Source: a virus
Lineage: Duplodnaviria > Caudoviricetes
Virus record (IMG/VR): IMGVR_UViG_3300049825_000745
Span: 539 to 64,538 of that record
Direction: 5' to 3' (one strand)
Length of the DNA: 64,000 bases
Shown: one piece after another, positions 1-64,000 of the stretch
Layout of the letters: each line of letters starts with the position of its first letter
How positions within the stretch are numbered: the stretch's first letter is position 1
Notes under the pieces: model-generated
The model's database searches: none
What the model was told of the DNA's origin: nothing
What the model saw: only the letters and a program-made list of their open reading frames with translations
Made by a program: the position numbers and the translations under genes

Positions 1-944
1 AGGAATTGACCCCATCCAGCGTCATGGGTCGATTTTGCCATCCGAGTTCTGGCAATGCCCTTGATATTGAGCGCCTCATGCCCAATATTCTTTCCTTTGT
101 TTAAAAGCTTTTTAGCTGTCTTGTAGTGAAAGTCTTTGCGTTGATTGGCAACCTTGAGGTGCAATTTAGCCAAACGCTTAATCGCCTTTTTGCGACGGTT
201 TGACCCCTTCTTTTTACGAGACAGGGAACGTTGCACTCGTTTGAGACGTTTCTCGGCTTTGCGGTAGGGTTGAGGGATGGACACCTCTTCACCCGTATCT
301 GTCATCAAAAACACCTTCAGCCCCATATCAATCCCGATAGTGTTCTCCAGGATGGGCGTTTCTGGAATCACATCAGGAACACTGGCATCCTCAAGACTCA
401 GGCTGACATACCAACCATCAGCCTTGAGTGTTATAGTTGCCGTCTTAATTTTGAAGCCTACAGGCAATGGACGGTGTTGAATGAATTTGACATCGCCAAG
501 CACTGGAAACGTAATGAATTTCCCCTCAACACAGTCCTGCTTCATCTGAGGAAATGTGAAAGACCGATATCTTCCTTTCCCCTTAAAGCGTGGTTTACCT
601 GACCTTTTGCCGCTGCTATCTCCTTCCAAAAAACGGTCGAACGCCTTTTTAACTCGTTCAATACAGTTTTGTAAAACTTGAGATTGAACCCTTTTATATT
701 CAGGAAACAACGCTTTGGAGTTAACCAAATCCCGCTTCTGAGAGTAGAAATCAGGATTGTCTTTAAGGGCTGGCAAATAGCAAACCAAAGGACAAGCGTT
801 AATAGGAGATCGGTTCTCCTCATACCAACGAAACCGCTCACCCAAGCGGTAATTGTACTGACGACGCAACAATTCCAGCCAGTTATCCATCAAAGACTCC
901 TGGACAGGTGTTGGGCGTAGTCGATACTGGTAGGCAATTCTCAT
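1..944 (-). CDS. tnpB: TnpB RNA-guided endonuclease, truncated by window edge (absent from ORF track)
   Basis: Manual translation from ATG at 944: MRIAYQYRLRPT...GKPRFK...ADGWYVSL...TIGIDMGLK (RuvC-I D)...KKGSNRRKKA...GHEALNIKG (RuvC-II E)...HDAGWGQF; open to the edge. Confidence 0.95.
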   Translation of the reverse strand, partial: MRIAYQYRLRPTPVQESLMDNWLELLRRQYNYRLGERFRWYEENRSPINACPLVCYLPALKDNPDFYSQKRDLVNSKALFPEYKRVQSQVLQNCIERVKKAFDRFLEGDSSGKRSGKPRFKGKGRYRSFTFPQMKQDCVEGKFITFPVLGDVKFIQHRPLPVGFKIKTATITLKADGWYVSLSLEDASVPDVIPETPILENTIGIDMGLKVFLMTDTGEEVSIPQPYRKAEKRLKRVQRSLSRKKKGSNRRKKAIKRLAKLHLKVANQRKDFHYKTAKKLLNKGKNIGHEALNIKGIARTRMAKSTHDAGWGQF

Positions 945-1007
945 GTCTCTATTATACTCACTGTAGCTTAAAATAGATACACTGATAAGAGAAATCATTG
1001 TAAACTG

Positions 1008-1421
1008 TTGATGAAAGACGATTTTGTATCCAGTGGTAGATCCGTGTCTGACATGAAAGCTCATTTGGTGCTGACAACCAAGTATCGCCGCAAGGTGCTC
1101 ACGGGCGAGATGATTCAACGGCTAGGTGAAGTGATGGGCGATTTATGTCAGAAATGGAACTGCAAAATCGTCGAATTTAATGGCGAAGATAATCACATCC
1201 ATTTGCTATTTCAGTATTTGCCTCAGATGGAGTTACCCAAATTCATCGGAAATTTGAAGTCTGTCTCCAGTCGAAGGCTCAGAGAAGAGTTTCCCGCTGA
1301 AGTTGATAAAGTCTATTGGAAAAAGGTTCTGTGGAACGAGTCTTACTTCATCGCCTCCTGTGGCGGGGTCACAATCTCGGTTCTGAAGAAATACATTGAG
1401 GAGCAAAACACCCCTGAATAG
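1008..1421 (+). CDS. tnpA: IS200-type Y1 HUH transposase
   Basis: HLVLTTKYRRKV, NHIHLL (HUH), LKSVSSR, LWNESYF, KKYIEEQ (catalytic Tyr). Confidence 0.95.
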   Translation: MMKDDFVSSGRSVSDMKAHLVLTTKYRRKVLTGEMIQRLGEVMGDLCQKWNCKIVEFNGEDNHIHLLFQYLPQMELPKFIGNLKSVSSRRLREEFPAEVDKVYWKKVLWNESYFIASCGGVTISVLKKYIEEQNTPE

Positions 1422-1648
1422 GGGCATAGATTATTTGTTCGTTTCGGCACTGTTGCCTTTCCTCGCCTCCGGCATTGGTCAGGCAACGTACCTCAACTCA
1501 CGCGCCTTTCATCCCGACGCTGACCTGAGTACAGGTACAGCGCGGGGCTTCCCGTCTAAAAGCTAAAAAGCGCAACCCATTACAGGAGATAAAAGAGTCG
1601 GGATCGCCTGAGTAGAGTAGAATATCTATAGTTTTAGGCGATCGCCCC

Positions 1649-3001
1649 ATGACCGCAGAATTTAATACAGACGGCCACTTGCAAAACGTAATGCTTGGCT
1701 TTAGCCAGTATGGTGGCGCAAACAAAACCGCACAGTTCACCCCCGCATCACAAGGGGTAATACTCACCCGTCAAGAGCGCCAAAATCTGTATGGTTATTG
1801 TCCAGCGATCGCCAATGCAATCGATCTAGTGGTGGACGATAGCCTACAAAAATACTGTGCCTACTCCAATAAATCCGGTGGGGATAGCGCAAAGGTTCAG
1901 GGCATTTTAGATGGGGCAAAGGATGCGATCGCAGAAGCCTGGAAAATGGCACGGATCCACGGATGGGCCGGGGTGCTGCTATTCGTGGATGACGAGATTG
2001 ATTTGGCGCTGCCCATCAACAAAAAACCGCGCTCTATTCGTGGCTACAGAGCCTATGGCGGCGGCATTGACGGGCTGTTGACCGTTGCGGAGTGGGATAC
2101 TGATCCAACTAGCCTAGAGTATGGGCAACCTCTATTATTCAGCCTTGGGAGCGGTTCTCAGAAGATTCACCGCGATCGCATTTTGCTGTTCTATGGCGTG
2201 AAAAAGTTAGGCGGCAATGAGGAGATCACAGCTAATCCACTGGAGCAACTAGGGATATCGTTAATCGACCGGGTTTATCGAGACTTCCAAAATTTCGATG
2301 TCGCCTGCCAGTCCATCGCCGCATCATTGCCCACTTGGGCGCAGGACATCTTAGGGATACCCGACCTAGCGACGTTAGCTAAGAATCCAAAATCCTTGCA
2401 ACTATACGTTGACGGCTTGAACATGTTCCGGTCGGTTTTAAACATGATGGCGATCGACACCAAAAACGGCGGTGAGTACAAGACCGTCAATCGCGACTAT
2501 TCTGCAATGCCCGAGGTTGTCAAACTGTTTGCCCAGTACTTCGCTGGAGCCTGCAATGTCCCTGACACGATGTTGTTCAATCAATCGCCATCGGGCCAAA
2601 CCTCAGGGCGATACCAGTCTGAGAGTTGGGCACAGTGGATTACTCAACAGCAGCAACTGAACCTATGCAAACCTGTAGAGCGGTTGGTGGCGATCGCCCA
2701 CTCAATCTACGGTGAACCGGAGGATTGGGAGATGCATTACCCCTCAATCCTCACTCTGTCAGCGGTTGATCTGGCGAACCTCGACAAAACCAAGGCCGAT
2801 ACGATCAAATCCTTGGGGGCTGCCATCACGCCTGAAGAGGCCCGCAAATCGCTTGAAGATGACGTGCCCATTGGCAAAGTCTTAGATAACGACGCTTGGG
2901 AGAGCCTAGACGATGCCATTAGAGAACAGCCCACAGAACCTGCCCCCGCCATCCCAGCACCTACAAAGGGGAGGGGATTTGGTAAGCCCCGCGCAAATTG
3001 A
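1649..3001 (+). CDS. Phage portal protein (DUF1073-like)
   Basis: 450 aa; ARIHGWAG, IHRDRILLF, GISLIDRVY, AGACNVPDTMLFNQSPSG; first gene of the head module. Confidence 0.8.
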   Translation: MTAEFNTDGHLQNVMLGFSQYGGANKTAQFTPASQGVILTRQERQNLYGYCPAIANAIDLVVDDSLQKYCAYSNKSGGDSAKVQGILDGAKDAIAEAWKMARIHGWAGVLLFVDDEIDLALPINKKPRSIRGYRAYGGGIDGLLTVAEWDTDPTSLEYGQPLLFSLGSGSQKIHRDRILLFYGVKKLGGNEEITANPLEQLGISLIDRVYRDFQNFDVACQSIAASLPTWAQDILGIPDLATLAKNPKSLQLYVDGLNMFRSVLNMMAIDTKNGGEYKTVNRDYSAMPEVVKLFAQYFAGACNVPDTMLFNQSPSGQTSGRYQSESWAQWITQQQQLNLCKPVERLVAIAHSIYGEPEDWEMHYPSILTLSAVDLANLDKTKADTIKSLGAAITPEEARKSLEDDVPIGKVLDNDAWESLDDAIREQPTEPAPAIPAPTKGRGFGKPRAN

Positions 3002-3229
3002 GCAGGAAGCTATGATTTTGCAGAGTGATATCGATAAGATCGGGCAGTCATGGGATAGGACGATGCCGCCCAAGTTTAAGGGGTTGTTGGATGTTTGATT
3101 TTAATCTTAGGCCCAGGCTTTTTAGGCTCTGGCACCCATTTATGCCTGCAATCCATGCATTGTTTGCGATCGCTTCCTGATGGGAGGCGATCGCAATTTG
3201 TTATTCGCTCAGACTTACAGACAGGGCAC

Positions 3230-4459
3230 TTATGCACGGATCAACGGGTAAGTTTCAATTTTACTGACATCTACACCATGCCTTCCGAATGAAACTTCCG
3301 GGGCAAGCAAATACCGTTGAGCTAGCTCACAGGTTTTTAGCCTAGACGGTACCTCAAGAGAGTATGGGCGACCTGTAGATGGATCGTAGGTGCATAGGAC
3401 TGTGCCCATACTCGTTTTGATCAGCGATTCCATCCCACCATAGCGGGGCATAGAAATATCTAATACCTCACCGTGAGATTCAGAAATATATCGACTCCAT
3501 CCAAATCGATTAATTCGAATACGACGAATTTCTTCATTCTCCTCATTGTGAATATCTTCAAGGGTTTGAGTTTCAGGACTCATTACAACTTGTTCGGGAA
3601 CAAGATACCCTTCCAGTGCCCAAAGGCAATATCCATCTGCATACTCAACGGCTGGCCCATCTTCACAATGAATACCCCCTGCATCATGCCAGCCTATTTT
3701 TGTGGGGCGATCGCAGACTATGCAAGTATTTTCGAATGGGAAAATCCAGTCTAGATTTTTAACTATTAATTTATATTGTTCAAATTTGTGGTTATCTAAT
3801 TTTGCTCCAGCAATCTTTCCCCCAAGAATATAACCTAGAAAAGCTTTTGCGTAATAAAAATTAAAGCTGTCGCTGAGATTGTCGTGGAGATTGTCGTGGA
3901 GATTGTCGCTGAGATTGGCGATGAGATTGGCGATGAGATTGGTGCGGAGATTGTCGTGGAGATTGGCGATGAGATTGTCGCCGAGATTGGCGATGAGATT
4001 GTCGCGGAGATTGTCGTGGAGATTGGCGATGAGATTGGCGCGGAGATTGGCGCGGAGATTGTCGCGGAGATTGGCGCGGAGATTGTCGCTGAGATTGTCG
4101 TGGAGATTGGTGCGGAGATTGTCGCGGAGATTGGCGCTGAGATTGTCGCTGAGATTGTCGCTGAGATTGTCGTGGAGATTGGCGCGGAGATTGTCGCTGA
4201 GATTGTCGCTGAGATTGGCGATGAGATTGGTGCGGAGATTGGGTTGCTTTAATGTTGTCAACAGTAACATTCCTTCTAATGGACTTTTGCAAAACAAGAC
4301 CTTTGGGGGTTGTTTGTTCACATTAGTATACAAAGCATTGACCGCTTGTTCGGCTAATGCATGATCTGTCGGGCTAGCGCACAAATCATAGATTGATTGT
4401 CGCATTTTGTAGATATCAGCCCATTGAGAAGATGAGATTGTTTCTATTTTTTTAGGCAT
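3230..4459 (-). CDS. DUF6745-like protein with internal tetrapeptide repeats
   Basis: C-terminal WIFPFENTCIVCDRP...HCEDGPAVEYADG...NEEIRRIRI..GW..Y...DPSTGRPYSLEVP; central NLxx repeats. Confidence 0.75.
   Translation of the reverse strand: MPKKIETISSSQWADIYKMRQSIYDLCASPTDHALAEQAVNALYTNVNKQPPKVLFCKSPLEGMLLLTTLKQPNLRTNLIANLSDNLSDNLRANLHDNLSDNLSDNLSANLRDNLRTNLHDNLSDNLRANLRDNLRANLRANLIANLHDNLRDNLIANLGDNLIANLHDNLRTNLIANLIANLSDNLHDNLHDNLSDSFNFYYAKAFLGYILGGKIAGAKLDNHKFEQYKLIVKNLDWIFPFENTCIVCDRPTKIGWHDAGGIHCEDGPAVEYADGYCLWALEGYLVPEQVVMSPETQTLEDIHNEENEEIRRIRINRFGWSRYISESHGEVLDISMPRYGGMESLIKTSMGTVLCTYDPSTGRPYSLEVPSRLKTCELAQRYLLAPEVSFGRHGVDVSKIETYPLIRA
3869..4240. repeat. 12-bp tandem repeat, 31 units, invariant GAGATTG core
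   Basis: GAGATT recurs every 12 nt from 3875 to 4235; the rest of the unit varies among a few variants (TCGTG, TCGCT, GCGAT, GCGCG, GTGCG, TCGCG). Confidence 0.97.
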
Positions 4460-4664
4460 CTAACATTCCCCAGTCAGATTGCTCCAATTCACAAGAAATT
4501 TTGCTCAAGGCAAGAGATTTAAGCCACAGTCGTTCGTTATCCCAGACAGATTCTGATAATCTTTCTCTAAGTTCTAAAGTCGTATTGCTGTATTGCTCCC
4601 ATAACGTAGCTTTTAAGTTGTCATACAGCGATTCATTGAATAAGTCAAAATTTGTCATTGTCAT
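4452..4664 (-). CDS. Hypothetical protein in DUF6745 operon
   Basis: 70-aa ORF overlapping the start of the DUF6745-like gene. Confidence 0.55.
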   Translation of the reverse strand: MTMTNFDLFNESLYDNLKATLWEQYSNTTLELRERLSESVWDNERLWLKSLALSKISCELEQSDWGMLDA

Positions 4665-4707
4665 TTTGTTTTACCTTAAAATATGTCCAAAAAAAGCAAA
4701 ATTTCTA

Positions 4708-5124
4708 TTAGTCTTGACTTTTCCGAATTTCATCGGCTAATCGTCGTTGATATCCAACCGCTACAATGCTCGGAGGCCAAACATAATCACGATGCTCTGG
4801 ATGCTCAATCGTCGTGGACTTATCCATGACGATTGTTGGCCCTTCTAAAGGGTTGGCGTCCAAAAAGGCATAGAAAGTGCAGTGCTTTAGATCCTCAGCC
4901 TTAATGCAGTGACGAGACCCACGGCTAGTTCCTGGCGCTAGCTGAGCCTGTTTTTCGACTTGCACCATGCCTTCTGGTACTGCGGGAAGCCGCAAAATGT
5001 TAATATCGCCCTGGGGCAAATATTGCCCTACAGGAAAATCGTGCGGGACGATAAAAGTATCATCACAGGCATTCTGCTGCCCATGCGCATGAACCTTTTG
5101 GATTACTTCGGTGGCTGATTGCAT
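4708..5124 (-). CDS. QGD-motif partner protein typically adjacent to DUF6745 genes
   Basis: PQGDINI...LAPG..SRH...IEHPEH...YQRR pattern. Confidence 0.65.
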   Translation of the reverse strand: MQSATEVIQKVHAHGQQNACDDTFIVPHDFPVGQYLPQGDINILRLPAVPEGMVQVEKQAQLAPGTSRGSRHCIKAEDLKHCTFYAFLDANPLEGPTIVMDKSTTIEHPEHRDYVWPPSIVAVGYQRRLADEIRKSQD

Positions 5125-5172
5125 GACTATTCTCTAAACAACTATATTCAGTATACCCCATGAATAGATAAA

Positions 5173-5862
5173 ATGATCACCACTGACGCGATCGCCGCCA
5201 CGCTCTGGCAATGGGACAAGAAAACCGCCCGGTATCGAGATTCGAGCACAGGGCGGTTTATCAATGCCAATCAGCTCAAGTCCCTACAAGAGCGCAATAT
5301 CGAACTGATCGGCAACAACATTCAGCAGTTGGGCGATCTCCTCATCCAAGACCAAATCAGCCTAAAGTCCTGGCAAGAATCCACCATGCAGGCGCTCAAG
5401 ACGTTACGCCTGCATCAATTGGTATTAGCCAAAGGTGGGCTTGCCCAAACCTTTGCGGTTGACTATCTGGCGGTAGGACGTGACCTAAAATCTGACTACA
5501 CTTATCTCAGACAATTCGCTGAGGATATCCAGCGCGGGTACACCATCGGCAAGGATGGGCAGCAGCGACCCATGACGATCGCACGGTTTCAACAACGCCT
5601 CAATCTGTATGTCAAGAAAGGCCGGACTTCCTTCGAGCAGGGCGTACAAGCTAGGCAATTGGAACAGGGCGACCGCTACATGTACCGCATTCTAGGCTTT
5701 ACGGATCGCCATTGTGCAGACTGTGTGAGGTATCAGTCCGCTGGCGTTGTGTCTATTGGGGCGTTGCCTTTGCCTGGGGAGAATTGCCAGTGCGGGGGAA
5801 ACTGTCGGTGTAGTGTGGTCTATGTGCGATCGCTCGAAGATTTGATCGTGGCCAAAAATTGA
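5173..5862 (+). CDS. Phage minor head / head morphogenesis protein
   Basis: RYRDSSTGRF N-terminus; C-terminal HCADC...LPLPGENCQCGGNCRC. Confidence 0.7.
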   Translation: MITTDAIAATLWQWDKKTARYRDSSTGRFINANQLKSLQERNIELIGNNIQQLGDLLIQDQISLKSWQESTMQALKTLRLHQLVLAKGGLAQTFAVDYLAVGRDLKSDYTYLRQFAEDIQRGYTIGKDGQQRPMTIARFQQRLNLYVKKGRTSFEQGVQARQLEQGDRYMYRILGFTDRHCADCVRYQSAGVVSIGALPLPGENCQCGGNCRCSVVYVRSLEDLIVAKN

Positions 5863-6018
5863 AGCACAGAATCTTTGTTTTTTAACAGATTCTGTAAAAG
5901 TGGCATTCTCAACTATGCAGTAAGTTTTATCTGTCCTAATGATCTTGCACCTTTAAATGAAGTGCTACCCCATCTCTGAATATGATGATTCCATGCTTCA
6001 GGCATTTCATCCCAAATC

Positions 6019-6252
6019 TCAGTACAGGAAGGTTATCGGTTGACCCAACACATCAGCGATCGCTCTGGCATCGTCCAGTGTTGGGCAAAGCGTCCCCAAC
6101 TCCCAGCGATGAACCGTATCTTTCGACCGATGCAGCTTTGTCGCTAGTTCCCTAACGGTCAGTCCCGCCGCTCTGCGAGCCAGCATGATTGATACTCCCC
6201 TACGCCGAGAGATGGGCACCTCGGGCGGCACATAAATCTCGATTACTGCCAT
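6019..6252 (-). CDS. XRE/Cro-like HTH regulator
   Basis: ARRAAGLTVRELATKLHRSKDTVHRWELG..CPT...IADVLG. Confidence 0.85.
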   Translation of the reverse strand: MAVIEIYVPPEVPISRRRGVSIMLARRAAGLTVRELATKLHRSKDTVHRWELGTLCPTLDDARAIADVLGQPITFLY

Positions 6253-6337
6253 TTGTCGCTATTCTTTGCCTTTTAGGTAGTCGCATTAAATTATAGCAGA
6301 GAACTCAGAGTAAATTGAGGTATCGAATTGAGTTGAT

Positions 6338-7519
6338 ATGGCCGTATTCCGCTGCGATCGAGGATTAATTGTTAAGCCGGAAAAGACCGACGAAGGTTTT
6401 TTGCGGTGCATGTTCCGCTTTCGGAAAGTGGGCGAGTTGCCATACCTGAATGCAGACGGCACGCGGCATATAGAAGTAGTCACCCGTGAAAATCTGCTCA
6501 ATACTGACTCGCTCAAAACGGCTAGAAACAAACCCATTACACAGTTGCACCCCCCTGGTAAAATTGTAAACCGTGACAATTCGCATCTATATATGCGTGG
6601 GATGTCAGGCGAAGCAATGCTGACCGACGGCGACTACGCGATGATCAGCGGCTGCATTACGCATGGTGAGCTGATTGACAAAATCCTATCAGGGGAATTC
6701 TCGGATGTTTCCTCTGGCTATTGGTCTGACAAAGTTCCCCGCAACGATGGCAAGTTTGATCAAGTAAACGCCTATTACAACCATTATTCAGGCGTCCCCT
6801 ATGGTCGCGCTGGCCCTGACGTGAACTGGTTTAGCGCGGACGAGGCCGATCCGCTGCCTGAGGGATTCGCGGTGCAGGATATCGACACCGCAGACCTCAG
6901 GCTCAATAAACCACAGCTTTTTGTCCTTACTCCTGTAAAGAGGAAATCTATGATCAATTCATTAAAGCTCGACGACGTTACAACCCTTGCGGTTGGCGAC
7001 TCGGAAGGCGAACAAACCCTTGCAAAGCACCTTCGAGACTTGCTCAAAATCACGGCAGATTCAGCCGTGATTGAAACTGAATTGAGCGAAGAAAAAGCAA
7101 AGGCGATCGCACTCCAAACCGAACGCGATCAACATCAGGCCCGTGCCGATGTTGCAGAAGCCAAAATCAAGGAACTTGAAGCCGCTAAAGTGGACGCCGC
7201 TGAGATTGATAAAGCATTTCAAGCGGGCAAAGCTCGGGCAGCGCTTGAAACTCGGATTGCTGAAATCACGGGAGCTGAAGTCAAAACCGACGCATCAGAT
7301 CGCGAGTTAAAGATTGATGCGATCGCCAAACGCCTCAACACTGACGCTGCCACCTACGCCGAAAAGCCCGACGCTTATATCGATGCAGCGTATGAGATTG
7401 CGATCGCCACCGATGCAGCCGATGCGACAAAGGAGCAGATGCGATCCGTAAATACTGATGCTGCGTCCATGGTTGAAGCCAAGAAGCGTGTCAGACCTCA
7501 AGATCGCCCCATTAAATAG
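6338..7519 (+). CDS. Prohead protease/scaffold (DUF2213-like)
   Basis: EGFL, KPITQLHP, VSSGY, NHYSGVPYGRAG, followed by a coiled-coil scaffold tail. Confidence 0.85.
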   Translation: MAVFRCDRGLIVKPEKTDEGFLRCMFRFRKVGELPYLNADGTRHIEVVTRENLLNTDSLKTARNKPITQLHPPGKIVNRDNSHLYMRGMSGEAMLTDGDYAMISGCITHGELIDKILSGEFSDVSSGYWSDKVPRNDGKFDQVNAYYNHYSGVPYGRAGPDVNWFSADEADPLPEGFAVQDIDTADLRLNKPQLFVLTPVKRKSMINSLKLDDVTTLAVGDSEGEQTLAKHLRDLLKITADSAVIETELSEEKAKAIALQTERDQHQARADVAEAKIKELEAAKVDAAEIDKAFQAGKARAALETRIAEITGAEVKTDASDRELKIDAIAKRLNTDAATYAEKPDAYIDAAYEIAIATDAADATKEQMRSVNTDAASMVEAKKRVRPQDRPIK

Positions 7520-7531
7520 GACTAGAAACAA

Positions 7532-8329
7532 ATGGCAATTACTGGACTACAAACCTCGTTTACCCCCACCCAAGCGACTGGGATGATTGGGACGATCATC
7601 AATGGCGTGATCGTCGAATCCTATCGAAATCTGGGTGGACTAACTGCCCAATCGGTACAGGTGGACATCGGCACTATCGCTGTCTCCACCGCATATACAA
7701 TCAACGTTGACGGGACAGCAGTTACGGTTACTAGCTCAGCGGCTGAAACGGTTGCAACGTTACAGCCAAAACTATTAACGGCACTACGAAATAGTTTTGC
7801 AGGCTCCAATTTTACCTTTGCCGCTGTTGCCACCACTGGGATTACTATTTTGTCTCGGCTGGCTGGTATTGCCACCCCTGTTACGGTTAGCGGTGGTGGC
7901 GCTGGATTCACGGTAAATACAGGCGCGGGGGTGGCATCGGCCCAGCCCACCAAAATCCCATTTGGTCTAGTGGTAGCTCGAAAAACTGGGGATGACGTTC
8001 GCGGTTGTCGCCTACCTACCGCAGTCGCAGATATCATCTTGGGCTTTTCCGTTGCAAGTCATGCTCGGGAATTATCCGACGGTATTTTACCAGGGGCAGC
8101 AGTAGGTGTCGTCCGATCCGGTAGCCTCTATGCCTGGGCAGAAGAGCCAATTACCGAAGATTCCCCGCTGTTGTATCGCCGTGCGGTTAATGGCAACCTC
8201 ACGCAACTTGGCACAGTTGCCGTCACCGCTGGAACTGGCTTAACTGCGCTCACCGGATGCGCTGCGAAGGGTAGTTCGTTCGTCTTTGATGGACGTCACG
8301 GTGTCGAAGTTTCTGTTAATTTAGCCTAG
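7532..8329 (+). CDS. Capsid decoration/cement protein
   Basis: Between protease and MCP; IPFGLVV and VGVVRSGSLY motifs; Ala/Thr/Gly-rich. Confidence 0.65.
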   Translation: MAITGLQTSFTPTQATGMIGTIINGVIVESYRNLGGLTAQSVQVDIGTIAVSTAYTINVDGTAVTVTSSAAETVATLQPKLLTALRNSFAGSNFTFAAVATTGITILSRLAGIATPVTVSGGGAGFTVNTGAGVASAQPTKIPFGLVVARKTGDDVRGCRLPTAVADIILGFSVASHARELSDGILPGAAVGVVRSGSLYAWAEEPITEDSPLLYRRAVNGNLTQLGTVAVTAGTGLTALTGCAAKGSSFVFDGRHGVEVSVNLA

Positions 8330-8344
8330 TAGGTAAAGAAAGAA

Positions 8345-9259
8345 ATGCCCGTAACAATTGGACAGATTGATAATGCCTTGCGGGTAGTAATGCCCAAGGT
8401 GCTAGAAACCGAATACGGTACTCTAGATTTCCTGAATTTATTCGTGCCAGAGGACTCCATACGAATGCCTGGGGTCGGCACTATCGACTACTACCGTGCT
8501 ACTGGGGCCGGAACTTTTCGCGTGATGGCGGATTACGCCACGACCGCGCCCAAGGTGGACGTATGGATGACAAAAATCACCTACGACACCGAGTATTTCA
8601 ATTCAGGGTTCGACATTACCCTGAAGGAAACGGACTCGCAGGCATTCGCCGCCTCCAATAATCAACCTATTGTTGAGAACTTGGTAGAGCGAAAAACCAG
8701 GGCGATTGATCGGGCATACCAAGAGCTACAAAACAGAATCCTTTCCGATGGACTCAAGGGCAAACGGTTATATGGGATGCTTACTCATCCCGACGTGCCC
8801 CGCGCTGTGATGCCCTATCGCTTTGGGCTATTGACCTCTGTAGGCGACAACATTGGCTTGGCATCCTATATCTCAATGCTTGCTCCTGATCGCACGTTGG
8901 GCAATGAGCGTCCAGGCACTTTGATTCTACCTCCAAGCATGGATAACGAATTGGGTCAACAGATCGCGGGATCTGCCGGAGGCACTAGTACTAAGCTATT
9001 CATCAGGGAAAACAATACACACATCAAAGAAATCACCAACTCCTACAACCTTGTGGGCAAAGGGCCAAACGGCGGGGACTTGGGGATTCTTTATAGCCGT
9101 AATGAGGATTCTTTGATCAGCATCGTACCCAAGGGCTTAACCCGTGGACTACCTCAAGAACGCGGTCATAATACCGAGGTATTATTCCACTGTCAGCTAG
9201 GTGGTGTCCACTTCCACCGTCCTCTCTCTGCAACAATTCTAGAGTTCCCAGCAGCTTAA
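8345..9259 (+). CDS. Major capsid protein (DUF2184-like, HK97 fold)
   Basis: 304 aa; position; LYGMLTHPDVP, PGTLILPP, GGVHFHRP motifs. Confidence 0.8.
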   Translation: MPVTIGQIDNALRVVMPKVLETEYGTLDFLNLFVPEDSIRMPGVGTIDYYRATGAGTFRVMADYATTAPKVDVWMTKITYDTEYFNSGFDITLKETDSQAFAASNNQPIVENLVERKTRAIDRAYQELQNRILSDGLKGKRLYGMLTHPDVPRAVMPYRFGLLTSVGDNIGLASYISMLAPDRTLGNERPGTLILPPSMDNELGQQIAGSAGGTSTKLFIRENNTHIKEITNSYNLVGKGPNGGDLGILYSRNEDSLISIVPKGLTRGLPQERGHNTEVLFHCQLGGVHFHRPLSATILEFPAA

Positions 9260-9263
9260 AAAT

Positions 9264-9782
9264 ATGCCTACTGAAACACCTACCAAACCAGTCGAAGCCG
9301 CCGTAAAGTCCGACAAAATCGGGCTGATTTACTACCCTGAGAAAGAATCGCACATCGGAACTGCATCTGTCGGATCTGTTGATCCCGTGCGAATGCTTGA
9401 AATCCCCATTAAAACGGGATCCTCATCTCAATTAACGGGCGTAAACGGTGGGACTCAACAGTTTGTTGATATTCCACTTTTTAAGACCTTGCGTTTGATG
9501 GTCGGATCTCAGATTGTGGATGCCGCCGATTGGGAAGTTGCCAAACAAGACCCGTTCGTGAAACAGCGGATTTATTGGAAAGCGATCGTCGAAATGGTGC
9601 CCACTAGGGCCACTGGTATTGGTGGCTTGTCGGTCTTTGAGGAAGAGGATGCGATCCAATTTATTGCGTCCTGCTACGACGAAGAACGAATGAAGGGATG
9701 GCTTTTGGATGAGTCGCGCCCTGGTGTGCGATCGCAGATTACCGAACGGCTCAAGGATTTAAGAGGGGATAGACCCGAATGA
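9264..9782 (+). CDS. Hypothetical head-associated protein
   Basis: Coupled ORF after MCP; C-terminal W...ESRPGVR..I..RL. Confidence 0.55.
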   Translation: MPTETPTKPVEAAVKSDKIGLIYYPEKESHIGTASVGSVDPVRMLEIPIKTGSSSQLTGVNGGTQQFVDIPLFKTLRLMVGSQIVDAADWEVAKQDPFVKQRIYWKAIVEMVPTRATGIGGLSVFEEEDAIQFIASCYDEERMKGWLLDESRPGVRSQITERLKDLRGDRPE

Positions 9783-10204
9783 TAAGTCTCGAATTATTCC
9801 TACGATCCTACCCAGAATTTGCAGCTTTAGACGCTGAATATTATGGGTTGATTGATAGTGTAATTCGAGAGACGGCCATAGAGGCCGATTCTTACAACTA
9901 CCTCTCAGGCGACCCTGATCTACAGGACTTGGCGCTGTCTTTACACGTTGCCCATAATTGCCTATCGCGATCGCGTGAAATAGCGGCTTCCAATGGTGAG
10001 GTGGCTAGCGGGCTGATTAAGCGGCAAAAAGATGATTTGTATGGCGAGGTTGAGTACGACACCTCCGCAGCGGTCTCTGTGTCTCAAAAGTACCGAAACA
10101 GTCCGTATTGGGAGAGGTTACAGCAACTACTCTCACAGAGATCTATGATCTCTGTGGGATTCCTTGCCTTTGGCCCTAGTCCCTATATTCCTCGGAGGTT
10201 GTAA
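9779..10204 (+). CDS. Head-tail adaptor (DUF4054-like)
   Basis: FLRSYPEFA, LHVAH, SPYWERLQQLL. Confidence 0.7.
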   Translation: MISLELFLRSYPEFAALDAEYYGLIDSVIRETAIEADSYNYLSGDPDLQDLALSLHVAHNCLSRSREIAASNGEVASGLIKRQKDDLYGEVEYDTSAAVSVSQKYRNSPYWERLQQLLSQRSMISVGFLAFGPSPYIPRRL

Positions 10205-10575
10205 TGGGGTCATCAAACGCAACTTTGTCATTCACAATTCAAGGGGCGAAGACTGGCGTCGACGCAACGACTCGTCAACCAATTTACGGCAAAACAGTCG
10301 TAGACTATCGGGTCTTTGTTCGCCAGGATCGCCGTCCTACCGCTCAGGTATTCCCCGGCGCTGACGAGACATTACAGGTACTCAAAGGCGCGTTTGTGAA
10401 GCCGTTACAGCCCGCAGAGAACGCCATTCGAGAATCTGTTTGTGTGATCAAAATGGACAATCGCCCTGCAATAACCTGTCAGTTCAAACCATTGGGAGAC
10501 CAGTGGGGAAGTACTCAAAAGGTATACGGGCGAAGGATTGAGGGTCATCGGTTTCACTTATTGCTAAAGCTATGA
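10204..10575 (+). CDS. Putative head closure protein
   Basis: Position and size in neck module; coupled start. Confidence 0.5.
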   Translation: MGSSNATLSFTIQGAKTGVDATTRQPIYGKTVVDYRVFVRQDRRPTAQVFPGADETLQVLKGAFVKPLQPAENAIRESVCVIKMDNRPAITCQFKPLGDQWGSTQKVYGRRIEGHRFHLLLKL

Positions 10576-10973
10576 GACGAATGTCTAACAGGGCAGAATG
10601 CGATCGGAAATTTCTTGCGGCGTTTAAGCACACCGCAGAATCTTACTCCGATCAAATGCAGAAAGTGTTCAGAGAAAAACGTCAATGGCCCGTAGGGTTT
10701 GGCACAACGTTTAGGGCAAACGGCGAGGTCGTCTCAGGTAGTTACCGGAATATTTACGACCTTGGCGCTCTGGCAAACTCTCAGTCTCTCAGAGTGCAAG
10801 GCGCAACGGCTTACTATCTCTGGGATGGGCAAGGCGTAACGCCTCCAGTGATTGTCCACGAGGGGGCAACACTCACCAATGGGCGGCGTATCCCTGCACG
10901 GCGTTGGACATGGGTCGCTGCTAGAGAATTAGATTTTGCTCAAGTCTTTCGCGCTGGGTGGTTAGCGGCATGA
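10572..10973 (+). CDS. Putative neck protein
   Basis: RNIYDLGALANS, VHEG, PARRWT motifs; ATGA overlaps. Confidence 0.55.
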   Translation: MRRMSNRAECDRKFLAAFKHTAESYSDQMQKVFREKRQWPVGFGTTFRANGEVVSGSYRNIYDLGALANSQSLRVQGATAYYLWDGQGVTPPVIVHEGATLTNGRRIPARRWTWVAARELDFAQVFRAGWLAA

Positions 10974-11452
10974 GCGATCCAAGGTTCACAGGGCGTTATT
11001 TAAGCGAGGTGATTGAAACGATTTTGACTGACCCAAACAACAAGATCGGCGGAAACCTATTGGGCACCTATGACGATGGAATGGGCCATACTCGGACTGC
11101 GATATCAATTGGTAATCCTGGCACAATCAAGACGGTGACAGGGCTTGAGGTTATTACGCCATTGCTGCCAAATACGGAATCAGCGGGGGTGGATAGCTTC
11201 TCTCTTAATACCTCCCGCTGGGATATTTTGCTTATCCAGCGAGATCCCCCACCGCTGCGATCGCCCACGTTGCCCGATGCCGTGGAGCGGTTAACAGGGT
11301 TGTTTATTCAACTGTTTAACGGGGTTGCTAATGCAATTTTTGTGGACGCAGATACATTGTTGGGGTCTTACCCACAATGCACGTTCACATTTTCCAGCGT
11401 CGAATATATCGACTTTCTAAAGTTTCAGACCATTTACGCGCAAGGATTATAA
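10970..11452 (+). CDS. Putative tail terminator protein
   Basis: ATGA overlap; immediately upstream of the tail tube gene. Confidence 0.5.
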   Translation: MSDPRFTGRYLSEVIETILTDPNNKIGGNLLGTYDDGMGHTRTAISIGNPGTIKTVTGLEVITPLLPNTESAGVDSFSLNTSRWDILLIQRDPPPLRSPTLPDAVERLTGLFIQLFNGVANAIFVDADTLLGSYPQCTFTFSSVEYIDFLKFQTIYAQGL

Positions 11453-11455
11453 CTC

Positions 11456-12274
11456 ATGGCTGTCCCAGCAATTTCTAATTTGTACACCGCCAGCGCTGTT
11501 GATATCACTCAGTACGCCTGTCGGACAATCCCCAACCAAGGTAGTAAAATCGGCGTAATCCCCCTGGATAAGTGCGACAAACAAGCGCCTGCATTAAGCA
11601 TTTCAACCACCGCAGTTGCGCTCAACGGGACAACGATGACCCTCACCCTAGCGTCCATTGGTGGCGTTACGGCAACGGCAACGGATAAGCGAACCATCAC
11701 TAAAGGCACTAACCTGTATTTCGGGGCCGCTGGCGCACCGACGACCAAGGTTAAGGTCAACCAGGACGTAACCCTAGTGGGGGCGTCTGGTGTAGCGGTC
11801 ACGATTGATCCGGCCCCTGCCGCGATCGCAGTGACAGATATCGCCCTCACCTACGGGCTATTGCGTCTCTACTCCTGGGAAGACCTGAGTTTCAACGTCA
11901 CGGATACAACCGTTGACACGACTGACGGTGAAAGCCAATTTGAGTCGATGTCTGCTGTGTCTCGCTCCCTAGTGATTCCGCTGGCTTACCGCGTAACGGA
12001 CGACAACATTGCCCATCAGCGGGGTATGCACGCAGCGGGACGGAGGGGCCAAAATCTGTTTGTGGCGATCGCCCGAAACGGGTTTCCCCCTATTGGTGGT
12101 GAGTTTGCATTCTTCTCTCCTCAGGCGTCTGGAGCGATTAAGACTAATGCAAAAATTTCAGGTACCCTTCAGAGCCAAGGGGAATTCTACTACCCTCCCT
12201 ACCGATCTGAAATGGTGGCTGCATCTGCTGAGATCCAAGCATATGACAAGTTCCTTCAATACTGCGGGTTTTAA
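11456..12274 (+). CDS. Major tail (tube) protein
   Basis: 272 aa, beta-rich, precedes chaperones and tape measure. Confidence 0.65.
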   Translation: MAVPAISNLYTASAVDITQYACRTIPNQGSKIGVIPLDKCDKQAPALSISTTAVALNGTTMTLTLASIGGVTATATDKRTITKGTNLYFGAAGAPTTKVKVNQDVTLVGASGVAVTIDPAPAAIAVTDIALTYGLLRLYSWEDLSFNVTDTTVDTTDGESQFESMSAVSRSLVIPLAYRVTDDNIAHQRGMHAAGRRGQNLFVAIARNGFPPIGGEFAFFSPQASGAIKTNAKISGTLQSQGEFYYPPYRSEMVAASAEIQAYDKFLQYCGF

Positions 12275-12496
12275 TTGGTTGTCAACGAACATCAGCGTAT
12301 AATCCTATTTAATGCAGCCCTAGCCCTTGACGGAATCAGGGCCGGGGCGGCATTCTTAGGAGAGGATCTTCCTTCTAAGGTCAAGATTGCTCTACCTAAT
12401 GGCGATCGCTGGGTGGAAATTCCAGAGGATTTTAGGGGGCAAGAATACCCGATTCCGTTAGAGTACACCGTCAACCTATTTTTGAAATTTGTATGA
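12275..12496 (+). CDS. Hypothetical protein
   Basis: Fills the gap; ATGA overlap with next gene. Confidence 0.45.
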   Translation: MVVNEHQRIILFNAALALDGIRAGAAFLGEDLPSKVKIALPNGDRWVEIPEDFRGQEYPIPLEYTVNLFLKFV

Positions 12497-13230
12497 AATC
12501 AATCGCTCAATTTGTTACTCAACTTGCTCTAGAAAGTAACTTGCCTTTCGAGGTTGATATTTCCCCTGACCCTGACTGTGTGCCGATTCGGACAGAACAG
12601 GTAAGTAAGTATGCATTCCCAATGTACGGAGAATATACCGCTGGCGAACAATTTTTTGTAGAGGGAATTAACGGTAAGAACAGCATTCGTAATCTTGAAT
12701 TACAGGTTGTGATGCGGTCGATCTCTAAGCAAATGCGTGAGTTTTTTGGCATTAAGCAAGGGGACACTCAACAACTTCAATCCGTTTACCTCCAAGTAAT
12801 TGGAGCGGATGCGGACGCAGAACCCGCGCCTAAAGAAAACGCCAAATCAACGGCATTGGCGGCGGTAATCCCTAAAAAGAAAATTGAGCAATTTCAAGAG
12901 GATAACGAAGATTTGCTCTCTAAATTACTTGCCTTATCCATGCAAACTTCAGGGAATACGGTTGCGACTATTTTCTTGGTGACGTATTTTATGCGATCGC
13001 GAGTAAGTGGCGAATGGGATTTCTCCAATACTCAACGACTCAAAAGATCCGAGCTTAATCGCCTTGCTGAATTGATCCAGGAAGACGGAATGGGAGTACA
13101 GCCGGAAGCCGCTACAGATAGCCCTTCTGAGCTAATCACAGCAGGCAAGGAGGGGAAGCAGCCCCTCCCCAAGCCGGAAGACGCGGTACCGACTGGACTG
13201 GAGTCTACACCGATCTTTGCGGCGGCTTAG
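12493..13230 (+). CDS. Tail assembly chaperone (gpG-like)
   Basis: Between tail tube and tape measure; overlaps a long open -1 frame. Confidence 0.65.
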   Translation: MKSIAQFVTQLALESNLPFEVDISPDPDCVPIRTEQVSKYAFPMYGEYTAGEQFFVEGINGKNSIRNLELQVVMRSISKQMREFFGIKQGDTQQLQSVYLQVIGADADAEPAPKENAKSTALAAVIPKKKIEQFQEDNEDLLSKLLALSMQTSGNTVATIFLVTYFMRSRVSGEWDFSNTQRLKRSELNRLAELIQEDGMGVQPEAATDSPSELITAGKEGKQPLPKPEDAVPTGLESTPIFAAA

Positions 13231-13577
13231 CCCATGACACACGTTTTCACTACCGCAATTTTGGCAAGCAGAGAATGTCAGTCATTCGCCAAGCGCGGCG
13301 GATGGTTCGACAAAATCGCAATCATACAGCAATGGCAACGGCTCAAATGCACCGGACGTATGTTTCTGCGCATCTTGAGAAAGGGGCCAAACCGCCAGAC
13401 CTTGCTGAATTTTTGCCCTGTCCCGCTGAGTGGCAGCTATTCAAGGCAGAGCGCACCTTGCAGATATCGCGGTTGACTGCATTGGACATTCTTAGTAATT
13501 ACGAATACCTCGACTTTGACGTGAAACAGTTCCTTGAGCCTTACCTATCTGAGATTGAGGCAACATTGCAGGCGTAA
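13131..13577 (+). CDS. Tail assembly chaperone extension (gpT-like), probably reached by -1 frameshift
   Basis: -1 frame open from 13131: ...TDWTGVYTDLCGGLAHDTRFHYRNFGKQRMSVIRQ...; candidate slip site GGGGAAG at 13152-13158. Confidence 0.6.
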   Translation, partial: ANHSRQGGEAAPPQAGRRGTDWTGVYTDLCGGLAHDTRFHYRNFGKQRMSVIRQARRMVRQNRNHTAMATAQMHRTYVSAHLEKGAKPPDLAEFLPCPAEWQLFKAERTLQISRLTALDILSNYEYLDFDVKQFLEPYLSEIEATLQA

Positions 13578-13615
13578 AGCAAAGCCCCTAGCCGGAATGG
13601 GCTAGGGGCTTTGCT
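13578..13615. terminator. Perfect 16-bp stem hairpin, probable terminator
   Basis: AGCAAAGCCCCTAGCC-ggaatg-GGCTAGGGGCTTTGCT directly after the stop codon. Confidence 0.75.
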
Positions 13616-13675
13616 ATTATGTAGAGAGCCTAGGCAGTAACCTAGGGCTAACCAACTATCGAGGAAACTTCGACA

Positions 13676-13894
13676 ATGGCTTCATCTAACAGTTTATCTA
13701 TTTTTGCTTCAGTATCCAAAGAATTCCGCTGTGACGAGAGCGGGAATGGGTTTATTTCACTCCGTGGCTTGGCTAGACTGTGCGGCGTTCGGCATAATTC
13801 TTGGGGGCAGAGTGGTAGTATTTTTACCGCCAAAATTGACGAAACCGTTGTAGCGACGAAATGCCATTGTTCAAAACTCAAACTGTTTTTATAG
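13676..13894 (+). pseudogene. Truncated antirepressor-like DNA-binding fragment
   Basis: SGNGFISLRGLARLCGV resembles N-termini of cyanobacterial phage antirepressor-like proteins; ends after 72 aa. Confidence 0.4.
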
Positions 13895-13912
13895 TTCAGG
13901 CTTCTTAACCCC

Positions 13913-16900
13913 ATGCCCGTAACCCTAGACACTCTCCTGCTCGAATTTGCCGCTGATTTTAGTCAATATGACGCGGCGGTCAATGATGCCGAACGTCGCC
14001 ACATGGCGGCGGCAAAACGCTTAGAGAGTGCCTATAGTGCGGTCAAGCCGCCCAATTTTAGCGATCTAAAGGTCAATGTTGATCTGTCTCAGTTGCATGA
14101 GCTGAATCGCCTTTACAACGTGGTTAAACCCAACGACCATAAGGCATTTCAACGGTTTTTAGACGCTAATCCGCTAAAGGTCAAAACCGATACGTCACAG
14201 CTTGTCAATGCGATCGCCCTCATTAAAGACTTGCGGGGCGAATTGACAAGCCTTAAGAGTGAGGCAAGCATTCAGGCAAAGTTGACCGTCACTCATCAGA
14301 TTGATGGGCGGCAAGTTGGCGATCAAATTCGATCCGCTTCTAAGGATGGTGCGGAGGAATACGAGAAGGCTATTGGAAAAGCCTTTAGGGATAACAGGCC
14401 AAGCGGCGGGGGTGTCCTGGGTAGCCTGTTTTCAATCCCTAACGCAGTGATTCAAGGCATTGGGATTCAGGTAGGCGATCGCATCTCTAGAGGATTCGGC
14501 AAAGCGACCGATTCAAGCCTAGAAGCTTTTGGGCGTGGTCTGGATAAGCAGATTAACCGGGCTGTCCAAACCATGACCATTGGGCTAGCGAAGGCGGGCG
14601 GGTATGGATCGGCAAAGGATTTTAGGAAAGATGCCGATCAAACCATTGACAACCTGACAAACTTTAGTCCTCAACGGGTTAACCGAGCAATCCGAAAGCT
14701 TGAAGATAATTTAGTCGATGTGCTTGAATCTGCGGTGGTCGATGGCGATCAGGCCGCTGTTTCCGCAAAGCTCAAAAAGCTCCAGACGGAAATGCTAGAG
14801 CGGCCTATTGAGGCTGCAATGAATACCGCTGGCGCTGCCTTAAGGATTGGGGCGCAGCCGTTTAGGATTCGTAAGCGAGTTGAACTATCCCGAACGGTCA
14901 AGGAAGCCGAGGGCATGGTTGATGAAATTCTTCAGGATATGTCTGAGGAGTTAAAAGACCAAATCAGAAAAGCTAAAGGCGTCACGATAGCGACCGGAGG
15001 AATTGACTATCAGAAAGGTGGTGAGAATACCTATTTCAGTGCAAATCTAGTACGGAAGCTGACACCTGGAAACGTAACCATTCCATCTCCTAATACCTAT
15101 AGCAACGATCCTTCTACGTTAGGAACATTATATAAAGCGCGTCAGGCAGTATTCCCAGGTGCTCCAATGCCTGTTGATAGGCTATTGCGGACGGCTGTAG
15201 AAACAGGTAGAAACCCTGATGCGGCTAAGATGTTAGCTCAGGTGATGGCAGTTCGCAAGATTGCACCAGATACACCTATCACGCTAACCGGATCGTCCGG
15301 TGGCGCTGCATTGGTTGAAGAGGTTGTGGGGGCAGTAGAACGAGCAGCGATCGCAAAGGTCAAAGGTGTAGGTCTAACGTTGCCAGGGTTTGACCTGACC
15401 CGTACTGCATCAAAAAATAACTACAAAGCATTGGTAGGGTCTTACGATCCAATTGCAGTTTCAGCTTTTGGCAATTTATTTAATGATGGAAGTGAAAACT
15501 TTCTTGAAACTCAGAAAAAGAGCATTGTTCCATTCCCTTTGACGGGGCTTTTGACACCAGGAGTTGCAACCTCAGTCATTCCAAAAGCAGGGCTACTACA
15601 CAACCTAGCTAAATTTTTGGGGAGAGAAGCTGTTCAGACTCAATTTACTGAATTTACTGGGACAGGGCAGATTGATCCTGGCTATACAAAAGGAGAGAGG
15701 TCTTTTTCTTTTGCAAATAAGCTTTATGATGAGTCGCAAAGCATTCCTCGCACTATTGGCGTAATACTTGGCGACCTCAAAGCGCTGTCTGAAGTTGCTA
15801 AAGGTGAATATAGCTTTATAGATCCTGGCAATCCTAGTTACAGACGAGACAATGATTTTGCAGCAATGTCAGGCAACTTTGAAAAACTCAATGTATCAGG
15901 TGCCGATGTTCCTGAACATGAAAAATTCCTGGCTTGGCTCAAAACCTTTAAGCGTGAGCTGACAGCCTTTTACGAAATGGCGGGAACCCATGAAGGCATG
16001 ATGCCCAAGGGGTTGACCGATGCAGCAAAGCAGGGACAAGATTTTTTCAAGTTTAGATCAGGCGTATTTCAGCCTGAGTACAATGCACCATTAAACATTC
16101 CCAATGCTCCCGAAAAGGTCTATGAACTGGCTACCAACGGCGCGAACGCAGTCAGCAGCGCCCTAGAGAAACTTTCCCCCGTAGGCGATGCCGCTGCATC
16201 TGTATTAAGTAACGTGGCCCAAGGACTGGGAAACATTGCAGGCGATCGCCTACAGAAGAGAGTAGATAATCTGAGAGGCGAACAGACCGGGCAAAGAGGC
16301 ACGGCGGGCGAATTGGGCAAGATTGCCGCCCAAGATATTGCAACGGTCAAGCAAGTTGGGTTACAGGCTACCGAGCAAGTTGTAAAATTTGCAGACGGCA
16401 CGATCAAAGCGGGTAAGGCAGCGCGTGATTTTGTCCAGGGGATGATCTCTCAGGGTCGCACCATCCAAGATTTAGGGGATGCAGTTGTCGAAGTATCGGC
16501 TGAGCTGGTCAGTGAGTTCGAGGGCTTGGGCGGTATGGGGGCGGCTGATATCAAGCTGCTCACGGGGGCAATGGCGGCACTCAAGGGTGAGATTAATAGT
16601 TTGCCGCCATTACTACCATCAGCAGACATCAGTAAGTCAGAGAAAGAAATCCAAGCGCTGGTACAGACGGCGGATAGGCTCTATGAAGTATGGGATCGAT
16701 TATCTAAGGAATCAAGCACAGTATCACTAGCCCAAGGCGGCGTTTTTGATATTAATAGCCTTGAAAAAACGTTATCAATAATTGGTCAAATTGAGCATGA
16801 GTTAAATCAAGCTCGAAAACTTACTAACGTCAAATATACGCCGGAATATGAAGGTTTAATTTCTCAGGTTCGATCCGTACAGGCTCCTCTCGGTAGGCTA

Positions 16901-19900
16901 AAAGCTGGTGCCTACAGTGGCCTAAGAAAAAACCTGTCACAGGTCAAAGAAGCGGCAGACGCTGGCGATGATACGGCTCAAGGCTTTATTGATGGATTTG
17001 GGCTAAAGGCTGATGTGATTGCCTCAGTTGCCAATAAGGCAGGCAAAGATTTTATTGCTGAAATGAAATCTGTATTAGGAATTGCGTCGCCAGCAAAGGT
17101 CACGATTGAGATTGGGAAACAGACGGTTGACGGTTGGGAGATTGGTCTTGAAGATCTTGATGATGTTTGGATGAGATCGCTTCGGTCACTTAATAAAGCG
17201 ATGAAGACAGGCAAAATTGAAGACTTTAGTTTTACTGATGTTGACCGATTATCCAACTCAATTAAATCTCAAGTTCAGGCTGGCAATCAAAATATTAAGG
17301 TTGACCTTGGTCTTGAAGATCTTGATGATGTTTGGATAAGATCGCTTCGGTCACTTAATAAAGCGATTAAGACAGGCAAAATTGAAGACTTTAGTTTTAC
17401 TGATGTTGACCGATTATCCAACTCAATTAAATCTCAAGTTCAGGCTGGCAATCAAAATATTAAGGTTGACCAATTCGGCACAGTATTAGAAGACGAAAAG
17501 CCTAAAGTTCAGAGAACTTATCGTGAAATTGGGTTTGAGATTGGATCTAAGACAAAAGAAGGCATTGACCAAGCAGCCCCCGTCGTCAAAAAGGCGATCA
17601 CTTCTCTATCAGATGGCATCATCAATCAACTTCGCATCGTTGCTCCTGGTATCACCGGATTTATCGAAGGGATTGGCCTAGACCTTGACAAGTTGAAATC
17701 CCTCGGAGCGGCGGGGCTAACCTTGACGGCTGGAGCCGTTGGGGTGGGATTATTTGGCGGGAAAATCCTTGAGGTTGCCAACAATACCGCCGATGCGGCC
17801 ACAGAGCAAAATCGATATAAACGGATTCTAGACCAAACCGTTGCGGGGGGCGGAGCTAGTTACTACCAAAAACTGGTTAAGCAATCTAATGATTTAGGGA
17901 ACAACCTTCAAAATGCTGTTAAATCTGCGACGGCAATAGAAACAAGTATTCAGAACACCGCGCTGGCTGGGACTGGCGTTGAAATCCTAAGCGGGTTTCA
18001 ATCTCAATTTGCAGCTCAAGGCACACCTGATCAGGACCAAGCGCGCGCGCTTGTGGGGATAGGTCAGGCATTGCGAAAAAACAAGTTGCAGGCTGAAGAA
18101 TTATATCAAGTCATTGAGCCACTACCAGGCGCAATGGAAGCATTGCAGGCCGCAACAGGGAAAACAGGCGCTGAACTATTTAGAGCTACAGCGGCGGGGG
18201 AAGTCTTTACGGAAGACGTGATCCAGTCGTGGTCAGACCAACTCAAAATTGTCTCTGGACTATCAGGATCGTCGAATACCGCAGAAGCAAGTATGGGGCG
18301 GTTGAATAATCAAACTTATCTACTTGCTGCAAACGTGGGGCAGATGACCAACGTTGTCCGCAAGGTAGGTACTGATTTATTCGGTGGCGCTCTTTCTGTT
18401 GCCAACAACAATGCACTATTGCTTGACGCTATGATCGCCACGCTTACCGTATCCTTTGGAGTGGGATTTGTCGCCGCATTAATAAAGGCTGGAGCAACGC
18501 TATTTGCACTTACTGCGACCTCTGCCGTAACTCAGTCTGCTCTAGCGGGGGTGGCCACTGGACTAGGCACTATTGCTACTATTGCGGCCCCGGTGACCGC
18601 TGCCGCCCTTGCGATCGCCGGAGGTTTTGCGCTGTGGGAGCTGACAAAGCCTAGTGACGATGTGGAGAAGCTTGCTAACAATGTTAAAAGGCTTACTGAC
18701 AGACTGAAGGAACTTGAAGCACAGCGGCGCAAAGTAGATAATCCAACAATCGTAAAACCCACTGTTCAGAATCTTTCCCTGCCGCTATCCGGCACAGTGG
18801 ACCCAGCCGCAGGATACAGGGACGCATTCAACGACCTTGCGTCTGGCAAAGTAAAAGAAGATGCAAGCAAAGCCAAGCTTGACGAAACGTTGCAGCGGTT
18901 TTCTAATGGAATTAGCGAGTCATCTTCTTTTCTATCTGATCTAAAATCTAACGAGAAAGATTTATTAAACATTAAAAAACTTTCTTTAGAAATTATTGAG
19001 CTTCAGGGCAAATCAAACGTTTCCAAATACGAAGGAGACACCAATAAAACAACTAAGTACAATGACCAGATCACTGTCCTGACAAAACAACTTGGGACAA
19101 TTAAAAATTCAAGCCAGTTAACTGAGCAAAAAACGATCTTGCAAGGCTTGATCGCTGAATCTGATAAATATATCGCCACACAGCAATCAAGTTCCGACCC
19201 ATCATCAAAATTTAATATCGCAAAGGCAACAGAGTACAAAGATAAACTTAAGAGTATTTATGAAGAGTTAAATAAAATTGATGGGCTAAGTAATACCTCA
19301 CTGCAAAAAATCAATGTGGGTATTGAGAATAAAGTATTGCAGGCTGACCGACTGCTGAAGTTAAAGCAAGACACTGAGCTAAGAATTGAAGCGGAGAATA
19401 TCAAGCAGTTTGGCGGAAGTGGAACTCAGGACCAGGTTCAACTTGGGGTCTTGAAAGCAAAACAGCAGATCCGCAGACTAGATGACACCGCCCAACAGTT
19501 CCGTAGCTATTTAGAGGCTTACAATAAAGCTCTGAAAGCTATCACACCTAAGGATAAATCCGACCTTGCAAGTGCATTGGCAAGTAAAGGCGTCACACTA
19601 GAATCCGCAACAAAAAGCGACTTAGAGGCAGCCATCAAGGTTTTAGAAGCGGGCGATCGCAAGCCATCCGAATCACTCAAAACCTTTGTGAATAGTGCTG
19701 CTATAGCAAAGAAAACAGCAGAGGATAGCCTGTTACAGGGAGCGAAGGAACGCGCTCAAGCTGTACAGGATGAGGCTGCGTCACAGAAGGCATTGAATGA
19801 CGCTCAAGTTGATTACGCCCGTACAATCCGTGATAGCAACTATGAGTTGACAAAGGCAATATCTGACCACTCACGGGAACTTAAAAGGGCTTATGAAGAT

Positions 19901-22900
19901 ACGATCCTAGAAACTAAAAAACTACAGCTTGAAGCGCTGAACCTAAGCCGTAACAATAATATCCGCAGTCGGATCCAGTCAACGGCGGGGGACTTTACGG
20001 ATCAGTTGGTAGGGTCTATTCAGCAGTTCCTTGATCAAGTAAATGAAGCGATGTCCATCAAGCTTGAAGGCGCGGGAGCGCGTCAGGGGATTGACCGGAA
20101 GATTCAGGATTTGATCACAACCGAAGAAAAATGGGAACGAGACATTGCTAAGCAACAAGAAGGATTGAGTGATGCGGTGGCGACTCAGCAGGGAACTCCC
20201 AAAAACTTTGCAGATTTCAGTGCAAAGCTAGGGGCAATAACAATGCCGCACGATCATAACTATGGGGTAGGGCGTGCTGGGGGTAGTAGACAGCACGCGG
20301 GGCAGGATTACGATATATCAGGCAATCAAGAAGTCTATGCCGGAGTTTCTGGCGTTGTAACAAAGGTTGGCACTGACCCCGGAGGGTACGGTAACTATAT
20401 TGACATCTTCAATAATCAGCTAAAAGTAGTGGAGCGAATTGCAGAGGCGGCAACACTATTGGTAAAAGTTGGGGATAAAATTGTACCCGGTCAATTGGTC
20501 GGACGGGGGGAATCTGAAACGGGCGTTATCCATCGGGAAATCAGAACAGACTTCAACTCAGCGGGGCAGGGCGGATATGGCTTCAAGGGGACAGTAGACC
20601 CTAGAGAATTTTATAAAAAGCATCTTCCTGCTCTATTTGCGGAATCTCAAAACAAAGCTGATTTCCGTTTCGCCCCAGGGGCCTTGAATGAAGAGATCCT
20701 TGCCAAGATCAATAAGTTCATTGAGCAATACGCTCCAAGCTCAAGACTTCGAGGGGGCGATTTTGCGGCGGCATCTAGCGCGTCAGGCGTATCTATTGAT
20801 GCCCTTGTCACTCAAGCCCTGATTGAGAGCCATTTTGGCACTACGGGCCGAGCAGCCTATACCAAAAACCCGCTTAACTATGGGAATGACGATGAAGGCA
20901 ACGATAAATATTTTGATTCCTTCCGTGATGGGCTGATTCATGCCGCCAAGGCACTCAAAAAGGACTTCTTTGTTAGTACTCCTGAGTCGTTTATGGGACG
21001 TGGATTTAAGGGGCGTTACGGCATCTATGCGACCGATCCGCAATACCTATCCAAGTACAAGTCAGCGCTAGGGTTGGTTCGATCTGCAATTGGAACGCCT
21101 TCCTCTGGGGCTGGCGGCGGGGCCGGATACACTGACTCAGGAGTTGTTTATCAGCCAGACAATAGCACCGTCATTGGAGCTACCGCCAACCAGCTTGAAG
21201 CGCAGAAGACTGCACAGTCACAGCTTGCACGACTTAAAGCGCAAAAATCGACCTTAGACGCGGACGCAACCGGACGCGGCATTATCCGCACCCTCAAAGA
21301 CCAAATTACCGCTGAACTACAGGCCAGCAACACCGCTCAATCTTCCGCGCAACAGCGTAGAGATAGCATTCTCGTTCAAACGCCAGTAACACAAGTTTAT
21401 GGACAGCTCTCACAAAAAACCTTTGCTGATGACTCCGAACTGATTCAGAAACAGCGCGATCTTCAGAAGAAGCAAGAAGATCTTGCCGCAAATAACCGAC
21501 TTGTTACGTTGCTTCAGGGCAAGTTGAACGCGCCAAATGTTCCTGCTAACTTCAAAACTTCTTACACCGAGATTATTAAACTCACCGGAGAGCGTAACGC
21601 CAAGCTCAAAGAACTCATCCCCACGCTCCAGGAAGAAATTGAGACAATTAAAGATACCAGCCCACTAAGAACATTTACCCGTGAGCTTCGGATCGCTGCG
21701 GACTCTCAAATCTCCTCGGCTGAATCGGTAATGTCCCAACTGAGTCAATTTAACGATCAGTTGAGATTACCAGGGGCTATCGATTTGGCCCAAACGACAC
21801 GAGCGCTATCCTCTCAATATCGCAGCTTGAAAGAATCCACTCTGCAACAAAATGAGGCATACACCGCCAGTATTCAGAAAACACTAGAACTAGAGGCGGC
21901 ACAACGCAAGTTAGGCAATCTAGACGCTGCTGCCGCGCTAAAACAGCAGGCTGAGAGGTTGGCTGAATCAGCGCTAGAGTTTCAGTCGGCGGCTAATGCG
22001 CTCACACCTGCCGCCGAACAAGTGGCGATCGCCAATGCCAAGCTCGACGCACTCTATAAAATGCGGCTGGACGCTCGTAAATTTGTAGATGCGCTGGGCG
22101 CTCAAGACTCAACAAACCTAGGGCTACAGGCCCAAATTTATGAAGGGGCGGGCGATACCTATAGCGCCAATGCCATCAAGAGACAAGTTGAACTAATGAG
22201 CAAGCAAAAAGAGATCAGCGATCGGCTCCTAGAAAATGAGAACGAAATTGCCAAGCTCAGAAACAAGGACAGCCTGACAGGAGATATAAATTCTCCACTA
22301 GATGCCTTTGGAGCGCTTGGGGCAGGCTCTCAGATTGAGGCGCTAGAGGCCACCAATCAGAAGTTGCGTGAAATGATGAGCCTAACCGAGGAACTTGCAG
22401 CGCAATCGTTCCCAACTTTTGAGGAAACAATGGAGCGCACGTTTGCGGAGAGCGGGGGAGGTGCTGTCAAGGAATTTTTCAACAGCCTGAATTCTGGCAA
22501 GGGTATCCTCGAATCTTTGGGCGGTGCGTTTAGCAGCATGGCAAACACGATCATCCAAAAAGTGCTCGAAATGGTGTCACAGATTGTTCAGTCGAAGCTA
22601 CTGGATTTAATCAAAGGGCTGTTTGGCGGCGGGGGACTAGGCAACCTTGGCGGATTCAGCGGCGTGACAGGCGTTAGTTTTACCTCAATTCCTGGGTTTT
22701 ATTCCGGTGGCCCTGTAGTTGGCAATCTTGCGGGTGGTGGCCCTGTCGATTTGGGTCTTTCAGCGATCAAGGCACTCGACAAGGAGCGTCAGCGTAATGG
22801 TGGGCAACGGGTTGGGCTATTTGCTCTAACGCATGGGGAGGAAGTCCTAGACCCAAAGAATGCGGCGTTCTATCGAGCGATTGAGGCGAACGGTATCTGG

Positions 22901-23167
22901 GACGATCTCAAAGCCAATGCAGGCTATGACAGCCCAATCGGAAATCGCGCCAATGGCGGTCCGGTTGGTGACTACGCTTCGGTGGTCAACAATCGCAGCT
23001 CTGCCAATAACCAATCTTCTATCAGTATCCCCATGAGTTTTTCTGTGGAGAGCAAGACGGATGAGGACGCGGCGAAGGCGATCGCTCCTGAGCTTCAAAA
23101 GCGCATGGAATATACCTTTAATGAGTTATGGCTGCAACAGCAGAGACAGAGAGGGGCGATCGCTTAG
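13913..23167 (+). CDS. Tape measure protein with M23 peptidase, glucosaminidase-like and alpha/beta-hydrolase-like domains
   Basis: 3084 aa; LGIASPAK and QALRKNKLQAEELYQVIEPLPG tape-measure motifs; HAGQDY...GGYGNY...HRE; ALIESHFG...YATDPQY; LTGSSGGA. Confidence 0.92.
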   Translation: MPVTLDTLLLEFAADFSQYDAAVNDAERRHMAAAKRLESAYSAVKPPNFSDLKVNVDLSQLHELNRLYNVVKPNDHKAFQRFLDANPLKVKTDTSQLVNAIALIKDLRGELTSLKSEASIQAKLTVTHQIDGRQVGDQIRSASKDGAEEYEKAIGKAFRDNRPSGGGVLGSLFSIPNAVIQGIGIQVGDRISRGFGKATDSSLEAFGRGLDKQINRAVQTMTIGLAKAGGYGSAKDFRKDADQTIDNLTNFSPQRVNRAIRKLEDNLVDVLESAVVDGDQAAVSAKLKKLQTEMLERPIEAAMNTAGAALRIGAQPFRIRKRVELSRTVKEAEGMVDEILQDMSEELKDQIRKAKGVTIATGGIDYQKGGENTYFSANLVRKLTPGNVTIPSPNTYSNDPSTLGTLYKARQAVFPGAPMPVDRLLRTAVETGRNPDAAKMLAQVMAVRKIAPDTPITLTGSSGGAALVEEVVGAVERAAIAKVKGVGLTLPGFDLTRTASKNNYKALVGSYDPIAVSAFGNLFNDGSENFLETQKKSIVPFPLTGLLTPGVATSVIPKAGLLHNLAKFLGREAVQTQFTEFTGTGQIDPGYTKGERSFSFANKLYDESQSIPRTIGVILGDLKALSEVAKGEYSFIDPGNPSYRRDNDFAAMSGNFEKLNVSGADVPEHEKFLAWLKTFKRELTAFYEMAGTHEGMMPKGLTDAAKQGQDFFKFRSGVFQPEYNAPLNIPNAPEKVYELATNGANAVSSALEKLSPVGDAAASVLSNVAQGLGNIAGDRLQKRVDNLRGEQTGQRGTAGELGKIAAQDIATVKQVGLQATEQVVKFADGTIKAGKAARDFVQGMISQGRTIQDLGDAVVEVSAELVSEFEGLGGMGAADIKLLTGAMAALKGEINSLPPLLPSADISKSEKEIQALVQTADRLYEVWDRLSKESSTVSLAQGGVFDINSLEKTLSIIGQIEHELNQARKLTNVKYTPEYEGLISQVRSVQAPLGRLKAGAYSGLRKNLSQVKEAADAGDDTAQGFIDGFGLKADVIASVANKAGKDFIAEMKSVLGIASPAKVTIEIGKQTVDGWEIGLEDLDDVWMRSLRSLNKAMKTGKIEDFSFTDVDRLSNSIKSQVQAGNQNIKVDLGLEDLDDVWIRSLRSLNKAIKTGKIEDFSFTDVDRLSNSIKSQVQAGNQNIKVDQFGTVLEDEKPKVQRTYREIGFEIGSKTKEGIDQAAPVVKKAITSLSDGIINQLRIVAPGITGFIEGIGLDLDKLKSLGAAGLTLTAGAVGVGLFGGKILEVANNTADAATEQNRYKRILDQTVAGGGASYYQKLVKQSNDLGNNLQNAVKSATAIETSIQNTALAGTGVEILSGFQSQFAAQGTPDQDQARALVGIGQALRKNKLQAEELYQVIEPLPGAMEALQAATGKTGAELFRATAAGEVFTEDVIQSWSDQLKIVSGLSGSSNTAEASMGRLNNQTYLLAANVGQMTNVVRKVGTDLFGGALSVANNNALLLDAMIATLTVSFGVGFVAALIKAGATLFALTATSAVTQSALAGVATGLGTIATIAAPVTAAALAIAGGFALWELTKPSDDVEKLANNVKRLTDRLKELEAQRRKVDNPTIVKPTVQNLSLPLSGTVDPAAGYRDAFNDLASGKVKEDASKAKLDETLQRFSNGISESSSFLSDLKSNEKDLLNIKKLSLEIIELQGKSNVSKYEGDTNKTTKYNDQITVLTKQLGTIKNSSQLTEQKTILQGLIAESDKYIATQQSSSDPSSKFNIAKATEYKDKLKSIYEELNKIDGLSNTSLQKINVGIENKVLQADRLLKLKQDTELRIEAENIKQFGGSGTQDQVQLGVLKAKQQIRRLDDTAQQFRSYLEAYNKALKAITPKDKSDLASALASKGVTLESATKSDLEAAIKVLEAGDRKPSESLKTFVNSAAIAKKTAEDSLLQGAKERAQAVQDEAASQKALNDAQVDYARTIRDSNYELTKAISDHSRELKRAYEDTILETKKLQLEALNLSRNNNIRSRIQSTAGDFTDQLVGSIQQFLDQVNEAMSIKLEGAGARQGIDRKIQDLITTEEKWERDIAKQQEGLSDAVATQQGTPKNFADFSAKLGAITMPHDHNYGVGRAGGSRQHAGQDYDISGNQEVYAGVSGVVTKVGTDPGGYGNYIDIFNNQLKVVERIAEAATLLVKVGDKIVPGQLVGRGESETGVIHREIRTDFNSAGQGGYGFKGTVDPREFYKKHLPALFAESQNKADFRFAPGALNEEILAKINKFIEQYAPSSRLRGGDFAAASSASGVSIDALVTQALIESHFGTTGRAAYTKNPLNYGNDDEGNDKYFDSFRDGLIHAAKALKKDFFVSTPESFMGRGFKGRYGIYATDPQYLSKYKSALGLVRSAIGTPSSGAGGGAGYTDSGVVYQPDNSTVIGATANQLEAQKTAQSQLARLKAQKSTLDADATGRGIIRTLKDQITAELQASNTAQSSAQQRRDSILVQTPVTQVYGQLSQKTFADDSELIQKQRDLQKKQEDLAANNRLVTLLQGKLNAPNVPANFKTSYTEIIKLTGERNAKLKELIPTLQEEIETIKDTSPLRTFTRELRIAADSQISSAESVMSQLSQFNDQLRLPGAIDLAQTTRALSSQYRSLKESTLQQNEAYTASIQKTLELEAAQRKLGNLDAAAALKQQAERLAESALEFQSAANALTPAAEQVAIANAKLDALYKMRLDARKFVDALGAQDSTNLGLQAQIYEGAGDTYSANAIKRQVELMSKQKEISDRLLENENEIAKLRNKDSLTGDINSPLDAFGALGAGSQIEALEATNQKLREMMSLTEELAAQSFPTFEETMERTFAESGGGAVKEFFNSLNSGKGILESLGGAFSSMANTIIQKVLEMVSQIVQSKLLDLIKGLFGGGGLGNLGGFSGVTGVSFTSIPGFYSGGPVVGNLAGGGPVDLGLSAIKALDKERQRNGGQRVGLFALTHGEEVLDPKNAAFYRAIEANGIWDDLKANAGYDSPIGNRANGGPVGDYASVVNNRSSANNQSSISIPMSFSVESKTDEDAAKAIAPELQKRMEYTFNELWLQQQRQRGAIA
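17142..17471 (+). repeat. In-frame tandem duplication, 2 x 165 bp, inside tape measure
   Basis: Copies at 17142-17306 and 17307-17471; two substitutions seen, both Met to Ile. Confidence 0.95.
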
Positions 23168-23171
23168 ACAA

Positions 23172-23199
23172 AAAACACCGCCTTAATATTAAGGCGGTG
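23172..23199. terminator. Hairpin between convergent genes
   Basis: CACCGCCTTAA-ta-TTAAGGCGGTG preceded by an A-run (U-tract on minus strand). Confidence 0.7.
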
Positions 23200-23230
23200 G
23201 CAGAGAGATAAAACGTCAAGCACTCCTGAA

Positions 23231-23503
23231 CTATACAGGATCCACAGTCGCGGGGTCTACGGTGGGCACTGACTCAACAGCGCTGCCACTAACAAAAATC
23301 CCCATGATGTCATTCTTCGATGCAATTAATTCATCCAAAATTGGTTGCAGGTCGGGAGCCGCTGGAGATGCCGCGATCGCCGCTTCCAATTCAGCCACTT
23401 TATTCTCAAGGGTGACAAATGCCGCCCTAACTTCGGCTTTTTCTTGGATTGCAGCGTTACGAACCGCCGCGACTTCCGCCAAAACATCCTGAATATTAGT
23501 CAT
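23231..23503 (-). CDS. Small coiled-coil protein
   Basis: MTNIQDVLAEV...; AAGGA RBS upstream of ATG at 23503. Confidence 0.6.
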   Translation of the reverse strand: MTNIQDVLAEVAAVRNAAIQEKAEVRAAFVTLENKVAELEAAIAASPAAPDLQPILDELIASKNDIMGIFVSGSAVESVPTVDPATVDPV

Positions 23504-23620
23504 TGTTTTTTCCTTGAATTGGGATAAATCTTCATACAGCGCTTGAATCTGGAGCTTTGTCGTCCAGCATCCAAACGATAACCAGTTGGCCATGAATCGC
23601 CTCAACGCACAGTCTTCAGT

Positions 23621-23944
23621 CTACCGTTCTTTAGCAAAAGAAGGGACTCCGGCTTCTGCGTTGATGCGACTCATTTGCATTGTTTTCTCTGTTACTGACC
23701 GCAAAATTTCCCAACTGTCATCGTTTGCCTGCCCTCGGGTATCGCGCAACACCTTGAGCGCCCTCTGTTCTTCCTGTAGCAGTTTTTCGGTTAATTTTAT
23801 GTTTGATCGGCGACCCAAGCTGATGTCCACCTCCTCGGGCGTAATTGGACGCAACTGCTCGTAGGCGATCACGTAGACGATTGCGGAGCTAAGCACCGCC
23901 GCAATACCCAGCCCTAAGCAAATATTTTTCTTCGTTAATGGCAT
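23621..23944 (-). CDS. Small membrane-anchored protein
   Basis: N-terminal hydrophobic helix ICLGLGIAAVLSSAIVYVIAY. Confidence 0.6.
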   Translation of the reverse strand: MPLTKKNICLGLGIAAVLSSAIVYVIAYEQLRPITPEEVDISLGRRSNIKLTEKLLQEEQRALKVLRDTRGQANDDSWEILRSVTEKTMQMSRINAEAGVPSFAKER

Positions 23945-23945
23945 A

Positions 23946-24194
23946 ATGTTTTCAGCTCTCTACAATCTTAGATTACCCAAAAACATGGCAATCTTTCCCG
24001 CTGACGTAATTAAATCTCTTGACGATCATAATTACCCTAAAGACACTGACCTATATAAGGCAATTCAGTCGCTGCCAGAAATTGGCGTAGGCGAAGATTA
24101 TCCCCAAGCCTGCATGATTGAGCTGCTGAAGGCTTTTCCTCTGCCTGAAGTAAAGCCCGAGGCAAAATCTTCTAAATCTGCGCAAAATGGATGA
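23946..24194 (+). CDS. Hypothetical protein
   Basis: ORF overlapping the start of the gpK-like gene; true start likely internal (MAIFP). Confidence 0.45.
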   Translation: MFSALYNLRLPKNMAIFPADVIKSLDDHNYPKDTDLYKAIQSLPEIGVGEDYPQACMIELLKAFPLPEVKPEAKSSKSAQNG

Positions 24195-24963
24195 TTTACT
24201 GAGGGTCCAGTTTATTGAGCAAGCGATCACCGCTCATCCAGAAGAGGCGATCGCCGTTTGGGTGCGCTCAATCGACGGGACAGAGCAGCTAAAGCCCATT
24301 GAGAGCCTAATCAAAAATGGCGGGGAAGATTTAGCTATCAGCACCTCTGATATTGCCGAGGCAGTCGGAGACGGCGAACTATTGGCATTGGTGCATAGCC
24401 ACACTAATGGGCAACCTGAGGCCAGCATGGTGGACAAGTTGAGCTGTGAGCGCATGGGAGTACCGTGGCATATTCTATGCTTGCCTCAGCAGACATGGGA
24501 GGTCTACTCCCCTAGTGGGTATATCCCCCCGTTGGATGGACGAGACTGGAGCTATCCAGTGATGGACTGTTACGCGCTCATCCGTGATGCCTATCGCCAG
24601 TTGGGGATAATCCTTAAGGATTATCCAAGGGATCCGCTGTATTATAAGAACGAAGCGGGAAAACAGCGATACTGCTGGCACCAAGCAGGATGGCGAAAGT
24701 TTGAGGAATATTTTGAGGATGCAGGGTTTGTAGAAGTCAATGACCCACGGCCTTACGATCTGCTAATAATGCAGATGCGCTGTGTCAATCGCAACCATGC
24801 AGGGCTACTGCTAAGAGGCGGGGAAGTATTGCACCATGTTCTAGGTCAAAAGAGTAGGAAGCAACTATGGGACGGCGATCTAAGGCAAAGCACCACGCTA
24901 ATACTGCGACACTCCCTGTTATCCGAGACGGTCGCGTTGACGAGAGATTTGCAGCTTTATTAA
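24187..24963 (+). CDS. Tail assembly protein K-like (JAB/MPN + NlpC/P60)
   Basis: VHSHT...S..D JAMM motif; DCYALIRD...NHAG...LHH. Confidence 0.9.
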   Translation: MDDLLRVQFIEQAITAHPEEAIAVWVRSIDGTEQLKPIESLIKNGGEDLAISTSDIAEAVGDGELLALVHSHTNGQPEASMVDKLSCERMGVPWHILCLPQQTWEVYSPSGYIPPLDGRDWSYPVMDCYALIRDAYRQLGIILKDYPRDPLYYKNEAGKQRYCWHQAGWRKFEEYFEDAGFVEVNDPRPYDLLIMQMRCVNRNHAGLLLRGGEVLHHVLGQKSRKQLWDGDLRQSTTLILRHSLLSETVALTRDLQLY

Positions 24964-25598
24964 GTGGCGATCGCATCTCTGCGCCACGACCAATCACCCT
25001 CAAAGTTTCTGGATCACTTGCGATTTTCATGGGTGGGAGTGAGTTTGTTTTTTATGGTCGCACCTGTGGAGATGCGGTTAAATTTATTGAGGCGAATTTT
25101 GCGCACTTTGCCACCTGGGTACGCCATGAAGAAGAGTTTGGACGAATCCATGTCTACAAAGTGGATGGGCGTTATGTTTCGCTGGCAGGGCTGAATCACG
25201 GCGTTGCACGTGAGATTGAGATTGTAGAGGCAATCCCAGGCTCTGGAGGGCTGGGAAAGATTTTGATCGGAGCGGCATTAATTGGGAGTGCTTTTATCCC
25301 TGGCTTACCTGTCCTCACCGTTGGGGCGTCATCGATCGCGCTTAGTTCAGTGGCGCTCAGTATAGGGCTATCGTTACTATTGGGCGGCATTGCTTCATTG
25401 CTCACGCCTAAGAAAGGTGGCAGCACGTCCAGCACAAGCCTAGGGGGATCTCTTAGTACCACGCCGCAAGGTCGAGCGATTCCTGTGGCATTTGGTGAGT
25501 GCTATATTAATCTAAAAGCAACTGGGATTGTGCTGTCTGCGGGCGTTGATGTCCAAGATATTGCAGCGGGGGGTGGTAAAGGTGGTAAAGGTAAATAA
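24867..25598 (+). CDS. Tail assembly protein I-like (start uncertain)
   Basis: GSGGLGKILIGAALI, GLSLLLGGIASLLTP, QGRAIPVAFGE. Confidence 0.85.
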   Translation: MGRRSKAKHHANTATLPVIRDGRVDERFAALLSGDRISAPRPITLKVSGSLAIFMGGSEFVFYGRTCGDAVKFIEANFAHFATWVRHEEEFGRIHVYKVDGRYVSLAGLNHGVAREIEIVEAIPGSGGLGKILIGAALIGSAFIPGLPVLTVGASSIALSSVALSIGLSLLLGGIASLLTPKKGGSTSSTSLGGSLSTTPQGRAIPVAFGECYINLKATGIVLSAGVDVQDIAAGGGKGGKGK

Positions 25599-28084
25599 TG
25601 CCCATTCCAACGCTTGAAGAACAATTTATCCGCGTAGCAGGGGGCGGCGGTGGCAAGTTTGGCAAAGGCGGAGAGGCCCCCGATACACTACGATCTGAAG
25701 CAACTCTGACCGCAGATATTGCTATCTCCGAAGGGCCTCTTTTGGGGTATAGCAGCACAGAAGAATTAGAAAAGTCGGTCTACCTCAACAAAACGCCGCT
25801 ACGAAATCAAGACGGCACCCGAAATTTCAAGAATTGTCAGGCATTTTTTGCCCCAGGCACTCAAGACCAAGATGAGATACCAGGGTTTGCAGGAAAAAAT
25901 GAAAGTGATTTTGACGTGGCGCAGTCGATTCGCAAAGACCAAGGTCCAGTCGTCCGCTATATCAATGATGAGTCAGCGAATGCCATGCGGATAACGCTGG
26001 CGTTACCAGGATTAGTTGAGCAGAAAAGTTCGAAAGTTGGCGGATCAACTATTGACCTTGATGTCAAAATTACTGATGGGTTGGGAGCTGTCCTAACAAA
26101 GGATCCTAACGACGATCCAGGTTTTTACCGTTGGACGATTAGCGGCAAAAGTACCAGTCAATACGAACAAGATCGGCTATTCCAACTTAGTGGAAATGTC
26201 CCTTATAAAGTCGAAATTGTTCGCATTACCGCAGATTCTACCGACTCCAAAGTACGGAACGATTGCACTTGGTCGCGTTATACCCTGATCAATTTTGACC
26301 GATTCAGGCACCCCTACCTTGGGCGATTGGGCCTAATAATTTCATCCAAAGACTTTACGGGAATCCCTGAAATTGGGATTCGTGGCAAGTGGCTAATGTG
26401 CTCGCTGCCACACAACTACAATCCAACCACGCGAACCTATTCAGGTATTTTTGACGGGCGATTTAGCGGGTATGGATGGACAAATAACCCAGCCTATATC
26501 CTTCGGGAATTTATGACCAATTCTCGTTTTGGGGTAGGCGATCAAATTGATCCGACAATCCATGACAATTTCAGCCTTTACAAAATTGGGAAGTACTGCG
26601 ACGAAACGGTTAAAGGCGCGTTTGGAGAAGACGACCCGCGATTTGTGCTGAATGGCGTAATGACCGACAAAGACGACGCGGACAAGCACCTTACTAAGCT
26701 TTTCGAGCATATTCAAGCGCTTTGGTTTTACGCTGAGGGGTCAATCCACTACCTACAGGATACGCCCAGAGAAATCAGCCGGATTTATACAGAAGCAAAT
26801 ACCCTACAAGATAGGGACGCACAGGGCCGCATCACGCGACCCTGCTTTGAGTACGAAGGGACGTCTCGGAAGGCTCGCCATAACGCCGTTACAATCCGGT
26901 TCCGCAATAAACAGAACTATCATCAAACAGATACTGCCTATTATGCCGATGAGGGGCTGATTGTCCGCAACAAAAAAGTCAGTAAAGAGGAAGATCGCCC
27001 TTACTGCGACTCTTTGGGACAGGCGCTGAGAGAGGCCAAGCACTTAGTTTTGACAGAAAAATACCAGACTCAAACCGTCAAATTCAGGGTAGGCTCTGAA
27101 GGCTTATTGACCAATCCTGGCGAGGTAGTGGCGATCGCAGACCCAGTAAAACAACAGGGTCGCTACGGGGGTCGGATTGCATCAGTTTCTGCGGATCTCA
27201 GAACAGTCCGTCTTGATGCACCTGTTGCCCTCAGGGCGGGCCGTAATTACTCACTGAGCGTTGATAGCTGTAAACAAACCATTACCTGTAATTTGTCACA
27301 GGTGGGGGCCTCAACACGCCTTGTTACTGGGACAGGGTTCACGTTTGCGCTGCTCAAAGCGCGGGTAGGAACTGCTACTGTTACGCAGGTTTTGTCCCTC
27401 ACTGAACTGACGCTATCAGGAGATCCTGGGCTAGGAAGCGGAGCGGCGATCGCCGTAGACTTCTTGATCGACAACCTCCAAATGACTCGCGCCGTCATCA
27501 CCCCATCTGGGACAATCGACACCCTGACTCTGGTTAGCCCACTGGCAGGAATGCCGCCAAACCAAGGCGGGTGGGTGCTGTCTGACAACGTGCAGCCCTT
27601 GGCAACCTATCAGATTATCTCAATAAACAAGATTTCAGATAGCGAGTATGAGCTGTCAGGAGTTGAGTATTCCTTAAAGAAATTTGAAGAACTAGAATCG
27701 TTTGGAGATCCGCCTGAAGTCACCCGTCAGCTTGTTCCGCCCAGTATTGAGGCGATCAAGACCTCAGTTTATAACGACGAGCTGATCGTCGGGTGGAATG
27801 CTGCCAAGATTGTTGAGAATAGCGCAACTATTGAGAACCCTAATAACACAGGGTACGTGGTGAGATACCGTACAGAGCGCGATAACTGGACCACAATGCC
27901 CCAAACCAATATTCCAAGCGCAATCATCTATCCGGTGCGAACGGACGAAGCCTACGAGGTGCAAGTTGCGGTGTTGGACGTTTACGGGGCACCGCACTAT
28001 AGCGATATTATAGATTCTGGCACGGTGAGTTCGCCAGATAACTTTGCGATCGCCCATAACGAATATACTTTGATGGAGTTCTAG
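25598..28084 (+). CDS. Tail tip / host specificity protein J-like
   Basis: ISEGP..G, SVYLNKTP, PGTQDQ, WTNNPAY, YCDE.V, PRFVLNG; C-terminal FN3-like segment. Confidence 0.92.
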   Translation: MPIPTLEEQFIRVAGGGGGKFGKGGEAPDTLRSEATLTADIAISEGPLLGYSSTEELEKSVYLNKTPLRNQDGTRNFKNCQAFFAPGTQDQDEIPGFAGKNESDFDVAQSIRKDQGPVVRYINDESANAMRITLALPGLVEQKSSKVGGSTIDLDVKITDGLGAVLTKDPNDDPGFYRWTISGKSTSQYEQDRLFQLSGNVPYKVEIVRITADSTDSKVRNDCTWSRYTLINFDRFRHPYLGRLGLIISSKDFTGIPEIGIRGKWLMCSLPHNYNPTTRTYSGIFDGRFSGYGWTNNPAYILREFMTNSRFGVGDQIDPTIHDNFSLYKIGKYCDETVKGAFGEDDPRFVLNGVMTDKDDADKHLTKLFEHIQALWFYAEGSIHYLQDTPREISRIYTEANTLQDRDAQGRITRPCFEYEGTSRKARHNAVTIRFRNKQNYHQTDTAYYADEGLIVRNKKVSKEEDRPYCDSLGQALREAKHLVLTEKYQTQTVKFRVGSEGLLTNPGEVVAIADPVKQQGRYGGRIASVSADLRTVRLDAPVALRAGRNYSLSVDSCKQTITCNLSQVGASTRLVTGTGFTFALLKARVGTATVTQVLSLTELTLSGDPGLGSGAAIAVDFLIDNLQMTRAVITPSGTIDTLTLVSPLAGMPPNQGGWVLSDNVQPLATYQIISINKISDSEYELSGVEYSLKKFEELESFGDPPEVTRQLVPPSIEAIKTSVYNDELIVGWNAAKIVENSATIENPNNTGYVVRYRTERDNWTTMPQTNIPSAIIYPVRTDEAYEVQVAVLDVYGAPHYSDIIDSGTVSSPDNFAIAHNEYTLMEF

Positions 28085-28087
28085 ATA

Positions 28088-28495
28088 ATGGCCTTTCAGA
28101 CAATTTCAGGCAGCGATCGCAGCAACAACCCCGTTAATGTTGCGGCATCGGTCAACGCAGCAGGGCAAGTTTTTCGGGGCGTGGACGTATTCTCCCCTGA
28201 TCTGAAGGTGCTGCACAAACAATTAACCGCGTCAGGCGCTGTTATTCCCGCAGTCGCAGGCCAAATTATTTATGTGGAAGGGATTATCCTTTCCAGTCCC
28301 ACAGCCGGGACAGTGCAGTTTAGTTCGATTGGACCCAGCACAACGCTTGCACCCGCGATCGTCCACCTACAATCACAAACGCCGCTTGTCTTGAGCGTAG
28401 CCCCGCTGTTTATTGCGCCAGTCGGAGAGGCTTTTGGCATAAGCCTCTCTGGGATTGCTAGTCTAGGGGTTATTGTTCAGTATCGGATGCTTTAA
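28088..28495 (+). CDS. Hypothetical virion protein
   Basis: Coupled to J; beta-rich. Confidence 0.5.
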   Translation: MAFQTISGSDRSNNPVNVAASVNAAGQVFRGVDVFSPDLKVLHKQLTASGAVIPAVAGQIIYVEGIILSSPTAGTVQFSSIGPSTTLAPAIVHLQSQTPLVLSVAPLFIAPVGEAFGISLSGIASLGVIVQYRML

Positions 28496-28842
28496 TCAAT
28501 AATGCCCTTATAGCTCTCAATCGTCATGCTCAGACTGGCATGAGAACTTTTAGGCTGCCATTGAATTTTCTGGGGCCGAATCCAATAATAATCAGCCCGC
28601 GCACCATTGGGCTTATTGCGCCAAGCAAACCCGCTGCCATAGGTGGACTCAAGTAAATCCAATAATTTACGAGCGTCCTTTGCAGGCAAAGGTTTTGTGG
28701 TGATCTGCCAAACCTCCATGTCAGGGTTAATGCCAGCGGGCGCACTGGCGATATAACCATCTCCGTACTGCGCTTCGCTGACCGTGCGGGTTAGATCGCC
28801 TGTATTGGAGTTGCGAAGGTAGGGAATTTTAAGGATTAGCAT
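28492..28842 (-). CDS. Minor tail protein M-like (distal tail)
   Basis: AQYGDGY....PAGINP..EVW....F.W signature of the lambda gpM family. Confidence 0.8.
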   Translation of the reverse strand: MLILKIPYLRNSNTGDLTRTVSEAQYGDGYIASAPAGINPDMEVWQITTKPLPAKDARKLLDLLESTYGSGFAWRNKPNGARADYYWIRPQKIQWQPKSSHASLSMTIESYKGIID

Positions 28843-28876
28843 TAGAATTAGTCTTAGTACTCAAATATTAGCATTT

Positions 28877-30565
28877 GTGCCCTTAAACACAGGCGAATTA
28901 GCAGGCTTAAATAGAAACGCAGAGGTTTATCTCTACGTCCTAAACCTATCTCTGTTTGGCGAGGATGAGCCGATCCGGTTCACCCGTGAGCTATATCCAG
29001 ACGGCTCCTTGGTTTCGTTTGGGGGCCACCCTTATACGGCGATCGCCATTAAGCTCGAAGGCCAAAAAACTGACGCTCGCAATCAACTTGCAACACCGAC
29101 CCTAACCATTGGCGAAGTTTTTGATGAGAGCCATCAACTTTTGATCGGTTCGTTTGTGGCTCGCTATGACGATCTAGTTGGGGCCACACTCAGAGAAACC
29201 GTCACCTTTGCGCGGCATCTAGACGCGGGGGGCGAACCGGATCCATTGGCGGTAATCCGTAGCGAAATCTACACGATTGAGCGCAAAAAGTCAGGCTCTC
29301 GAATTGCTTACGTTTTTGAGTTGTCTACGGGCAACAACCTCCAAGGGGCAAAGCTTCCGCAGCGGGAAGTGACAAATAACTGTTCTTGGAAACGGTACCG
29401 AGGGGACGGGTGCGCCTATAACGGCTCTCCCATCGAGGATATTGACGGAAGCCCGCTCATCCCAGTGCGCCTTACAAGCTGCACTTTGAACGGACGGACC
29501 ATCAGCCAACCCAGTATTGGGATTAGCGATATTCGATCCGGTGATGCCGTTGTAGGGGCAGGCATCCCGAGCGGGACAGTGGTAACAAATGTCGCCCCAG
29601 ACGGCCTATCGTTGCGGGTTAGTAATGATTTGGCACCTGGGGTTACTATTTGCTGGTTTGCTCACGAGTTTTGCCCAAGACTGCGAATTAACTGTAAGCG
29701 GCGGTTTGGCGTTGAGCGCAGAGCCGTCGTGACTCCTGGGCTAAATATCCTGACTTCTCCCACCACTAAGCGCGGGCAATGGGCTGGGATGGTTGGGCAT
29801 TTTCTTCATTGCAACAACTTAGCTGCGGGTCTGCCCGTGGCGCGCAGAATTGATGCAGTGTTGCCATCGTTGCCCGTAACAATCTCCGCTTTCTCCTTTC
29901 AGCTTTCTGGGGCCGAAAAGCGCTGGATTTTCACCTGTACCGCAGTCCCCAGCGCTGGGTCTACGGTTGAAATCACGGGGGTGCATCTATTGGTGGACGG
30001 CACCTATACGCTGGCCTCAGATAGTTTCGCGGGGGTTGGGGCCAATCAGTTTGCCGTATTAGCCAAGGCCCAAGATCTTTTGCAAATCACGGGGTCAACG
30101 CTATCGACTGAAATCAAAACCGAAAAACCCCATCAATTGGTGACGGGGGATGCAATTTATATTGCCGGGACCAACGTTGCAAACAGCTTTGATATTAACG
30201 GAAACAGGTCGGTCGCATCTGTTCTTTCCCCTGATAGATTTTCTTTGGGGTATGGCGGCGCGACACCGTATTCCTATCGCGATCGCCCTAAATATTCTGA
30301 TCCAGAATACATGACCCGTTATAAGCTGGGGAGCACTGTCCTAAATACCGTGAAAGCGGTGAACGCTGAAGGGGTGCTGTATTTTGCTCAGTCGTTAACC
30401 CCAAGCGCGGCAACCTATACCGTTCTGAATGATCGTGTTCAACTTGATCAACCTATCGACGCTAGTGCGATCGCGGGGGAATATGCGGTAATCGTAGGGG
30501 GCAAAAAACACAGTGGATTGCTCAATTTTGGCGGACAGCCAGGGGCAAGCGTCGTTAATTTCTAG
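28877..30565 (+). CDS. Minor tail protein L-like with inserted beta domains
   Basis: PTLTI, DDLVGA...TFARHLD, FELS, LPQR....CSW.RYRGDGCAYNG, C....NCKRRFG, LNFGGQPG. Confidence 0.85.
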   Translation: MPLNTGELAGLNRNAEVYLYVLNLSLFGEDEPIRFTRELYPDGSLVSFGGHPYTAIAIKLEGQKTDARNQLATPTLTIGEVFDESHQLLIGSFVARYDDLVGATLRETVTFARHLDAGGEPDPLAVIRSEIYTIERKKSGSRIAYVFELSTGNNLQGAKLPQREVTNNCSWKRYRGDGCAYNGSPIEDIDGSPLIPVRLTSCTLNGRTISQPSIGISDIRSGDAVVGAGIPSGTVVTNVAPDGLSLRVSNDLAPGVTICWFAHEFCPRLRINCKRRFGVERRAVVTPGLNILTSPTTKRGQWAGMVGHFLHCNNLAAGLPVARRIDAVLPSLPVTISAFSFQLSGAEKRWIFTCTAVPSAGSTVEITGVHLLVDGTYTLASDSFAGVGANQFAVLAKAQDLLQITGSTLSTEIKTEKPHQLVTGDAIYIAGTNVANSFDINGNRSVASVLSPDRFSLGYGGATPYSYRDRPKYSDPEYMTRYKLGSTVLNTVKAVNAEGVLYFAQSLTPSAATYTVLNDRVQLDQPIDASAIAGEYAVIVGGKKHSGLLNFGGQPGASVVNF

Positions 30566-30622
30566 CGGGTTTGTAGTTTAATATAAACGGCGGGTTGATT
30601 TTAAAATACCGGGAAAAGATCG

Positions 30623-31450
30623 ATGCTTTTAATTGACAAACCGTTAACAGGTGTTGCAGAGCTGGTCCAGGGGGAGACGGAGGAGGGATCCTTCCGGTTC
30701 TTGTCGCGGACGTTTCGATATGCGATCGCGTCCGTTACAACTGCGAACCCGGCAGTTGTAACAACGACTACGCCCAATTGCCTCAAAACGGGAGACAAGG
30801 TATGGATCTGGTCTACAGGTTGTTACGAAGCAAAGGGGGGATGGCCCATCACCGTTCTGTCAACTACGACATTTACAATTCCGACACAAGTACCCAACCC
30901 ATTGACGGGCGGGAACTGTGCTAAAACGATAGATCTAAGCGGGTTTGTCTTTTATGGGAGGATTTACAAAAAGGGGGAGAAGCGAAACATTTTCCCCGGA
31001 GTTTGCGAGGGGAAATTAAATTCGGAATGGTTAACTGTTTGGTCAGACTCCCTTTCTGAAATTTCAAGCTTAAATCCAAAGGACGTAACAATTCAGCTGA
31101 CGATAGAAAGGACCCCAGTCCTTGACGTTTCTGACGTAATTGATACGTGTTGTGGAGAACAAAATTATGTTACTTCTTTGGCCCAAAAGCCTAGATATCG
31201 CAAAGATTTGTTATTACAAGTCCCGCTATATATTGATGTTAATGACAAACATTTCTCATACGTTTCTGAAACAGATAAAAAAGGAAATTTGGTTTTAGTA
31301 CCGGATATTTTCGTTGACCTTGATTATGGCGGATTGAATTTTACGATTAGAAGTTCATTGTTAGAAAAAGATAATTATTTTTGGGAGCTATTCGCTCAGT
31401 CGGGGAATAAAGTTGAGTGTTTAGTTGATGGGAGATTACAAATTAAATGA
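30623..31450 (+). CDS. Putative tail/baseplate-associated protein
   Basis: TTANPAVVT...LKTGDKV module; DLSG..F.G.I...Y.WEL...LVDG.L.I pattern. Confidence 0.5.
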   Translation: MLLIDKPLTGVAELVQGETEEGSFRFLSRTFRYAIASVTTANPAVVTTTTPNCLKTGDKVWIWSTGCYEAKGGWPITVLSTTTFTIPTQVPNPLTGGNCAKTIDLSGFVFYGRIYKKGEKRNIFPGVCEGKLNSEWLTVWSDSLSEISSLNPKDVTIQLTIERTPVLDVSDVIDTCCGEQNYVTSLAQKPRYRKDLLLQVPLYIDVNDKHFSYVSETDKKGNLVLVPDIFVDLDYGGLNFTIRSSLLEKDNYFWELFAQSGNKVECLVDGRLQIK

Positions 31451-33429
31451 CCATTCTTTACTCGGAGATTGACAAAGAGCCGCTTGGATCCTCGACTGTT
31501 TTGATCGAAGTTGCCGAGCAGGGACCACCGGGGCCTGTAGCGCAAAGCGGGCAGAGCTACGCAATAATAACGGCATTCACGGGCAACGCGATTCCCGCTG
31601 CGACTGGATTTACAAATTGCACGGTTTCCCCAGATTTCTATCTTCCGGCTGGGGGGTCAGGCATCTATTCCGCCGAGGGCGTTGAAGGCACTCTACGCCG
31701 CGTTGGGACGCAATATTCGTTCTCGCGAACCACCGCAGGAACCGCCGTCACGATCACCCCAAATACGAGTGTTTTTATCCCAGGTCGCGCAAAGGGGCTT
31801 CCGACGACAATTGGCACGGTTGACGAAATGGTGTCGATCGCATTACTTCCCCCAGATGGTTCAATCATGCAGCCATTGGGGCGCGAGGCGGTGGGAGATA
31901 GCAATCCTCCCCCGTATCGATGGAATTCCGCGAGCGTCAACAATACCCCCTTAGCAATTCGTCCCACCTTGGTTGCAACCATTAGCCCTGGTCGGTTTGA
32001 AGCCAAGCCGACATTGGGCTACGACTATTTTGGGATTGTGGCTGATATTGCTACGACTAACACTGCTGCCATTACTCGCAATACACAACGATTCCAGGCT
32101 GCTGTAGAGTATTGCATGGCAACCCCTGCTTTGCTGCAATTACCACCGGGAATTATCAGGATTAATGATTCGATTAAATTCAATCAACAATCGGGAGGCA
32201 GCAAATTTAGAGGCGTGTCGATGCGCGGCACAATCATCGAGCAACGAACTGATAATAAGCCGTGCTTCGATATCACTGCGAACTTATTTAATGCAGCCGA
32301 AATTTCAAATCTTCAATTTCAGTGGGCAAACAATCAACCAGCAACAAATAAGGATGCCATTGCCATTCGGTTCTCCGGGCAAGACTCCTGTTTTGAGTGC
32401 CTATTCACAAAGTTATTCTTTAATAACGGATTCAGAGGCATAGAGTCCGGCTCGGTTTCTCCTAGCGCACTAGGCGGAGGAAGCTTATGGGGGAATGAGT
32501 ATTCGCATATTTGGTCTGCCGGGCTGTCTGGCGCTACGATTTACCTAGGCTCACAGGTAGGCAGTCCCCAAAACGATATTCGCAACGTTTATATTTTGGG
32601 AGGAAGTGCGACCGAAAGATTTATTTATATTAATGCTGGACTGGAAACCACCATTAGTACCGTGGAATTAAATATTAATCCAAGTTCCCAAACCTTTATT
32701 GAGTGCGTGGGGGGAACTTATGCAGAGATCCGAGGGGTTCGGACGGAGACAAATACCAGTCCAAACCTGGTAACAACAAACCCCGTTTTTCTGTTATCCA
32801 ACTCGCACGTTGTCATGACCCAGGTTGAGCTAACACAAACGATCGCAGTGGGGGCAAATAACGTTTATAATATTTTTCGATCTGGCGGGAATGCCAGATT
32901 AATTCTGGGGCAACTTCTGCATGGATTCACCGTAAACAGCGGGAAAATCTGCCTATTTAGCAACGGATTAGTGGTTCACGCAACCGACATTGTAGACGTG
33001 GCTTATGACTCGCACGGGGGGAATAAAATCCTTCATCCGCAAATGACCCTATTTGATAATCTGTTGGCCGGGACCGCTAACGATGCGTTTATCCACCAAC
33101 AGAATAGAAAACGGACTACCGATGTGGGGGATGGCGACATTACGCTTGATGAGTGGAGCGCATACGATCACTACAGATTCACTACCGCATTGACTGCAAC
33201 AAGAACCGTAACTTTTCCTTCCGCCTTCTCAGAAAATTGTCAGGTTGGGCGACGATTCAAAATATCAAAGTTACTCAATACGGCCCAAGCGCCTACCGCT
33301 ATTGGCGATCTGCGGTGCATAGGCGTCGATGGATCGGCATTTGTAATTCCTGCCGCAGCAAGGGGCTGGGTGGAGTTTGAGTACTATCGACTTGGCTGGA
33401 GTATTGTTGGGTCAGGAACTTTTTTGTAA
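31447..33429 (+). CDS. Tailspike / receptor-binding protein with pectate-lyase-like beta-helix
   Basis: YFGIVAD...NTQRFQAAV...LQLPPG..RI entry motif followed by Asn/Ile-rich beta repeats. Confidence 0.75.
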   Translation: MTILYSEIDKEPLGSSTVLIEVAEQGPPGPVAQSGQSYAIITAFTGNAIPAATGFTNCTVSPDFYLPAGGSGIYSAEGVEGTLRRVGTQYSFSRTTAGTAVTITPNTSVFIPGRAKGLPTTIGTVDEMVSIALLPPDGSIMQPLGREAVGDSNPPPYRWNSASVNNTPLAIRPTLVATISPGRFEAKPTLGYDYFGIVADIATTNTAAITRNTQRFQAAVEYCMATPALLQLPPGIIRINDSIKFNQQSGGSKFRGVSMRGTIIEQRTDNKPCFDITANLFNAAEISNLQFQWANNQPATNKDAIAIRFSGQDSCFECLFTKLFFNNGFRGIESGSVSPSALGGGSLWGNEYSHIWSAGLSGATIYLGSQVGSPQNDIRNVYILGGSATERFIYINAGLETTISTVELNINPSSQTFIECVGGTYAEIRGVRTETNTSPNLVTTNPVFLLSNSHVVMTQVELTQTIAVGANNVYNIFRSGGNARLILGQLLHGFTVNSGKICLFSNGLVVHATDIVDVAYDSHGGNKILHPQMTLFDNLLAGTANDAFIHQQNRKRTTDVGDGDITLDEWSAYDHYRFTTALTATRTVTFPSAFSENCQVGRRFKISKLLNTAQAPTAIGDLRCIGVDGSAFVIPAAARGWVEFEYYRLGWSIVGSGTFL

Positions 33430-33444
33430 AAATTAGATGCGATC

Positions 33445-33473
33445 CAAAGACGGGAGCCCCGTCTTTGTTTTTT
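33445..33473 (+). terminator. Rho-independent terminator of tail operon
   Basis: CAAAGACGGG-agc-CCCGTCTTTG followed by a T-run. Confidence 0.85.
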
Positions 33474-33548
33474 GCCGTCATGGGGGTTAGGCAAAGAAAA
33501 TTTTCCGCAAAGTGTTTCTTTTTTCCGCAAAGTGTGTATAATAAAAAC

Positions 33549-33812
33549 ATGAGACCAAGATGCTTGACGTGCAAAGAGTTCCTTCAGCGGGCTGGATTTA
33601 CCTCAGCAGGAACCCAGCGCTACAAATGCAGATTCGGCCATCCGCAGAAAAAAGCGCCAAAATATCCTTGCCCACTTTGCGGGCAAAGACTTCGGCGAAC
33701 TATTAAAAAGAACAAGGAGTATTATTCAAAATGTCACAACCCGAAATGCCTCCAAAAGAAATGCGGCCATGTGTCAAAAGGAACGGAGAATTTATCAGGC
33801 TTCAAGACATGA
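33549..33812 (+). CDS. Small zinc-ribbon protein (InsA-like N-terminus)
   Basis: CLTC...RAGFTSAGTQRYKC; CPLC; CHNPKC. Confidence 0.55.
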   Translation: MRPRCLTCKEFLQRAGFTSAGTQRYKCRFGHPQKKAPKYPCPLCGQRLRRTIKKNKEYYSKCHNPKCLQKKCGHVSKGTENLSGFKT

Positions 33813-33860
33813 CTCCTGAGGCGTCTCGGGGCGATCGCTGGGCAGACCGAGACTTGATGG

Positions 33861-34265
33861 TTGCGCCGCAGCCCAAGCCACACACCATTAAGGGGGTGTG
33901 CATTGATTAATAATATTACGACATTCAGAACGGGAGAAACCTGTGTCCTCTCTGAGCCAGGACGTACCGTTACTCTTGGCCCCAAAGGCAAAACAGTCAT
34001 ACTCAATCGACGTATGACTATTCTTGAGGAGGTGACACCCAAGAACCTTGTGCTAGTCTCTAGGAAGCAAACACCAACCCAAGCTAAGGTGTTTTTCAAA
34101 TCAATATTCATCGGAGCAATCCTTAAAGAAGGGCTCCTCTGGCGGCTCCCAAAAGAGTATGGGGCTTACTTAAATCCCGATCCATGGGTTGTTGCGATCG
34201 CCCTAACAAAGGCGCTGGTCTGCAAAGACTGGGAAATCCTTGAGCCAATCCTATGCAGCGACTAG
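33861..34265 (+). CDS. Hypothetical protein
   Basis: ORF in the early-gene run; start uncertain. Confidence 0.4.
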   Translation: MRRSPSHTPLRGCALINNITTFRTGETCVLSEPGRTVTLGPKGKTVILNRRMTILEEVTPKNLVLVSRKQTPTQAKVFFKSIFIGAILKEGLLWRLPKEYGAYLNPDPWVVAIALTKALVCKDWEILEPILCSD

Positions 34266-34728
34266 AAGAAAATGAATACTGCTACTGTGAAAGCACTCAA
34301 ACGCTTACAGGGTACGCAGTAGGGGCTAAAGTAGGAAGTGTATTTTCGCTTCCTACTGGGGAAGTATTGAAAGTAGTGGAGATTGACTACTACAGTAATT
34401 ATACAATTTTTATTGCGAAGGCAAAACGGGTCGCTCATGGTGGGCATTCAGACCCTTTAAGCGACTCCCCCACCTGACAGCCGGAAATGACGGCACTTCA
34501 CAAAATACCGCCATTGCGCCAACTCCCTCCGGTGCAATGGCATTCATAAAAAGTAAGAAAAAATGGAATACGACGACGAAGATCAACGGAAAATTTACTG
34601 GGAGTGTGTCGAGGAAGACCGCCCAGAGGATGATGAAGATGACGAATCGTCAATAGAAATGCAAGAATTTCACCCCTCGGAGCGCTGCCACTCCTTAACG
34701 AGCAATCACACATACTCAAAGGATAATT

Positions 34729-35481
34729 ATGGACTTTAAAGAATTTACTGAAAACTCAGAGTACAAAACCGAGCGTGAAACACTGCCATGGATTCAGTCT
34801 CTCAACAAATCGGATGCAATTGAACGCGCTGGCTGGTTTATCTCCGAAGAAAATGCTCAGAAGCTGGGGCTGACCCCCGATGAAAATTGGGAAGCATTTA
34901 AGCAGCGGTTTGGAACTGACGACTTAACTCTAGGCTTCCGAACAATCACGCCAAACTTTAGCGTGATTCATACCAGCCCATTGTTTATGCGGTTGCGCCA
35001 AGGCGAAGATTTAACGTTGCGCCCATTTGTAAAGGCCGAGTACGATTCAACAAAATTCACCTGTGTGACCCGTTATTTGTTGCTGTTCTTAGACAAAGCA
35101 AACAAACCCTTGCACCATACTCCCGTCCAGTTTACAGCTAAAGGCTCAGTCTGTGGCTCAATGGCTGGGGAGCTGCGGAAAATCCGCGAGGAAATTAATA
35201 AACTCGTTGGTAGTCAAATGGGCGCGCGGTTTTTTGCGCTCTGGCGACACGCACTGTCTCTTGACACCGTTCTGAAGGGCACCAAGACCTCCTCGTCATG
35301 GGTAACAAGCATTGCCGCCCATGAGCCAATTCAGGGCAAAAGTCATTTCTTCGGACAGAACAAAGAAAATCGGCTGCTGGTTGAGACTTTGTTTGACCAG
35401 TACAAGGATTTCTCGAAATTGGAGAAAAAAGATCCTGAACCGATTGAAGCTGATCCAACTTACGACGATATTGCGTTTTAG
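34729..35481 (+). CDS. Putative ssDNA-binding/recombination protein (DUF5895-like)
   Basis: LPWIQSLN...GWFI; RYLLLFLD..NKPLH..P.Q..AKG; acidic tail DDIAF; AAGGA RBS. Confidence 0.55.
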   Translation: MDFKEFTENSEYKTERETLPWIQSLNKSDAIERAGWFISEENAQKLGLTPDENWEAFKQRFGTDDLTLGFRTITPNFSVIHTSPLFMRLRQGEDLTLRPFVKAEYDSTKFTCVTRYLLLFLDKANKPLHHTPVQFTAKGSVCGSMAGELRKIREEINKLVGSQMGARFFALWRHALSLDTVLKGTKTSSSWVTSIAAHEPIQGKSHFFGQNKENRLLVETLFDQYKDFSKLEKKDPEPIEADPTYDDIAF

Positions 35482-35540
35482 CCTGGCCTAACCGCAACCG
35501 AAGGGAGCCGCGCATCCTCAAAAACGCGGGACACACCACA

Positions 35541-35577
35541 GCGATCGCCGTTGTCTATGGCGGCGATCGCATTTTTG
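35541..35577 (+). terminator. Terminator-like hairpin built from two HIP1 sites
   Basis: GCGATCGCCG-ttgtctatgg-CGGCGATCGC followed by ATTTTT. Confidence 0.55.
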
Positions 35578-35597
35578 CCCACTTACCGAGAAAAAAT

Positions 35598-36161
35598 ATG
35601 GCAATTCAAACCCTTGAACGACCTTCAGAAGTCGCAACAGTTTCCCAAAACTTCCGAATCACCTTTATTTCCTTTAGCACAGAAATCTTTGGCCTCAAGT
35701 ATGAATTAAACGAGGGCGAAGAATGGAGCAAAGCCAAAACCTTTGAAGTCAGTGCATTCGTTTGTCAGACGGGGGCTGTAGACAGCCTAAAGGACGCAGT
35801 TCGGCGCGTCTTTGCCTCTGAACATTGGACGGATGCCACCATTGAAATCAATAGCCTGAAGCTCACCTATGCGGGGATTGACGATAAGCCCAAGAAAGGC
35901 GTAGAGCCAAGAACTCCAGGAGATTTGGTCAAAGTGGCGATCGCTTCATCATTTGAGAGTCAATTCTTGTTCTCATCAAAAAGCCTAACCTTAGGAACAT
36001 TTGACCAAGTTGTTGACGCCGAAATGGCTGGGCACCCTGGATATTTAGACAAAGCTGAATTACAGGCACTGCAAGACATTCTGGACGAGATTGGGCGTGA
36101 ATTGGCGCGTCAGCTCAACAAAAATACGGTGTTCAAGCCACAGCAAATGAAGTTGTTTTGA
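35598..36161 (+). CDS. Hypothetical protein with clamp-binding-like C-terminus
   Basis: 187 aa ending in QMKLF. Confidence 0.6.
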   Translation: MAIQTLERPSEVATVSQNFRITFISFSTEIFGLKYELNEGEEWSKAKTFEVSAFVCQTGAVDSLKDAVRRVFASEHWTDATIEINSLKLTYAGIDDKPKKGVEPRTPGDLVKVAIASSFESQFLFSSKSLTLGTFDQVVDAEMAGHPGYLDKAELQALQDILDEIGRELARQLNKNTVFKPQQMKLF

Positions 36162-36398
36162 GGATGTGGCGGCATGAAAATTAAAACTAAAAAGTACAAG
36201 CAAAACAATCATCGCTCTTGCCTACAAGTGTTTGTGGACGGACAAGTTCTTGGACAAATCTGTATTGGTCAAAACTGCTATTTGATTGATAGATTTCAAG
36301 GAATTGACGCAATGTGCAGAATCTGCGCTTCTGCGGTAGAACGATTAATACAAACTCGTCTTCAATCCAAATCATGAAATCACAAAGCCCATTTCTGT

Positions 36399-36812
36399 AT
36401 GACGCATTTAGTGAAAGGGAAAAGCAAAATGTGCCTGATTGATGACGCTGAACCGCTAGATTTCTGTACAGAAAAGATTCGTACAGCGCGAAAAACCCAT
36501 ACTTGCTCTGAATGCGATCGCACCATTGCGCCAGGAGAACAGTACGCCTACGTCAGTTACGGCAAAGACGGAGAGATGGGCAGTAACAAAACCTGCCACC
36601 ACTGCAAGATAGCTGCTCAATGGCTTTACAAACACTGCGGGGGATATTGCTTTGGGAGCATAAAGGAAGAGCTAGCAGAGCACTACAACGAAGGCTATCA
36701 AGAGGAAGATCTGCAATGGCTTTTGATCGGTATTTCTCGGGGGTGGAAAACGTTAAGGGGAGATGAGCTGTTGGCTGTCCCCCAGCCCGAGGAAAAGGCG
36801 ATCTCTTTTTGA
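36399..36812 (+). CDS. Cys-rich conserved phage protein
   Basis: ARKTHTCSEC..TI.PGEQY...KTCHHC. Confidence 0.65.
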   Translation: MTHLVKGKSKMCLIDDAEPLDFCTEKIRTARKTHTCSECDRTIAPGEQYAYVSYGKDGEMGSNKTCHHCKIAAQWLYKHCGGYCFGSIKEELAEHYNEGYQEEDLQWLLIGISRGWKTLRGDELLAVPQPEEKAISF

Positions 36813-36888
36813 AACCCCACCACCACAAAACAAAATCTTTTGGCAAGTCAAAATTTATCAAAAAAAACAATGAAATTTCACATTTTAG

Positions 36889-37141
36889 TTGACAATTGCC
36901 CACCCGACGAGACGAACAATGAGTGCAAGATTTTTGATATAATCTATATGTGTTGTACACCAATGCCATAAGCGAAAACCAAGCTAACAGGTATGTGTCC
37001 AAGCAAAGATTTGAGTCTTGGGAACCAGGACTCCTGCCCTTGGAGGGTATGTAAGACCAAACGGACTACGGAGTCTTGGCGGCAATGCCCGTTGAATTGG
37101 GAAGCCCACACTGTACCGAAGGTCAGTGTGTGGTAGTTCAC
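36889..37141 (+). mobile_element. IS605-derived omega/reRNA cassette copy 1 (253 bp, no left-end hairpin)
   Basis: Preceded by TTAG (36885-88); ends GAAGCCCACACTGTACCGAAGGTCAGTGTGTGGTAGTTCAC; matches 55083-55335. Confidence 0.88.
36935..36943 (+). promoter_or_regulatory. Extended -10 promoter TGnTATAAT (present in all four cassette copies)
   Basis: TGATATAAT about 200 nt upstream of the TCAC end. Confidence 0.7.
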
Positions 37142-37349
37142 ACGTACTCTCAATTACAACTAGCAGACTCGTCTCTTTGCGCCACATGGAGGGTTTTTAT
37201 GATGTTTTGAACTTTTTGACAGGGGAGGATTTATTCACTCATCAATTAATCCGAGCGTCGCAGACTTGTACGTCATATTTATTTAAGACTTATCCCGTTT
37301 TATCTGACCCGCAAATCAATTTACAGCATTTTTGGCGCATCAAAAACCT

Positions 37350-37640
37350 TCAAAAATCTATAACCTCCAAGGCTTCGCCCTCGGGGAACGGTTTGCCTCC
37401 TTCGGTTACGAAATTAACCTGACACCCAAAAGCTCTGAGTTCACGCGCTCGGAGCTTTTGCATGGGCGATATCTCCCCGTTAGGGGCTTTTACTTCCACC
37501 CATGACGCTATGCAAGTTTTCTTGTCAATTAAAAGTAAATCTGGCGTTCCCGATTTGTTGCAACGAATAATATTGGTTACGTCATAGCCTTGGCTTTCGT
37601 ATAGCTTGGTGAGTTTTTCCTGAATTGTTGATTCAAGCAC
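37350..37640 (-). CDS. VRR-NUC domain nuclease
   Basis: ESTIQ...GTPDLL...WVEVKAPNG..SPMQ. Confidence 0.88.
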   Translation of the reverse strand: MLESTIQEKLTKLYESQGYDVTNIIRCNKSGTPDLLLIDKKTCIASWVEVKAPNGEISPMQKLRARELRAFGCQVNFVTEGGKPFPEGEALEVIDF

Positions 37641-38893
37641 GGATAATCTCTCTTGAAGTGTGCAGCAGTGTAAGTCTTTTTACCTTGGACAACTTTATAT
37701 ATTTTCTCCTCAATACCTCCAGATGAAAACAACCAATAGATATGAGACTCACGGCGAGTATTAGTAGTAAGGCGATCGCGTGCCTGAAAATACGAGGTTG
37801 CTGAGTGTTGTATATTGTAAAAAATAATTAATTCCCCAGCCGAAAGATTGAGTCCTTCGCGTCCCGAAACTACCTGTAGGACAATGCTTTTGTCGGTCGT
37901 TTGAAACGTTTCTAGGTCAGTTGTGACGCGATCGCCCAACACTGATTTAATTGCTTGCAGCTCGTGCTTAAACACATAAAAGATCACTAACTTCTCTGTA
38001 GGCCAATTATCCGCAATATACCGCGCCTTAGCATCGCTCAACATTACGGACTGGCGCGGTTCTCCCTCAACCTCATCTAAGATGATGCTGCCACTATGGA
38101 TCTGATGGACTTTTTGGAGTAACGCCGCTGGGTTCTCCGCGCTGATGGTGCCTGTTTTGCCCTGAACTACGCCATCGGTCATTAGGCGATCGGCTATGGT
38201 TTTGCAGATTGGGGCCATTGGAACTTCGCAGAAATGCTCGTGGAGCTGGACTAAAAAATTTGCGTCTTTTTGGGTGTAACGAACCATGTATGGCTCAATT
38301 ACAGGTAGTATTTTTTCTTTAATGCCGTCGCTGTAGTCGTTGCAGACACCGTGAGCAAATGTCCTTTGCTTGACATTAACGTAATTGGGCTTCTGTGCAT
38401 TCCCCGCCCATTTGTAAAAAGTAGGCTCGGTGAATGGCGATTTTTTTGATATCCAGAATTGAAAAAATATAGCCGAAAATCCCTCCGGCGTTGGCGTTCC
38501 CGACAGAAGAATTATAGGTAGATGACTAAACCGCTCTCGAAGGTCTTTTGCTCCTTTGCTGGGCTTTGGGAACGCGCCGCCCAGTCGATGCGCTTCATCC
38601 ATTACCAATAGGTCAAACTCACCTTCAACTTTGTGCAAGCTTTCGTTGTTTGCAACGGTCAGCTCATACCCTGGATTCAGTAGAGCATAGTCGCCCTCAA
38701 TACTGGCGATCGCCTTTTTCTTTGTCAAAAACAGCACGCGCTTAGCCCCATATAACCGAGCGCATTCTAAAGCTGTTAGAGACTTGCCAGTACGAACTTC
38801 CATCGCAAGATAGACTATTCCCAACTCTTGCAATTTTTTACAAGCTACCTTGGACAATTCAATCTGATATGGGCGAAGCTCAAACTCACTCAT
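37577..38893 (-). CDS. SNF2-like SF2 helicase
   Basis: LRPYQ, EVRTGKS, MDEAH, LSGTP, SGREGLNL, QARDR. Confidence 0.9.
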   Translation of the reverse strand: MSEFELRPYQIELSKVACKKLQELGIVYLAMEVRTGKSLTALECARLYGAKRVLFLTKKKAIASIEGDYALLNPGYELTVANNESLHKVEGEFDLLVMDEAHRLGGAFPKPSKGAKDLRERFSHLPIILLSGTPTPEGFSAIFFQFWISKKSPFTEPTFYKWAGNAQKPNYVNVKQRTFAHGVCNDYSDGIKEKILPVIEPYMVRYTQKDANFLVQLHEHFCEVPMAPICKTIADRLMTDGVVQGKTGTISAENPAALLQKVHQIHSGSIILDEVEGEPRQSVMLSDAKARYIADNWPTEKLVIFYVFKHELQAIKSVLGDRVTTDLETFQTTDKSIVLQVVSGREGLNLSAGELIIFYNIQHSATSYFQARDRLTTNTRRESHIYWLFSSGGIEEKIYKVVQGKKTYTAAHFKRDYPCLNQQFRKNSPSYTKAKAMT

Positions 38894-39090
38894 CGCTTCA
38901 CCACCACCCCACAGATCCGCTCAATCTTCGGCCAATACCCTTTAGGCACCTTTTCATGTCCTGCCCTATCCTTCAGCGTTAATATCTCTTTCACCCCATC
39001 TTTGCGAAACGTCATGTGGGTTCCCGTCCGAGCGCGGCGCAACACCCAGCCAGAGGCTTCAAGGTGTCGCAGCAGTTCTTTATGGGCCAT
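38890..39090 (-). CDS. hicA: HicA-family toxin-like protein
   Basis: KELLRHLEASGWVLRRARTGTHMTF...VPKG...I. Confidence 0.7.
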   Translation of the reverse strand: MAHKELLRHLEASGWVLRRARTGTHMTFRKDGVKEILTLKDRAGHEKVPKGYWPKIERICGVVVKR

Positions 39091-39377
39091 ATCTCCAAAG
39101 CCCTCTTAATCGCCGCCTTTCCTAGCCCAACAGCTTCACAGCCCGCTTTGGTTGCATAAAAAAACTGCATATCACCATTGAGCCTTCGGCCTTTAACAAC
39201 AAACCCCGCAACTTCCATCTGAAGCATCGAAATGTGATCTTCGCTGCCAAGGCTTGCACAAAACTGATTTCTACACCCGTGCTGTTCCTCGGGAATATGG
39301 GATCCAGCGCCAAGCATATGGATTAGGTTTTCTCTCCAAAGCGGCTTAAGCTCTATCAGTAGTTCTTTGTGCGTCAT
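39012..39377 (-). CDS. Hypothetical phage protein
   Basis: HMLGA....RNQFCA...M...GF....FFYAT..G pattern. Confidence 0.55.
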   Translation of the reverse strand: MTHKELLIELKPLWRENLIHMLGAGSHIPEEQHGCRNQFCASLGSEDHISMLQMEVAGFVVKGRRLNGDMQFFYATKAGCEAVGLGKAAIKRALEIWPIKNCCDTLKPLAGCCAALGREPT

Positions 39378-39559
39378 TTGGTCGTTTCAACCCCATCAAT
39401 ATAAACCCTCACTTTCCCAGTTTTGGTCGAATAAATTTGCACGCTAGCCCTAGGAGTGATCACCCCCAACAAACCCCAGCCTTTGCGATCGTCGCTGGCG
39501 CTTCGTTGAACCCTAAGACTGCCCCATTCGAAACCGTAATCCGTATTTTTGAAATGCAT
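39374..39559 (-). CDS. Hypothetical protein
   Basis: 61 aa; ATGA overlap with next gene. Confidence 0.5.
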   Translation of the reverse strand: MHFKNTDYGFEWGSLRVQRSASDDRKGWGLLGVITPRASVQIYSTKTGKVRVYIDGVETTK

Positions 39560-39601
39560 TGGGTATGGTATAGTGTAAATCTGATGTTAATTGTAACACA
39601 T

Positions 39602-39760
39602 ATGCCGCAGATTGAAAGTAGTATTGAGCGCAGTCCGTTACAGGTTGCCATTGACCCTGGATTGAAGAAGAAAATTATTGAAGTAGCAAAGCGTGAGGGC
39701 ATTTCTCAGGCTGAGGTGATGCGCCGCGCATTTGTTTTTTACTACGCTAGCCAGAATTAA
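39602..39760 (+). CDS. Ribbon-helix-helix (CopG-like) regulator
   Basis: LQVAIDPGLKKKIIEVAKREGISQAEVMRRA; divergent from the helicase operon. Confidence 0.75.
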   Translation: MPQIESSIERSPLQVAIDPGLKKKIIEVAKREGISQAEVMRRAFVFYYASQN

Positions 39761-40279
39761 ATGCCGTACAGCAGGCGGTTCATAGACGATATTCGAGCAA
39801 CTGCCAATATCGCCCAAATTGTCAGCGAGGTTATTGAGTTAAAAGCCTATCCAGGCGATCGCCATAAGGGGCTATGTCCGTTCCATAACGAGAGCAGCCC
39901 TAGTTTTTCTGTGAGCAAAAATTTATATTACTGTTTTGGATGCGGTGAAGGTGGGGACGTGATCCGGTTTGTGGAGCGCACCCAGGACGTATCCTTTGGC
40001 GCTGCCGTTAGGTTATTGGGCGATCGCTACAACCTCACGGATGATGATTCTACCCCCGTGAGGCCACGACCGCCCGTAAAGCGAGCCTTGCCGCCCATGC
40101 AGCAGCCTAAGGGGTACGTTGCGCCGATTGACCCTATTGTGGCGGCATACGATCCGTATGCCGCTCAACTCTTTGATGATTTGTATCAGCCCGATTTTGA
40201 CCTTTTATTAACGCTGGGGATTGTCCCTAGCTCTTTAGCTCTGGAGCTTTTGAACGATGTCAGTTTGTCCCATTTGTAA
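39761..40279 (+). CDS. CHC2 zinc-finger (DnaG N-terminal-like) protein
   Basis: GLCPFHNESSPSFSV...YYCFGCGEGGDVIRFV. Confidence 0.88.
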   Translation: MPYSRRFIDDIRATANIAQIVSEVIELKAYPGDRHKGLCPFHNESSPSFSVSKNLYYCFGCGEGGDVIRFVERTQDVSFGAAVRLLGDRYNLTDDDSTPVRPRPPVKRALPPMQQPKGYVAPIDPIVAAYDPYAAQLFDDLYQPDFDLLLTLGIVPSSLALELLNDVSLSHL

Positions 40280-42080
40280 CGGATCGGATACGTGTCAGGT
40301 TGACGAAGTTTTAGTGATTTGTCGAGCAGCCAAGAAAAGTAAGCCAGTGTCGGGATATCGAGCAGTACATGAGGCTGTTCGCGGTGGGGGCTGGGTTTGG
40401 GAGCCTGTGAAGGTTTTGGCTGAGGTAGTGACTAACGGCAATGGCAATGGGCATAAGCCTGCAGATGCGGTGGGGTTTGAGCCTTTGGTGGACGGGGATG
40501 AACCGCAGGCCAAAGAGTCTACTAATTCTAAAGGCATTGGCGATGACGATGGGAGAACGTTTAACCAGAAAGCTCATGAAAAGCTTTACAGCCAAAACAA
40601 ATGGGTTTGCTTTTCTAACGATCTTTATATCTGGGAGGGAAATTATTATAGGTTAGTGACTGACGATGAAGAGATCCCTAGAATACAAGTTTTTTGTGAC
40701 TCCTATACCGAAGACAAAGCTATAGGAAGAGGAGCGAAGCAGCAGGTCATAACAACATATCCATACGCTAATCCTCGTTCAGTTTTGGACGTTTTGAAGT
40801 GGGTAAAGATGAAGTACACAAAGGATATGTGTTTTGTTAATCCACCTGGGATTAATTGCAGCAATGGAGTGGTCAACCTTCTTTGGGTTGGGAAAACATT
40901 GACTGTAGAACTTGTAAATCACGACCATTCAGTTCATTACTATATTTCAAAACCAAGCGTAAAATACGATCCAAAAGCAAGCCCAAAATGTTACGAAAAA
41001 ATGATGGAGTGCTTAGACGATGGCGCTAGGCAAATTTGGGAAAGAACCATAGCTGCATCCATTGATATGCCTACAATCCGAAAATATGGTAGTAGAACAG
41101 TAAAGGCTTTATTCTTAAAAGGCGATGGGTCTAACGGGAAGGATTCATTAAAGCGAATCACTCAAATATTGTTTGGGCGTGGCGCTATGTCTGCATGTTC
41201 ATGCACAGATTGGCAGCAATACGATGAGGGCAGATATTTTACTATTTACCCATTGCAAGGAAAGAGAATTAATTGGCCTTCAGAAAACGCTGATGCTGGC
41301 AGAATAGACAGGCTTCAAGGGCTTAAGGCTGCTATCACTGGAGATGAAATTATTTTCGAGAGGAAGGGCAGAGACCCTCAGTCGGGAGAGCCTCAAGCCG
41401 TGTTTCTTTTTAATATCAATGAGAACCCTAATTTATTGGCACAGCTAAAGGCCAATGCTAGCCGTTGGGCGATCATTCCTTTTGATAAAACGTACTCAGA
41501 CAACCCAGGAGTAGGGGAACTTAAGGCTGATTCAAGATTTAAGGATGACCTTGAATTCTTGAATCAGAATGTAGTCCCAGCTTTTTTGAACAAGATTTTG
41601 GAGCAACTTCAGAACGTTGTTAGAGACGGCATTGACTACAGCCCAGTGCAAGAAACGATGGACTCATTGCAAAAAGACTCATGCCATCTTCTGCGGTTCG
41701 CAGAAGACGAAGGACTAAGGTATATCCCAAATAACACTATTACCCCTAGCGAAATCTGGGATCGTCTCAAGGCTTGGTACATCAGTGAGGGGATTCTTAC
41801 GATTGATCATGCATACAACAAGCTTGAGTCAGCGGAAAAAAACGTATGGGTGTCTCAGGCCAATCCCCTTGACCATAACGTCAAGGGGGCTAATCAGGTC
41901 ATGACTCGCTTTCTTGAGCTTTTCCCAAAAGCAAAGCAAGGATCAGGCTTAGATAAAAACAAAAACAAAAAGCTACACATCATAGGGCTAGGGTTTGAGC
42001 CAAAACAGACTCCAGTAATCCCAGTCCCAGAGACAGGCCCGACCCTTCCCGGCCCTGATGACTATGTTTATGAAGGGTAG
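40257..42080 (+). CDS. Phage primase-helicase (D5/P4-like SF3 helicase)
   Basis: N-terminal CPIC..C; INCSNG; Walker A GDGSNGKDS; LKAAITGD; IIPFDK. Confidence 0.85.
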   Translation: MSVCPICNGSDTCQVDEVLVICRAAKKSKPVSGYRAVHEAVRGGGWVWEPVKVLAEVVTNGNGNGHKPADAVGFEPLVDGDEPQAKESTNSKGIGDDDGRTFNQKAHEKLYSQNKWVCFSNDLYIWEGNYYRLVTDDEEIPRIQVFCDSYTEDKAIGRGAKQQVITTYPYANPRSVLDVLKWVKMKYTKDMCFVNPPGINCSNGVVNLLWVGKTLTVELVNHDHSVHYYISKPSVKYDPKASPKCYEKMMECLDDGARQIWERTIAASIDMPTIRKYGSRTVKALFLKGDGSNGKDSLKRITQILFGRGAMSACSCTDWQQYDEGRYFTIYPLQGKRINWPSENADAGRIDRLQGLKAAITGDEIIFERKGRDPQSGEPQAVFLFNINENPNLLAQLKANASRWAIIPFDKTYSDNPGVGELKADSRFKDDLEFLNQNVVPAFLNKILEQLQNVVRDGIDYSPVQETMDSLQKDSCHLLRFAEDEGLRYIPNNTITPSEIWDRLKAWYISEGILTIDHAYNKLESAEKNVWVSQANPLDHNVKGANQVMTRFLELFPKAKQGSGLDKNKNKKLHIIGLGFEPKQTPVIPVPETGPTLPGPDDYVYEG

Positions 42081-42390
42081 TACCCAGTTGTACCCAGGTA
42101 GTACCCACTTACGTACCCACCTAAAAACGTGTGATCTATAGCCTGAAGGGGTTCCGTATCTAGTAGTACCCAGATCGCCTATTTTACCCTATACACGCGA
42201 GAGAGTTAAAAAAAAAGATGTACTACATAAAAAGATTAAAAAAGCAAAAAATAACTAAAACCTCCAGCGATAGGGGGCATTTTTGGCGATCTGGGTATGT
42301 GTGGGTACGGAACCTTTACGGGGCAAAGGTTCCAGAAAAAAAAGTGGGTACACCGATGGGTACTACCTGGGAACACCTGGGTACTACTAT
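42076..42390. repeat. Large imperfect inverted repeat of GTACCC iterons, putative replication origin
   Basis: Left arm TAGTACCCAGTTGTACCCAGGTAGTACCCAC...TACCCAGATCGCC; right arm GGCGATCTGGGTA...GGGTACTACCTGGGAACACCTGGGTACTAC; A-rich centre. Confidence 0.7.
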
Positions 42391-42487
42391 TTGTTACATA
42401 GCTTGATACAAAAAAAATGACTTAAAAAATATTTAGCGTACTACATTCAAAAAAGATTGCGTACTACATTGGGCAAGTCTGCGGCCT

Positions 42488-42793
42488 TTGCCCATCCGTA
42501 AAACAGGCACCTACACCGCCACAGCCACAGACCAGCAGCATTTTGCCCCGTTCGGCATTACGTTGAAGCTCAAGATTGTTGAATGCGATCGCGCCATAGA
42601 AGGGGCTACTGTGGGCACAGGAAAAGTCAGGGCTATCCTGGCAGACCGTAAGGCATTAGAACAGGCGTACAAGGCGCATCCAACGGCTGATGAAGACCTG
42701 CTAGCTAAGTTCATAGAGGCTTTTCTCTGCACCTATGGAGCGGGGAAACCGCTCAAACCCCTAGGTTGGGGTGCTTTTTGTTTGTTATACTAA
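42488..42793 (+). pseudogene. C-terminal remnant of a BRO-family gene
   Basis: Starts PIRKTGTYTATATDQQ, a near-copy of the end of the BRO-N gene at 43177-43235. Confidence 0.5.
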
Positions 42794-42877
42794 GTATACT
42801 ATTCAAGTTTGACGTAGCTTGATGGTGCAATAACATATCATCTGTTATGATAATTATGTTATTCACTTTGGGGTTGC

Positions 42878-43243
42878 TTGATGGCTCTCACTATTGCATC
42901 TAGTCTTGAATTTTCATCTCAATCGTTTACCGTTTACCTTGATCCTGATAATGAGACTTGGTTCCAGGGGCTTGAATCGTGCAATCAGTTGGAATTAACT
43001 AACCCTACCTTGACTCTTCAGCGTCATGTTTCACCACAGTATCGGTGTCAAATCGCAGATGGACGCGGAAAGCCAGCATGGTTTATCAAAGAACCAGGAC
43101 TTTATCAGTTGATTTTTGCTTCTAAGTCTGAACGCGCTGAAAAATTCAGAGAATGGGTATTCAAAGATGTCCTCCCCACCATCCGCAAAACAGGCTCATA
43201 CACCGCCACAGCAGCCGACCAGCAGCTTTTCTTTGGAGCTTAG
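42878..43243 (+). CDS. BRO-N domain antirepressor-like protein
   Basis: EPGLYQLIFASKSERAEKFREWVFKDVLPTIRKTGSY. Confidence 0.9.
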   Translation: MMALTIASSLEFSSQSFTVYLDPDNETWFQGLESCNQLELTNPTLTLQRHVSPQYRCQIADGRGKPAWFIKEPGLYQLIFASKSERAEKFREWVFKDVLPTIRKTGSYTATAADQQLFFGA

Positions 43244-43245
43244 TC

Positions 43246-43680
43246 ATGAAAGCCATCCTTAAATTAAACGGGAAAGCCGCCAAAGCCCTCTCCTACAACA
43301 CCTCATCTGTCACCCTAGCCACCAAGTCCGGCAAGCCCGACATTATCACCTGGGCGGACGTAGACTACCTCGTCGGCGATGACGGCCTAGAGCGTCACCG
43401 AGAGGTCGTAGAGGGCACGCCCAAAATCATCGTCCAGGCACCCAAAGATCCTCGATGGGGATCCATGGCGATCGCCCCAACCCAACCAAACCTATTCGCA
43501 CCCCCGCTAAAATGCCCTCAGGATGATTTTGAGGATGCGATCACCTTGATAGATGCCATCGACAATGACGATGTGCGTGAGGCTGTGCGGGGGGTGCTAA
43601 CGGCAACGTTTGAGGGGGAGGAGAAGCGGAAGCTTTGGGGGATGTTGAGTTTTGATCAGAAAGCGAGGTTGAAACATTGA
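43246..43680 (+). CDS. Hypothetical protein
   Basis: MKAILKLNG... begins right after the BRO stop. Confidence 0.55.
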   Translation: MKAILKLNGKAAKALSYNTSSVTLATKSGKPDIITWADVDYLVGDDGLERHREVVEGTPKIIVQAPKDPRWGSMAIAPTQPNLFAPPLKCPQDDFEDAITLIDAIDNDDVREAVRGVLTATFEGEEKRKLWGMLSFDQKARLKH

Positions 43681-43744
43681 TTTCTTGCCAAACCCCCAAT
43701 CTTGTGTGTACAATGGACGCATACTATAGAGAGTTGAATCTGTT

Positions 43745-44020
43745 ATGTCTCAGGCCCAAGTTCTTGATAAGCCGTGCACCGAAATCAGCCCATCCTTGGG
43801 GCAGGTCATCTGCATTCATCCCCATGCAGATAAGGCAAGCCACGTCTATTATTTTGATGCGTTGGTTTCCCACAAAGATCACCTCGAACGCCGTCAAGTT
43901 TTGGTTGTTTCTCCAAGCGACTCGCTTGCCGCCGTCAACAGAGCGGTTTGGGCTGAGTTAGGCGATCGCTGGTTCTGCGTTCAATTTCGAGTCAGGAGAA
44001 AAAACAATGCCACGCGGTAA
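43745..44020 (+). CDS. Hypothetical protein
   Basis: TTGCCA...TACAAT promoter-like signals upstream; overlaps next gene. Confidence 0.5.
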   Translation: MSQAQVLDKPCTEISPSLGQVICIHPHADKASHVYYFDALVSHKDHLERRQVLVVSPSDSLAAVNRAVWAELGDRWFCVQFRVRRKNNATR

Positions 44021-44147
44021 ACGATTTGTGATGTGGTTAGTTGGCCATGACGAAGCAATTTTTGCTGCATTGAAACTAAAATTTCCGAGTCTTAAAAAAG
44101 CTCAGATTGTCAGGATAGCACTGCAAACATTATTGGACTCGGAATAA
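44007..44147 (+). CDS. Small RHH-like protein (46 aa)
   Basis: MPRGKRFVMWL...SLKKAQIVRIALQTLL; AGGAG RBS; TAATG overlap with next ORF. Confidence 0.55.
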   Translation: MPRGKRFVMWLVGHDEAIFAALKLKFPSLKKAQIVRIALQTLLDSE

Positions 44148-44331
44148 TGGCCACACGAATTAATCTAGAAGGCCAGCGGCAAAAAGACGGTCGCCTGACC
44201 GCTATCAAATAGACCTCCAGGAGTCCCGCGCTGTACCTGTACTCAGGTCAGCGTCGGGAGGAATGGAGATCTATTTGAGAAAGATGATTTTTACAAAGCA
44301 AAAAAGTATCAGAGCTGGAATTTTCACATGA
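44147..44331 (+). pseudogene. Short ORF interrupted by a 60-bp palindromic insert
   Basis: MATRINLEGQRQKDGRLTAIK* resumes YLRKMIFT...IFT* if the insert plus one TA is removed; restored stop overlaps the next ATG (ATGA). Confidence 0.6.
44212..44271. mobile_element. 60-bp mini-element: TA duplication, short terminal inverted repeats, IS605 left-end hairpin inside
   Basis: TA|GACCTCCA...CCCGCGCTGTACCTGTACTCAGGTCAGCGTCGGGA...TGGAGATC|TA; core identical to the reverse complement of about 1512-1546. Confidence 0.7.
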
Positions 44332-44528
44332 CACAACTTAGGCCGTTTGCCAAATACGCCAAGCAATTTCAATGGTTCACAACTGTTGTGACGCGGCTCC
44401 AGCCCGACTATGTTGGGGTTGCGTGGAGCATCGCCCATCGAGAGGGACTGGAACATGCGATCGCATTTTGCGAGACCAAGATCCAAGACTCTCAACTGAT
44501 GCAGGCGTATCGAGACTCTGAATTTTGA
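44328..44528 (+). CDS. Hypothetical protein
   Basis: 66 aa; ATGA-coupled. Confidence 0.45.
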   Translation: MTQLRPFAKYAKQFQWFTTVVTRLQPDYVGVAWSIAHREGLEHAIAFCETKIQDSQLMQAYRDSEF

Positions 44529-44800
44529 TCAATTTCCTCCTCCAGTGGGCACAGTAAACGTATACCCACTGGAGACAACCCATGAACTTAAATCAAAGCA
44601 TCTTGCGCATTCGAGAAGCTGGCAGCAATGCAAAACGCTCGATACTCTGAGGTTGAAGCACTTTTCTCGCAGCCTGCCACCCATGTTGAGGCAGCGGCGA
44701 TCGCCCAACTAAAAAATATTTTTGGATAGGGGCTTGACAATGCCTAGAAAATACTAGATACTGAAAGAGTACCAGCTTGACAAACAAAGGGAAACGACCA

Positions 44801-44944
44801 ATGGCTAAAACTGACGAAGAACTCAAGACAATCCACAGTCGGCTAACTTGTTGGATCAAGGCTGAGCCTAGGCAGTGGAAAGATTTGGAGGCTTTCCTTG
44901 GGGCCATGGGGTATCAGATGAAGATTTTCAAAAAAGCCGAATAG
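44801..44944 (+). CDS. Small protein, paralog of 48109-48318
   Basis: MAKTDEELKTIHSRLTCWIKAEPRQWKDLEAFLGAMGYQMKIFKKAE. Confidence 0.55.
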   Translation: MAKTDEELKTIHSRLTCWIKAEPRQWKDLEAFLGAMGYQMKIFKKAE

Positions 44945-45277
44945 AGCCCTTGACAAACTCGATTTAAGGAAGCTTTGCAAATGAAAAAAGTCCTAGTGGC
45001 AAGCGCAATTATCGCCAGTTTGATTTGGTTGGCGATCGCATGGAATCTCAAACAGCAGGATGAGGATTACCCCAATGGATTTTAATTCGGTGAATATAGT
45101 CACCACCGGAAAAACCGGAAATTGCGGCACGTACCTAAAGCACAAGCATGGCGGTCGCCCCTTACTTATTCGCTTGGTATCCTTTGAGGGTCCTTTCCTC
45201 CATGGACAAAATCGAGGCCGCAATTACGTTGTCCTCGCAGAAGATTACGAACCATATCGCTCAACGAGATAGCAGAG

Positions 45278-45325
45278 TTGACATAATCCCCCGCGTCGCT
45301 TAACTGCGAACGCGGGCGTTAACCA
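45278..45325 (-). mobile_element. Orphan IS605-type right-end-like hairpin
   Basis: Minus strand GCCCGCGTTCGCAGTTAAGCGACGCGGGGGATTATGTCAA; related hairpin at about 48345-48380. Confidence 0.45.
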
Positions 45326-45386
45326 TAGACGCTCAGCCACTCTGTACTACGATAAAATCAAGTCACTGTAGCCAAGAGAAAATTTA

Positions 45387-45932
45387 ATGGGTCTCGGTTC
45401 TATCCCTTTTGAGCGCTCGATCGTTCGCAAAAAATCGACTCAGTTTCGGTTTGATATAGATCCGGTTGTCTATCAAAAGTTTATGGCCGCCATTTATAGC
45501 GGTGTCTCTGTAGATGATTCGGCTTGGTCCGCTGGTGTTCAACCTCGCACCGTTTACTATTGGCTCCAAAAAGGCGAGATACTTTATGAGTCTGATGCAG
45601 ACCTTCCCCCCAGTTCCACGGCGTGGCAATATGCCCGCTTTTTTCACGACTACAAAATAGCGGCGTCCCAAGCGGTTGTTAAACACTCCATAAACATTGA
45701 TAGTGCTAGTATTAAATCTACACCAACAAACTGGACAGCAAGCGCGTGGAAGCTCGAAAGACTGCGCCCTGAGACTTATTCTCAAAAATATATAATCGAG
45801 AAAATAACGGATAAAAAAGTTCTCGAAGTGGTCAAATTTTTGTTCGAACAATCCCCCGATGACGACTTTAGAGAGAAATTAGCGGGTATTGTGGGCATGA
45901 TCCCAACACTAAAATTGAGCGATGCAGCTTAG
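45387..45932 (+). CDS. Terminase small subunit
   Basis: HTH-like AGVQPRTVYYWL and WTASAWKLERLRPETY; overlaps terL. Confidence 0.7.
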   Translation: MGLGSIPFERSIVRKKSTQFRFDIDPVVYQKFMAAIYSGVSVDDSAWSAGVQPRTVYYWLQKGEILYESDADLPPSSTAWQYARFFHDYKIAASQAVVKHSINIDSASIKSTPTNWTASAWKLERLRPETYSQKYIIEKITDKKVLEVVKFLFEQSPDDDFREKLAGIVGMIPTLKLSDAA

Positions 45933-47652
45933 TAGTCAGTTGCAATATGCACGGTTAACGGCTCCCAAAGCTGACCCTAATCAGAACCTAGAATGGCGCG
46001 TACCCTTTCCTGAATACGCTCACAATCCGGCTGGGTTTATTGTTGAGGTGATGGGCAAAACGCTAACTCCAGATCAGCTCACAATTCTGGCGTCAATCGC
46101 CAACAACCGCGAAACCAATGTCCAGGCGTCTCATGGGCTTGGCAAAACCCAGGTCGCTGCGTGGTTAACCTACTGGGGAGTCTTGGCATGGGATGGGATT
46201 ATCGTTACAACTGCCCCAACGTTTGAGCAAGTTGAGAAATTGCTGTGGCGATATATTGCAAAAGAAGAAGGCATAATTAAGGCTGCGATTAGGTCAAAGG
46301 GCCGTGAGTGGGAAGCGATCGCGCGGAACTTTAGACTACTCACGGTCGAAATAAAATACGGCAAAATGCAACGAGCGTGGGGATTTAGCCCGTCCAACTA
46401 TAAACCCGACTCGTTTCAGGGATTGCACGATGTGCGGATTGGTATTCTGATGGACGAAGCCTCAGGCATCCCTACGCTAATTGATGAGGGAGCTTCTACC
46501 TGCGTCCAGGGGGAAGATAACTGGATCTGTCGCCAGGGCAACCCAGTTAGCAACAACACCGCGTTTCAAAAAGCCTGCGGGCGATCGCATATCAGGATTG
46601 CAGTCTGGAGTCACCCTAATGTCAAATGGGCGTATCGCTTGGTTGTCACCGACCAACATCCTGAGGGCATCCACCGACTAAAACCAGAGGTGGCTGAGGC
46701 GATTGGTTTAACGTCCAAGGGTGAGGTATTGCCCCAAAAGCAATGGCCTGATTGGTGTCAGCGCGATCTATACCCAGGGGCTGTCTCGATCGCATGGATC
46801 GAGACGGTGCGATATGAGCATGGCGAAAATTCGGTGTACTGGGAGACTCGTGTAGAGGGTAGGTTTTCAACTGACAGCGGATCGTCAATTGTCCCTAGCA
46901 CGTTTTTTGCTGCGGCCCGTGCGCGGTGGGACGCGGATCCTGATAAATGGCTACGCATTGCTGAGCAGCACCCGTACAAGATTGGGGTTGATGTGGGGGA
47001 TGGTGGCGACCCTCATGCGATCGCCGTCAGTCGTGGGCCTGTGTTGCTGTATTGTGCTGAGATTCCCTCTACCAGTGCAATTGATACTCAAATTAATCTG
47101 GCTCAACGTGTGGCGCGCATTGCGATCGCCTTATTTTTTAACGAATGGGTTTGGGATGAGCGCGAGGTAATTGACAAGGCGATTCCAGCGTGCGACGATG
47201 CCACATGGAGAAAACAGATTCTCTATGAGTACGATCGCAGCAAGCTAGAAAATAAAATTATTGCACAGGTGGATTGCGTTGGGGTTGGCTCAACCGTCGC
47301 TGGATTGATTGCGGGGCTGGACGTGCCATCGGCTGAGGTTCGTTGGGGCGATGGAGCCACGCTTAAAGACAAATTTATGAACCGGAAGGCTGAAGATTTC
47401 TGGAGCTATCGTCAGGCGTTGCAAAGCCAGGATACGGCGATCGCCCCATTCTCGCGATACGAAGATCAGGCTATGTCTGAGTTTTCCCAGATTTATTATA
47501 TGGAGCAGCCCTCTACGGGCAAACTTAAGATTGAGGACAAAGACATCAGCAAAGCTCGGATTGGGCATTCTCCGAACCTTGCTGATTCCATTATTTATAG
47601 CCAGTGTGAGGCTGAGTCGGCGGTCAGTGACTGGCTTAGCGTCTATGGTTGA
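45922..47652 (+). CDS. terL: Terminase large subunit
   Basis: ASHGLGKT (Walker A), TAPTFEQ, MDEASGI (Walker B), GVDVGDGGD, VDCVGVG, SPNLADS. Confidence 0.95.
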   Translation: MQLSSQLQYARLTAPKADPNQNLEWRVPFPEYAHNPAGFIVEVMGKTLTPDQLTILASIANNRETNVQASHGLGKTQVAAWLTYWGVLAWDGIIVTTAPTFEQVEKLLWRYIAKEEGIIKAAIRSKGREWEAIARNFRLLTVEIKYGKMQRAWGFSPSNYKPDSFQGLHDVRIGILMDEASGIPTLIDEGASTCVQGEDNWICRQGNPVSNNTAFQKACGRSHIRIAVWSHPNVKWAYRLVVTDQHPEGIHRLKPEVAEAIGLTSKGEVLPQKQWPDWCQRDLYPGAVSIAWIETVRYEHGENSVYWETRVEGRFSTDSGSSIVPSTFFAAARARWDADPDKWLRIAEQHPYKIGVDVGDGGDPHAIAVSRGPVLLYCAEIPSTSAIDTQINLAQRVARIAIALFFNEWVWDEREVIDKAIPACDDATWRKQILYEYDRSKLENKIIAQVDCVGVGSTVAGLIAGLDVPSAEVRWGDGATLKDKFMNRKAEDFWSYRQALQSQDTAIAPFSRYEDQAMSEFSQIYYMEQPSTGKLKIEDKDISKARIGHSPNLADSIIYSQCEAESAVSDWLSVYG

Positions 47653-47653
47653 C

Positions 47654-47680
47654 ACTCCCTCGGCTTTAGCCGAGGGATTC
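47654..47680 (+). mobile_element. Orphan TTGAC-type IS605 left-end-like hairpin at terL stop
   Basis: TTGAC|ACTCCCTCGGCTTTAGCCGAGGGATTC; the terL TGA lies within TTGAC. Confidence 0.55.
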
Positions 47681-47737
47681 TCATTCTTGCTCACAATTCC
47701 CCGCGTTAGCAGGGGAATTGCTCACTTACTGAGTTAG

Positions 47738-48112
47738 CTCCTAGACGGGAAGCCCCGCGCTCTATCCGCTTCGGATGAGCGTCGGGATGAAAGGCGCGGC
47801 GGTAAGGAGTCCAACCCCCGAACGATTTTGACCAACGCTCAAACAGTGTGCGGGGTTGGCGATGAGCCGCCAAAAGTGTAAGATAGATGCGGTGTAGTCG
47901 CCCACCAAAATGTCTGTAACCATCAGAACCAGCATAGTTTGGGAATGACATGCAATGTCTAGCTCGACCGTGGGTCATCAGGTCGAGGGGAAATAAAGCT
48001 CGTGGAGGAGTGAGGGTTGCCTCGTCCTGTGAAGCGAGAAGCCAAGGATTCCGAAGCCCGCGCTGTATGCTACGCATCAGCGGCGGGTAAGGGAAAGACT
48101 AGGATATGTCAC
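47738..48112 (+). mobile_element. Non-autonomous IS605 derivative (left end, distinct omegaRNA-like region, right end), 375 bp
   Basis: TTAG|CTCCTAGACGGGAAGCCCCGCGCT...GCGTCGGGATGAAAGGCGCG closely matches the left end at 1562; ends GAAGCCCGCGCTG...CAGCGGCGGG...ATGTCAC. Confidence 0.85.
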
Positions 48113-48318
48113 GAGAGTTTTTTGAAAATCTCGATTTGGTACCCCATAGCGTTCAGGAACGCCTCTAAATCCGTCCACTGGCGTGGTTCTGCCCTAATCC
48201 AGCAGGTTAACCGCCTGTGGATGGTTTTGAGTTCCTCATCGGTCTCAGCGGCTAGGGTTTTACTAGCCGCGTAGATGGTGAGGTTTTCGTTGTCTAGGAT
48301 GGTTTGGATGTTGATCAT
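48109..48318 (-). CDS. Small putative DNA-binding protein; stop codon supplied by the element's right end
   Basis: MINIQTILDNENLTIYAASK...RRLTCWIRAEPRQW...; its TGA is the reverse complement of TCA in TCAC. Confidence 0.6.
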   Translation of the reverse strand: MINIQTILDNENLTIYAASKTLAAETDEELKTIHRRLTCWIRAEPRQWTDLEAFLNAMGYQIEIFKKLS

Positions 48319-48382
48319 TGGTTTTTGATAATGAACAATAAGGCAACGCCCGCGTTCACCGTTAAGCGGCGCGGGCGTTAAT

Positions 48383-48628
48383 TTACACCGAAGCCGATTG
48401 TCGGTAGTGCGCTCTAGCCTCATTTGTCGAACAAACAATATGTCGATGAATCGACATAAATTCGTATTGATCGTAAGCCCAAGAATGAATGGCGGCATTG
48501 TCGCCAGAAATGTAATATGTTGTTCTAGATTGATATGTAGGAATGGACTTTCCGTTGATTGAAAAAACTTTATTAGATCGCTTAGCGTCAGAAATAATAG
48601 CTGCAACACTCATTTGTTTATCTCTCAC
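48383..48628 (-). CDS. Hypothetical protein
   Basis: ORF downstream of a TTGACA-17nt-GATAAT promoter-like signal on the minus strand. Confidence 0.45.
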   Translation of the reverse strand: MRDKQMSVAAIISDAKRSNKVFSINGKSIPTYQSRTTYYISGDNAAIHSWAYDQYEFMSIHRHIVCSTNEARAHYRQSASV

Positions 48629-48783
48629 TCAGGTATATCACCATTATCTAGTATTGCCTAGATAATGTCAAGGGGGTGGGGAAATTTTTTTTGGGCGATC
48701 GCAATGAAGCGCCAATACCGCACAACCATTTTGTCGCCAACCGCTCTAGACTAAGCCCCGACTATACAGCTACACTCTAGGAC

Positions 48784-49446
48784 ATGGGCAAAGTCACAAT
48801 TTACGGCAAGGGCAAAGTGGGCGATCGCATCGAATCGACCTACTACAAAGAGGGCGACCAAACCCTCTGGAGTACGACGGTAGACGCATCTGAATCGTGG
48901 TCTGGAATTTTCGAGACGAACGACCCAGGCGATTTTGAATCGTATTACCTGTTCCGATTCCCAGGCGAACCGCCTCGTCGGGTATTTTTGCCTAGCAGCT
49001 CATTGCCCCTTCTTATGTTTGAGCCAGTAGGTAGTGTGCCCAATTTCAGCCCTCAACCTACTGGGCCAGCCGTTGGGGGTGCGGTGGACGATCGCCGAGA
49101 GATTTTCCAGGCCAATACGTTCACGGCTCCCTGTATCCTCAAAAATGTTGGGGGTGTCTGGGATTTTGCCCGCGCTGACAGTATTGCAAACTCAGATATC
49201 TGGCTGTGCGTTGAGGCAACTCCAACGTCGTTCAAAAAAGCGAATTCGTTCCGGGAGTATTACCTACCCAATCACGGAATTGCTGGAGCAGACAATTCGC
49301 TGCTACTCCTATCTGCTACGTCTTTGAGAGGCGAGCTGACGACTGTTGCGCCAACCACTGGGCAGGTTCTCTCAATTTTGGGAGTACGGATAGATGCCAA
49401 TTATATTTACTGGGCACCTAGTTTTAGAGTTGAGGTTGTTGCCTGA
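48784..49446 (+). CDS. Putative virion structural protein
   Basis: AGGA RBS; ARAD...GELTTVAPT...LGV pattern seen in fibre/decoration proteins. Confidence 0.5.
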   Translation: MGKVTIYGKGKVGDRIESTYYKEGDQTLWSTTVDASESWSGIFETNDPGDFESYYLFRFPGEPPRRVFLPSSSLPLLMFEPVGSVPNFSPQPTGPAVGGAVDDRREIFQANTFTAPCILKNVGGVWDFARADSIANSDIWLCVEATPTSFKKANSFREYYLPNHGIAGADNSLLLLSATSLRGELTTVAPTTGQVLSILGVRIDANYIYWAPSFRVEVVA

Positions 49447-52019
49447 TGGCCGTTTTAGACGTTACGATTCGCGTCGGAATAAAACCCCCAGTTGCGGTAA
49501 TCTCGACCACAATTTTGCCAGTCTCAGGCAACGCCTATGTGACTCAAAATGGGATTTCGGGGAAATTCACTTGGGAGGGGATTGAGTATACCTGGGTTGA
49601 GCGCAAAAAATACACATTCAATGCGGGAAAAGCTCCAGTCGTCTCGGATTGCAGCATTGGCGAAACGTTCACAATCTACAACTCAACGCTTAAATACCGA
49701 GTGGACGCGCTACAGATCACCCTGATCGAAGGAGCTGATCTGTTTGTCAATGAAATTATTGATGGAATCGGCGCTACGCCTCCAAAAGAGCTTCCAGAAG
49801 GCCATGCTTGGATCAAATCGATTATTGCGGGCGGTGCGTTCTCGTTGATCAAAAACGTCAACGGGACACGGATCGAGTATCCCCTAATCGCTGGGTCCAC
49901 AATGGTGATCGACGGGCGGATCAATTTTTACAATGGGGTCTCGATTGAGCTAGTTGATCGCCCCTATGAGGTGCGAGCCTGTGCGATCAAAAATATTGAT
50001 ATTCAGAATTTCGCCACAGCGACAGTGGCGGGGACGCTCCCCCTAATCGATAGAGTGTTTAATGATCCTATCCAATTCACCGCCAATCAATTAATTCTTA
50101 CGTTAGCGTTAGTCGCTCAGATAGACGAGAGGGAAAACGGGATTTATCGTCTATCAATCCGGGTGGGTCAAGTTCCCCAAATTGTCCGGGTATCTCAGTA
50201 CTCGAGCGGGAGACAGTTCCGCGAGGGGGTTGAGACATTTTTTGTAGCTTTAGGCGATATCTGGGGTGGGCGAATTTTTGCGTTCGTGAAAAAAACCCAC
50301 GTGCCGGGAAACATCGTCATGACGATCGGCACGGATCCAATTGTGCCGATCGTGATGGTCCCCAATCAAGCGGATCTAATGGCGGCAACAAGAACGCTTC
50401 AAGACGCGATCGCACTTAAAGCCGATAACGCCGACCTGACCGCTGCTGTCACTCAAATTGAGTCAGCGTTTAATGACCTAGACCTAACAAAAGCAGACAA
50501 AGCCGACTTGACAGCGGCGAATAAAGCCATCTCGGATCTGACCGCAGCTTTAGCCAGTAACACCGCCACAGACGCAGAGATTAACGCGGCGATGACGGCT
50601 GCCAATGATGCGATCGCCGCGTTGCAGGTAAAAACAGACGGACTGAAACCCGAAGTCACCGAGGTTTTAGCGCGCTCAGTTGCTGACCTATCGGGACGGG
50701 TGACAGCGGCTGAAACGGCAATCACAGAAATTAGAACAATTGCATCGTCTGCGATCGCTGAATGGTCTCCAGACATCCCCTACAAAACGGGGAATAAAGT
50801 TCTTTGGAAAGATGCCTTTTTTAAGGCATTAAAAGACAACTTAAAAATAGACCCATCCACAGATAAAGCTTCAAACTGGGTTCAATTTATTCCTGGTCAA
50901 GTTAATGATATTTTTGCCAATCGTTCGCCCATTGCTACCGATAATCAGCCTGCTGGAATTCGTTGGCATGACACCAGCTTTGGCCCCAATACCCTAGATT
51001 TCGTAAGCCTTGGCGGTGGCGTCTGGCAATTTCTAAACGCAATCACCCTGACTAAAATTCGATTTCATGTTAGTGGGTATGGTACGACATTTAGATCAAA
51101 GGTAACTAATTTAGCCTTTCTAAAGCCGGATGGTACCGCAATCCCTAACGGTCATTTTGTGTGGGGTGCTAGCTCCGGTGTGACCGTGCCCCTTGCAGGG
51201 ACTGCCTACGCTCTTCAGCAAATCAATTGCAGTGGGAACCGTTCGGGATGGGCGGATATAGAGCCTAATGCAAGTTTCGACACAACCGTAAGCATTTCCA
51301 AAATTACAGGCGGCGGTGAGTATAGCTCACTCGTCAAGATCGAGTTTCATTTCTCGAACGGGGGAATCAAAACCTACACAGGAGGGGCGAATCCAAACTA
51401 CGGGACAATGGATCCGCCTCAGCCCGCTCGATATGGCGATAGTGTTGCAGCGCTGCAAGGCGAGGTACTGACCGCAATCAAACTAGCCGATCCAGCAAAC
51501 CTCGATCCAGGCCGCATTACCGGAAAGGCATTTAATCAGGCATGGCTCGCTACCTACCGTCAGTACAGCCAGTTAATCACTCAGCACGATTTCGGTGTAA
51601 CAACGCCTGAGCCATTGTTTGCACCGTTCGCCCATCTTGAGGGCGGCGCAGGCTACACGATGGACGCGGCAGACTTTACATCTGACTTTACAAGTCTCAT
51701 CACCAACACGACCGACGCGGCAATCTCCGGACTGACTTTCACAGGGTTCGATGGGGTGTTCTTGGTTGATGGTGGCGATCGGACTGATTTCGTAGGGCCG
51801 CTCACGGTACCAGCCAACAAATGGACTCAGGTGACGGTGACGGTGACGGTTAACGGGCCTACCAAGTGGGTTAATCTCTACCCATCCCCAGTGCAGCAAA
51901 TCGGGGTTGGTAGCGCGCTGCCATTAGATAGCAGCGTGTACAAACTGTTTTTGCTAGAAGGTCACGCCACGCTCCCTAATGGGCTATGGCGCTGGGATGG
52001 GGTTTGGATTCACGGATGA
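49446..52019 (+). CDS. Putative fibre protein (coiled coil plus carbohydrate-binding-like module)
   Basis: ENGIY motif, KAD heptad stalk, EWSPDIPYKTGNKVLWKDAFFKA (CBM5/12-like). Confidence 0.6.
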   Translation: MAVLDVTIRVGIKPPVAVISTTILPVSGNAYVTQNGISGKFTWEGIEYTWVERKKYTFNAGKAPVVSDCSIGETFTIYNSTLKYRVDALQITLIEGADLFVNEIIDGIGATPPKELPEGHAWIKSIIAGGAFSLIKNVNGTRIEYPLIAGSTMVIDGRINFYNGVSIELVDRPYEVRACAIKNIDIQNFATATVAGTLPLIDRVFNDPIQFTANQLILTLALVAQIDERENGIYRLSIRVGQVPQIVRVSQYSSGRQFREGVETFFVALGDIWGGRIFAFVKKTHVPGNIVMTIGTDPIVPIVMVPNQADLMAATRTLQDAIALKADNADLTAAVTQIESAFNDLDLTKADKADLTAANKAISDLTAALASNTATDAEINAAMTAANDAIAALQVKTDGLKPEVTEVLARSVADLSGRVTAAETAITEIRTIASSAIAEWSPDIPYKTGNKVLWKDAFFKALKDNLKIDPSTDKASNWVQFIPGQVNDIFANRSPIATDNQPAGIRWHDTSFGPNTLDFVSLGGGVWQFLNAITLTKIRFHVSGYGTTFRSKVTNLAFLKPDGTAIPNGHFVWGASSGVTVPLAGTAYALQQINCSGNRSGWADIEPNASFDTTVSISKITGGGEYSSLVKIEFHFSNGGIKTYTGGANPNYGTMDPPQPARYGDSVAALQGEVLTAIKLADPANLDPGRITGKAFNQAWLATYRQYSQLITQHDFGVTTPEPLFAPFAHLEGGAGYTMDAADFTSDFTSLITNTTDAAISGLTFTGFDGVFLVDGGDRTDFVGPLTVPANKWTQVTVTVTVNGPTKWVNLYPSPVQQIGVGSALPLDSSVYKLFLLEGHATLPNGLWRWDGVWIHG

Positions 52020-53200
52020 ACAATTGATTCAATAATCCTTTGTGCAAAAAGAACAGGAACCGCATTGCCAATAGCCCTACAGTTCTTCCCCGCAGACTTC
52101 CCCCACGCATAACTATCAGGGAACGACTGCAAACGCGCCAAGCAGCGATAGTCCAATGCCCTGACATCAGCAGACTCTAGGAGCGCCGTGATAGGGCTAC
52201 GGAAGCCCCCGCGCTCATCACAACCTACTGAAGCGCGAATTGTTTGCGATGGTTCATCGCTTTGGCGCGTGATTGGATCGCGATCGCCATAGCCTGTACG
52301 TTCGATGATGACGGCACGGGCAACTTGGCGATCAGTACTTGCCGTAATTGTATTGGATGGTTCATGTGGGTTGAGTAAAGTGCAATAACGACTGGGCGAG
52401 CCTTTCCCCTCAACCAGCACAGCCGCAGGCTTGCTCTGAGTTGTTATTATTCCTATGGGTAATTCATCTGCTCGTCCAATCGCACCATTTGACCCCATAT
52501 ATTCACTGCTAACAGCCAACCCTTTCAAAATATCTCCGTACCAACCTTTATTCTCCAGCGCCTGTATTTGACGTTCTGTGAGATGCGATGGTTTGCAGGA
52601 TGGTAAAAGGTCGAAGATTGCGTTGTACCAGCCATTCCATGGCTTCCACCATAGCCCACCTGTCTTTGAATGTGTTTGAGATAGGTTTCCAAGTGGATCA
52701 CGGCTAGCTCGAAGGATTAAGCGATGACGGTTCTGAGGAAGTCCCCAATCAGCGGCATCATATACGTCAGAGTGGATGTTGTAGCCCAAGCTTTGAAGTT
52801 CTAAAAAAATCCTTTCAAATGATTCAGAGCCCACATACCCGCGCACATTCTCTAGTGCAAAATAGCGCGGTTTTTTGGCATAAATAATATCAGCGATTTT
52901 CTTCGCTTGTGCAATATCTTCGAGCGTTTCAACCCCATCAGTTTTAGCGCTGCTAAAGCTTGGGCAAGGAGGAGACCCCCACAAAAAATCAAAATCAGGC
53001 AGTTGCTCAATAGGCGTATCTAAAATTGACTCATGCCGAATGCCATCGCCAAAGTTTTTTCGATGAAGATCGACACAATAACCATCGATTTCAATGCCGC
53101 CCACCGACTCAAGTCCTTCGGCTTCAGCGCCCAAGCAGGCACCTCCCGCACCAGAATGCGTTGAAAAAAAAGAAAATTTGGGCATAAGGTTAACTGACAT
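52010..53200 (-). CDS. DNA cytosine-C5 methyltransferase
   Basis: HSGAGG (I), GSPPCPSFS (IV), LENVRG (VI), PQNRHR (VIII), RLQSFPD (IX), IGNAVP (X). Confidence 0.95.
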   Translation of the reverse strand: MSVNLMPKFSFFSTHSGAGGACLGAEAEGLESVGGIEIDGYCVDLHRKNFGDGIRHESILDTPIEQLPDFDFLWGSPPCPSFSSAKTDGVETLEDIAQAKKIADIIYAKKPRYFALENVRGYVGSESFERIFLELQSLGYNIHSDVYDAADWGLPQNRHRLILRASRDPLGNLSQTHSKTGGLWWKPWNGWYNAIFDLLPSCKPSHLTERQIQALENKGWYGDILKGLAVSSEYMGSNGAIGRADELPIGIITTQSKPAAVLVEGKGSPSRYCTLLNPHEPSNTITASTDRQVARAVIIERTGYGDRDPITRQSDEPSQTIRASVGCDERGGFRSPITALLESADVRALDYRCLARLQSFPDSYAWGKSAGKNCRAIGNAVPVLFAQRIIESIVHP

Positions 53201-53235
53201 TTTGACTACTACCTATAGGAATTACACGGATTTTT

Positions 53236-53808
53236 TCAGGTGTAAGAAGCTCGACGCTTCCGCATGTATTCGCGCTGATACGCTGTCTTGTCAAACGTTT
53301 TAGGCTTTGCACAAATCCGCACATCGCCTAGATCTTTCCAATACCGCTTAAACCAGTCTTGGCGATCGCCAAAGTAAAATACAACCGAGGGAAACGGCGC
53401 TGAGTCTTGAGGGATCCGATTGGCATCCGCGAATTTAATGCGCTGCGACAAATAGACCCGTGAGTACCCGTCTAAAGATCGCGTCCATTTAGTATCAGTC
53501 CGACTAGGCACCAAAAATAATCCTTCGGAAAAATGGCTTTGTTCATACTCGGTTTTGATTTTGTCTGCCCATTTGAGCAAACCATTACCGTAAGGTGGAT
53601 TACAAAACACCTTGCCAAACCATGGCAGGCTAAGACCGTCCATTGCTTGGGTATAGTGGCAGTCAGCAAAGACCGTAGGGTTTTCCAAAGTGCTTGAGCA
53701 CGGGTCGAGGTTGACCGTGCCCAAGAAGGCGTAAACATGCGCCAAGAATTCAAGCGGCGTATAATGCTCGTTGGTCTTAGAGGTGAGGCAAGCATCAATA
53801 TTAGGCAT
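53236..53808 (-). CDS. Phage N6-adenine DNA methyltransferase (Dam-like)
   Basis: HYTP, LDPCSS, DGLSLPW.G.VFCNPPY, LVPSRTDT.W. Confidence 0.9.
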   Translation of the reverse strand: MPNIDACLTSKTNEHYTPLEFLAHVYAFLGTVNLDPCSSTLENPTVFADCHYTQAMDGLSLPWFGKVFCNPPYGNGLLKWADKIKTEYEQSHFSEGLFLVPSRTDTKWTRSLDGYSRVYLSQRIKFADANRIPQDSAPFPSVVFYFGDRQDWFKRYWKDLGDVRICAKPKTFDKTAYQREYMRKRRASYT

Positions 53809-54163
53809 TGTTCAACCACCGCAAAAAACGATTCATGTCCATCGCGCCTAGAAAGATTTCGTCAGGAGACTGGGCAAACAGCCATTTTAGAGCCCCAATA
53901 CTCCACCCTCCGCCAGCTACAATCAAGTAAGTGGGCATTTTATGGCATCGCTTGATCTGTTCAACTGCATAAACCAGCTTTTGGTCAACAGAACCAGGTA
54001 CATCCTGGTACTTAACCTCAAAGCAAAACTTTTCAGGTACAACGAAATCAGGGATGATTTTTTGCCCGTAAAGACCAACCCAGCTCAATTCCTTTTGCTG
54101 AGGCTGGACAGACTCAAACTTAATCATCAAAAGCGATTCAATGACTTTTTCGAAATGATGCAT
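53801..54163 (-). CDS. PD-(D/E)XK nuclease
   Basis: IPDFVV...FEVKYQDVPGSVDQKL. Confidence 0.8.
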   Translation of the reverse strand: MHHFEKVIESLLMIKFESVQPQQKELSWVGLYGQKIIPDFVVPEKFCFEVKYQDVPGSVDQKLVYAVEQIKRCHKMPTYLIVAGGGWSIGALKWLFAQSPDEIFLGAMDMNRFLRWLNNA

Positions 54164-54248
54164 ACTTAGTTAGCGTTGTTAGTGTGTTAGACAAGCTTAG
54201 TCTAACAATCCCGTAGTTGTCAATCTTAGCCCTCTTGGAGGTCAACCC

Positions 54249-55019
54249 ATGCCCATTGCCGCCCCCACCGCAACAGGCCAAAAGCAGAAGATCGGAGTGC
54301 AGGACTATATCAGTGCTGCTGACGGCGCTCGGTTTGTGCTGCTTCGGACTGACCCCGATCCGGTGGACACCAAGCCGCTAGAGGATGCGATCGCCCTCCT
54401 TGCCACGAACGAAGCCGCAGACGATAAAACGGTAGAAGCCCTCGACAAATTAGTCAAAGCCATTGACCTAAAACCATTGGGCGATCGCGTTACAGCTCTT
54501 GAATCCAAACCCGTAGTCACTACGGATACGGTTATCTCGGACGACGACCCGACTGACGGAGACTGGAAGCACTGGTTTAAGCGACTTTACGACCGAACCG
54601 CATGGAAGATGGCGGTGATCCACTACGTGCAGATCCTCAAGGGGGAAGCGTGGGCCATGAACGCGGCGGACTGGCGAGATATGGCACCTCCGACGCATGA
54701 GATTGCCGCTGAGTTGAGTCCGGGTCGATTTCAGATTACGCTACCAGGTGGTGCTGTTTTTAGCTACGAGACAGGACGAGGCCAAATCCTTGATGGGCTA
54801 GAGTTTCCAGCGGACGTTTATATAGGTGCTCAAACAGAGTACCGTGATGCAGCGGGGGATCTAATCAACCGCACAGCTCGATACCAATCAATTGCACCTG
54901 GAAGTGTTGCGTTAGGAATGGGGCGGTTGGATGCCCCTGCCAATGCTGTAACGGTTGCGGTTATTTTGATCAAACCGGACAATAGTCAAGTTCGGTATCG
55001 GTACCCGTTGCAACCTTAG
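54249..55019 (+). CDS. Putative virion-associated protein
   Basis: GGAGG RBS; short coiled coil; stop TAG lies in the TTAG target of copy 2. Confidence 0.55.
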   Translation: MPIAAPTATGQKQKIGVQDYISAADGARFVLLRTDPDPVDTKPLEDAIALLATNEAADDKTVEALDKLVKAIDLKPLGDRVTALESKPVVTTDTVISDDDPTDGDWKHWFKRLYDRTAWKMAVIHYVQILKGEAWAMNAADWRDMAPPTHEIAAELSPGRFQITLPGGAVFSYETGRGQILDGLEFPADVYIGAQTEYRDAAGDLINRTARYQSIAPGSVALGMGRLDAPANAVTVAVILIKPDNSQVRYRYPLQP

Positions 55020-55335
55020 CTTGAATAGCAGAAGCCCCGCACCCTACCCACCGGATGGGTGTCGGGATGAATGATAAGTGAGTTGACAATTGCCCACCCG
55101 ACGAGACGAACAATGAGTGCAAGATTTTTGATATAATCTATATGTGTTGTACACCAATGCCATAAGCGAAAACCAAGCTAACAGGTATGTGTCCAAGCAA
55201 AGATTTGAGTCTTGGGAACCAGGACTCCTGCCCTTGGAGGGTATGTAAGACCAAACGGACTACGGAGTCTTGGCGGCAATGCCCGTTGAATTGGGAAGCC
55301 CACACTGTACCGAAGGTCAGTGTGTGGTAGTTCAC
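55020..55335 (+). mobile_element. IS605-derived omega/reRNA cassette copy 2 (316 bp, complete with left-end hairpin)
   Basis: TTAG|CTTGAATAGCAGAAGCCCCGCACCC...GGGTGTCGGGATGAA (left end), then the 253-bp unit of copy 1, ending TTCAC|AGGAG. Confidence 0.9.
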
Positions 55336-55348
55336 AGGAGATCGCATC

Positions 55349-55648
55349 ATGAACAACCCCATAGTCGGAACCACGTACAGGCACTGGAAAGGCGACTTAT
55401 ATAGGGCAATTGGCTTTATCCTTATCAAGAACAACTTTCGCGAAGGCATGGCGATCAAAACTGAGTTTGGTTATGCCATTTGCAGTACGCCATTAGCGCC
55501 AGGAGACGAGGCATTTGTCTATCAGTCCGAGGATGGAGAAAAGTTTGTCCGCACGCGCGAGAGTTTTGCCGAGGTACTTGGGGACAAGGATGAGGGGACA
55601 ATGTACTATCAATTTCAACGAATTATGGAAGAGGCGATCGCCCCATGA
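55349..55648 (+). CDS. DUF1653-like protein
   Basis: YRHWKGDLY...VYQS...FVR..ESF; AGGAG RBS. Confidence 0.7.
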   Translation: MNNPIVGTTYRHWKGDLYRAIGFILIKNNFREGMAIKTEFGYAICSTPLAPGDEAFVYQSEDGEKFVRTRESFAEVLGDKDEGTMYYQFQRIMEEAIAP

Positions 55649-56601
55649 GAATTACTCCTTACCTCCCTCCAACAGTTGCGCCTGCAACCCCGGCAGACCT
55701 CACAGATATCAACGCCAAGATTGCGGCGCTGGAAGCAGGTGAAGCCGATGACGCAACTATTGCAGCACTGGAAGCAGTGCGTGATGCAATTCCCAATATT
55801 TCGCCACTACTGGACAAACTGGCAACCCCCCGCGATTGGGTGCCTGGAGAGGACGTAAAGGCAGGCTATCAGCGATATCACTATATCCACGATACGGGTT
55901 TGATGGTTGCCCCCTACACCAACTTTACCCGTGTGCAGGTACTGGTTGAGTCAATCTCAGATCGCAAGACTAGCACTACTTTCGACGGGCCGGAGGCTGC
56001 CCAGTGGAAGTACTTAAGCCAAAATCGTGTTGGCGCTTACCTGGGCGGGGAGGTTGTAGTAAAAAGCTACCGCCACCGGGCACCGGATGGGAAAATTTAC
56101 GAAGCTGTGGACAATGGCGGCATTAGATCTACTTTTCTAGCTAGCGAGTGGAAGGAAGTTTCTGCGCAGCCTGAAACAACGCCTTGGGCGCTATCTGCTG
56201 ACATCCCATCAGTTAATCTTGCCGATTGGACAAACACGGGCCGCAACACAGTTTTGAATATTCTTGTCCCTAATCGGGCATGCGCAAAACTTGATACGCT
56301 ATCTTTCCGCCTATTTGATAGACGTGGCGGCAATCTTGCAACTCGAACTAAAAATATTACGGTTGTTGCTACTGACTTCTCCTACACGCCTAGCAATGGC
56401 TGGGCTGCATGGGTTGATAATTCATTCCCTGCTGCAATCTGGAAAGATTTTACAATGTCCGATGGGTCTGTCTATCGGATTCACTTGCATTTCATGGCTG
56501 TTCCAAATGGGCTGGCTATCTCGTTCCGTGACTCCCACGGCGGTCAAGAAAATACTTATGGCGCAGTGGATACAATTAAGGCCACTTTTGTGAAAGCTTG
56601 A
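55645..56601 (+). CDS. Putative virion/fibre-associated protein
   Basis: ATGA-coupled; coiled coil followed by W/Y-spaced beta modules. Confidence 0.5.
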   Translation: MRITPYLPPTVAPATPADLTDINAKIAALEAGEADDATIAALEAVRDAIPNISPLLDKLATPRDWVPGEDVKAGYQRYHYIHDTGLMVAPYTNFTRVQVLVESISDRKTSTTFDGPEAAQWKYLSQNRVGAYLGGEVVVKSYRHRAPDGKIYEAVDNGGIRSTFLASEWKEVSAQPETTPWALSADIPSVNLADWTNTGRNTVLNILVPNRACAKLDTLSFRLFDRRGGNLATRTKNITVVATDFSYTPSNGWAAWVDNSFPAAIWKDFTMSDGSVYRIHLHFMAVPNGLAISFRDSHGGQENTYGAVDTIKATFVKA

Positions 56602-56602
56602 C

Positions 56603-56647
56603 CAAAGACCTCGGATGCAAACCCCGCACTTCAGGGCGGCTTTTTAT
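56603..56647 (+). mobile_element. Orphan TTGAC-type IS605 left-end-like sequence
   Basis: TTGAC|CAAAGACCTCGGATGCAAACCCCGCACTTCAGGGCGG; upstream gene's TGA lies within TTGAC. Confidence 0.45.
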
Positions 56648-56866
56648 TTGGGTTTGTGCTGCAAAGGTTTTGAGCTTAGCGATCACCCCAGGTGTCCCCA
56701 CCTGTCAGGGCGATCGCTATCACAGTAATGAAAACTGGACAATATTGCTCTTATTGGCCCACTATGCTGTGGACGGCTTTATCGTGTAAACTTAAATCGG
56801 ACATGCTTTTGTACCACCATACAAGAGTGTGTCCACCCATTATAACCACTCATTGCGCGGCATCAG

Positions 56867-57550
56867 ATGACGCAGGTTAAGATTGTCGGGAAACTAAAAC
56901 ATAGTCATGGTGTCCCGCTAGAGGGGAATAGCTGGCCCTCTGCAACCATCCTCGTTAATTTCCACGGCTACAGCCAAACCGCCACAGAGCAACGCCCGTC
57001 TGACCGCGCACCCATCACTACAAACCCAGACGGGACTTGGCAGTATTACGCGTGGCGTAACTCGGATGGGGATTACTCCTCGTTTTATACCTTCAAATTC
57101 CCGGACATTGACCCAAGAGATCCAAGCCCACCCATCAAGATAGTCGTAAAAGCTACCACGCCGGATACAGTTGAATTTAGCCAGTTGGCATTAGACTCTA
57201 CACCGCCAGACGCGCCAAGCTATCCCTCGCTGATTGCAATTATTAATGATCGCCTTGCGGCAAGCGGGGTGGCGTTTCCGGCGGGGGGAACGGTGGGGCA
57301 AACGTTGGTTGTGACGCAAGAGACGCCGCGATTGGTGGGATGGGGGAATGTTGCAAATAACGCCCCTCTCAAGTTTGACCAAGCCACCAACTCCGCTGAA
57401 TGGCTATGGAATCACAACCTAGGCTACAGGCCCAAGCCGCAAGTCTATAATTTGGCATGGCAAGAAATCGACGCTGAGGTTGTCCATAATTCGGACAACC
57501 AGCTTAGAGTTCGCGTGAATCCACCTGGGCAAGGTTACATATTAATTTAG
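56867..57550 (+). CDS. Putative virion structural protein
   Basis: PAGGTVGQTL; WLWNHNLGYRP...V.H C-terminal module. Confidence 0.6.
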   Translation: MTQVKIVGKLKHSHGVPLEGNSWPSATILVNFHGYSQTATEQRPSDRAPITTNPDGTWQYYAWRNSDGDYSSFYTFKFPDIDPRDPSPPIKIVVKATTPDTVEFSQLALDSTPPDAPSYPSLIAIINDRLAASGVAFPAGGTVGQTLVVTQETPRLVGWGNVANNAPLKFDQATNSAEWLWNHNLGYRPKPQVYNLAWQEIDAEVVHNSDNQLRVRVNPPGQGYILI

Positions 57551-57560
57551 GAGATTTTTA

Positions 57561-58379
57561 ATGTCCAAGCCAATTTCTCAGGATTATGATTTTCAGGGCG
57601 TCAATCGTCTTCTCAATGTTCCCGCCTCGACTGCGGCTGGTCAGGTTGTTATCCACGAACAGTTGCTAGCTGCTATCGAGGGGCTAGGGTTTAAGGACAA
57701 CGTTCGCGTTCGCACAGCAAATAATATTAACCTTGCTGCGCCTGGGGCTACCCTTGACGGCATTGCAATGAATCCAGGAGATCGCTGGATTCCCGCTGGT
57801 CAAACCTTGCAAACTGAGAACGGGATTTATGTTTGGACAGGGGCCGCAACGCCAGCAACACGCGCCACAGACGCAAGCACCGCCGATGAACTAGAGTCTG
57901 CGATTGTTACCGTAGACGAAGGCACCAGCGCTGGGACTACATGGCGACAAAGTACGGTTGATTTTGTCCTTGGGACTGGAAACGTTGTTTGGACGCCGTT
58001 TGGGACGGGCACACCAGCCGCTTCAGAAACAATTGCAGGCGCTATTGAAATTGCAGATCAAACCACCGAAGCGGATGGTGGCACAGACGATACCCGCGCA
58101 ATGACGCCTAAGAAAGTCAGAAATCTTTCTTACCTAACCATTACCAAGAAATTTACAATAGGTGATGCAACAGCTACAAGCCACACGATCGCCCATAACT
58201 TTGGGACCAAAGATGTTGGCGTCTTAGTCCGCGAAGCCACGGGGTTAGAACGAGATATGGACTGCGAAATAAACCGAAACACTGCCAGCCCATTCAACAC
58301 GGTAATAGTTAAGGCAACCCCCGCGATCGCCCTTAATGGAGCAATTGTTTACGTCACTCGCTTAGGGATTGTGACTTAA
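57561..58379 (+). CDS. Putative head/tail fibre structural protein
   Basis: KDNVRVRT.NINL...LDG...GDR...QT..TENGIYVW...RATDA; HNFGTKDV. Confidence 0.7.
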   Translation: MSKPISQDYDFQGVNRLLNVPASTAAGQVVIHEQLLAAIEGLGFKDNVRVRTANNINLAAPGATLDGIAMNPGDRWIPAGQTLQTENGIYVWTGAATPATRATDASTADELESAIVTVDEGTSAGTTWRQSTVDFVLGTGNVVWTPFGTGTPAASETIAGAIEIADQTTEADGGTDDTRAMTPKKVRNLSYLTITKKFTIGDATATSHTIAHNFGTKDVGVLVREATGLERDMDCEINRNTASPFNTVIVKATPAIALNGAIVYVTRLGIVT

Positions 58380-58747
58380 TGCCCAAGCGGATTAATCAAG
58401 ACTATGATTTTCAGGGGAATCGAATTGGGGGATTACCTCAAGCGATCGCCCCTGGGCAAGCCTTAACTTATGAGCAATTAGGTGGTGGGGTAGCAACCGA
58501 ATCGGCAACTTTGACCTTGCTCACTCAATCCCAATCTCATGAGCAGGTATTTGCTCGACCAGGGACGCTGGCGACTCAATCGATTCGGGTATGGCTTGCC
58601 CCAACATTGCCCACCGACGATAATGATTTATGGCAGCTTGAAGGAGTGACGCTTTCCGCTCAGTGTAATGTTGATCAAATTACAGTTTTCTTTTCAAGTC
58701 AATTCAAAGAATTTGGCAATATCAAGATAAATTATCAGGTGCAGTAA
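58379..58747 (+). CDS. Structural protein sharing N-terminus with upstream gene
   Basis: I.QDYDFQG motif in both genes. Confidence 0.55.
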   Translation: MPKRINQDYDFQGNRIGGLPQAIAPGQALTYEQLGGGVATESATLTLLTQSQSHEQVFARPGTLATQSIRVWLAPTLPTDDNDLWQLEGVTLSAQCNVDQITVFFSSQFKEFGNIKINYQVQ

Positions 58748-59502
58748 TGGGCAATCTTACAACAACTCAGCTTGGCGGTTTTGGGAACCAACATCCTAGA
58801 GAAAATTTTAGGGCGACGGGTGTATTAGCAGCGCAAAATGCTGAAGTTGTACTATTCTGTGATGGTTGTTCAAGCTTTGCGATTGATCTGAGGGATACCT
58901 TTAACGCAACCTTTGAGGTGTCGGGAACGGTTGACGGGGCAAACTGGACACCTATCCCTGTGCTACCAGTCAACCAAGCTTCTAGGCTTTACGTTTTGAG
59001 CATCACAGGCTCGACACAAGGCGTCTGGGAGGGCAAGTGTTCCCTGTTCTGGAAAATCAGGGTTCGGTGTACGGCATATACTAGCGGGACGGCAATTGCT
59101 ACCATTAGTGCCAGTAATGGGATACTTGATGATTTGGCTAGATCCACCACTCCAGCTCTTGCTACCACTACGGGGGCGGCGGGGGCCGCTGTCACCCTCA
59201 CGATTCCCAATCCTGGGGCTGGGCTGAGAAATTACCTCACATTTTTATCCATTAATAGATTCGCTGCGGCATTACTAACAGCCGCAGCAACGCCTGTACT
59301 GGTAACAACGACCAACCTCCCTGGAGCTTTAGTTTTCAGCTTACCCGCAGAGGCAGCGGCACAAGGCACTTCTTTTCCAAATAGGGAAGATTTTGTACTG
59401 CCGCTTGCAAGCTCAGCTCAAAACACTGCAACGACAATTGTGGCCCCCGCAACCCCAAACGTAATTTGGCGTATGACCGCAGGGTATTTTGTTCAGAGTT
59501 GA
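58747..59502 (+). CDS. Putative virion structural protein
   Basis: FEVSGTVDGANW...IRVRCTAYTSG jelly-roll-like pattern. Confidence 0.55.
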   Translation: MGNLTTTQLGGFGNQHPRENFRATGVLAAQNAEVVLFCDGCSSFAIDLRDTFNATFEVSGTVDGANWTPIPVLPVNQASRLYVLSITGSTQGVWEGKCSLFWKIRVRCTAYTSGTAIATISASNGILDDLARSTTPALATTTGAAGAAVTLTIPNPGAGLRNYLTFLSINRFAAALLTAAATPVLVTTTNLPGALVFSLPAEAAAQGTSFPNREDFVLPLASSAQNTATTIVAPATPNVIWRMTAGYFVQS

Positions 59503-59507
59503 TCTTG

Positions 59508-60335
59508 CTATTGTCGAAGCCAAGTCCCCGACCAGTAGCGAACAGAATACTGTTCAACCTGACCACTAAGTGATAAGACCTCAACGGTTGCCTCAGTCGG
59601 GGGCAACCATCGTGCTTCAATTCCATTAATCAAGACTTGATTGCTGGGATGCGTTGAAATCCGGTTGCCCACAACCTGAGATTTAACAGATGGAGTGCTT
59701 GATACGATAATTCCAGAAGGTGAGGCGATCGCCTGTTGACCGCCAGAGATTTGCGCTTTTTGCCCCCTAACATTCTCAATTTCCGCGCTGCCCTCAGATA
59801 GAGCGAACACAGTTGTACCTTTGTTTACGCCACGGAAACCGCCTGTTGTGCCTGTCAGGCGAATAATATTCCCCGCGTTATTGAACACATACACCGTGTT
59901 TAGATTGGTTCTGGGCTTTACCCTAAAGCGTGTCTCAAACGGCTTGAAACACAGCCATTTTTGTGATGCTTTAATGGCAAGTTGCACCCCACCTCCGCGA
60001 CTACTAATTTGCTCAATATCAAAAACAGTACAGCTTAGCCCAAATAGCTCACCAGCGCTAAATGGGAAAAATAAAGAAATAAATCCCCCATTTTCAACTT
60101 CTGCCTTACTTCCCTGGAGAAGGAGGCTTCCTATTGCTGGGCGGGCTTTCTTGGATTGGCTGACCTTCAACCCCAGTGGGCTCGCCGATATTATATTGTT
60201 GATAACTGGGTTTAGTGCCAAAGCGGGAATCCCAAAGGAGAAAGGCAAGCCCAAAGATACCCCCAAAAGTGAAGATGGTTGCAAACCCACTAACGATGCG
60301 GCCCAGACGTGATTGCCCAAAGACCTGATTGACAT
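59508..60335 (-). CDS. Secreted FecR-like domain protein (start uncertain)
   Basis: Signal-like LLGVSLGLPFSFGIPALA; IRLTGT...TTVFALSEGSAEI...ISGGQ resembles FecR motifs. Confidence 0.55.
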   Translation of the reverse strand: MSIRSLGNHVWAASLVGLQPSSLLGVSLGLPFSFGIPALALNPVINNIISASPLGLKVSQSKKARPAIGSLLLQGSKAEVENGGFISLFFPFSAGELFGLSCTVFDIEQISSRGGGVQLAIKASQKWLCFKPFETRFRVKPRTNLNTVYVFNNAGNIIRLTGTTGGFRGVNKGTTVFALSEGSAEIENVRGQKAQISGGQQAIASPSGIIVSSTPSVKSQVVGNRISTHPSNQVLINGIEARWLPPTEATVEVLSLSGQVEQYSVRYWSGTWLRQ

Positions 60336-60903
60336 AAAATCCAAAAACCCCAGTAAATTTTTTGCCTGCCATATCCGTTGCAACATCTACGATCTGTAAT
60401 CGCGCGTTGCGGATAACTAGATCCGCTTCCCCCCGCACTGATTGAGATAAGTTCACATCTTCTGTTGCCTCTGGCGACTGGATAAACGCCACTGCATAAA
60501 GCTGGCCTTGATGCACCAATGGGCCAAACTCTAGCTTGAATTCAATTGGACGATGCCCTTGCGCATAGCCTTTTACTGATCGCGCCTGCCCGTTCTCGCT
60601 GCGGCCCATTGATTTAAGGCCAATGGCTGCATTATTTGTTTTTAGGGCTTCTTTGAAACCTTGAAAAACGCCAGCCACAAGACGATCATGGATCGCCCCC
60701 TGCATATTTTCAGGCAAGAATAAATTGATAGTATTGCCTATAATCTCATTGGCGGTATACCCAAAAATTCGGGTACAAACTACGTCAAACCAAACGATTA
60801 GCCCATCTTCATTAATTACAAGATGGGCGATTCCTTCCTGTCGGAGTGGGGTGGGGTACGCTTTGCGAACCTCCATTGCAATATCGATCGCTTCAACGGG
60901 CAT
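60106..60903 (-). CDS. PAS-domain membrane protein
   Basis: LVINEDGLIVWFD..CTRIFGYTANEIIGNTINLFLPE...H; C-terminal TM FATIFTFGGIFGLAFLLW. Confidence 0.8.
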   Translation of the reverse strand: MPVEAIDIAMEVRKAYPTPLRQEGIAHLVINEDGLIVWFDVVCTRIFGYTANEIIGNTINLFLPENMQGAIHDRLVAGVFQGFKEALKTNNAAIGLKSMGRSENGQARSVKGYAQGHRPIEFKLEFGPLVHQGQLYAVAFIQSPEATEDVNLSQSVRGEADLVIRNARLQIVDVATDMAGKKFTGVFGFYVNQVFGQSRLGRIVSGFATIFTFGGIFGLAFLLWDSRFGTKPSYQQYNIGEPTGVEGQPIQESPPSNRKPPSPGK

Positions 60904-60967
60904 AATGGGTAGGGGTCAGTGACCAATTTGATTATACCAAAAATGAACATTGAATCTAATAGGGCTG

Positions 60968-61744
60968 TTAGAAGTCGCGGCGTGACAGTGAGCAGCCCCA
61001 GAGTTCTCCTTCAGCTTTTCTTCGTCTGCGTAAGCCCGACTCAGTGGAGGTGCCAGGGTTAACGTAAAGGGAGATTGCCGCAGGGACAGCATCCCAGCTT
61101 TGTTTTTCAATGCATTTATTCAGCGTATTGAACCCATCGGCTCCAAAAGTCCACCCAGTGTTAAACGAAAAACTTAGCAATGCCCCTCGCTGCCCATCGG
61201 TAATTTCTGCCCATCTAGGCGTTGTTTTGGCTAGATGGTTCCAGAATGCTTTGAGATGAAAGCGCAATAAATCCTCAGCTTCTTGCTGAGTTATGCGATC
61301 CCCTATCTGAACCTTTCGCCCATCCTGATAGAAGGTTGCGCCATATCCAATGGTGCAAACGCCTACACCGTCGTCATAGGCATCTAATTCGCATCCTTCA
61401 AACTCTTTGATTAGATTGATGGCCTGTTGTGGGATTTTCTTTTCAGCCTGTGCTTCCGTGATGTGTAAAGCCCCTACCGCTGGACTTGATACGGTAGGGG
61501 TTAGGCTTTTTTTGGAAGAATCCAGTAGCCACACGGCGGTTGTGGGGCCAATATTATTCCCTCCAGAAAGAGAATATTTTTGCTTGAATTGAACCAATGC
61601 ATTTTGTGTTGCGGAGTTGTAAACTCCATCTGCAATAATGGAAAACCCATGCGCTACAAGGACTTGCTGAACTTCTTTGCAAAGCACAGGATCGTTTGAT
61701 AGCTCAGAGAAGGGGATTGAAGTCTTGAGATCTTTTAGTTGCAT
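60968..61744 (-). CDS. Endolysin (PG-binding domain plus GH24 lysozyme)
   Basis: ADGVYNSATQNALVQFK; LIKEFEGC.L.AY.D..GV.TIGYG; ALLSFSFNTG; GLRRRRKAE. Confidence 0.93.
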   Translation of the reverse strand: MQLKDLKTSIPFSELSNDPVLCKEVQQVLVAHGFSIIADGVYNSATQNALVQFKQKYSLSGGNNIGPTTAVWLLDSSKKSLTPTVSSPAVGALHITEAQAEKKIPQQAINLIKEFEGCELDAYDDGVGVCTIGYGATFYQDGRKVQIGDRITQQEAEDLLRFHLKAFWNHLAKTTPRWAEITDGQRGALLSFSFNTGWTFGADGFNTLNKCIEKQSWDAVPAAISLYVNPGTSTESGLRRRRKAEGELWGCSLSRRDF

Positions 61745-61956
61745 ATTTTTGATATAATCTATATGTGTTGTACACCAATGCCATAAGCGAAAACCAAGCT
61801 AACAGGTATGTGTCCAAGCAAAGATTTGAGTCTTGGGAACCAGGACTCCTGCCCTTGGAGGGTATGTAAGACCAAACGGACTACGGAGTCTTGGCGGCAA
61901 TGCCCGTTGAATTGGGAAGCCCACACTGTACCGAAGGTCAGTGTGTGGTAGTTCAC
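61739..61956 (+). mobile_element. IS605-derived omega/reRNA cassette copy 3 (218 bp, no left-end hairpin)
   Basis: TTAG|TTGCAT plus 212-bp core, ending TTCAC. Confidence 0.88.
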
Positions 61957-61961
61957 TTCAC

Positions 61962-62723
61962 TTATTCCACTTTAACGCGATGCACCCAAGCGCCTTTACG
62001 CATTGAGTCAAGTTCGCGCTTTTGATAGATGGCGATCGCGTCTGAAACTGATTGTCCCGCAACAATGGCAGCATATAACCCGTGGGCACTGTAATCGCCA
62101 TCGTATCGATCAACGCTGGGATTATTGTAAGCCCATGCCCCAAAACTGAACTCTGACCACGGATCCTTAACGCTGATTTTGTAACTCATGTTTGACGGGT
62201 CTATCGTTACACCATCTAAGCAAATCACATGGCCCGACCCGGTGAACCAGCCGTGAGTGATTAAAAACTCTCCTGCTTTTAGCCACTCTCTAATTTCAGA
62301 AAGACAGGCATTGTCATCGAAGATATAACGATCACCTAAAGCTTTTTTGAGCAGGACTCCCATCACTCCAGGGTTTCCAGGCTCTCCGATGTCTTCTAGC
62401 TCTGCCCGAATCTGCATGATGTCCGTGCGTCCCGTAGCCATTGCGATGCAGGTTGATTGACAGGTGTAGGCGTTGGGCTGAGATAACAAGCCCTTTGCTT
62501 CTAAAACCTGTTCGGCAAACGTGCCAGACACGCCCTGAGGCTTCGTCTTGACTGGCATCGGTAACGGGACAGGCGCGTTACCGTCTAGATCAAGCGCAAT
62601 AGTATGCGGACGGCTGGGAAGCAAAGGATCTCCAGTAGGAGATTTTTTTACAGTAACTTTAGACGTGAAAAACCCGTCCACCATGTAATACAAAATGCCG
62701 TCTTTATACAGTCCCCAAGCCAT
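61962..62723 (-). CDS. C39-like cysteine peptidase (candidate second lysin)
   Basis: QPNAYTCQSTCIAM, HGWFTGSGHVI, VKDPW. Confidence 0.8.
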   Translation of the reverse strand: MAWGLYKDGILYYMVDGFFTSKVTVKKSPTGDPLLPSRPHTIALDLDGNAPVPLPMPVKTKPQGVSGTFAEQVLEAKGLLSQPNAYTCQSTCIAMATGRTDIMQIRAELEDIGEPGNPGVMGVLLKKALGDRYIFDDNACLSEIREWLKAGEFLITHGWFTGSGHVICLDGVTIDPSNMSYKISVKDPWSEFSFGAWAYNNPSVDRYDGDYSAHGLYAAIVAGQSVSDAIAIYQKRELDSMRKGAWVHRVKVE

Positions 62724-63301
62724 TAGTTTTGCTCCTGTGCGATCGCCGCCAAATCTAACAGACTAATTTTACTACCTCTAGTCAATCCCTCTAGTTCAGG
62801 GTTTGGCGTGGGGATAGGGTTAGGGGGAAGGTGTAACTTCGTCCCTATTTCAACGGGGGCCAGGGCTACACTTTCAGGCCCATTATCAGCGGGAAACTGT
62901 TCCTGCTTTTGAACTGTATCAGGCGTAACTAGCTGCCCAGTCGTGGCCTTTTCTGCCAAAAGAACTTCTGCCCCCGTCATAAACACTTGATACAGCGCGT
63001 CTTTTTTATTTCGCCCTGGTTTGCCGTCTGGGGTGTAGTTGTAGGGGCGGCAAGCGTGGTCAGCGTATAGCGCCGCTCCTACTTTTTTGTTGCCCGTATA
63101 AAACGCTGTGAGCGCAATTACAGCAACGCCAGGTGTAACATATTTCTGGATTTGGGGAGGCAGCAATGCCCCTACTCCAATCTGGTCGAGGAAGGCAACG
63201 CCCCCCGCAATCCCCGCGACTAAATTGCTAAATCTTCTCAACCACTTAACCTGGGAAATCGTAAATGATTCATCAATTAACTTGGGCGGCCTGACGTCCA
63301 T
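62723..63301 (-). CDS. Two-TM membrane protein, candidate holin
   Basis: Two hydrophobic segments near the N-terminus; first gene of the lysis operon, TAATG-coupled. Confidence 0.45.
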   Translation of the reverse strand: MDVRPPKLIDESFTISQVKWLRRFSNLVAGIAGGVAFLDQIGVGALLPPQIQKYVTPGVAVIALTAFYTGNKKVGAALYADHACRPYNYTPDGKPGRNKKDALYQVFMTGAEVLLAEKATTGQLVTPDTVQKQEQFPADNGPESVALAPVEIGTKLHLPPNPIPTPNPELEGLTRGSKISLLDLAAIAQEQN

Positions 63302-63779
63302 AAAAATCCTCGTTTTATCTAATATTATCCTTTAGAGTCCCGATATGCTTGCATCAGGTAAGTATATCGGGACTTTATTTACGTTCCAAATACGCTTTCT
63401 AGTTGGGCGATCACCGCTGCATCAATCGAAGCGGTTTTCTGCCCAAAGAAGTCGTCGAGCTTTATTCATATTAGCGCAAAGCCTTGCCCTGACTGCTTCT
63501 TAGTATTTCTTCGTTTCAGCAGTTCTAGAGTAATTTATAAACAATGGGGCATTAAATGCCGCACCCCAATGATCAACCCTGACATACTCAGCAGGAACAT
63601 GATCTGGACGGTTCGACTCAGATTCTTTCAGTAACAATGTAAAATCAATATCGGACATGCTTTGTTGCTCCAAAGTGTGTCCCCCTATTCTAACAGGCTC
63701 CCACCACGCCGGACCCCTTCAACCCTGACCCCATGCCGAGATCGCCAAGAACATGCTACGGTAACAAAGGACGATTTAG

Positions 63780-63997
63780 TTGCATATTTTTGATATAATC
63801 TATATGTGTTGTACACCAATGCCATAAGCGAAAACCAAGCTAACAGGTATGTGTCCAAGCAAAGATTTGAGTCTTGGGAACCAGGACTCCTGCCCTTGGA
63901 GGGTATGTAAGACCAAACGGACTACGGAGTCTTGGCGGCAATGCCCGTTGAATTGGGAAGCCCACACTGTACCGAAGGTCAGTGTGTGGTAGTTCAC
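63780..63997 (+). mobile_element. IS605-derived omega/reRNA cassette copy 4 (218 bp, no left-end hairpin)
   Basis: TTAG|TTGCAT plus core, same as copy 3 but with different flanks. Confidence 0.88.
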
Positions 63998-64000
63998 ACG

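What the first reader, a model, noticed from the sequence alone, without database searches (positions are those of the whole stretch)
36889..63997. Dispersed set of promoter-driven TnpB guide-RNA cassettes in a phage, with different guides
Seen: an identical 212-bp core at 36930, 55124, 61745 and 63786, all on +. It contains an extended -10 (TGATATAAT), about 190 nt resembling a tnpB 3' tail (translates ..LSLGTRTPALGGYVRPNG..*), and an IS605 right-end hairpin ending TCAC. The 3' flanks are ACGTACTCTCAATTAC, AGGAGATCGCATCATG, TTCACTTATTCCACTT and ACG.. (cut by the edge). All follow TTAG, as does the tnpA/tnpB element at 1-1562. Known: TnpB reRNA is the right-end scaffold plus about 16-20 nt of flank as guide, and its TAM matches the TnpA target. 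Inference: these protein-less cassettes form a multiplexed trans guide set programming a TnpB to cut TTAG+flank, the empty allele of related phages. That would be a distributed CRISPR-like homing or phage-competition system. I found no other guide targets in the window by eye. Whether the resident TnpB is cognate is unknown because its 3' end is off-window.
Basis: partly seen in the sequence, partly recalled or inferred. Interest (0 to 1): 0.9.

Follow-up and report, generated by a model that had tools for sequence, protein, structure and literature searches.

The report
Miniature IS605 guide-RNA elements in cyanophage
The four identical repeats are protein-less miniature copies of a cyanobacterial IS200/IS605 transposon that keep a promoter and the guide-RNA scaffold, a known kind of selfish element that has multiplied inside a phage genome rather than a new CRISPR-like system.

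Summary
An identical 212-nt core occurs four times on the + strand, at about 4.1-4.6x the phage's unique depth in the source sample.

The cores are non-autonomous IS200/IS605 elements (PATE/MITE type). Core positions 89-212 are 73-76% identical to the 3' tail plus right end of full-length tnpB-only IS copies in Nostocaceae genomes. tnpB-less relatives, 78-89% identical, sit in many of those genomes. They share a conserved extended -10, an RNA-like fold with compensatory changes, an invariant TAGTTCAC end and unrelated 3' flanks.

- Copy c2 keeps a full left end after TTAG.
- c1, c3 and c4 lack the left-end hairpin but abut TTAG exactly.
- The phage's own TnpB is only about 32% identical to the family whose tail matches the core, so it is probably not the partner. 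Its TnpA could plausibly move the copies.

That such elements encode guide RNAs needing TnpB in trans is already in print (PMC10055086). Cutting of empty alleles in co-infecting phages is a plausible by-product, not shown. Interest is moderate.

The parts
36889..37141 (+). c1: miniature element without left-end hairpin (253 nt). TTAG at 36885-36888, TGATATAAT box at about 36935-36943, right end TAGTTCAC at 37134-37141, putative guide from 37142 (ACGTACTCTCAATTAC..).
55020..55335 (+). c2: complete miniature element (316 nt). It follows TTAG at 55016-55019, which contains the stop of ORF 54249-55019. The left-end hairpin GAAGCCCCGCACCC..GGGTGTCGGG is at about 55031-55067, then the 256-nt repeat. 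The putative guide from 55336 is the RBS and start of ORF 55349-55648.
61739..61956 (+). c3: short form (TTGCAT plus core, 218 nt) after TTAG at 61735-61738. It lies between two - strand genes, the endolysin 60968-61744 and ORF 61962-62723. Putative guide from 61957.
63780..63997 (+). c4: short form after TTAG at 63776-63779. Its last 125 nt are repeated at the start of the full record (127-nt terminal overlap). The flank continues off-window as ACGCAGCAGG...
1..1562 (-). Resident autonomous IS605-type element. The left end is at 1562 after TTAG (1566-1563 on the - strand). tnpA is 1008-1421 (+). tnpB runs on the - strand off the window's left edge. The full 444-aa frame and a right end ..GTATGTCAC lie in the 538 nt before the window.
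47738..48112 (+). Second miniature element (PATE-B, 375 nt) after TTAG at 47734-47737, just downstream of terL. Its left and right ends resemble those of the resident IS, and no ORF is conserved.
44222..44279 (+). Solo left-end-like hairpin. 35 nt (44225-44259) are identical to the resident IS left-end hairpin. It ends ..TTTGAG.

Best explanation
The repeats are non-autonomous IS200/IS605 miniature elements (PATE/MITE type) of a family common in Nostocaceae. They are deletion derivatives of a tnpB-only IS. Each keeps a promoter just inside the left end, a short relic of the tnpB body, and the last ~135 nt (tnpB tail plus right-end hairpin) that forms the omega-RNA scaffold.

How they likely arose and work:
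- They entered the phage from a cyanobacterial host.
- A Y1 transposase inserted them 3' of TTAG in intergenic spacers. The phage's own TnpA is a candidate, because its element shares the TTAG target, the TCAC end and the GAAGCC hairpin foot.
- Three copies then lost the left-end hairpin exactly at the TTAG boundary and are probably immobile now.
- Each copy probably makes a ~190-nt RNA that runs into its own 3' flank.
- With a cognate TnpB supplied in trans, most likely host-encoded, that RNA would direct cutting of TTAG+flank, the element-free allele. This favours retention or copying of the element.

Shown: homology, anatomy, family distribution, RNA-type covariation. Inferred: transcription, TnpB loading, cleavage, who mobilised the copies, and how the left end was lost.
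For: Homology to full-length IS:
- Core positions 89-212 are 73-76% identical to the 3' ends of intact tnpB genes of 406-442 aa. These end ..GAATTGGGAAGCC-hairpin-TAGTTCAC.

tnpB-less relatives:
- All 8 exact matches of the hairpin in the genome collection were examined. None has a tnpB of 100 aa or more within 2.5 kb upstream, but 3 of the 8 lie at a contig start or next to a masked stretch.
- 45 distinct host copies were collected. 44 of them plus c1 were aligned; L059, whose right end is truncated, was left out.

Promoter:
- TGNTANNNT sits at the expected place in 35 of 45 host copies and in the three phage copies checked (c1-c3; c4 has the same core).

RNA-type fold outside the transposase hairpin:
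- 98.5% of cells are paired.
- 8 pairs changed on both sides, against 0.9+/-0.8 in shuffles (0 of 500 reach it) and 0-5 in slid controls.
- Several G-U pairs are conserved.

Right-end hairpin:
- It varies by compensatory sets while its flanks stay invariant.

Insertion sites:
- The c2 left end aligns with the left ends of the resident IS and PATE-B, each directly after TTAG.
- Removing c2 leaves stop codon, AGGAG, 8 nt, ATG, a normal gene junction.

Copy number and prior print:
- Core pieces have depth 1280-1359 against 295-313 for unique phage DNA in the source run.
- The concept is already in print (PMC10055086).
Against: - No RNA data: no RNA run holding the phage was listed.
- No element-free allele or excision joint was seen. 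Only the c1 site was laid, on contigs.
- Three of four copies lack the left-end hairpin that canonical TnpA transposition needs, yet c3 and c4 share the same short form at two sites. Their spread is not explained by the textbook mechanism.
- The closest full-length tails are only 73-76% identical, so no exactly cognate TnpB was identified.
- The phage TnpB is 32% identical to that family.
- The fold came from RNAalifold on the same alignment, which favours it.
- Many copies may share recent ancestry, which inflates conservation.
Confidence: 0.8

Rival explanations
1. One reading: the cassettes are a selected, multiplexed guide set. The phage uses it, with its own or a host TnpB, to cut and convert or exclude related phages that lack the insertions. 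This would be a distributed RNA-guided homing or competition system.
For: - With the resident IS and PATE-B there are six TTAG-linked sites spread over the genome.
- The promoter box is conserved.
- Three copies appear fixed in place, having no left-end hairpin.
- The phage carries a TnpB with an intact D-E-D alignment.
- Homing into co-infecting phages is considered possible in a 2026 review (PMC13565253, passages and Table 1 read).
Against: - The same family, left-end-less copies included, sits in bacterial chromosomes. Nothing about it is phage-specific.
- Flank guides arise automatically on insertion.
- The phage TnpB is not of the matching family.
- No relatives with empty sites were found. 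Viral relatives reach at most 54% protein identity, and the metagenome scans were empty.
- No benefit to the phage is shown.
Confidence: 0.1
2. Passive debris with a side effect: the copies are inert as guides. They matter, if at all, as portable promoters or as 212-nt direct repeats that drive recombination in the phage genome.
For: - c2 and c4 sit directly upstream of + strand ORFs with the promoter box pointing into them.
- Four perfect direct repeats lie within 27 kb.
Against: - c3 points against its neighbouring genes.
- The whole ~190-nt body, not only the promoter, is conserved with RNA-type covariation across the family.
- No deletion joints were seen, though only the c1 region was laid.
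Confidence: 0.08
3. Assembly artefact: the repeats, or their number, come from host-derived reads mis-joined into the phage contig.
For: Both ends of the record lie inside the core, with a 127-nt overlap. CheckV rates the record at 73% complete.
Against: - Three copies are fully bridged inside the contig with unique phage flanks.
- In the source run the core pieces have about 4.1-4.6 times the unique phage depth. The loose ends at the core edges are exactly the flanks of c2 and of c3/c4.
- terS, terL, portal, protease, major head, tail, primase, helicase and lysin are all present.
Confidence: 0.02

Closest known systems
Palindrome-associated transposable elements (PATEs): minimal non-autonomous IS200/IS605 elements, as noted for Geobacillus stearothermophilus (Meers et al. 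preprint, PMC10055086; passages read)
   Same: - No protein gene.
- IS605-type ends.
- Insertion 3' of a fixed tetranucleotide.
- They carry the omega-RNA region, so they need TnpA and TnpB in trans.
   Different: - Here they are in a phage, in four identical copies.
- They carry their own conserved extended -10 box.
- Three of four lack the left-end hairpin.
Omega-RNA / reRNA of IS605-family TnpB (ISDra2 type; named from my own knowledge and from abstracts listed)
   Same: - The scaffold is made of the tnpB 3' tail plus right end.
- The guide is expected from the flank beyond the TCAC end.
- The target would be TAM plus flank.
   Different: - It is not followed or preceded by a tnpB gene.
- It has an extra conserved ~65-nt 5' module.
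- Expression and binding are untested.
- No Rfam family matches.
IS200/IS605 elements in cyanophages: tnpB in Anabaena phage A-1(L) (bioRxiv 10.64898/2026.02.14.705889, abstract and passages read), and TnpB-like gp49 of Microcystis phage Mic1 with a host IsrB element inserted into it (PMC11237433, passages read)
   Same: Host IS605-family elements move into cyanophage genomes. The phage here also has a tnpA/tnpB element.
   Different: Those reports concern protein-coding copies. The passages I read do not describe protein-less guide-RNA copies in several sites.
Homing endonuclease genes of T-even phages, and 'transposon non-restorative homing' (review PMC13565253, passages and Table 1 read)
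   Same: The predicted outcome, if TnpB is loaded, is cutting of the insertion-free allele of a co-infecting genome and copying of the element.
   Different: Recognition would be by RNA guide, with the nuclease encoded elsewhere. Nothing of this is shown for these copies.
CRISPR arrays
   Same: Several different guides share one scaffold.
   Different: - There is no repeat-spacer array and no acquisition machinery.
- Guides are fixed by the insertion site.
- The copies are dispersed.
This is not a member.

Membership tests
IS200/IS605 non-autonomous element (PATE/MITE) | Right end with subterminal hairpin and fixed terminal motif, homologous to a full-length IS | tested here: met
   All 4 of 4 copies end GAATTGGGAAGCC-hairpin-TAGTTCAC. 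They are 73-76% identical over core positions 89-212 to the tnpB-bearing relatives.
IS200/IS605 non-autonomous element (PATE/MITE) | Left end with subterminal hairpin | tested here: inconclusive
   Present in c2 only, where it aligns with the left ends of the resident IS and PATE-B. Absent in c1, c3 and c4.
IS200/IS605 non-autonomous element (PATE/MITE) | Insertion 3' of a conserved tetranucleotide, without target duplication | tested here: met
   TTAG precedes c1, c3 and c4 directly, and precedes the left end of c2. The flanks are unrelated, with no duplication seen.
IS200/IS605 non-autonomous element (PATE/MITE) | No protein gene inside | tested here: met
   The only frames are 65-69 aa on the - strand, inside the repeat itself. 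The family alignment has single-base indels.
IS200/IS605 non-autonomous element (PATE/MITE) | Mobilised by a Y1 TnpA in trans | not testable with these tools
   A Y1 transposase gene is present in the phage (PF01797, E 5.9e-44). Shared TTAG/TCAC and hairpin foot make it a candidate only.
TnpB omega-RNA (reRNA) | Scaffold derived from the tnpB 3' end plus right end, with conserved secondary structure | tested here: met
   Homology. Fold: 8 pairs with changes on both sides against 0.9 in shuffles, and conserved G-U pairs. The fold was derived from the same alignment.
TnpB omega-RNA (reRNA) | Transcribed, with a 3' guide of about 16-20 nt from the flank | not testable with these tools
   No RNA run was listed. 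The promoter box is conserved in 35 of 45 host copies.
TnpB omega-RNA (reRNA) | Cognate TnpB available in the same cell | tested here: inconclusive
   The phage TnpB is 32% identical to the matching family. In one search, 76 of 151 Nostocaceae genomes matched at E<=1e-100, and about 25 by my reading had a best E below 1e-200. The phage's host is unknown.
CRISPR array | Tandem repeat-spacer units with adaptation genes | tested here: not met
   The copies are 2-18 kb apart. No cas-like gene appeared among the 29 window ORFs scanned, but not all ORFs were scanned.

The most novel reading that the evidence does not exclude
The left-end-less copies are 'locked' guide-RNA genes. TnpA deleted the left-end hairpin by cutting at the TTAG boundary and at an internal TGAG pseudo-site, so they can no longer excise. 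Together with the resident IS and PATE-B they give the phage six RNA-guided cut sites. With a host or phage TnpB, these destroy or convert insertion-free relatives during co-infection, an RNA-guided analogue of T4 marker exclusion.
Probability: 0.1. Interest if true: 0.75.

Novelty: new member of a known kind. Interest (0 to 1): 0.42.

Why it matters
- It gives a well-delimited natural case of TnpB-less guide-RNA elements riding on a virus, next to an autonomous tnpA/tnpB element.
- It offers a convenient system to test whether omega-RNAs work in trans, and whether they bias inheritance between co-infecting phages.
- It defines a widespread Nostocaceae miniature-element family with its own promoter. 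Genome annotators would otherwise miss it or mistake it for a small RNA gene.
- The exact TAM-abutting loss of the left end, seen in both phage and host copies, hints at a transposase side reaction that immobilises such elements.

Tried and rejected
- **Rfam:** no family matched at gathering score in the window. Only a chance miRNA match (E 8.8) appeared around c1.
- **Phage collections:** blastn of the 256-nt repeat against INPHARED phages gave no match. An exact 37-nt pattern in IMG/VR gave none.
- **Empty-site search:** relatives of the endolysin (77 loci) and helicase (80 kept of 139) reach at most 54% identity. The 318-aa neighbour of c2 has none. None of the 157 viral loci (1.0 Mb) holds the core or the IS ends.
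- **Metagenome contigs:** a protein scan with ORF 57561-58379 and an exact 50-nt core pattern were both empty.
- **Sequencing runs:** no RNA holder was listed.
- **Laid contigs of four runs on 30000-46000:** no joints, and no contig of the related phages bridges the c1 site.
- **Secondary guide targets:** none with 2 or fewer mismatches over 16 nt, and the weaker matches lack TTAG.
- **Guide matches in host genomes:** not searched.
- **Co-occurrence of the miniature elements with the matching TnpB:** abandoned, because the DNA search also hits full-length IS tails.
- **Other TnpB subfamilies (52-61% identical):** their tails are more distant from the core, at 68-70%.
- **Origin of the 5' module:** it aligns at one place in tnpB in 6 of 8 relatives, but the local score is only about 2 sd above shuffles, so this is tentative.
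- **Earlier findings of the scan:** not open.
- **Papers:** supplements were not consulted. The extended data on PATEs in PMC10055086 may bear on novelty.


Full report
**What the window is**

The window is 64,000 of the 64,538 nt of an IMG/VR virus record whose ends overlap. The genes found are:
- portal, head protease and tail proteins J and L;
- helicase, primase-like protein, endolysin and a C5 methylase;
- terS, terL and major head protein.

The cyanobacterial octamer GCGATCGC occurs 79 times against 1.2 expected. It is therefore a tailed phage, and the octamer plus the host range of the repeat family (below) point to a cyanobacterial host.

**The observation**

The repeat finder and an alignment show four + strand copies of an identical 212-nt core at 36930, 55124, 61745 and 63786. 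c1 and c2 share 256 identical nt. c3 and c4 share only TTAGTTGCAT before the core.

The 127-nt terminal overlap of the record lies inside the core. The partial copy at the record's start is therefore c4 seen again if the genome is circular.

In the probable source run, unique phage contigs have word depth 295-313 and the two core pieces have 1280 and 1359, about 4.1-4.6 times the unique depth. The loose ends at the core's edges are the upstream flanks of c2 and of c3/c4. The repeats are real.

**What the core is**

An exact search of one genome per species found the hairpin in Cuspidothrix, Dolichospermum and Kastovskya. In all 8 hits no tnpB of 100 aa or more lies within 2.5 kb upstream, although 3 of the 8 sit at a contig start or next to a masked stretch.

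A DNA search of 151 genomes of that family hit 57 at E<=1e-10. The hits fall into two kinds.
1. Short stand-alone copies, 78-89% identical and starting at or near the promoter box.
2. Matches to core positions 89-212 at 73-76%. In 10 of the 12 examples I fetched, these are the 3' ends of tnpB genes that are intact or degraded. Eight of them carry an uninterrupted frame of 406-442 aa from MYRA.. to the right end.

Their tails read ..ALGTSASALGGDVRPKSSGRKKS.., and the core reads VLGTRTPALGGYVRPNG.. in the matching frame. The core is thus the tnpB tail plus right end of an IS200/IS605 element, preceded by ~75 nt that the full-length tail lacks.

That 5' part aligns best, at one and the same place in 6 of 8 full-length relatives, with the tnpB stretch encoding ..AYENQVICVEDL... 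The score is only about 2 sd above shuffles, so I treat it as a tentative relic.

**Family anatomy**

Of 45 distinct host copies collected, 44 plus c1 were aligned; L059, with a truncated right end, was left out. The shared features are:
- a TGNTANNNT box, present in 35 of 45 host copies and in the three phage copies checked, c1-c3;
- a highly conserved ~190-nt body;
- the invariant string GAATTGGGAAG before the hairpin;
- a hairpin whose two arms change together (CCCACACTG/CAGTGTGTGG, CTCAGACTT/AAGTCTGAG, CCCCGTCCGT/ACGGCGGGG and others);
- the invariant end TAGTTCAC, followed by unrelated sequence.

Outside that hairpin, a fold of four helices is paired in 98.5% of cells. It has 8 pairs with changes on both sides, against 0.9+/-0.8 in shuffles (0 of 500 reach it) and 0-5 in slid controls. 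Several G-U pairs are conserved. G-U pairs make sense only for an RNA of this strand.

Two caveats apply. The fold came from the same alignment, and the copies are related to one another.

No Rfam family matches.

**The left ends**

c2 is a complete element. After TTAG (55016-55019, which includes the stop codon of the upstream ORF) comes CTTGAATAGCAGAAGCCCCGCACCC..GGGTGTCGGGATGAA..GTGAGTTGA. This aligns with the left ends of the resident tnpA/tnpB element and of a further miniature element at 47738-48112, each of which also starts right after TTAG. Removing c2 would leave stop codon, AGGAG, eight bases, ATG, which is an ordinary gene junction.

c1 begins at the TTGACAATTG that follows an internal GTGAG in c2. 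c3 and c4 begin at TTGCAT, which corresponds to the stretch after a second internal ATGAG. All three abut TTAG directly and have no left-end hairpin.

Three host copies (L014, L015, L085) are likewise truncated and directly follow TTAA.

A solo hairpin at 44222-44279 has 35 nt identical to the resident left end and ends in TTTGAG.

My inference, untested, is that the transposase sometimes cuts at the TTAG boundary and at an internal TGAG and rejoins the ends. That would delete the hairpin module and leave an immobile copy. The alternative, insertion of already truncated circles, fits the textbook mechanism less well.

**The partner proteins**

The resident element has a Y1 transposase (PF01797) and a TnpB with all three Pfam domains. 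The D, E and D positions align with those of the other family.

Its right end, recovered from the 538 nt before the window, is ..GAAGCCCGCGCTG..CAGCGTCGGGAGTATGTCAC. It has the same architecture as the core but a different sequence. The protein is 32% identical to the family whose tail matches the core.

I therefore think the phage TnpB is probably not the partner of these RNAs. The phage TnpA could still move them, since it shares the TTAG target, the TCAC end and the GAAGCC foot.

Close homologues of the matching TnpB were searched in the same 151-genome sample. 76 of 151 matched at E<=1e-100, and about 25 by my count had a best E below 1e-200.

**Function**

By position, a transcript from the conserved box would carry the scaffold and then the local flank. 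With TnpB it would recognise TTAG+flank, which exists only where the element is absent. That is the published logic of IS605 retention.

The Meers et al. preprint already states that PATEs often encode omega-RNAs that need TnpB in trans (PMC10055086, Discussion passage). A 2026 review lists co-infecting phages as possible targets of 'non-restorative homing' (PMC13565253).

I found:
- no second target of any guide in the record;
- no RNA data;
- no empty alleles.

The phage-competition idea therefore remains a possibility (about 0.1), not a finding.

**Novelty**

IS605-family genes in cyanophages are known (bioRxiv 10.64898/2026.02.14.705889; PMC11237433). IS200/IS605-type miniature elements have been reported in some eukaryotic viruses (PMC6004678).

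My six completed literature searches turned up no description of this Nostocaceae family, or of several protein-less guide-RNA copies in one phage. Those searches cover open-access text only, and I read no supplements.

I rate it a new member of a known kind, with one unexplained twist: the left-end loss exactly at the TAM.

Noticed in passing
window 47738-48112: A second, different miniature IS605 element sits just after terL. Its ends resemble those of the resident tnpA/tnpB element, and it has a TGTAAGAT box of its own. Its flank would be a further guide.
   Followed up: partly
window 44222-44279: A solo left-end-like hairpin has 35 nt identical to the resident IS left end. Contigs of the source run break here, and their loose ends read into the resident IS left end.
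   Followed up: partly
window 44804-44935 and 48118-48249: A 132-nt inverted repeat (77% complementary) brackets the terS/terL module and PATE-B. Shorter inverted pairs lie at 45283/48345 and 45318/47629. It could mark an invertible or recombining segment.
   Followed up: no
record bases 142-387 (before the window) and window 1563-1648: A small + strand ORF downstream of c4 appears interrupted by the right end of the resident IS. Without the IS it would end ..RLDMKPKS, just upstream of the portal gene. I read this by eye.
   Followed up: partly
window 3808-4302: About 40 tandem copies of a 12-nt unit lie inside the - strand ORF 3230-4459.
   Followed up: no
window 17142-17471: A perfect-to-99% tandem duplication of 165 nt lies inside the 3084-aa ORF 13913-23167.
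   Followed up: no
whole window: All four cassettes, PATE-B and the solo hairpin are on the + strand, and only the autonomous IS is on the - strand. This may reflect the strand bias of IS200/IS605 insertion relative to replication.
   Followed up: no
L033-L039, L038 (Cuspidothrix loci): Several truncated tnpB remnants of another subfamily (tails ..TSGTGDKACRPEVSRSNRGRKKSTTVLSAGQEA..) end in a hairpin 88-91% identical to the last ~42 nt of the core. Related right ends are therefore shared among several IS subfamilies.
   Followed up: partly

Follow-up and report, generated by a model that had tools for sequence, protein, structure and literature searches.

Three of four IS200/IS605-derived omegaRNA-like cassettes in a cyanophage contig are devoid of a left end and may have lost it in place

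The 64,000-nt stretch of DNA analysed here (the window) comes from a cyanophage contig, in which profile matches to a portal protein and a lysozyme serve as phage markers. An autonomous IS605-type element encoding TnpA and TnpB (the resident IS) occupies positions 1–1562 on the minus strand. Its tnpA gene (1008–1421, plus strand) gives a Pfam Y1_Tnp match of 5.9e-44 over the full profile length, and the product shows, by eye, what we take to be the HIH and SYF motifs. The tnpB gene runs leftwards from position 947 on the minus strand, with its stop 270 nt before the window start, and matches the OrfB_IS605 and TNB domains. The left end of the resident IS (1497–1562, minus strand) reads TTTTTAG followed by CTTTTAGACGGGAAGC, a hairpin and ATGAAAGGCGCGTGAG, and the right end, which lies on the same strand and stops outside the window at contig base 239, consists of GAGAAG, a hairpin and AGTATGTCAC. 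A second small non-coding element of the resident-IS type (375 bp; 47738–48112, plus strand) has both ends, the left composed of TTAG, CTCCTAGACGGGAAGC and a hairpin, and the right of a hairpin and the terminal GGATATGTCAC. A solitary left-end-like hairpin module (44222–44279, plus strand) is 84% like the left end of the resident IS; the decayed sequence GAGT stands where the guide would be, and TTAG is missing at the expected distance. The phage genome holds three intact left ends with the guide AAGC, including that of copy 2 described below.

Four cassette copies, all on the plus strand and 100% identical over 213 nt, are distributed in the window as one form of 316 bp, one of 253 bp and two of 218 bp; the Y1 (HUH) transposase gene sits in the resident IS and not in the cassettes. 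Copy 2 (55020–55335, plus strand; 316 bp), preceded by TTAG at 55016–55019, is the sole cassette with a left end. On that strand, a 16-nt left spacer (55020–55035) with the guide AAGC at its end is followed by the left-end hairpin predicted by DNA folding (55036–55066), a conserved 16-nt box 3' of it (ATGAATGATAAGTGAG, 55067–55082, ending in GTGAG), an extended −10 box (TGATATAAT, 55129–55137), the omegaRNA-like RNA and the right-end hairpin (55299–55327), and the element terminates in GTAGTTCAC. Copy 1 (36889–37141, plus strand; 253 bp) starts with TTGACAATTG directly after TTTAG (36884–36888) and is without exactly the first 63 nt of copy 2, that is, the whole left-end module; at its boundary, AG is held in common with the internal GTGAG of copy 2. 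Copies 3 (61739–61956) and 4 (63780–63997), both of 218 bp and on the plus strand, share the left junction of TTTAG followed by TTGCATATTTTTG, and are flanked by unrelated sequences on the left as well as on the right. From ATTTTTG through GTAGTTCAC, copies 1–4 are identical. Copy 4 is located at the contig end and runs on into contig bases 1–124 through a 127-bp overlap. Copy 3 is abutted by an endolysin gene (60968–61744, minus strand) with a Phage_lysozyme match and a weak PG_binding_1 match, and CAT within the first six bases of copy 3 is the predicted ATG of this gene. Alignment and coordinates bear out the series of 316, 253 and 218 bp that a preliminary description of this DNA had proposed, as well as the 63-nt loss in copy 1.

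TTAG lies directly 5' of all four cassettes, with no direct repeat of the flank, and all six complete left boundaries in the phage (the four cassettes, the resident IS and the 47738–48112 element) follow TTAG. Since TTTAG occurs at a frequency of 0.0012 per position on the plus strand, the flush position of all three left-end-less boundaries at TTTAG is far beyond chance. The two-hairpin architecture of IS200/IS605 elements is found in copy 2, the resident IS and the 47738–48112 element, and is missing from copies 1, 3 and 4. DNA folding gave −10.7 kcal/mol for the left-end module and −9.3 kcal/mol for the right end; for the first 70 nt, the values were −3.4 kcal/mol in the 218-bp form and −1.9 kcal/mol in the 253-bp form, and no substitute left hairpin was detected in this region of the short forms.

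Comparison with relatives identifies the repeats as TnpB-less cassettes of a cyanobacterial IS200/IS605 lineage, each combining an extended −10 box, a predicted omegaRNA-like RNA and a right end. Cassette relatives are present in 27 of 401 sampled cyanobacterial genomes (1–5 scored matches per genome; four copies in the phage), and homology links the 3' half of the cassette with the 3' end of IS copies that bear tnpB. In an alignment of the cassette RNA with 13 relatives from 7 named genera, 97.3% of the cells at the 42 predicted pairs are paired; six pairs have compensatory changes, a number reached by 1 of 500 shuffles, and the covariation score is 0.156 vs 0.099 (0/500). The fold includes a long-range helix of CUGCC with the terminal GGUAG. 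As expected of an omegaRNA, the 3' end of the predicted structured RNA coincides with the right end, and the flank would constitute the guide; none of the guides, whether from the four cassettes or from the resident IS, matches a second site in the phage over 11 nt or more. The −10 box, a putative promoter, is kept as a TGnTAnAAT-like motif in the relatives, and a scan for two-hexamer promoters detected none. Rfam searches yielded no match at the gathering score in the whole window, and none at E values up to 10 on copy 2.

Copy 2 and the 47738–48112 element resemble palindrome-associated transposable elements (PATEs), IS200/IS605 derivatives that encode no protein and in some cases an omegaRNA, in being short and non-coding, in having both ends, and in carrying an omegaRNA-like RNA; copies 1, 3 and 4, without one end, depart from the two-ended plan of PATEs and MITEs that copy 2, short and free of any protein gene, retains. 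PATEs "often encode omegaRNAs" for use in trans, as stated in the text of Meers et al. (bioRxiv 10.1101/2023.03.14.532601), and standalone omegaRNAs are mentioned in that of Altae-Tran et al. 2023 (PMC10691335). Unlike PATEs, the cassettes have their own conserved extended −10 box and a covarying, conserved 5' domain that replaces the coding part of tnpB.

The relatives support the preliminary description in its assignment to the IS605 family, its TTAG target and its guide rule (AAGC for TTAG, GAAG for TCAC), because the predicted left-end guides covary with the targets: AAGC, TAGC and AATC are associated with TTAG, AAGT, AAAT and AATT with TTAA, and AAGG with TTAC. At the right end, GAAG is always associated with TCAC. 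IS608 (ISHp608) is the reference for the single-strand "peel and paste" transposition of the IS200/IS605 family. The elements described here are similar to this Helicobacter pylori element in the Y1 HUH transposase, the subterminal hairpins at both ends, the insertion 3' of a tetranucleotide without duplication, and the reading of cleavage sites by four bases 5' of the hairpin foot. They differ from it in the target TTAG, the right cleavage site TCAC and the conserved 16-nt box after the left hairpin, and the cassettes have no protein gene, three of the four being without any left end. The left site lies 16 nt upstream of its hairpin and the right site 8 nt downstream, compared with 19 nt and 10 nt, respectively, in IS608 (PMC3201880).

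The preliminary description regarded copies 3 and 4 as sharing one further deletion. Their common junction at unrelated TTTAG sites stands, but the deletion is not a clean one: the long form reads ATGAGTGCAAG followed by ATTTTTG and the short form TTTAGTTGCAT followed by ATTTTTG, so that both copies have TTTAG, a six-base patch (TTGCAT) and ATTTTTG in succession. The arrangement of ATGAGTGCAAG followed by ATTTTTG is ancestral, being shared by copies 1 and 2 with a contig of run X2 from another study (1 difference in 212) and with L193, the closest genomic relative (91% identity). Two independent in-place deletions are not expected both to produce the non-templated TTGCAT patch, and copies 3 and 4 are probably copies of one another; to account for the patch takes either a single copying of a short form or the same event twice from a parent not seen here.

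Left-end-less copies were surveyed among the phage cassettes and their relatives, in which 17 left-end-defective cassettes have a determinable boundary (called with 0–3 nt of ambiguity and partly by eye) and nine further cassettes are unclassifiable. Seven of the 17 are flush with the cognate target, namely copies 1, 3 and 4 and L195 at TTTAG, and L028, L165 and L011 at TTAA. Their inner end points fall after the left-end module, ~10 nt or ~55 nt before the −10 box, at the −10 box, and inside the RNA, with junction microhomology of 2 nt in copy 1, 3 nt in L028, 1 nt in L165, and 0 nt in L011 and L195. The other 10 are not flush, indicating that there are other decay routes too. Outside the phage, all left-end-less copies seen are singletons with individual inner end points. 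In Cuspidothrix and in G077, the genome contains one left-end-less cassette alongside many left ends. Three candidates were set aside: a Brasilonema locus (L084) considered as a 253-type copy, whose left 42 nt come from a different repeat family of >15 loci; L026, whose left boundary is not fixable by alignment; and the left-end-only matches of G001 and G077 considered as solitary left ends, which are mostly at contig ends. A further 218-bp form was found in none of the collections searched. The cassette element has no match in the phage collection, and the right-end 21-mer none in viral contigs; the sole match to a 3.8-kb flank query is 117 bases of a Synechococcus phage, and 77 viral loci match the endolysin in its lysozyme domain alone, at ≤61% identity. 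These searches yielded no phage close enough for a comparison of empty sites. A metagenome scan with a 32-mer returned no match, and one with a 22-mer returned two family members of a different subfamily.

The explanation that we prefer, and to which we assign about an even chance, is that the cassettes were inserted by ordinary TnpA chemistry 3' of TTAG, and that three of the four then lost the left end in situ; the short forms look more like copies locked in place than newly mobile ones. On entry, the target would be picked by the AAGC guide at the foot of the left-end hairpin. After a subsequent TnpA cut exactly behind TTAG, the flank would end in an intact 3'-OH, and the element would start with a 5' end linked to protein. 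Where excision does not follow to completion, this 5' end could be trimmed and rejoined, or alternatively synthesis could jump the gap via 0–3 nt of microhomology; either way, the outcome would be a deletion that starts at the cut and extends variably into the element. The short copies, because they could no longer be excised, would persist and accumulate. The nick-and-trim mechanism, the action of the resident-IS TnpA on the cassette ends, and the persistence by immunity to excision are inferred. Excision in this family is far more efficient than reintegration according to the text of Meers et al. (bioRxiv 10.1101/2023.03.14.532601), which would favour the survival of non-excisable copies.

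The diversity of inner end points and the singletons outside the phage fit a deletion series anchored at the TnpA cut, and for these two reasons, post-insertion loss that locks the copies in place, which the preliminary description had offered as an alternative, is the better fit. However, three points weigh against loss in place: copies 3 and 4 have a non-templated patch in common; as all four copies are 100% identical and hence recent, three of them must each have lost the left end fast; and nick-and-trim for IS200/IS605 elements is absent from the non-exhaustive literature examined. Likewise, left-end-less copies flush with the target are not described in the main texts covered by a narrow literature search.

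The shared patch would be accommodated if a left end acted in trans, with TnpA on the left hairpin of another molecule reading TTAG twice, beside a short form and at a new target. Copy 2, the resident IS and the second small element are the possible hairpin donors; the right end would be used in cis, and short forms would have been mobilised as such at least once, from copy 3 to copy 4 or the reverse. Besides the derived junction patch common to both 218-bp copies at unrelated TTTAG sites, this scheme is helped by the fact that this phage genome has three intact AAGC left ends; it is also compatible with the TTAA subfamily, whose left-end-less copies are flush with TTAA in genomes with AAGT left ends. 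In addition, as documented by He et al. 2011 (PMC3201880), integration already pairs the left-end guide with a foreign TTAC in trans, and transpososomes have been rebuilt from separate left- and right-end oligonucleotides. On the other hand, ready mobilisation should give rise to families of left-end-less copies, whereas those seen outside the phage are all singletons that differ in their inner end points; the support comes from a single pair, and a three-DNA complex in vivo is absent from the literature examined. We therefore regard left-end action in trans as unlikely, and it is to the same degree doubtful that cassettes carrying a promoter and a guide RNA could spread through the phage genome with the right end alone and a left hairpin in trans. 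If true, it would add a hitherto undescribed mode to single-strand transposition.

Repair of a break at or near TTAG by copying from another cassette would also account for two sites with identical junctions and for cores without any difference. Such a break could arise either when TnpA nicks a resident long copy or when TnpB/omegaRNA cuts an emptied site, and it is proposed that the repair is primed from the shared TTTAG microhomology with annealing in the 213-nt core; all copies have in common TTTAG on the left and the 213 identical bases on the right. Repair of this kind can truncate the left side and can transfer the 218-type junction between sites without transposition. It also fits the published role of the nuclease, TnpB-driven copying from the sister, as given in the text of Meers et al. 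(bioRxiv 10.1101/2023.03.14.532601). Nevertheless, TnpB cuts within the flank matching the guide, and flank bases would often be expected in the junctions, none of the three of which shows any. Furthermore, the phage TnpB is only 30–36% identical to the TnpBs that accompany this type of RNA, the scaffolds align poorly, and 5 nt is a very short primer homology. Repair or conversion is thus rather improbable in our estimation.

One-hairpin transposition, in which the right hairpin serves both TCAC, through GAAG, and TTAG, through AAGC one base along, was the inference preferred in the preliminary description. Both tetranucleotides are indeed contained in the right-end foot GGGAAGCCCAC, the left- and right-end hairpins are similar in shape, and single-hairpin derivatives of the family exist in Cuspidothrix (L187, L191 and L186), though with the left-end hairpin kept, not the right. 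The comparison with relatives, however, speaks strongly against it. The foot GGGAAG|C is invariant across the subfamilies targeting TTAG, TTAA and TTAC, whereas the left guide covaries with the target; the right foot therefore does not track the target. All three informative flush left-end-less copies are at TTAA: L028 and L165 belong to the TTAA subfamily and are flush with TTAA rather than with the TTAG of a shifted AAGC, and L011, of a subfamily whose target is not known, is the same. In IS608, moreover, changes in the left guide reset the target and those in the right guide do not (PMC3201880). The interpretation in the preliminary description accordingly holds for the family, the target and the guide rule, while its one-hairpin route is very improbable.

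That repeat collapse or mis-joining made the shared left junction or the copy number is scarcely credible: the contig does terminate within the repeat with a 127-bp overlap and the identical core exceeds k, but independent k=31 unitigs of run X1 reproduce the junctions, four distinct left junctions and four distinct right junctions are present, and the junction unitig depths of 577 (TTTAGTTGCAT) and 622 (GCAAG), against 350 for the phage flank unitig and 1280–1359 for the core unitigs, fit 2+2 copies, that is, two loci per junction type, so that the collapse envisaged in the preliminary description as a refutation is ruled against. Run X1 holds 0.94 of the sampled words and is possibly the source sample, hence not independent; its core depth is ~4x that of the phage flank, with no additional abundant copies. 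The pairing of right flanks with copies across the 213-bp identical core rests on assembler scaffolding, of which the left junctions are independent. Runs X3 and X4 contain flank pieces only, at low depth. The 127-bp "direct terminal repeat" of the contig falls wholly inside the element plus ACG and equals a k=127 assembler overlap; the annotation in the viral record thus marks an overlap within a repeat and not a genome end.

REP elements with their RAYT transposases, one-ended events of IS91, and 5'-truncated Helitrons are cases of HUH enzymes acting on or leaving elements with a single functional end or a single hairpin. They differ from the cassettes in enzyme subfamily and end architecture, and there is no evidence among the cassettes here of short forms being made or moved in the manner of any of the three. 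In cyanophage A-1(L) of Anabaena, a tnpB insertion sequence that matches the host copies exactly (Shi et al., bioRxiv 10.64898/2026.02.14.705889) is likewise an IS200/IS605-type guide-nuclease element within a phage of filamentous cyanobacteria. The main text of that report describes one tnpB and makes no mention of tnpA, whereas the present phage has tnpA and tnpB, a second small element and four cassettes. A cyanophage with a full IS605 toolkit and five small derivatives raises the question of whether the cassettes act as guide-RNA genes or as mobile promoters during infection. Movement of the short forms by means of a left end in trans, if it occurs, would call for a revision of what this transposition minimally requires. 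If instead TnpA makes the anchored deletions, as in the in-place loss that we prefer, they would represent a side reaction by which single-strand transposases fix guide-RNA elements that had been mobile; TnpB guide RNAs could plausibly begin their domestication in this way, and the commonness of orphan right ends would be explained.

Four copies of the cassette, a tnpB-less IS200/IS605 derivative with an extended −10 box, an omegaRNA-like RNA, and a right end, are present in the window, all on the + strand and identical to one another between ATTTTTG and the terminus ..GTAGTTCAC. Copy 2 (55020–55335, 316 bp) starts after TTAG; its left end opens with a 16-nt spacer whose last bases are AAGC, continues through an imperfect hairpin of 31 nt, and closes with a 16-nt box terminating in GTGAG. 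Copy 1 (36889–37141, 253 bp) starts after TTTAG with the base next to the GTGAG-ending box of copy 2, and copies 3 (61739–61956) and 4 (63780–63997), each of 218 bp, start after TTTAG with TTGCATATTTTTG. Since the frequency of TTTAG is only 0.0012 per position, these three flush left boundaries are beyond chance; DNA folds of copies 1, 3, and 4 revealed no substitute hairpin at the left. In sequencing run X1, possibly the source sample of the record, the unitig depths (flank, 350; core, about 1300; TTTAGTTGCAT junction, 577; GCAAG junction, 622) indicate two loci per junction type. The deletion series of the preliminary description is confirmed, and the shared left junction is not an assembly collapse, with the assignment of right flanks to copies being less certain because the identical core is longer than k. 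The would-be guide of copy 2, its flank at 55336–55355, supplies the + strand gene that follows with its ribosome-binding site (AGGAG) and, after 8 nt, its ATG start codon. Three of the four copies are directed into + strand genes, for which they could serve as mobile promoters.

The record (64,538 bp, of which bases 539–64538 form the window; estimated completeness, 73%) belongs to a tailed phage, judging from its portal protein (Phage_portal_3, 9.8e-41) and endolysin (Phage_lysozyme, 1.9e-25), and an association with filamentous cyanobacteria is indicated by GCGATCGC motifs and by the hosts in which all related elements occur. Its annotated direct terminal repeat is exactly 127 bp (contig bases 1–127, and window 63871–63997 plus ACG) and lies within the cassette repeat plus these three bases, which identifies it as an assembler overlap (k = 127) and not as the physical end of a genome; because ACG also follows copy 1, where the same 127-mer recurs, circular closure is ambiguous. 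Other repeats in the window are about 27 tandem 12-nt units (3808–4302) encoding a run of NL(S/R/H/I)(D/A/T) tetrapeptides within a 409-aa ORF (3230–4459, −), and a 99% identical tandem duplication of 165 nt (17142–17471).

The resident autonomous IS605-type element (− strand; tnpA, 1008–1421; tnpB, from 947 past the window start) has the left end TTTTTAG|CTTTTAGACGGGAAGC, hairpin, and ATGAAAGGCGCGTGAG, and the right end GAGAAG, hairpin, and AGTATGTCAC. Its left-end module shares a common plan and a common guide with that of copy 2, making its TnpA a plausible actor on the cassettes. The phage TnpB is unlikely to be the cognate nuclease, as it shares only 30–36% identity with the TnpBs that accompany RNAs of the cassette type. 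A second small, non-coding element (47738–48112, 375 bp) has both ends of the resident type, its own TGTAAGAT box, and a guide-RNA region of resident type, with 25 nt instead of 10 between the right hairpin and TCAC. The right arm of a 132-nt inverted repeat (44804–44935 and 48118–48249; 77% complementary) begins 6 nt past its right end. A solitary hairpin module (44222–44279), 84% like the resident left end, ending in TTTGAG and decayed at the guide position, may be a relic of an element without its right part.

The 18-mer of the cassette right end was found in 48 stretches of genome contigs, mostly of Brasilonema, Cuspidothrix, Microseira, Dolichospermum, Plectonema, Scytonema, and relatives, with a few chance matches in unrelated bacteria. 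The related loci (L numbers) are either 1.5-kb IS with tnpB (genome G003, for instance, carries 11 identical copies), which share homology with the 3′ half of the phage cassette over their final ~130 nt, or phage-like cassettes without tnpB, in which a conserved TGnTAnAAT-like box precedes a likewise conserved 5′ domain of ~80 nt, followed by the common 3′ domain and the right end. In an alignment of 14 cassettes (mean column identity, 85%), a consensus fold of 42 pairs was obtained in which 97.3% of cells are paired and six pairs show compensatory changes; its covariation score exceeded all 500 shuffles and all slid controls, a comparison favored by deriving the structure from the same alignment. 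The terminal GGUAG is predicted to pair with a CUGCC located upstream, in keeping with a guide RNA scaffold that takes its guide from the flank; an Rfam search gave no match for the cassette RNA. Within the order of Cuspidothrix, a search at E up to 1e-20 with five candidates scored per genome detected cassettes in 14 of 151 genomes, and one at E up to 1e-25 with two candidates per genome detected them in 27 of 401. In several loci (L022, L030, L183/L208, L079, L080, and L083), the guide-RNA region or the 3′ end of tnpB contains small secondary insertions of about 25–60 nt that consist of GC-rich, hairpin-like repeats. In Cuspidothrix G001, three micro-elements of about 60–100 nt after TTAA (L187, L191, and L186) retain the spacer, guide, and hairpin of the left end, joined to the terminal eight bases of the right end (TAGTTCAC); the joint in L187 falls within the hairpin arm. 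These are single-hairpin derivatives with both cleavage sites still present.

The family has the same anatomy as IS608-type elements. In IS608 (PMC3201880), 19 nt separate the left site TTAC from the hairpin downstream of it, and 10 nt separate the right-end hairpin from the site TCAA downstream of it. Each site is recognized by the tetranucleotide on the 5′ side of the corresponding hairpin foot, and altering the left guide, but not the right, resets the target. Across the family, the left guide covaries with the flank: AAGC (also TAGC and AATC) with TTAG in three phage elements (copy 2, the resident IS, and the 375-bp element) and in L020, L032, L076, L078, L163, L171, L175, L178, and L205; AAGT (also AAAT and AATT) with TTAA in L012, L164, L166, L167, L169, L177, L180, L184, L186, L191, L194, L196–L198, L200, L203, and L204, L202 having TTTA; and AAGG with TTAC in the G003 IS, L077, and L081–L083. 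This covariation supports the earlier proposal that left-end AAGC specifies TTAG.

The left side was examined in every fetched cassette (12 aligned to the nearest full copy, the others read by eye). Among 17 left-end-defective cassettes with a determinable boundary, a count leaving out nine more without one, seven are flush with the target tetranucleotide, at TTTAG (copies 1, 3, and 4, and L195) or TTAA (L028, L165, and L011). The inner end point varies, lying directly after the left-end module (copy 1), about 10 nt (copies 3 and 4) or 55 nt (L028 and L165) before the −10, at the −10 (L011), or inside the RNA with the promoter lost (L195), and outside the phage each flush copy is a singleton in its genome. 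The remaining ten lack a flush boundary: in L201 and L207, the hairpin was removed by 5- and 3-nt microhomology deletions that left the first left-end bases in place, L084 has its left end replaced by another repeat, and L070, L071, L073, L174, L179, L182, and L193 are truncated or decayed. The constant left boundary at the site of TnpA cleavage, the variation of the inner boundary, and the lack of proliferation fit a nick at the left cleavage site: TnpA would nick a resident copy, and the protein-linked 5′ end would be trimmed and rejoined, leaving a deletion that starts at the cut. We found no description of this mechanism in the literature searched. In-place left-end loss anchored at the transposase cut, in line with the alternative in the preliminary description (post-insertion loss locking copies), is the best reading, held with roughly even confidence.

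The 218-bp pair shares its junction as first described, but the preliminary description needs correcting in that this junction is not a clean further deletion: TTGCAT replaces the TGCAAG of the long form. The ancestral sequence upstream of the −10, ..ATGAGTGCAAGATTTTTG, is present in copies 1 and 2, in L193, the closest genomic relative (91% identity), and in a contig of 399 nt from a run of a different study (one difference in 212); copies 3 and 4 both read TTTAGTTGCATATTTTTG. As the same changed patch is unlikely to arise from two independent deletions, one of the short copies is probably derived from the other. Two routes are live explanations of such copying, each given a low probability, the second slightly the lower: mobilization of the short form with a left end supplied in trans, or repair of a break at the TTAG of a resident copy by priming on the shared TTTAG and annealing in the core. 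At copy 3, the CAT of TTGCAT (61739–61744) is the predicted start codon of the endolysin (60968–61744, −), whose only plausible ATG lies within the first six bases of the copy; with copy 3 removed, the sequence reads without an ordinary start codon ahead of the peptidoglycan-binding part. Speculatively, the patch may have been selected there and later copied to site 4. The suggestion that the right hairpin serves as both guides, allowing one-hairpin mobility, is disfavored, since its foot GGGAAG|C is constant over the TTAG, TTAA, and TTAC groups, so that AAGC beside GAAG is a family constant and not a tuned second guide, and since left-end-less L028 and L165, from genomes of the TTAA group, and L011, of no known group, are flush with TTAA.

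Copy 2 is PATE-like and encodes a putative omegaRNA-like RNA; PATE-like elements encoding omegaRNA have been noted (Meers et al., bioRxiv 10.1101/2023.03.14.532601; PMC10691335), and tnpB elements are reported in Anabaena cyanophages (Shi et al., bioRxiv 10.64898/2026.02.14.705889). In the literature searched, we found neither left-end-less copies flush with the target described as a class nor a phage with comparably heavy colonization. Copies that lost the left end in place would no longer be excisable and, given the report by Meers et al. that excision greatly exceeds reintegration in efficiency, should persist longer than intact ones.
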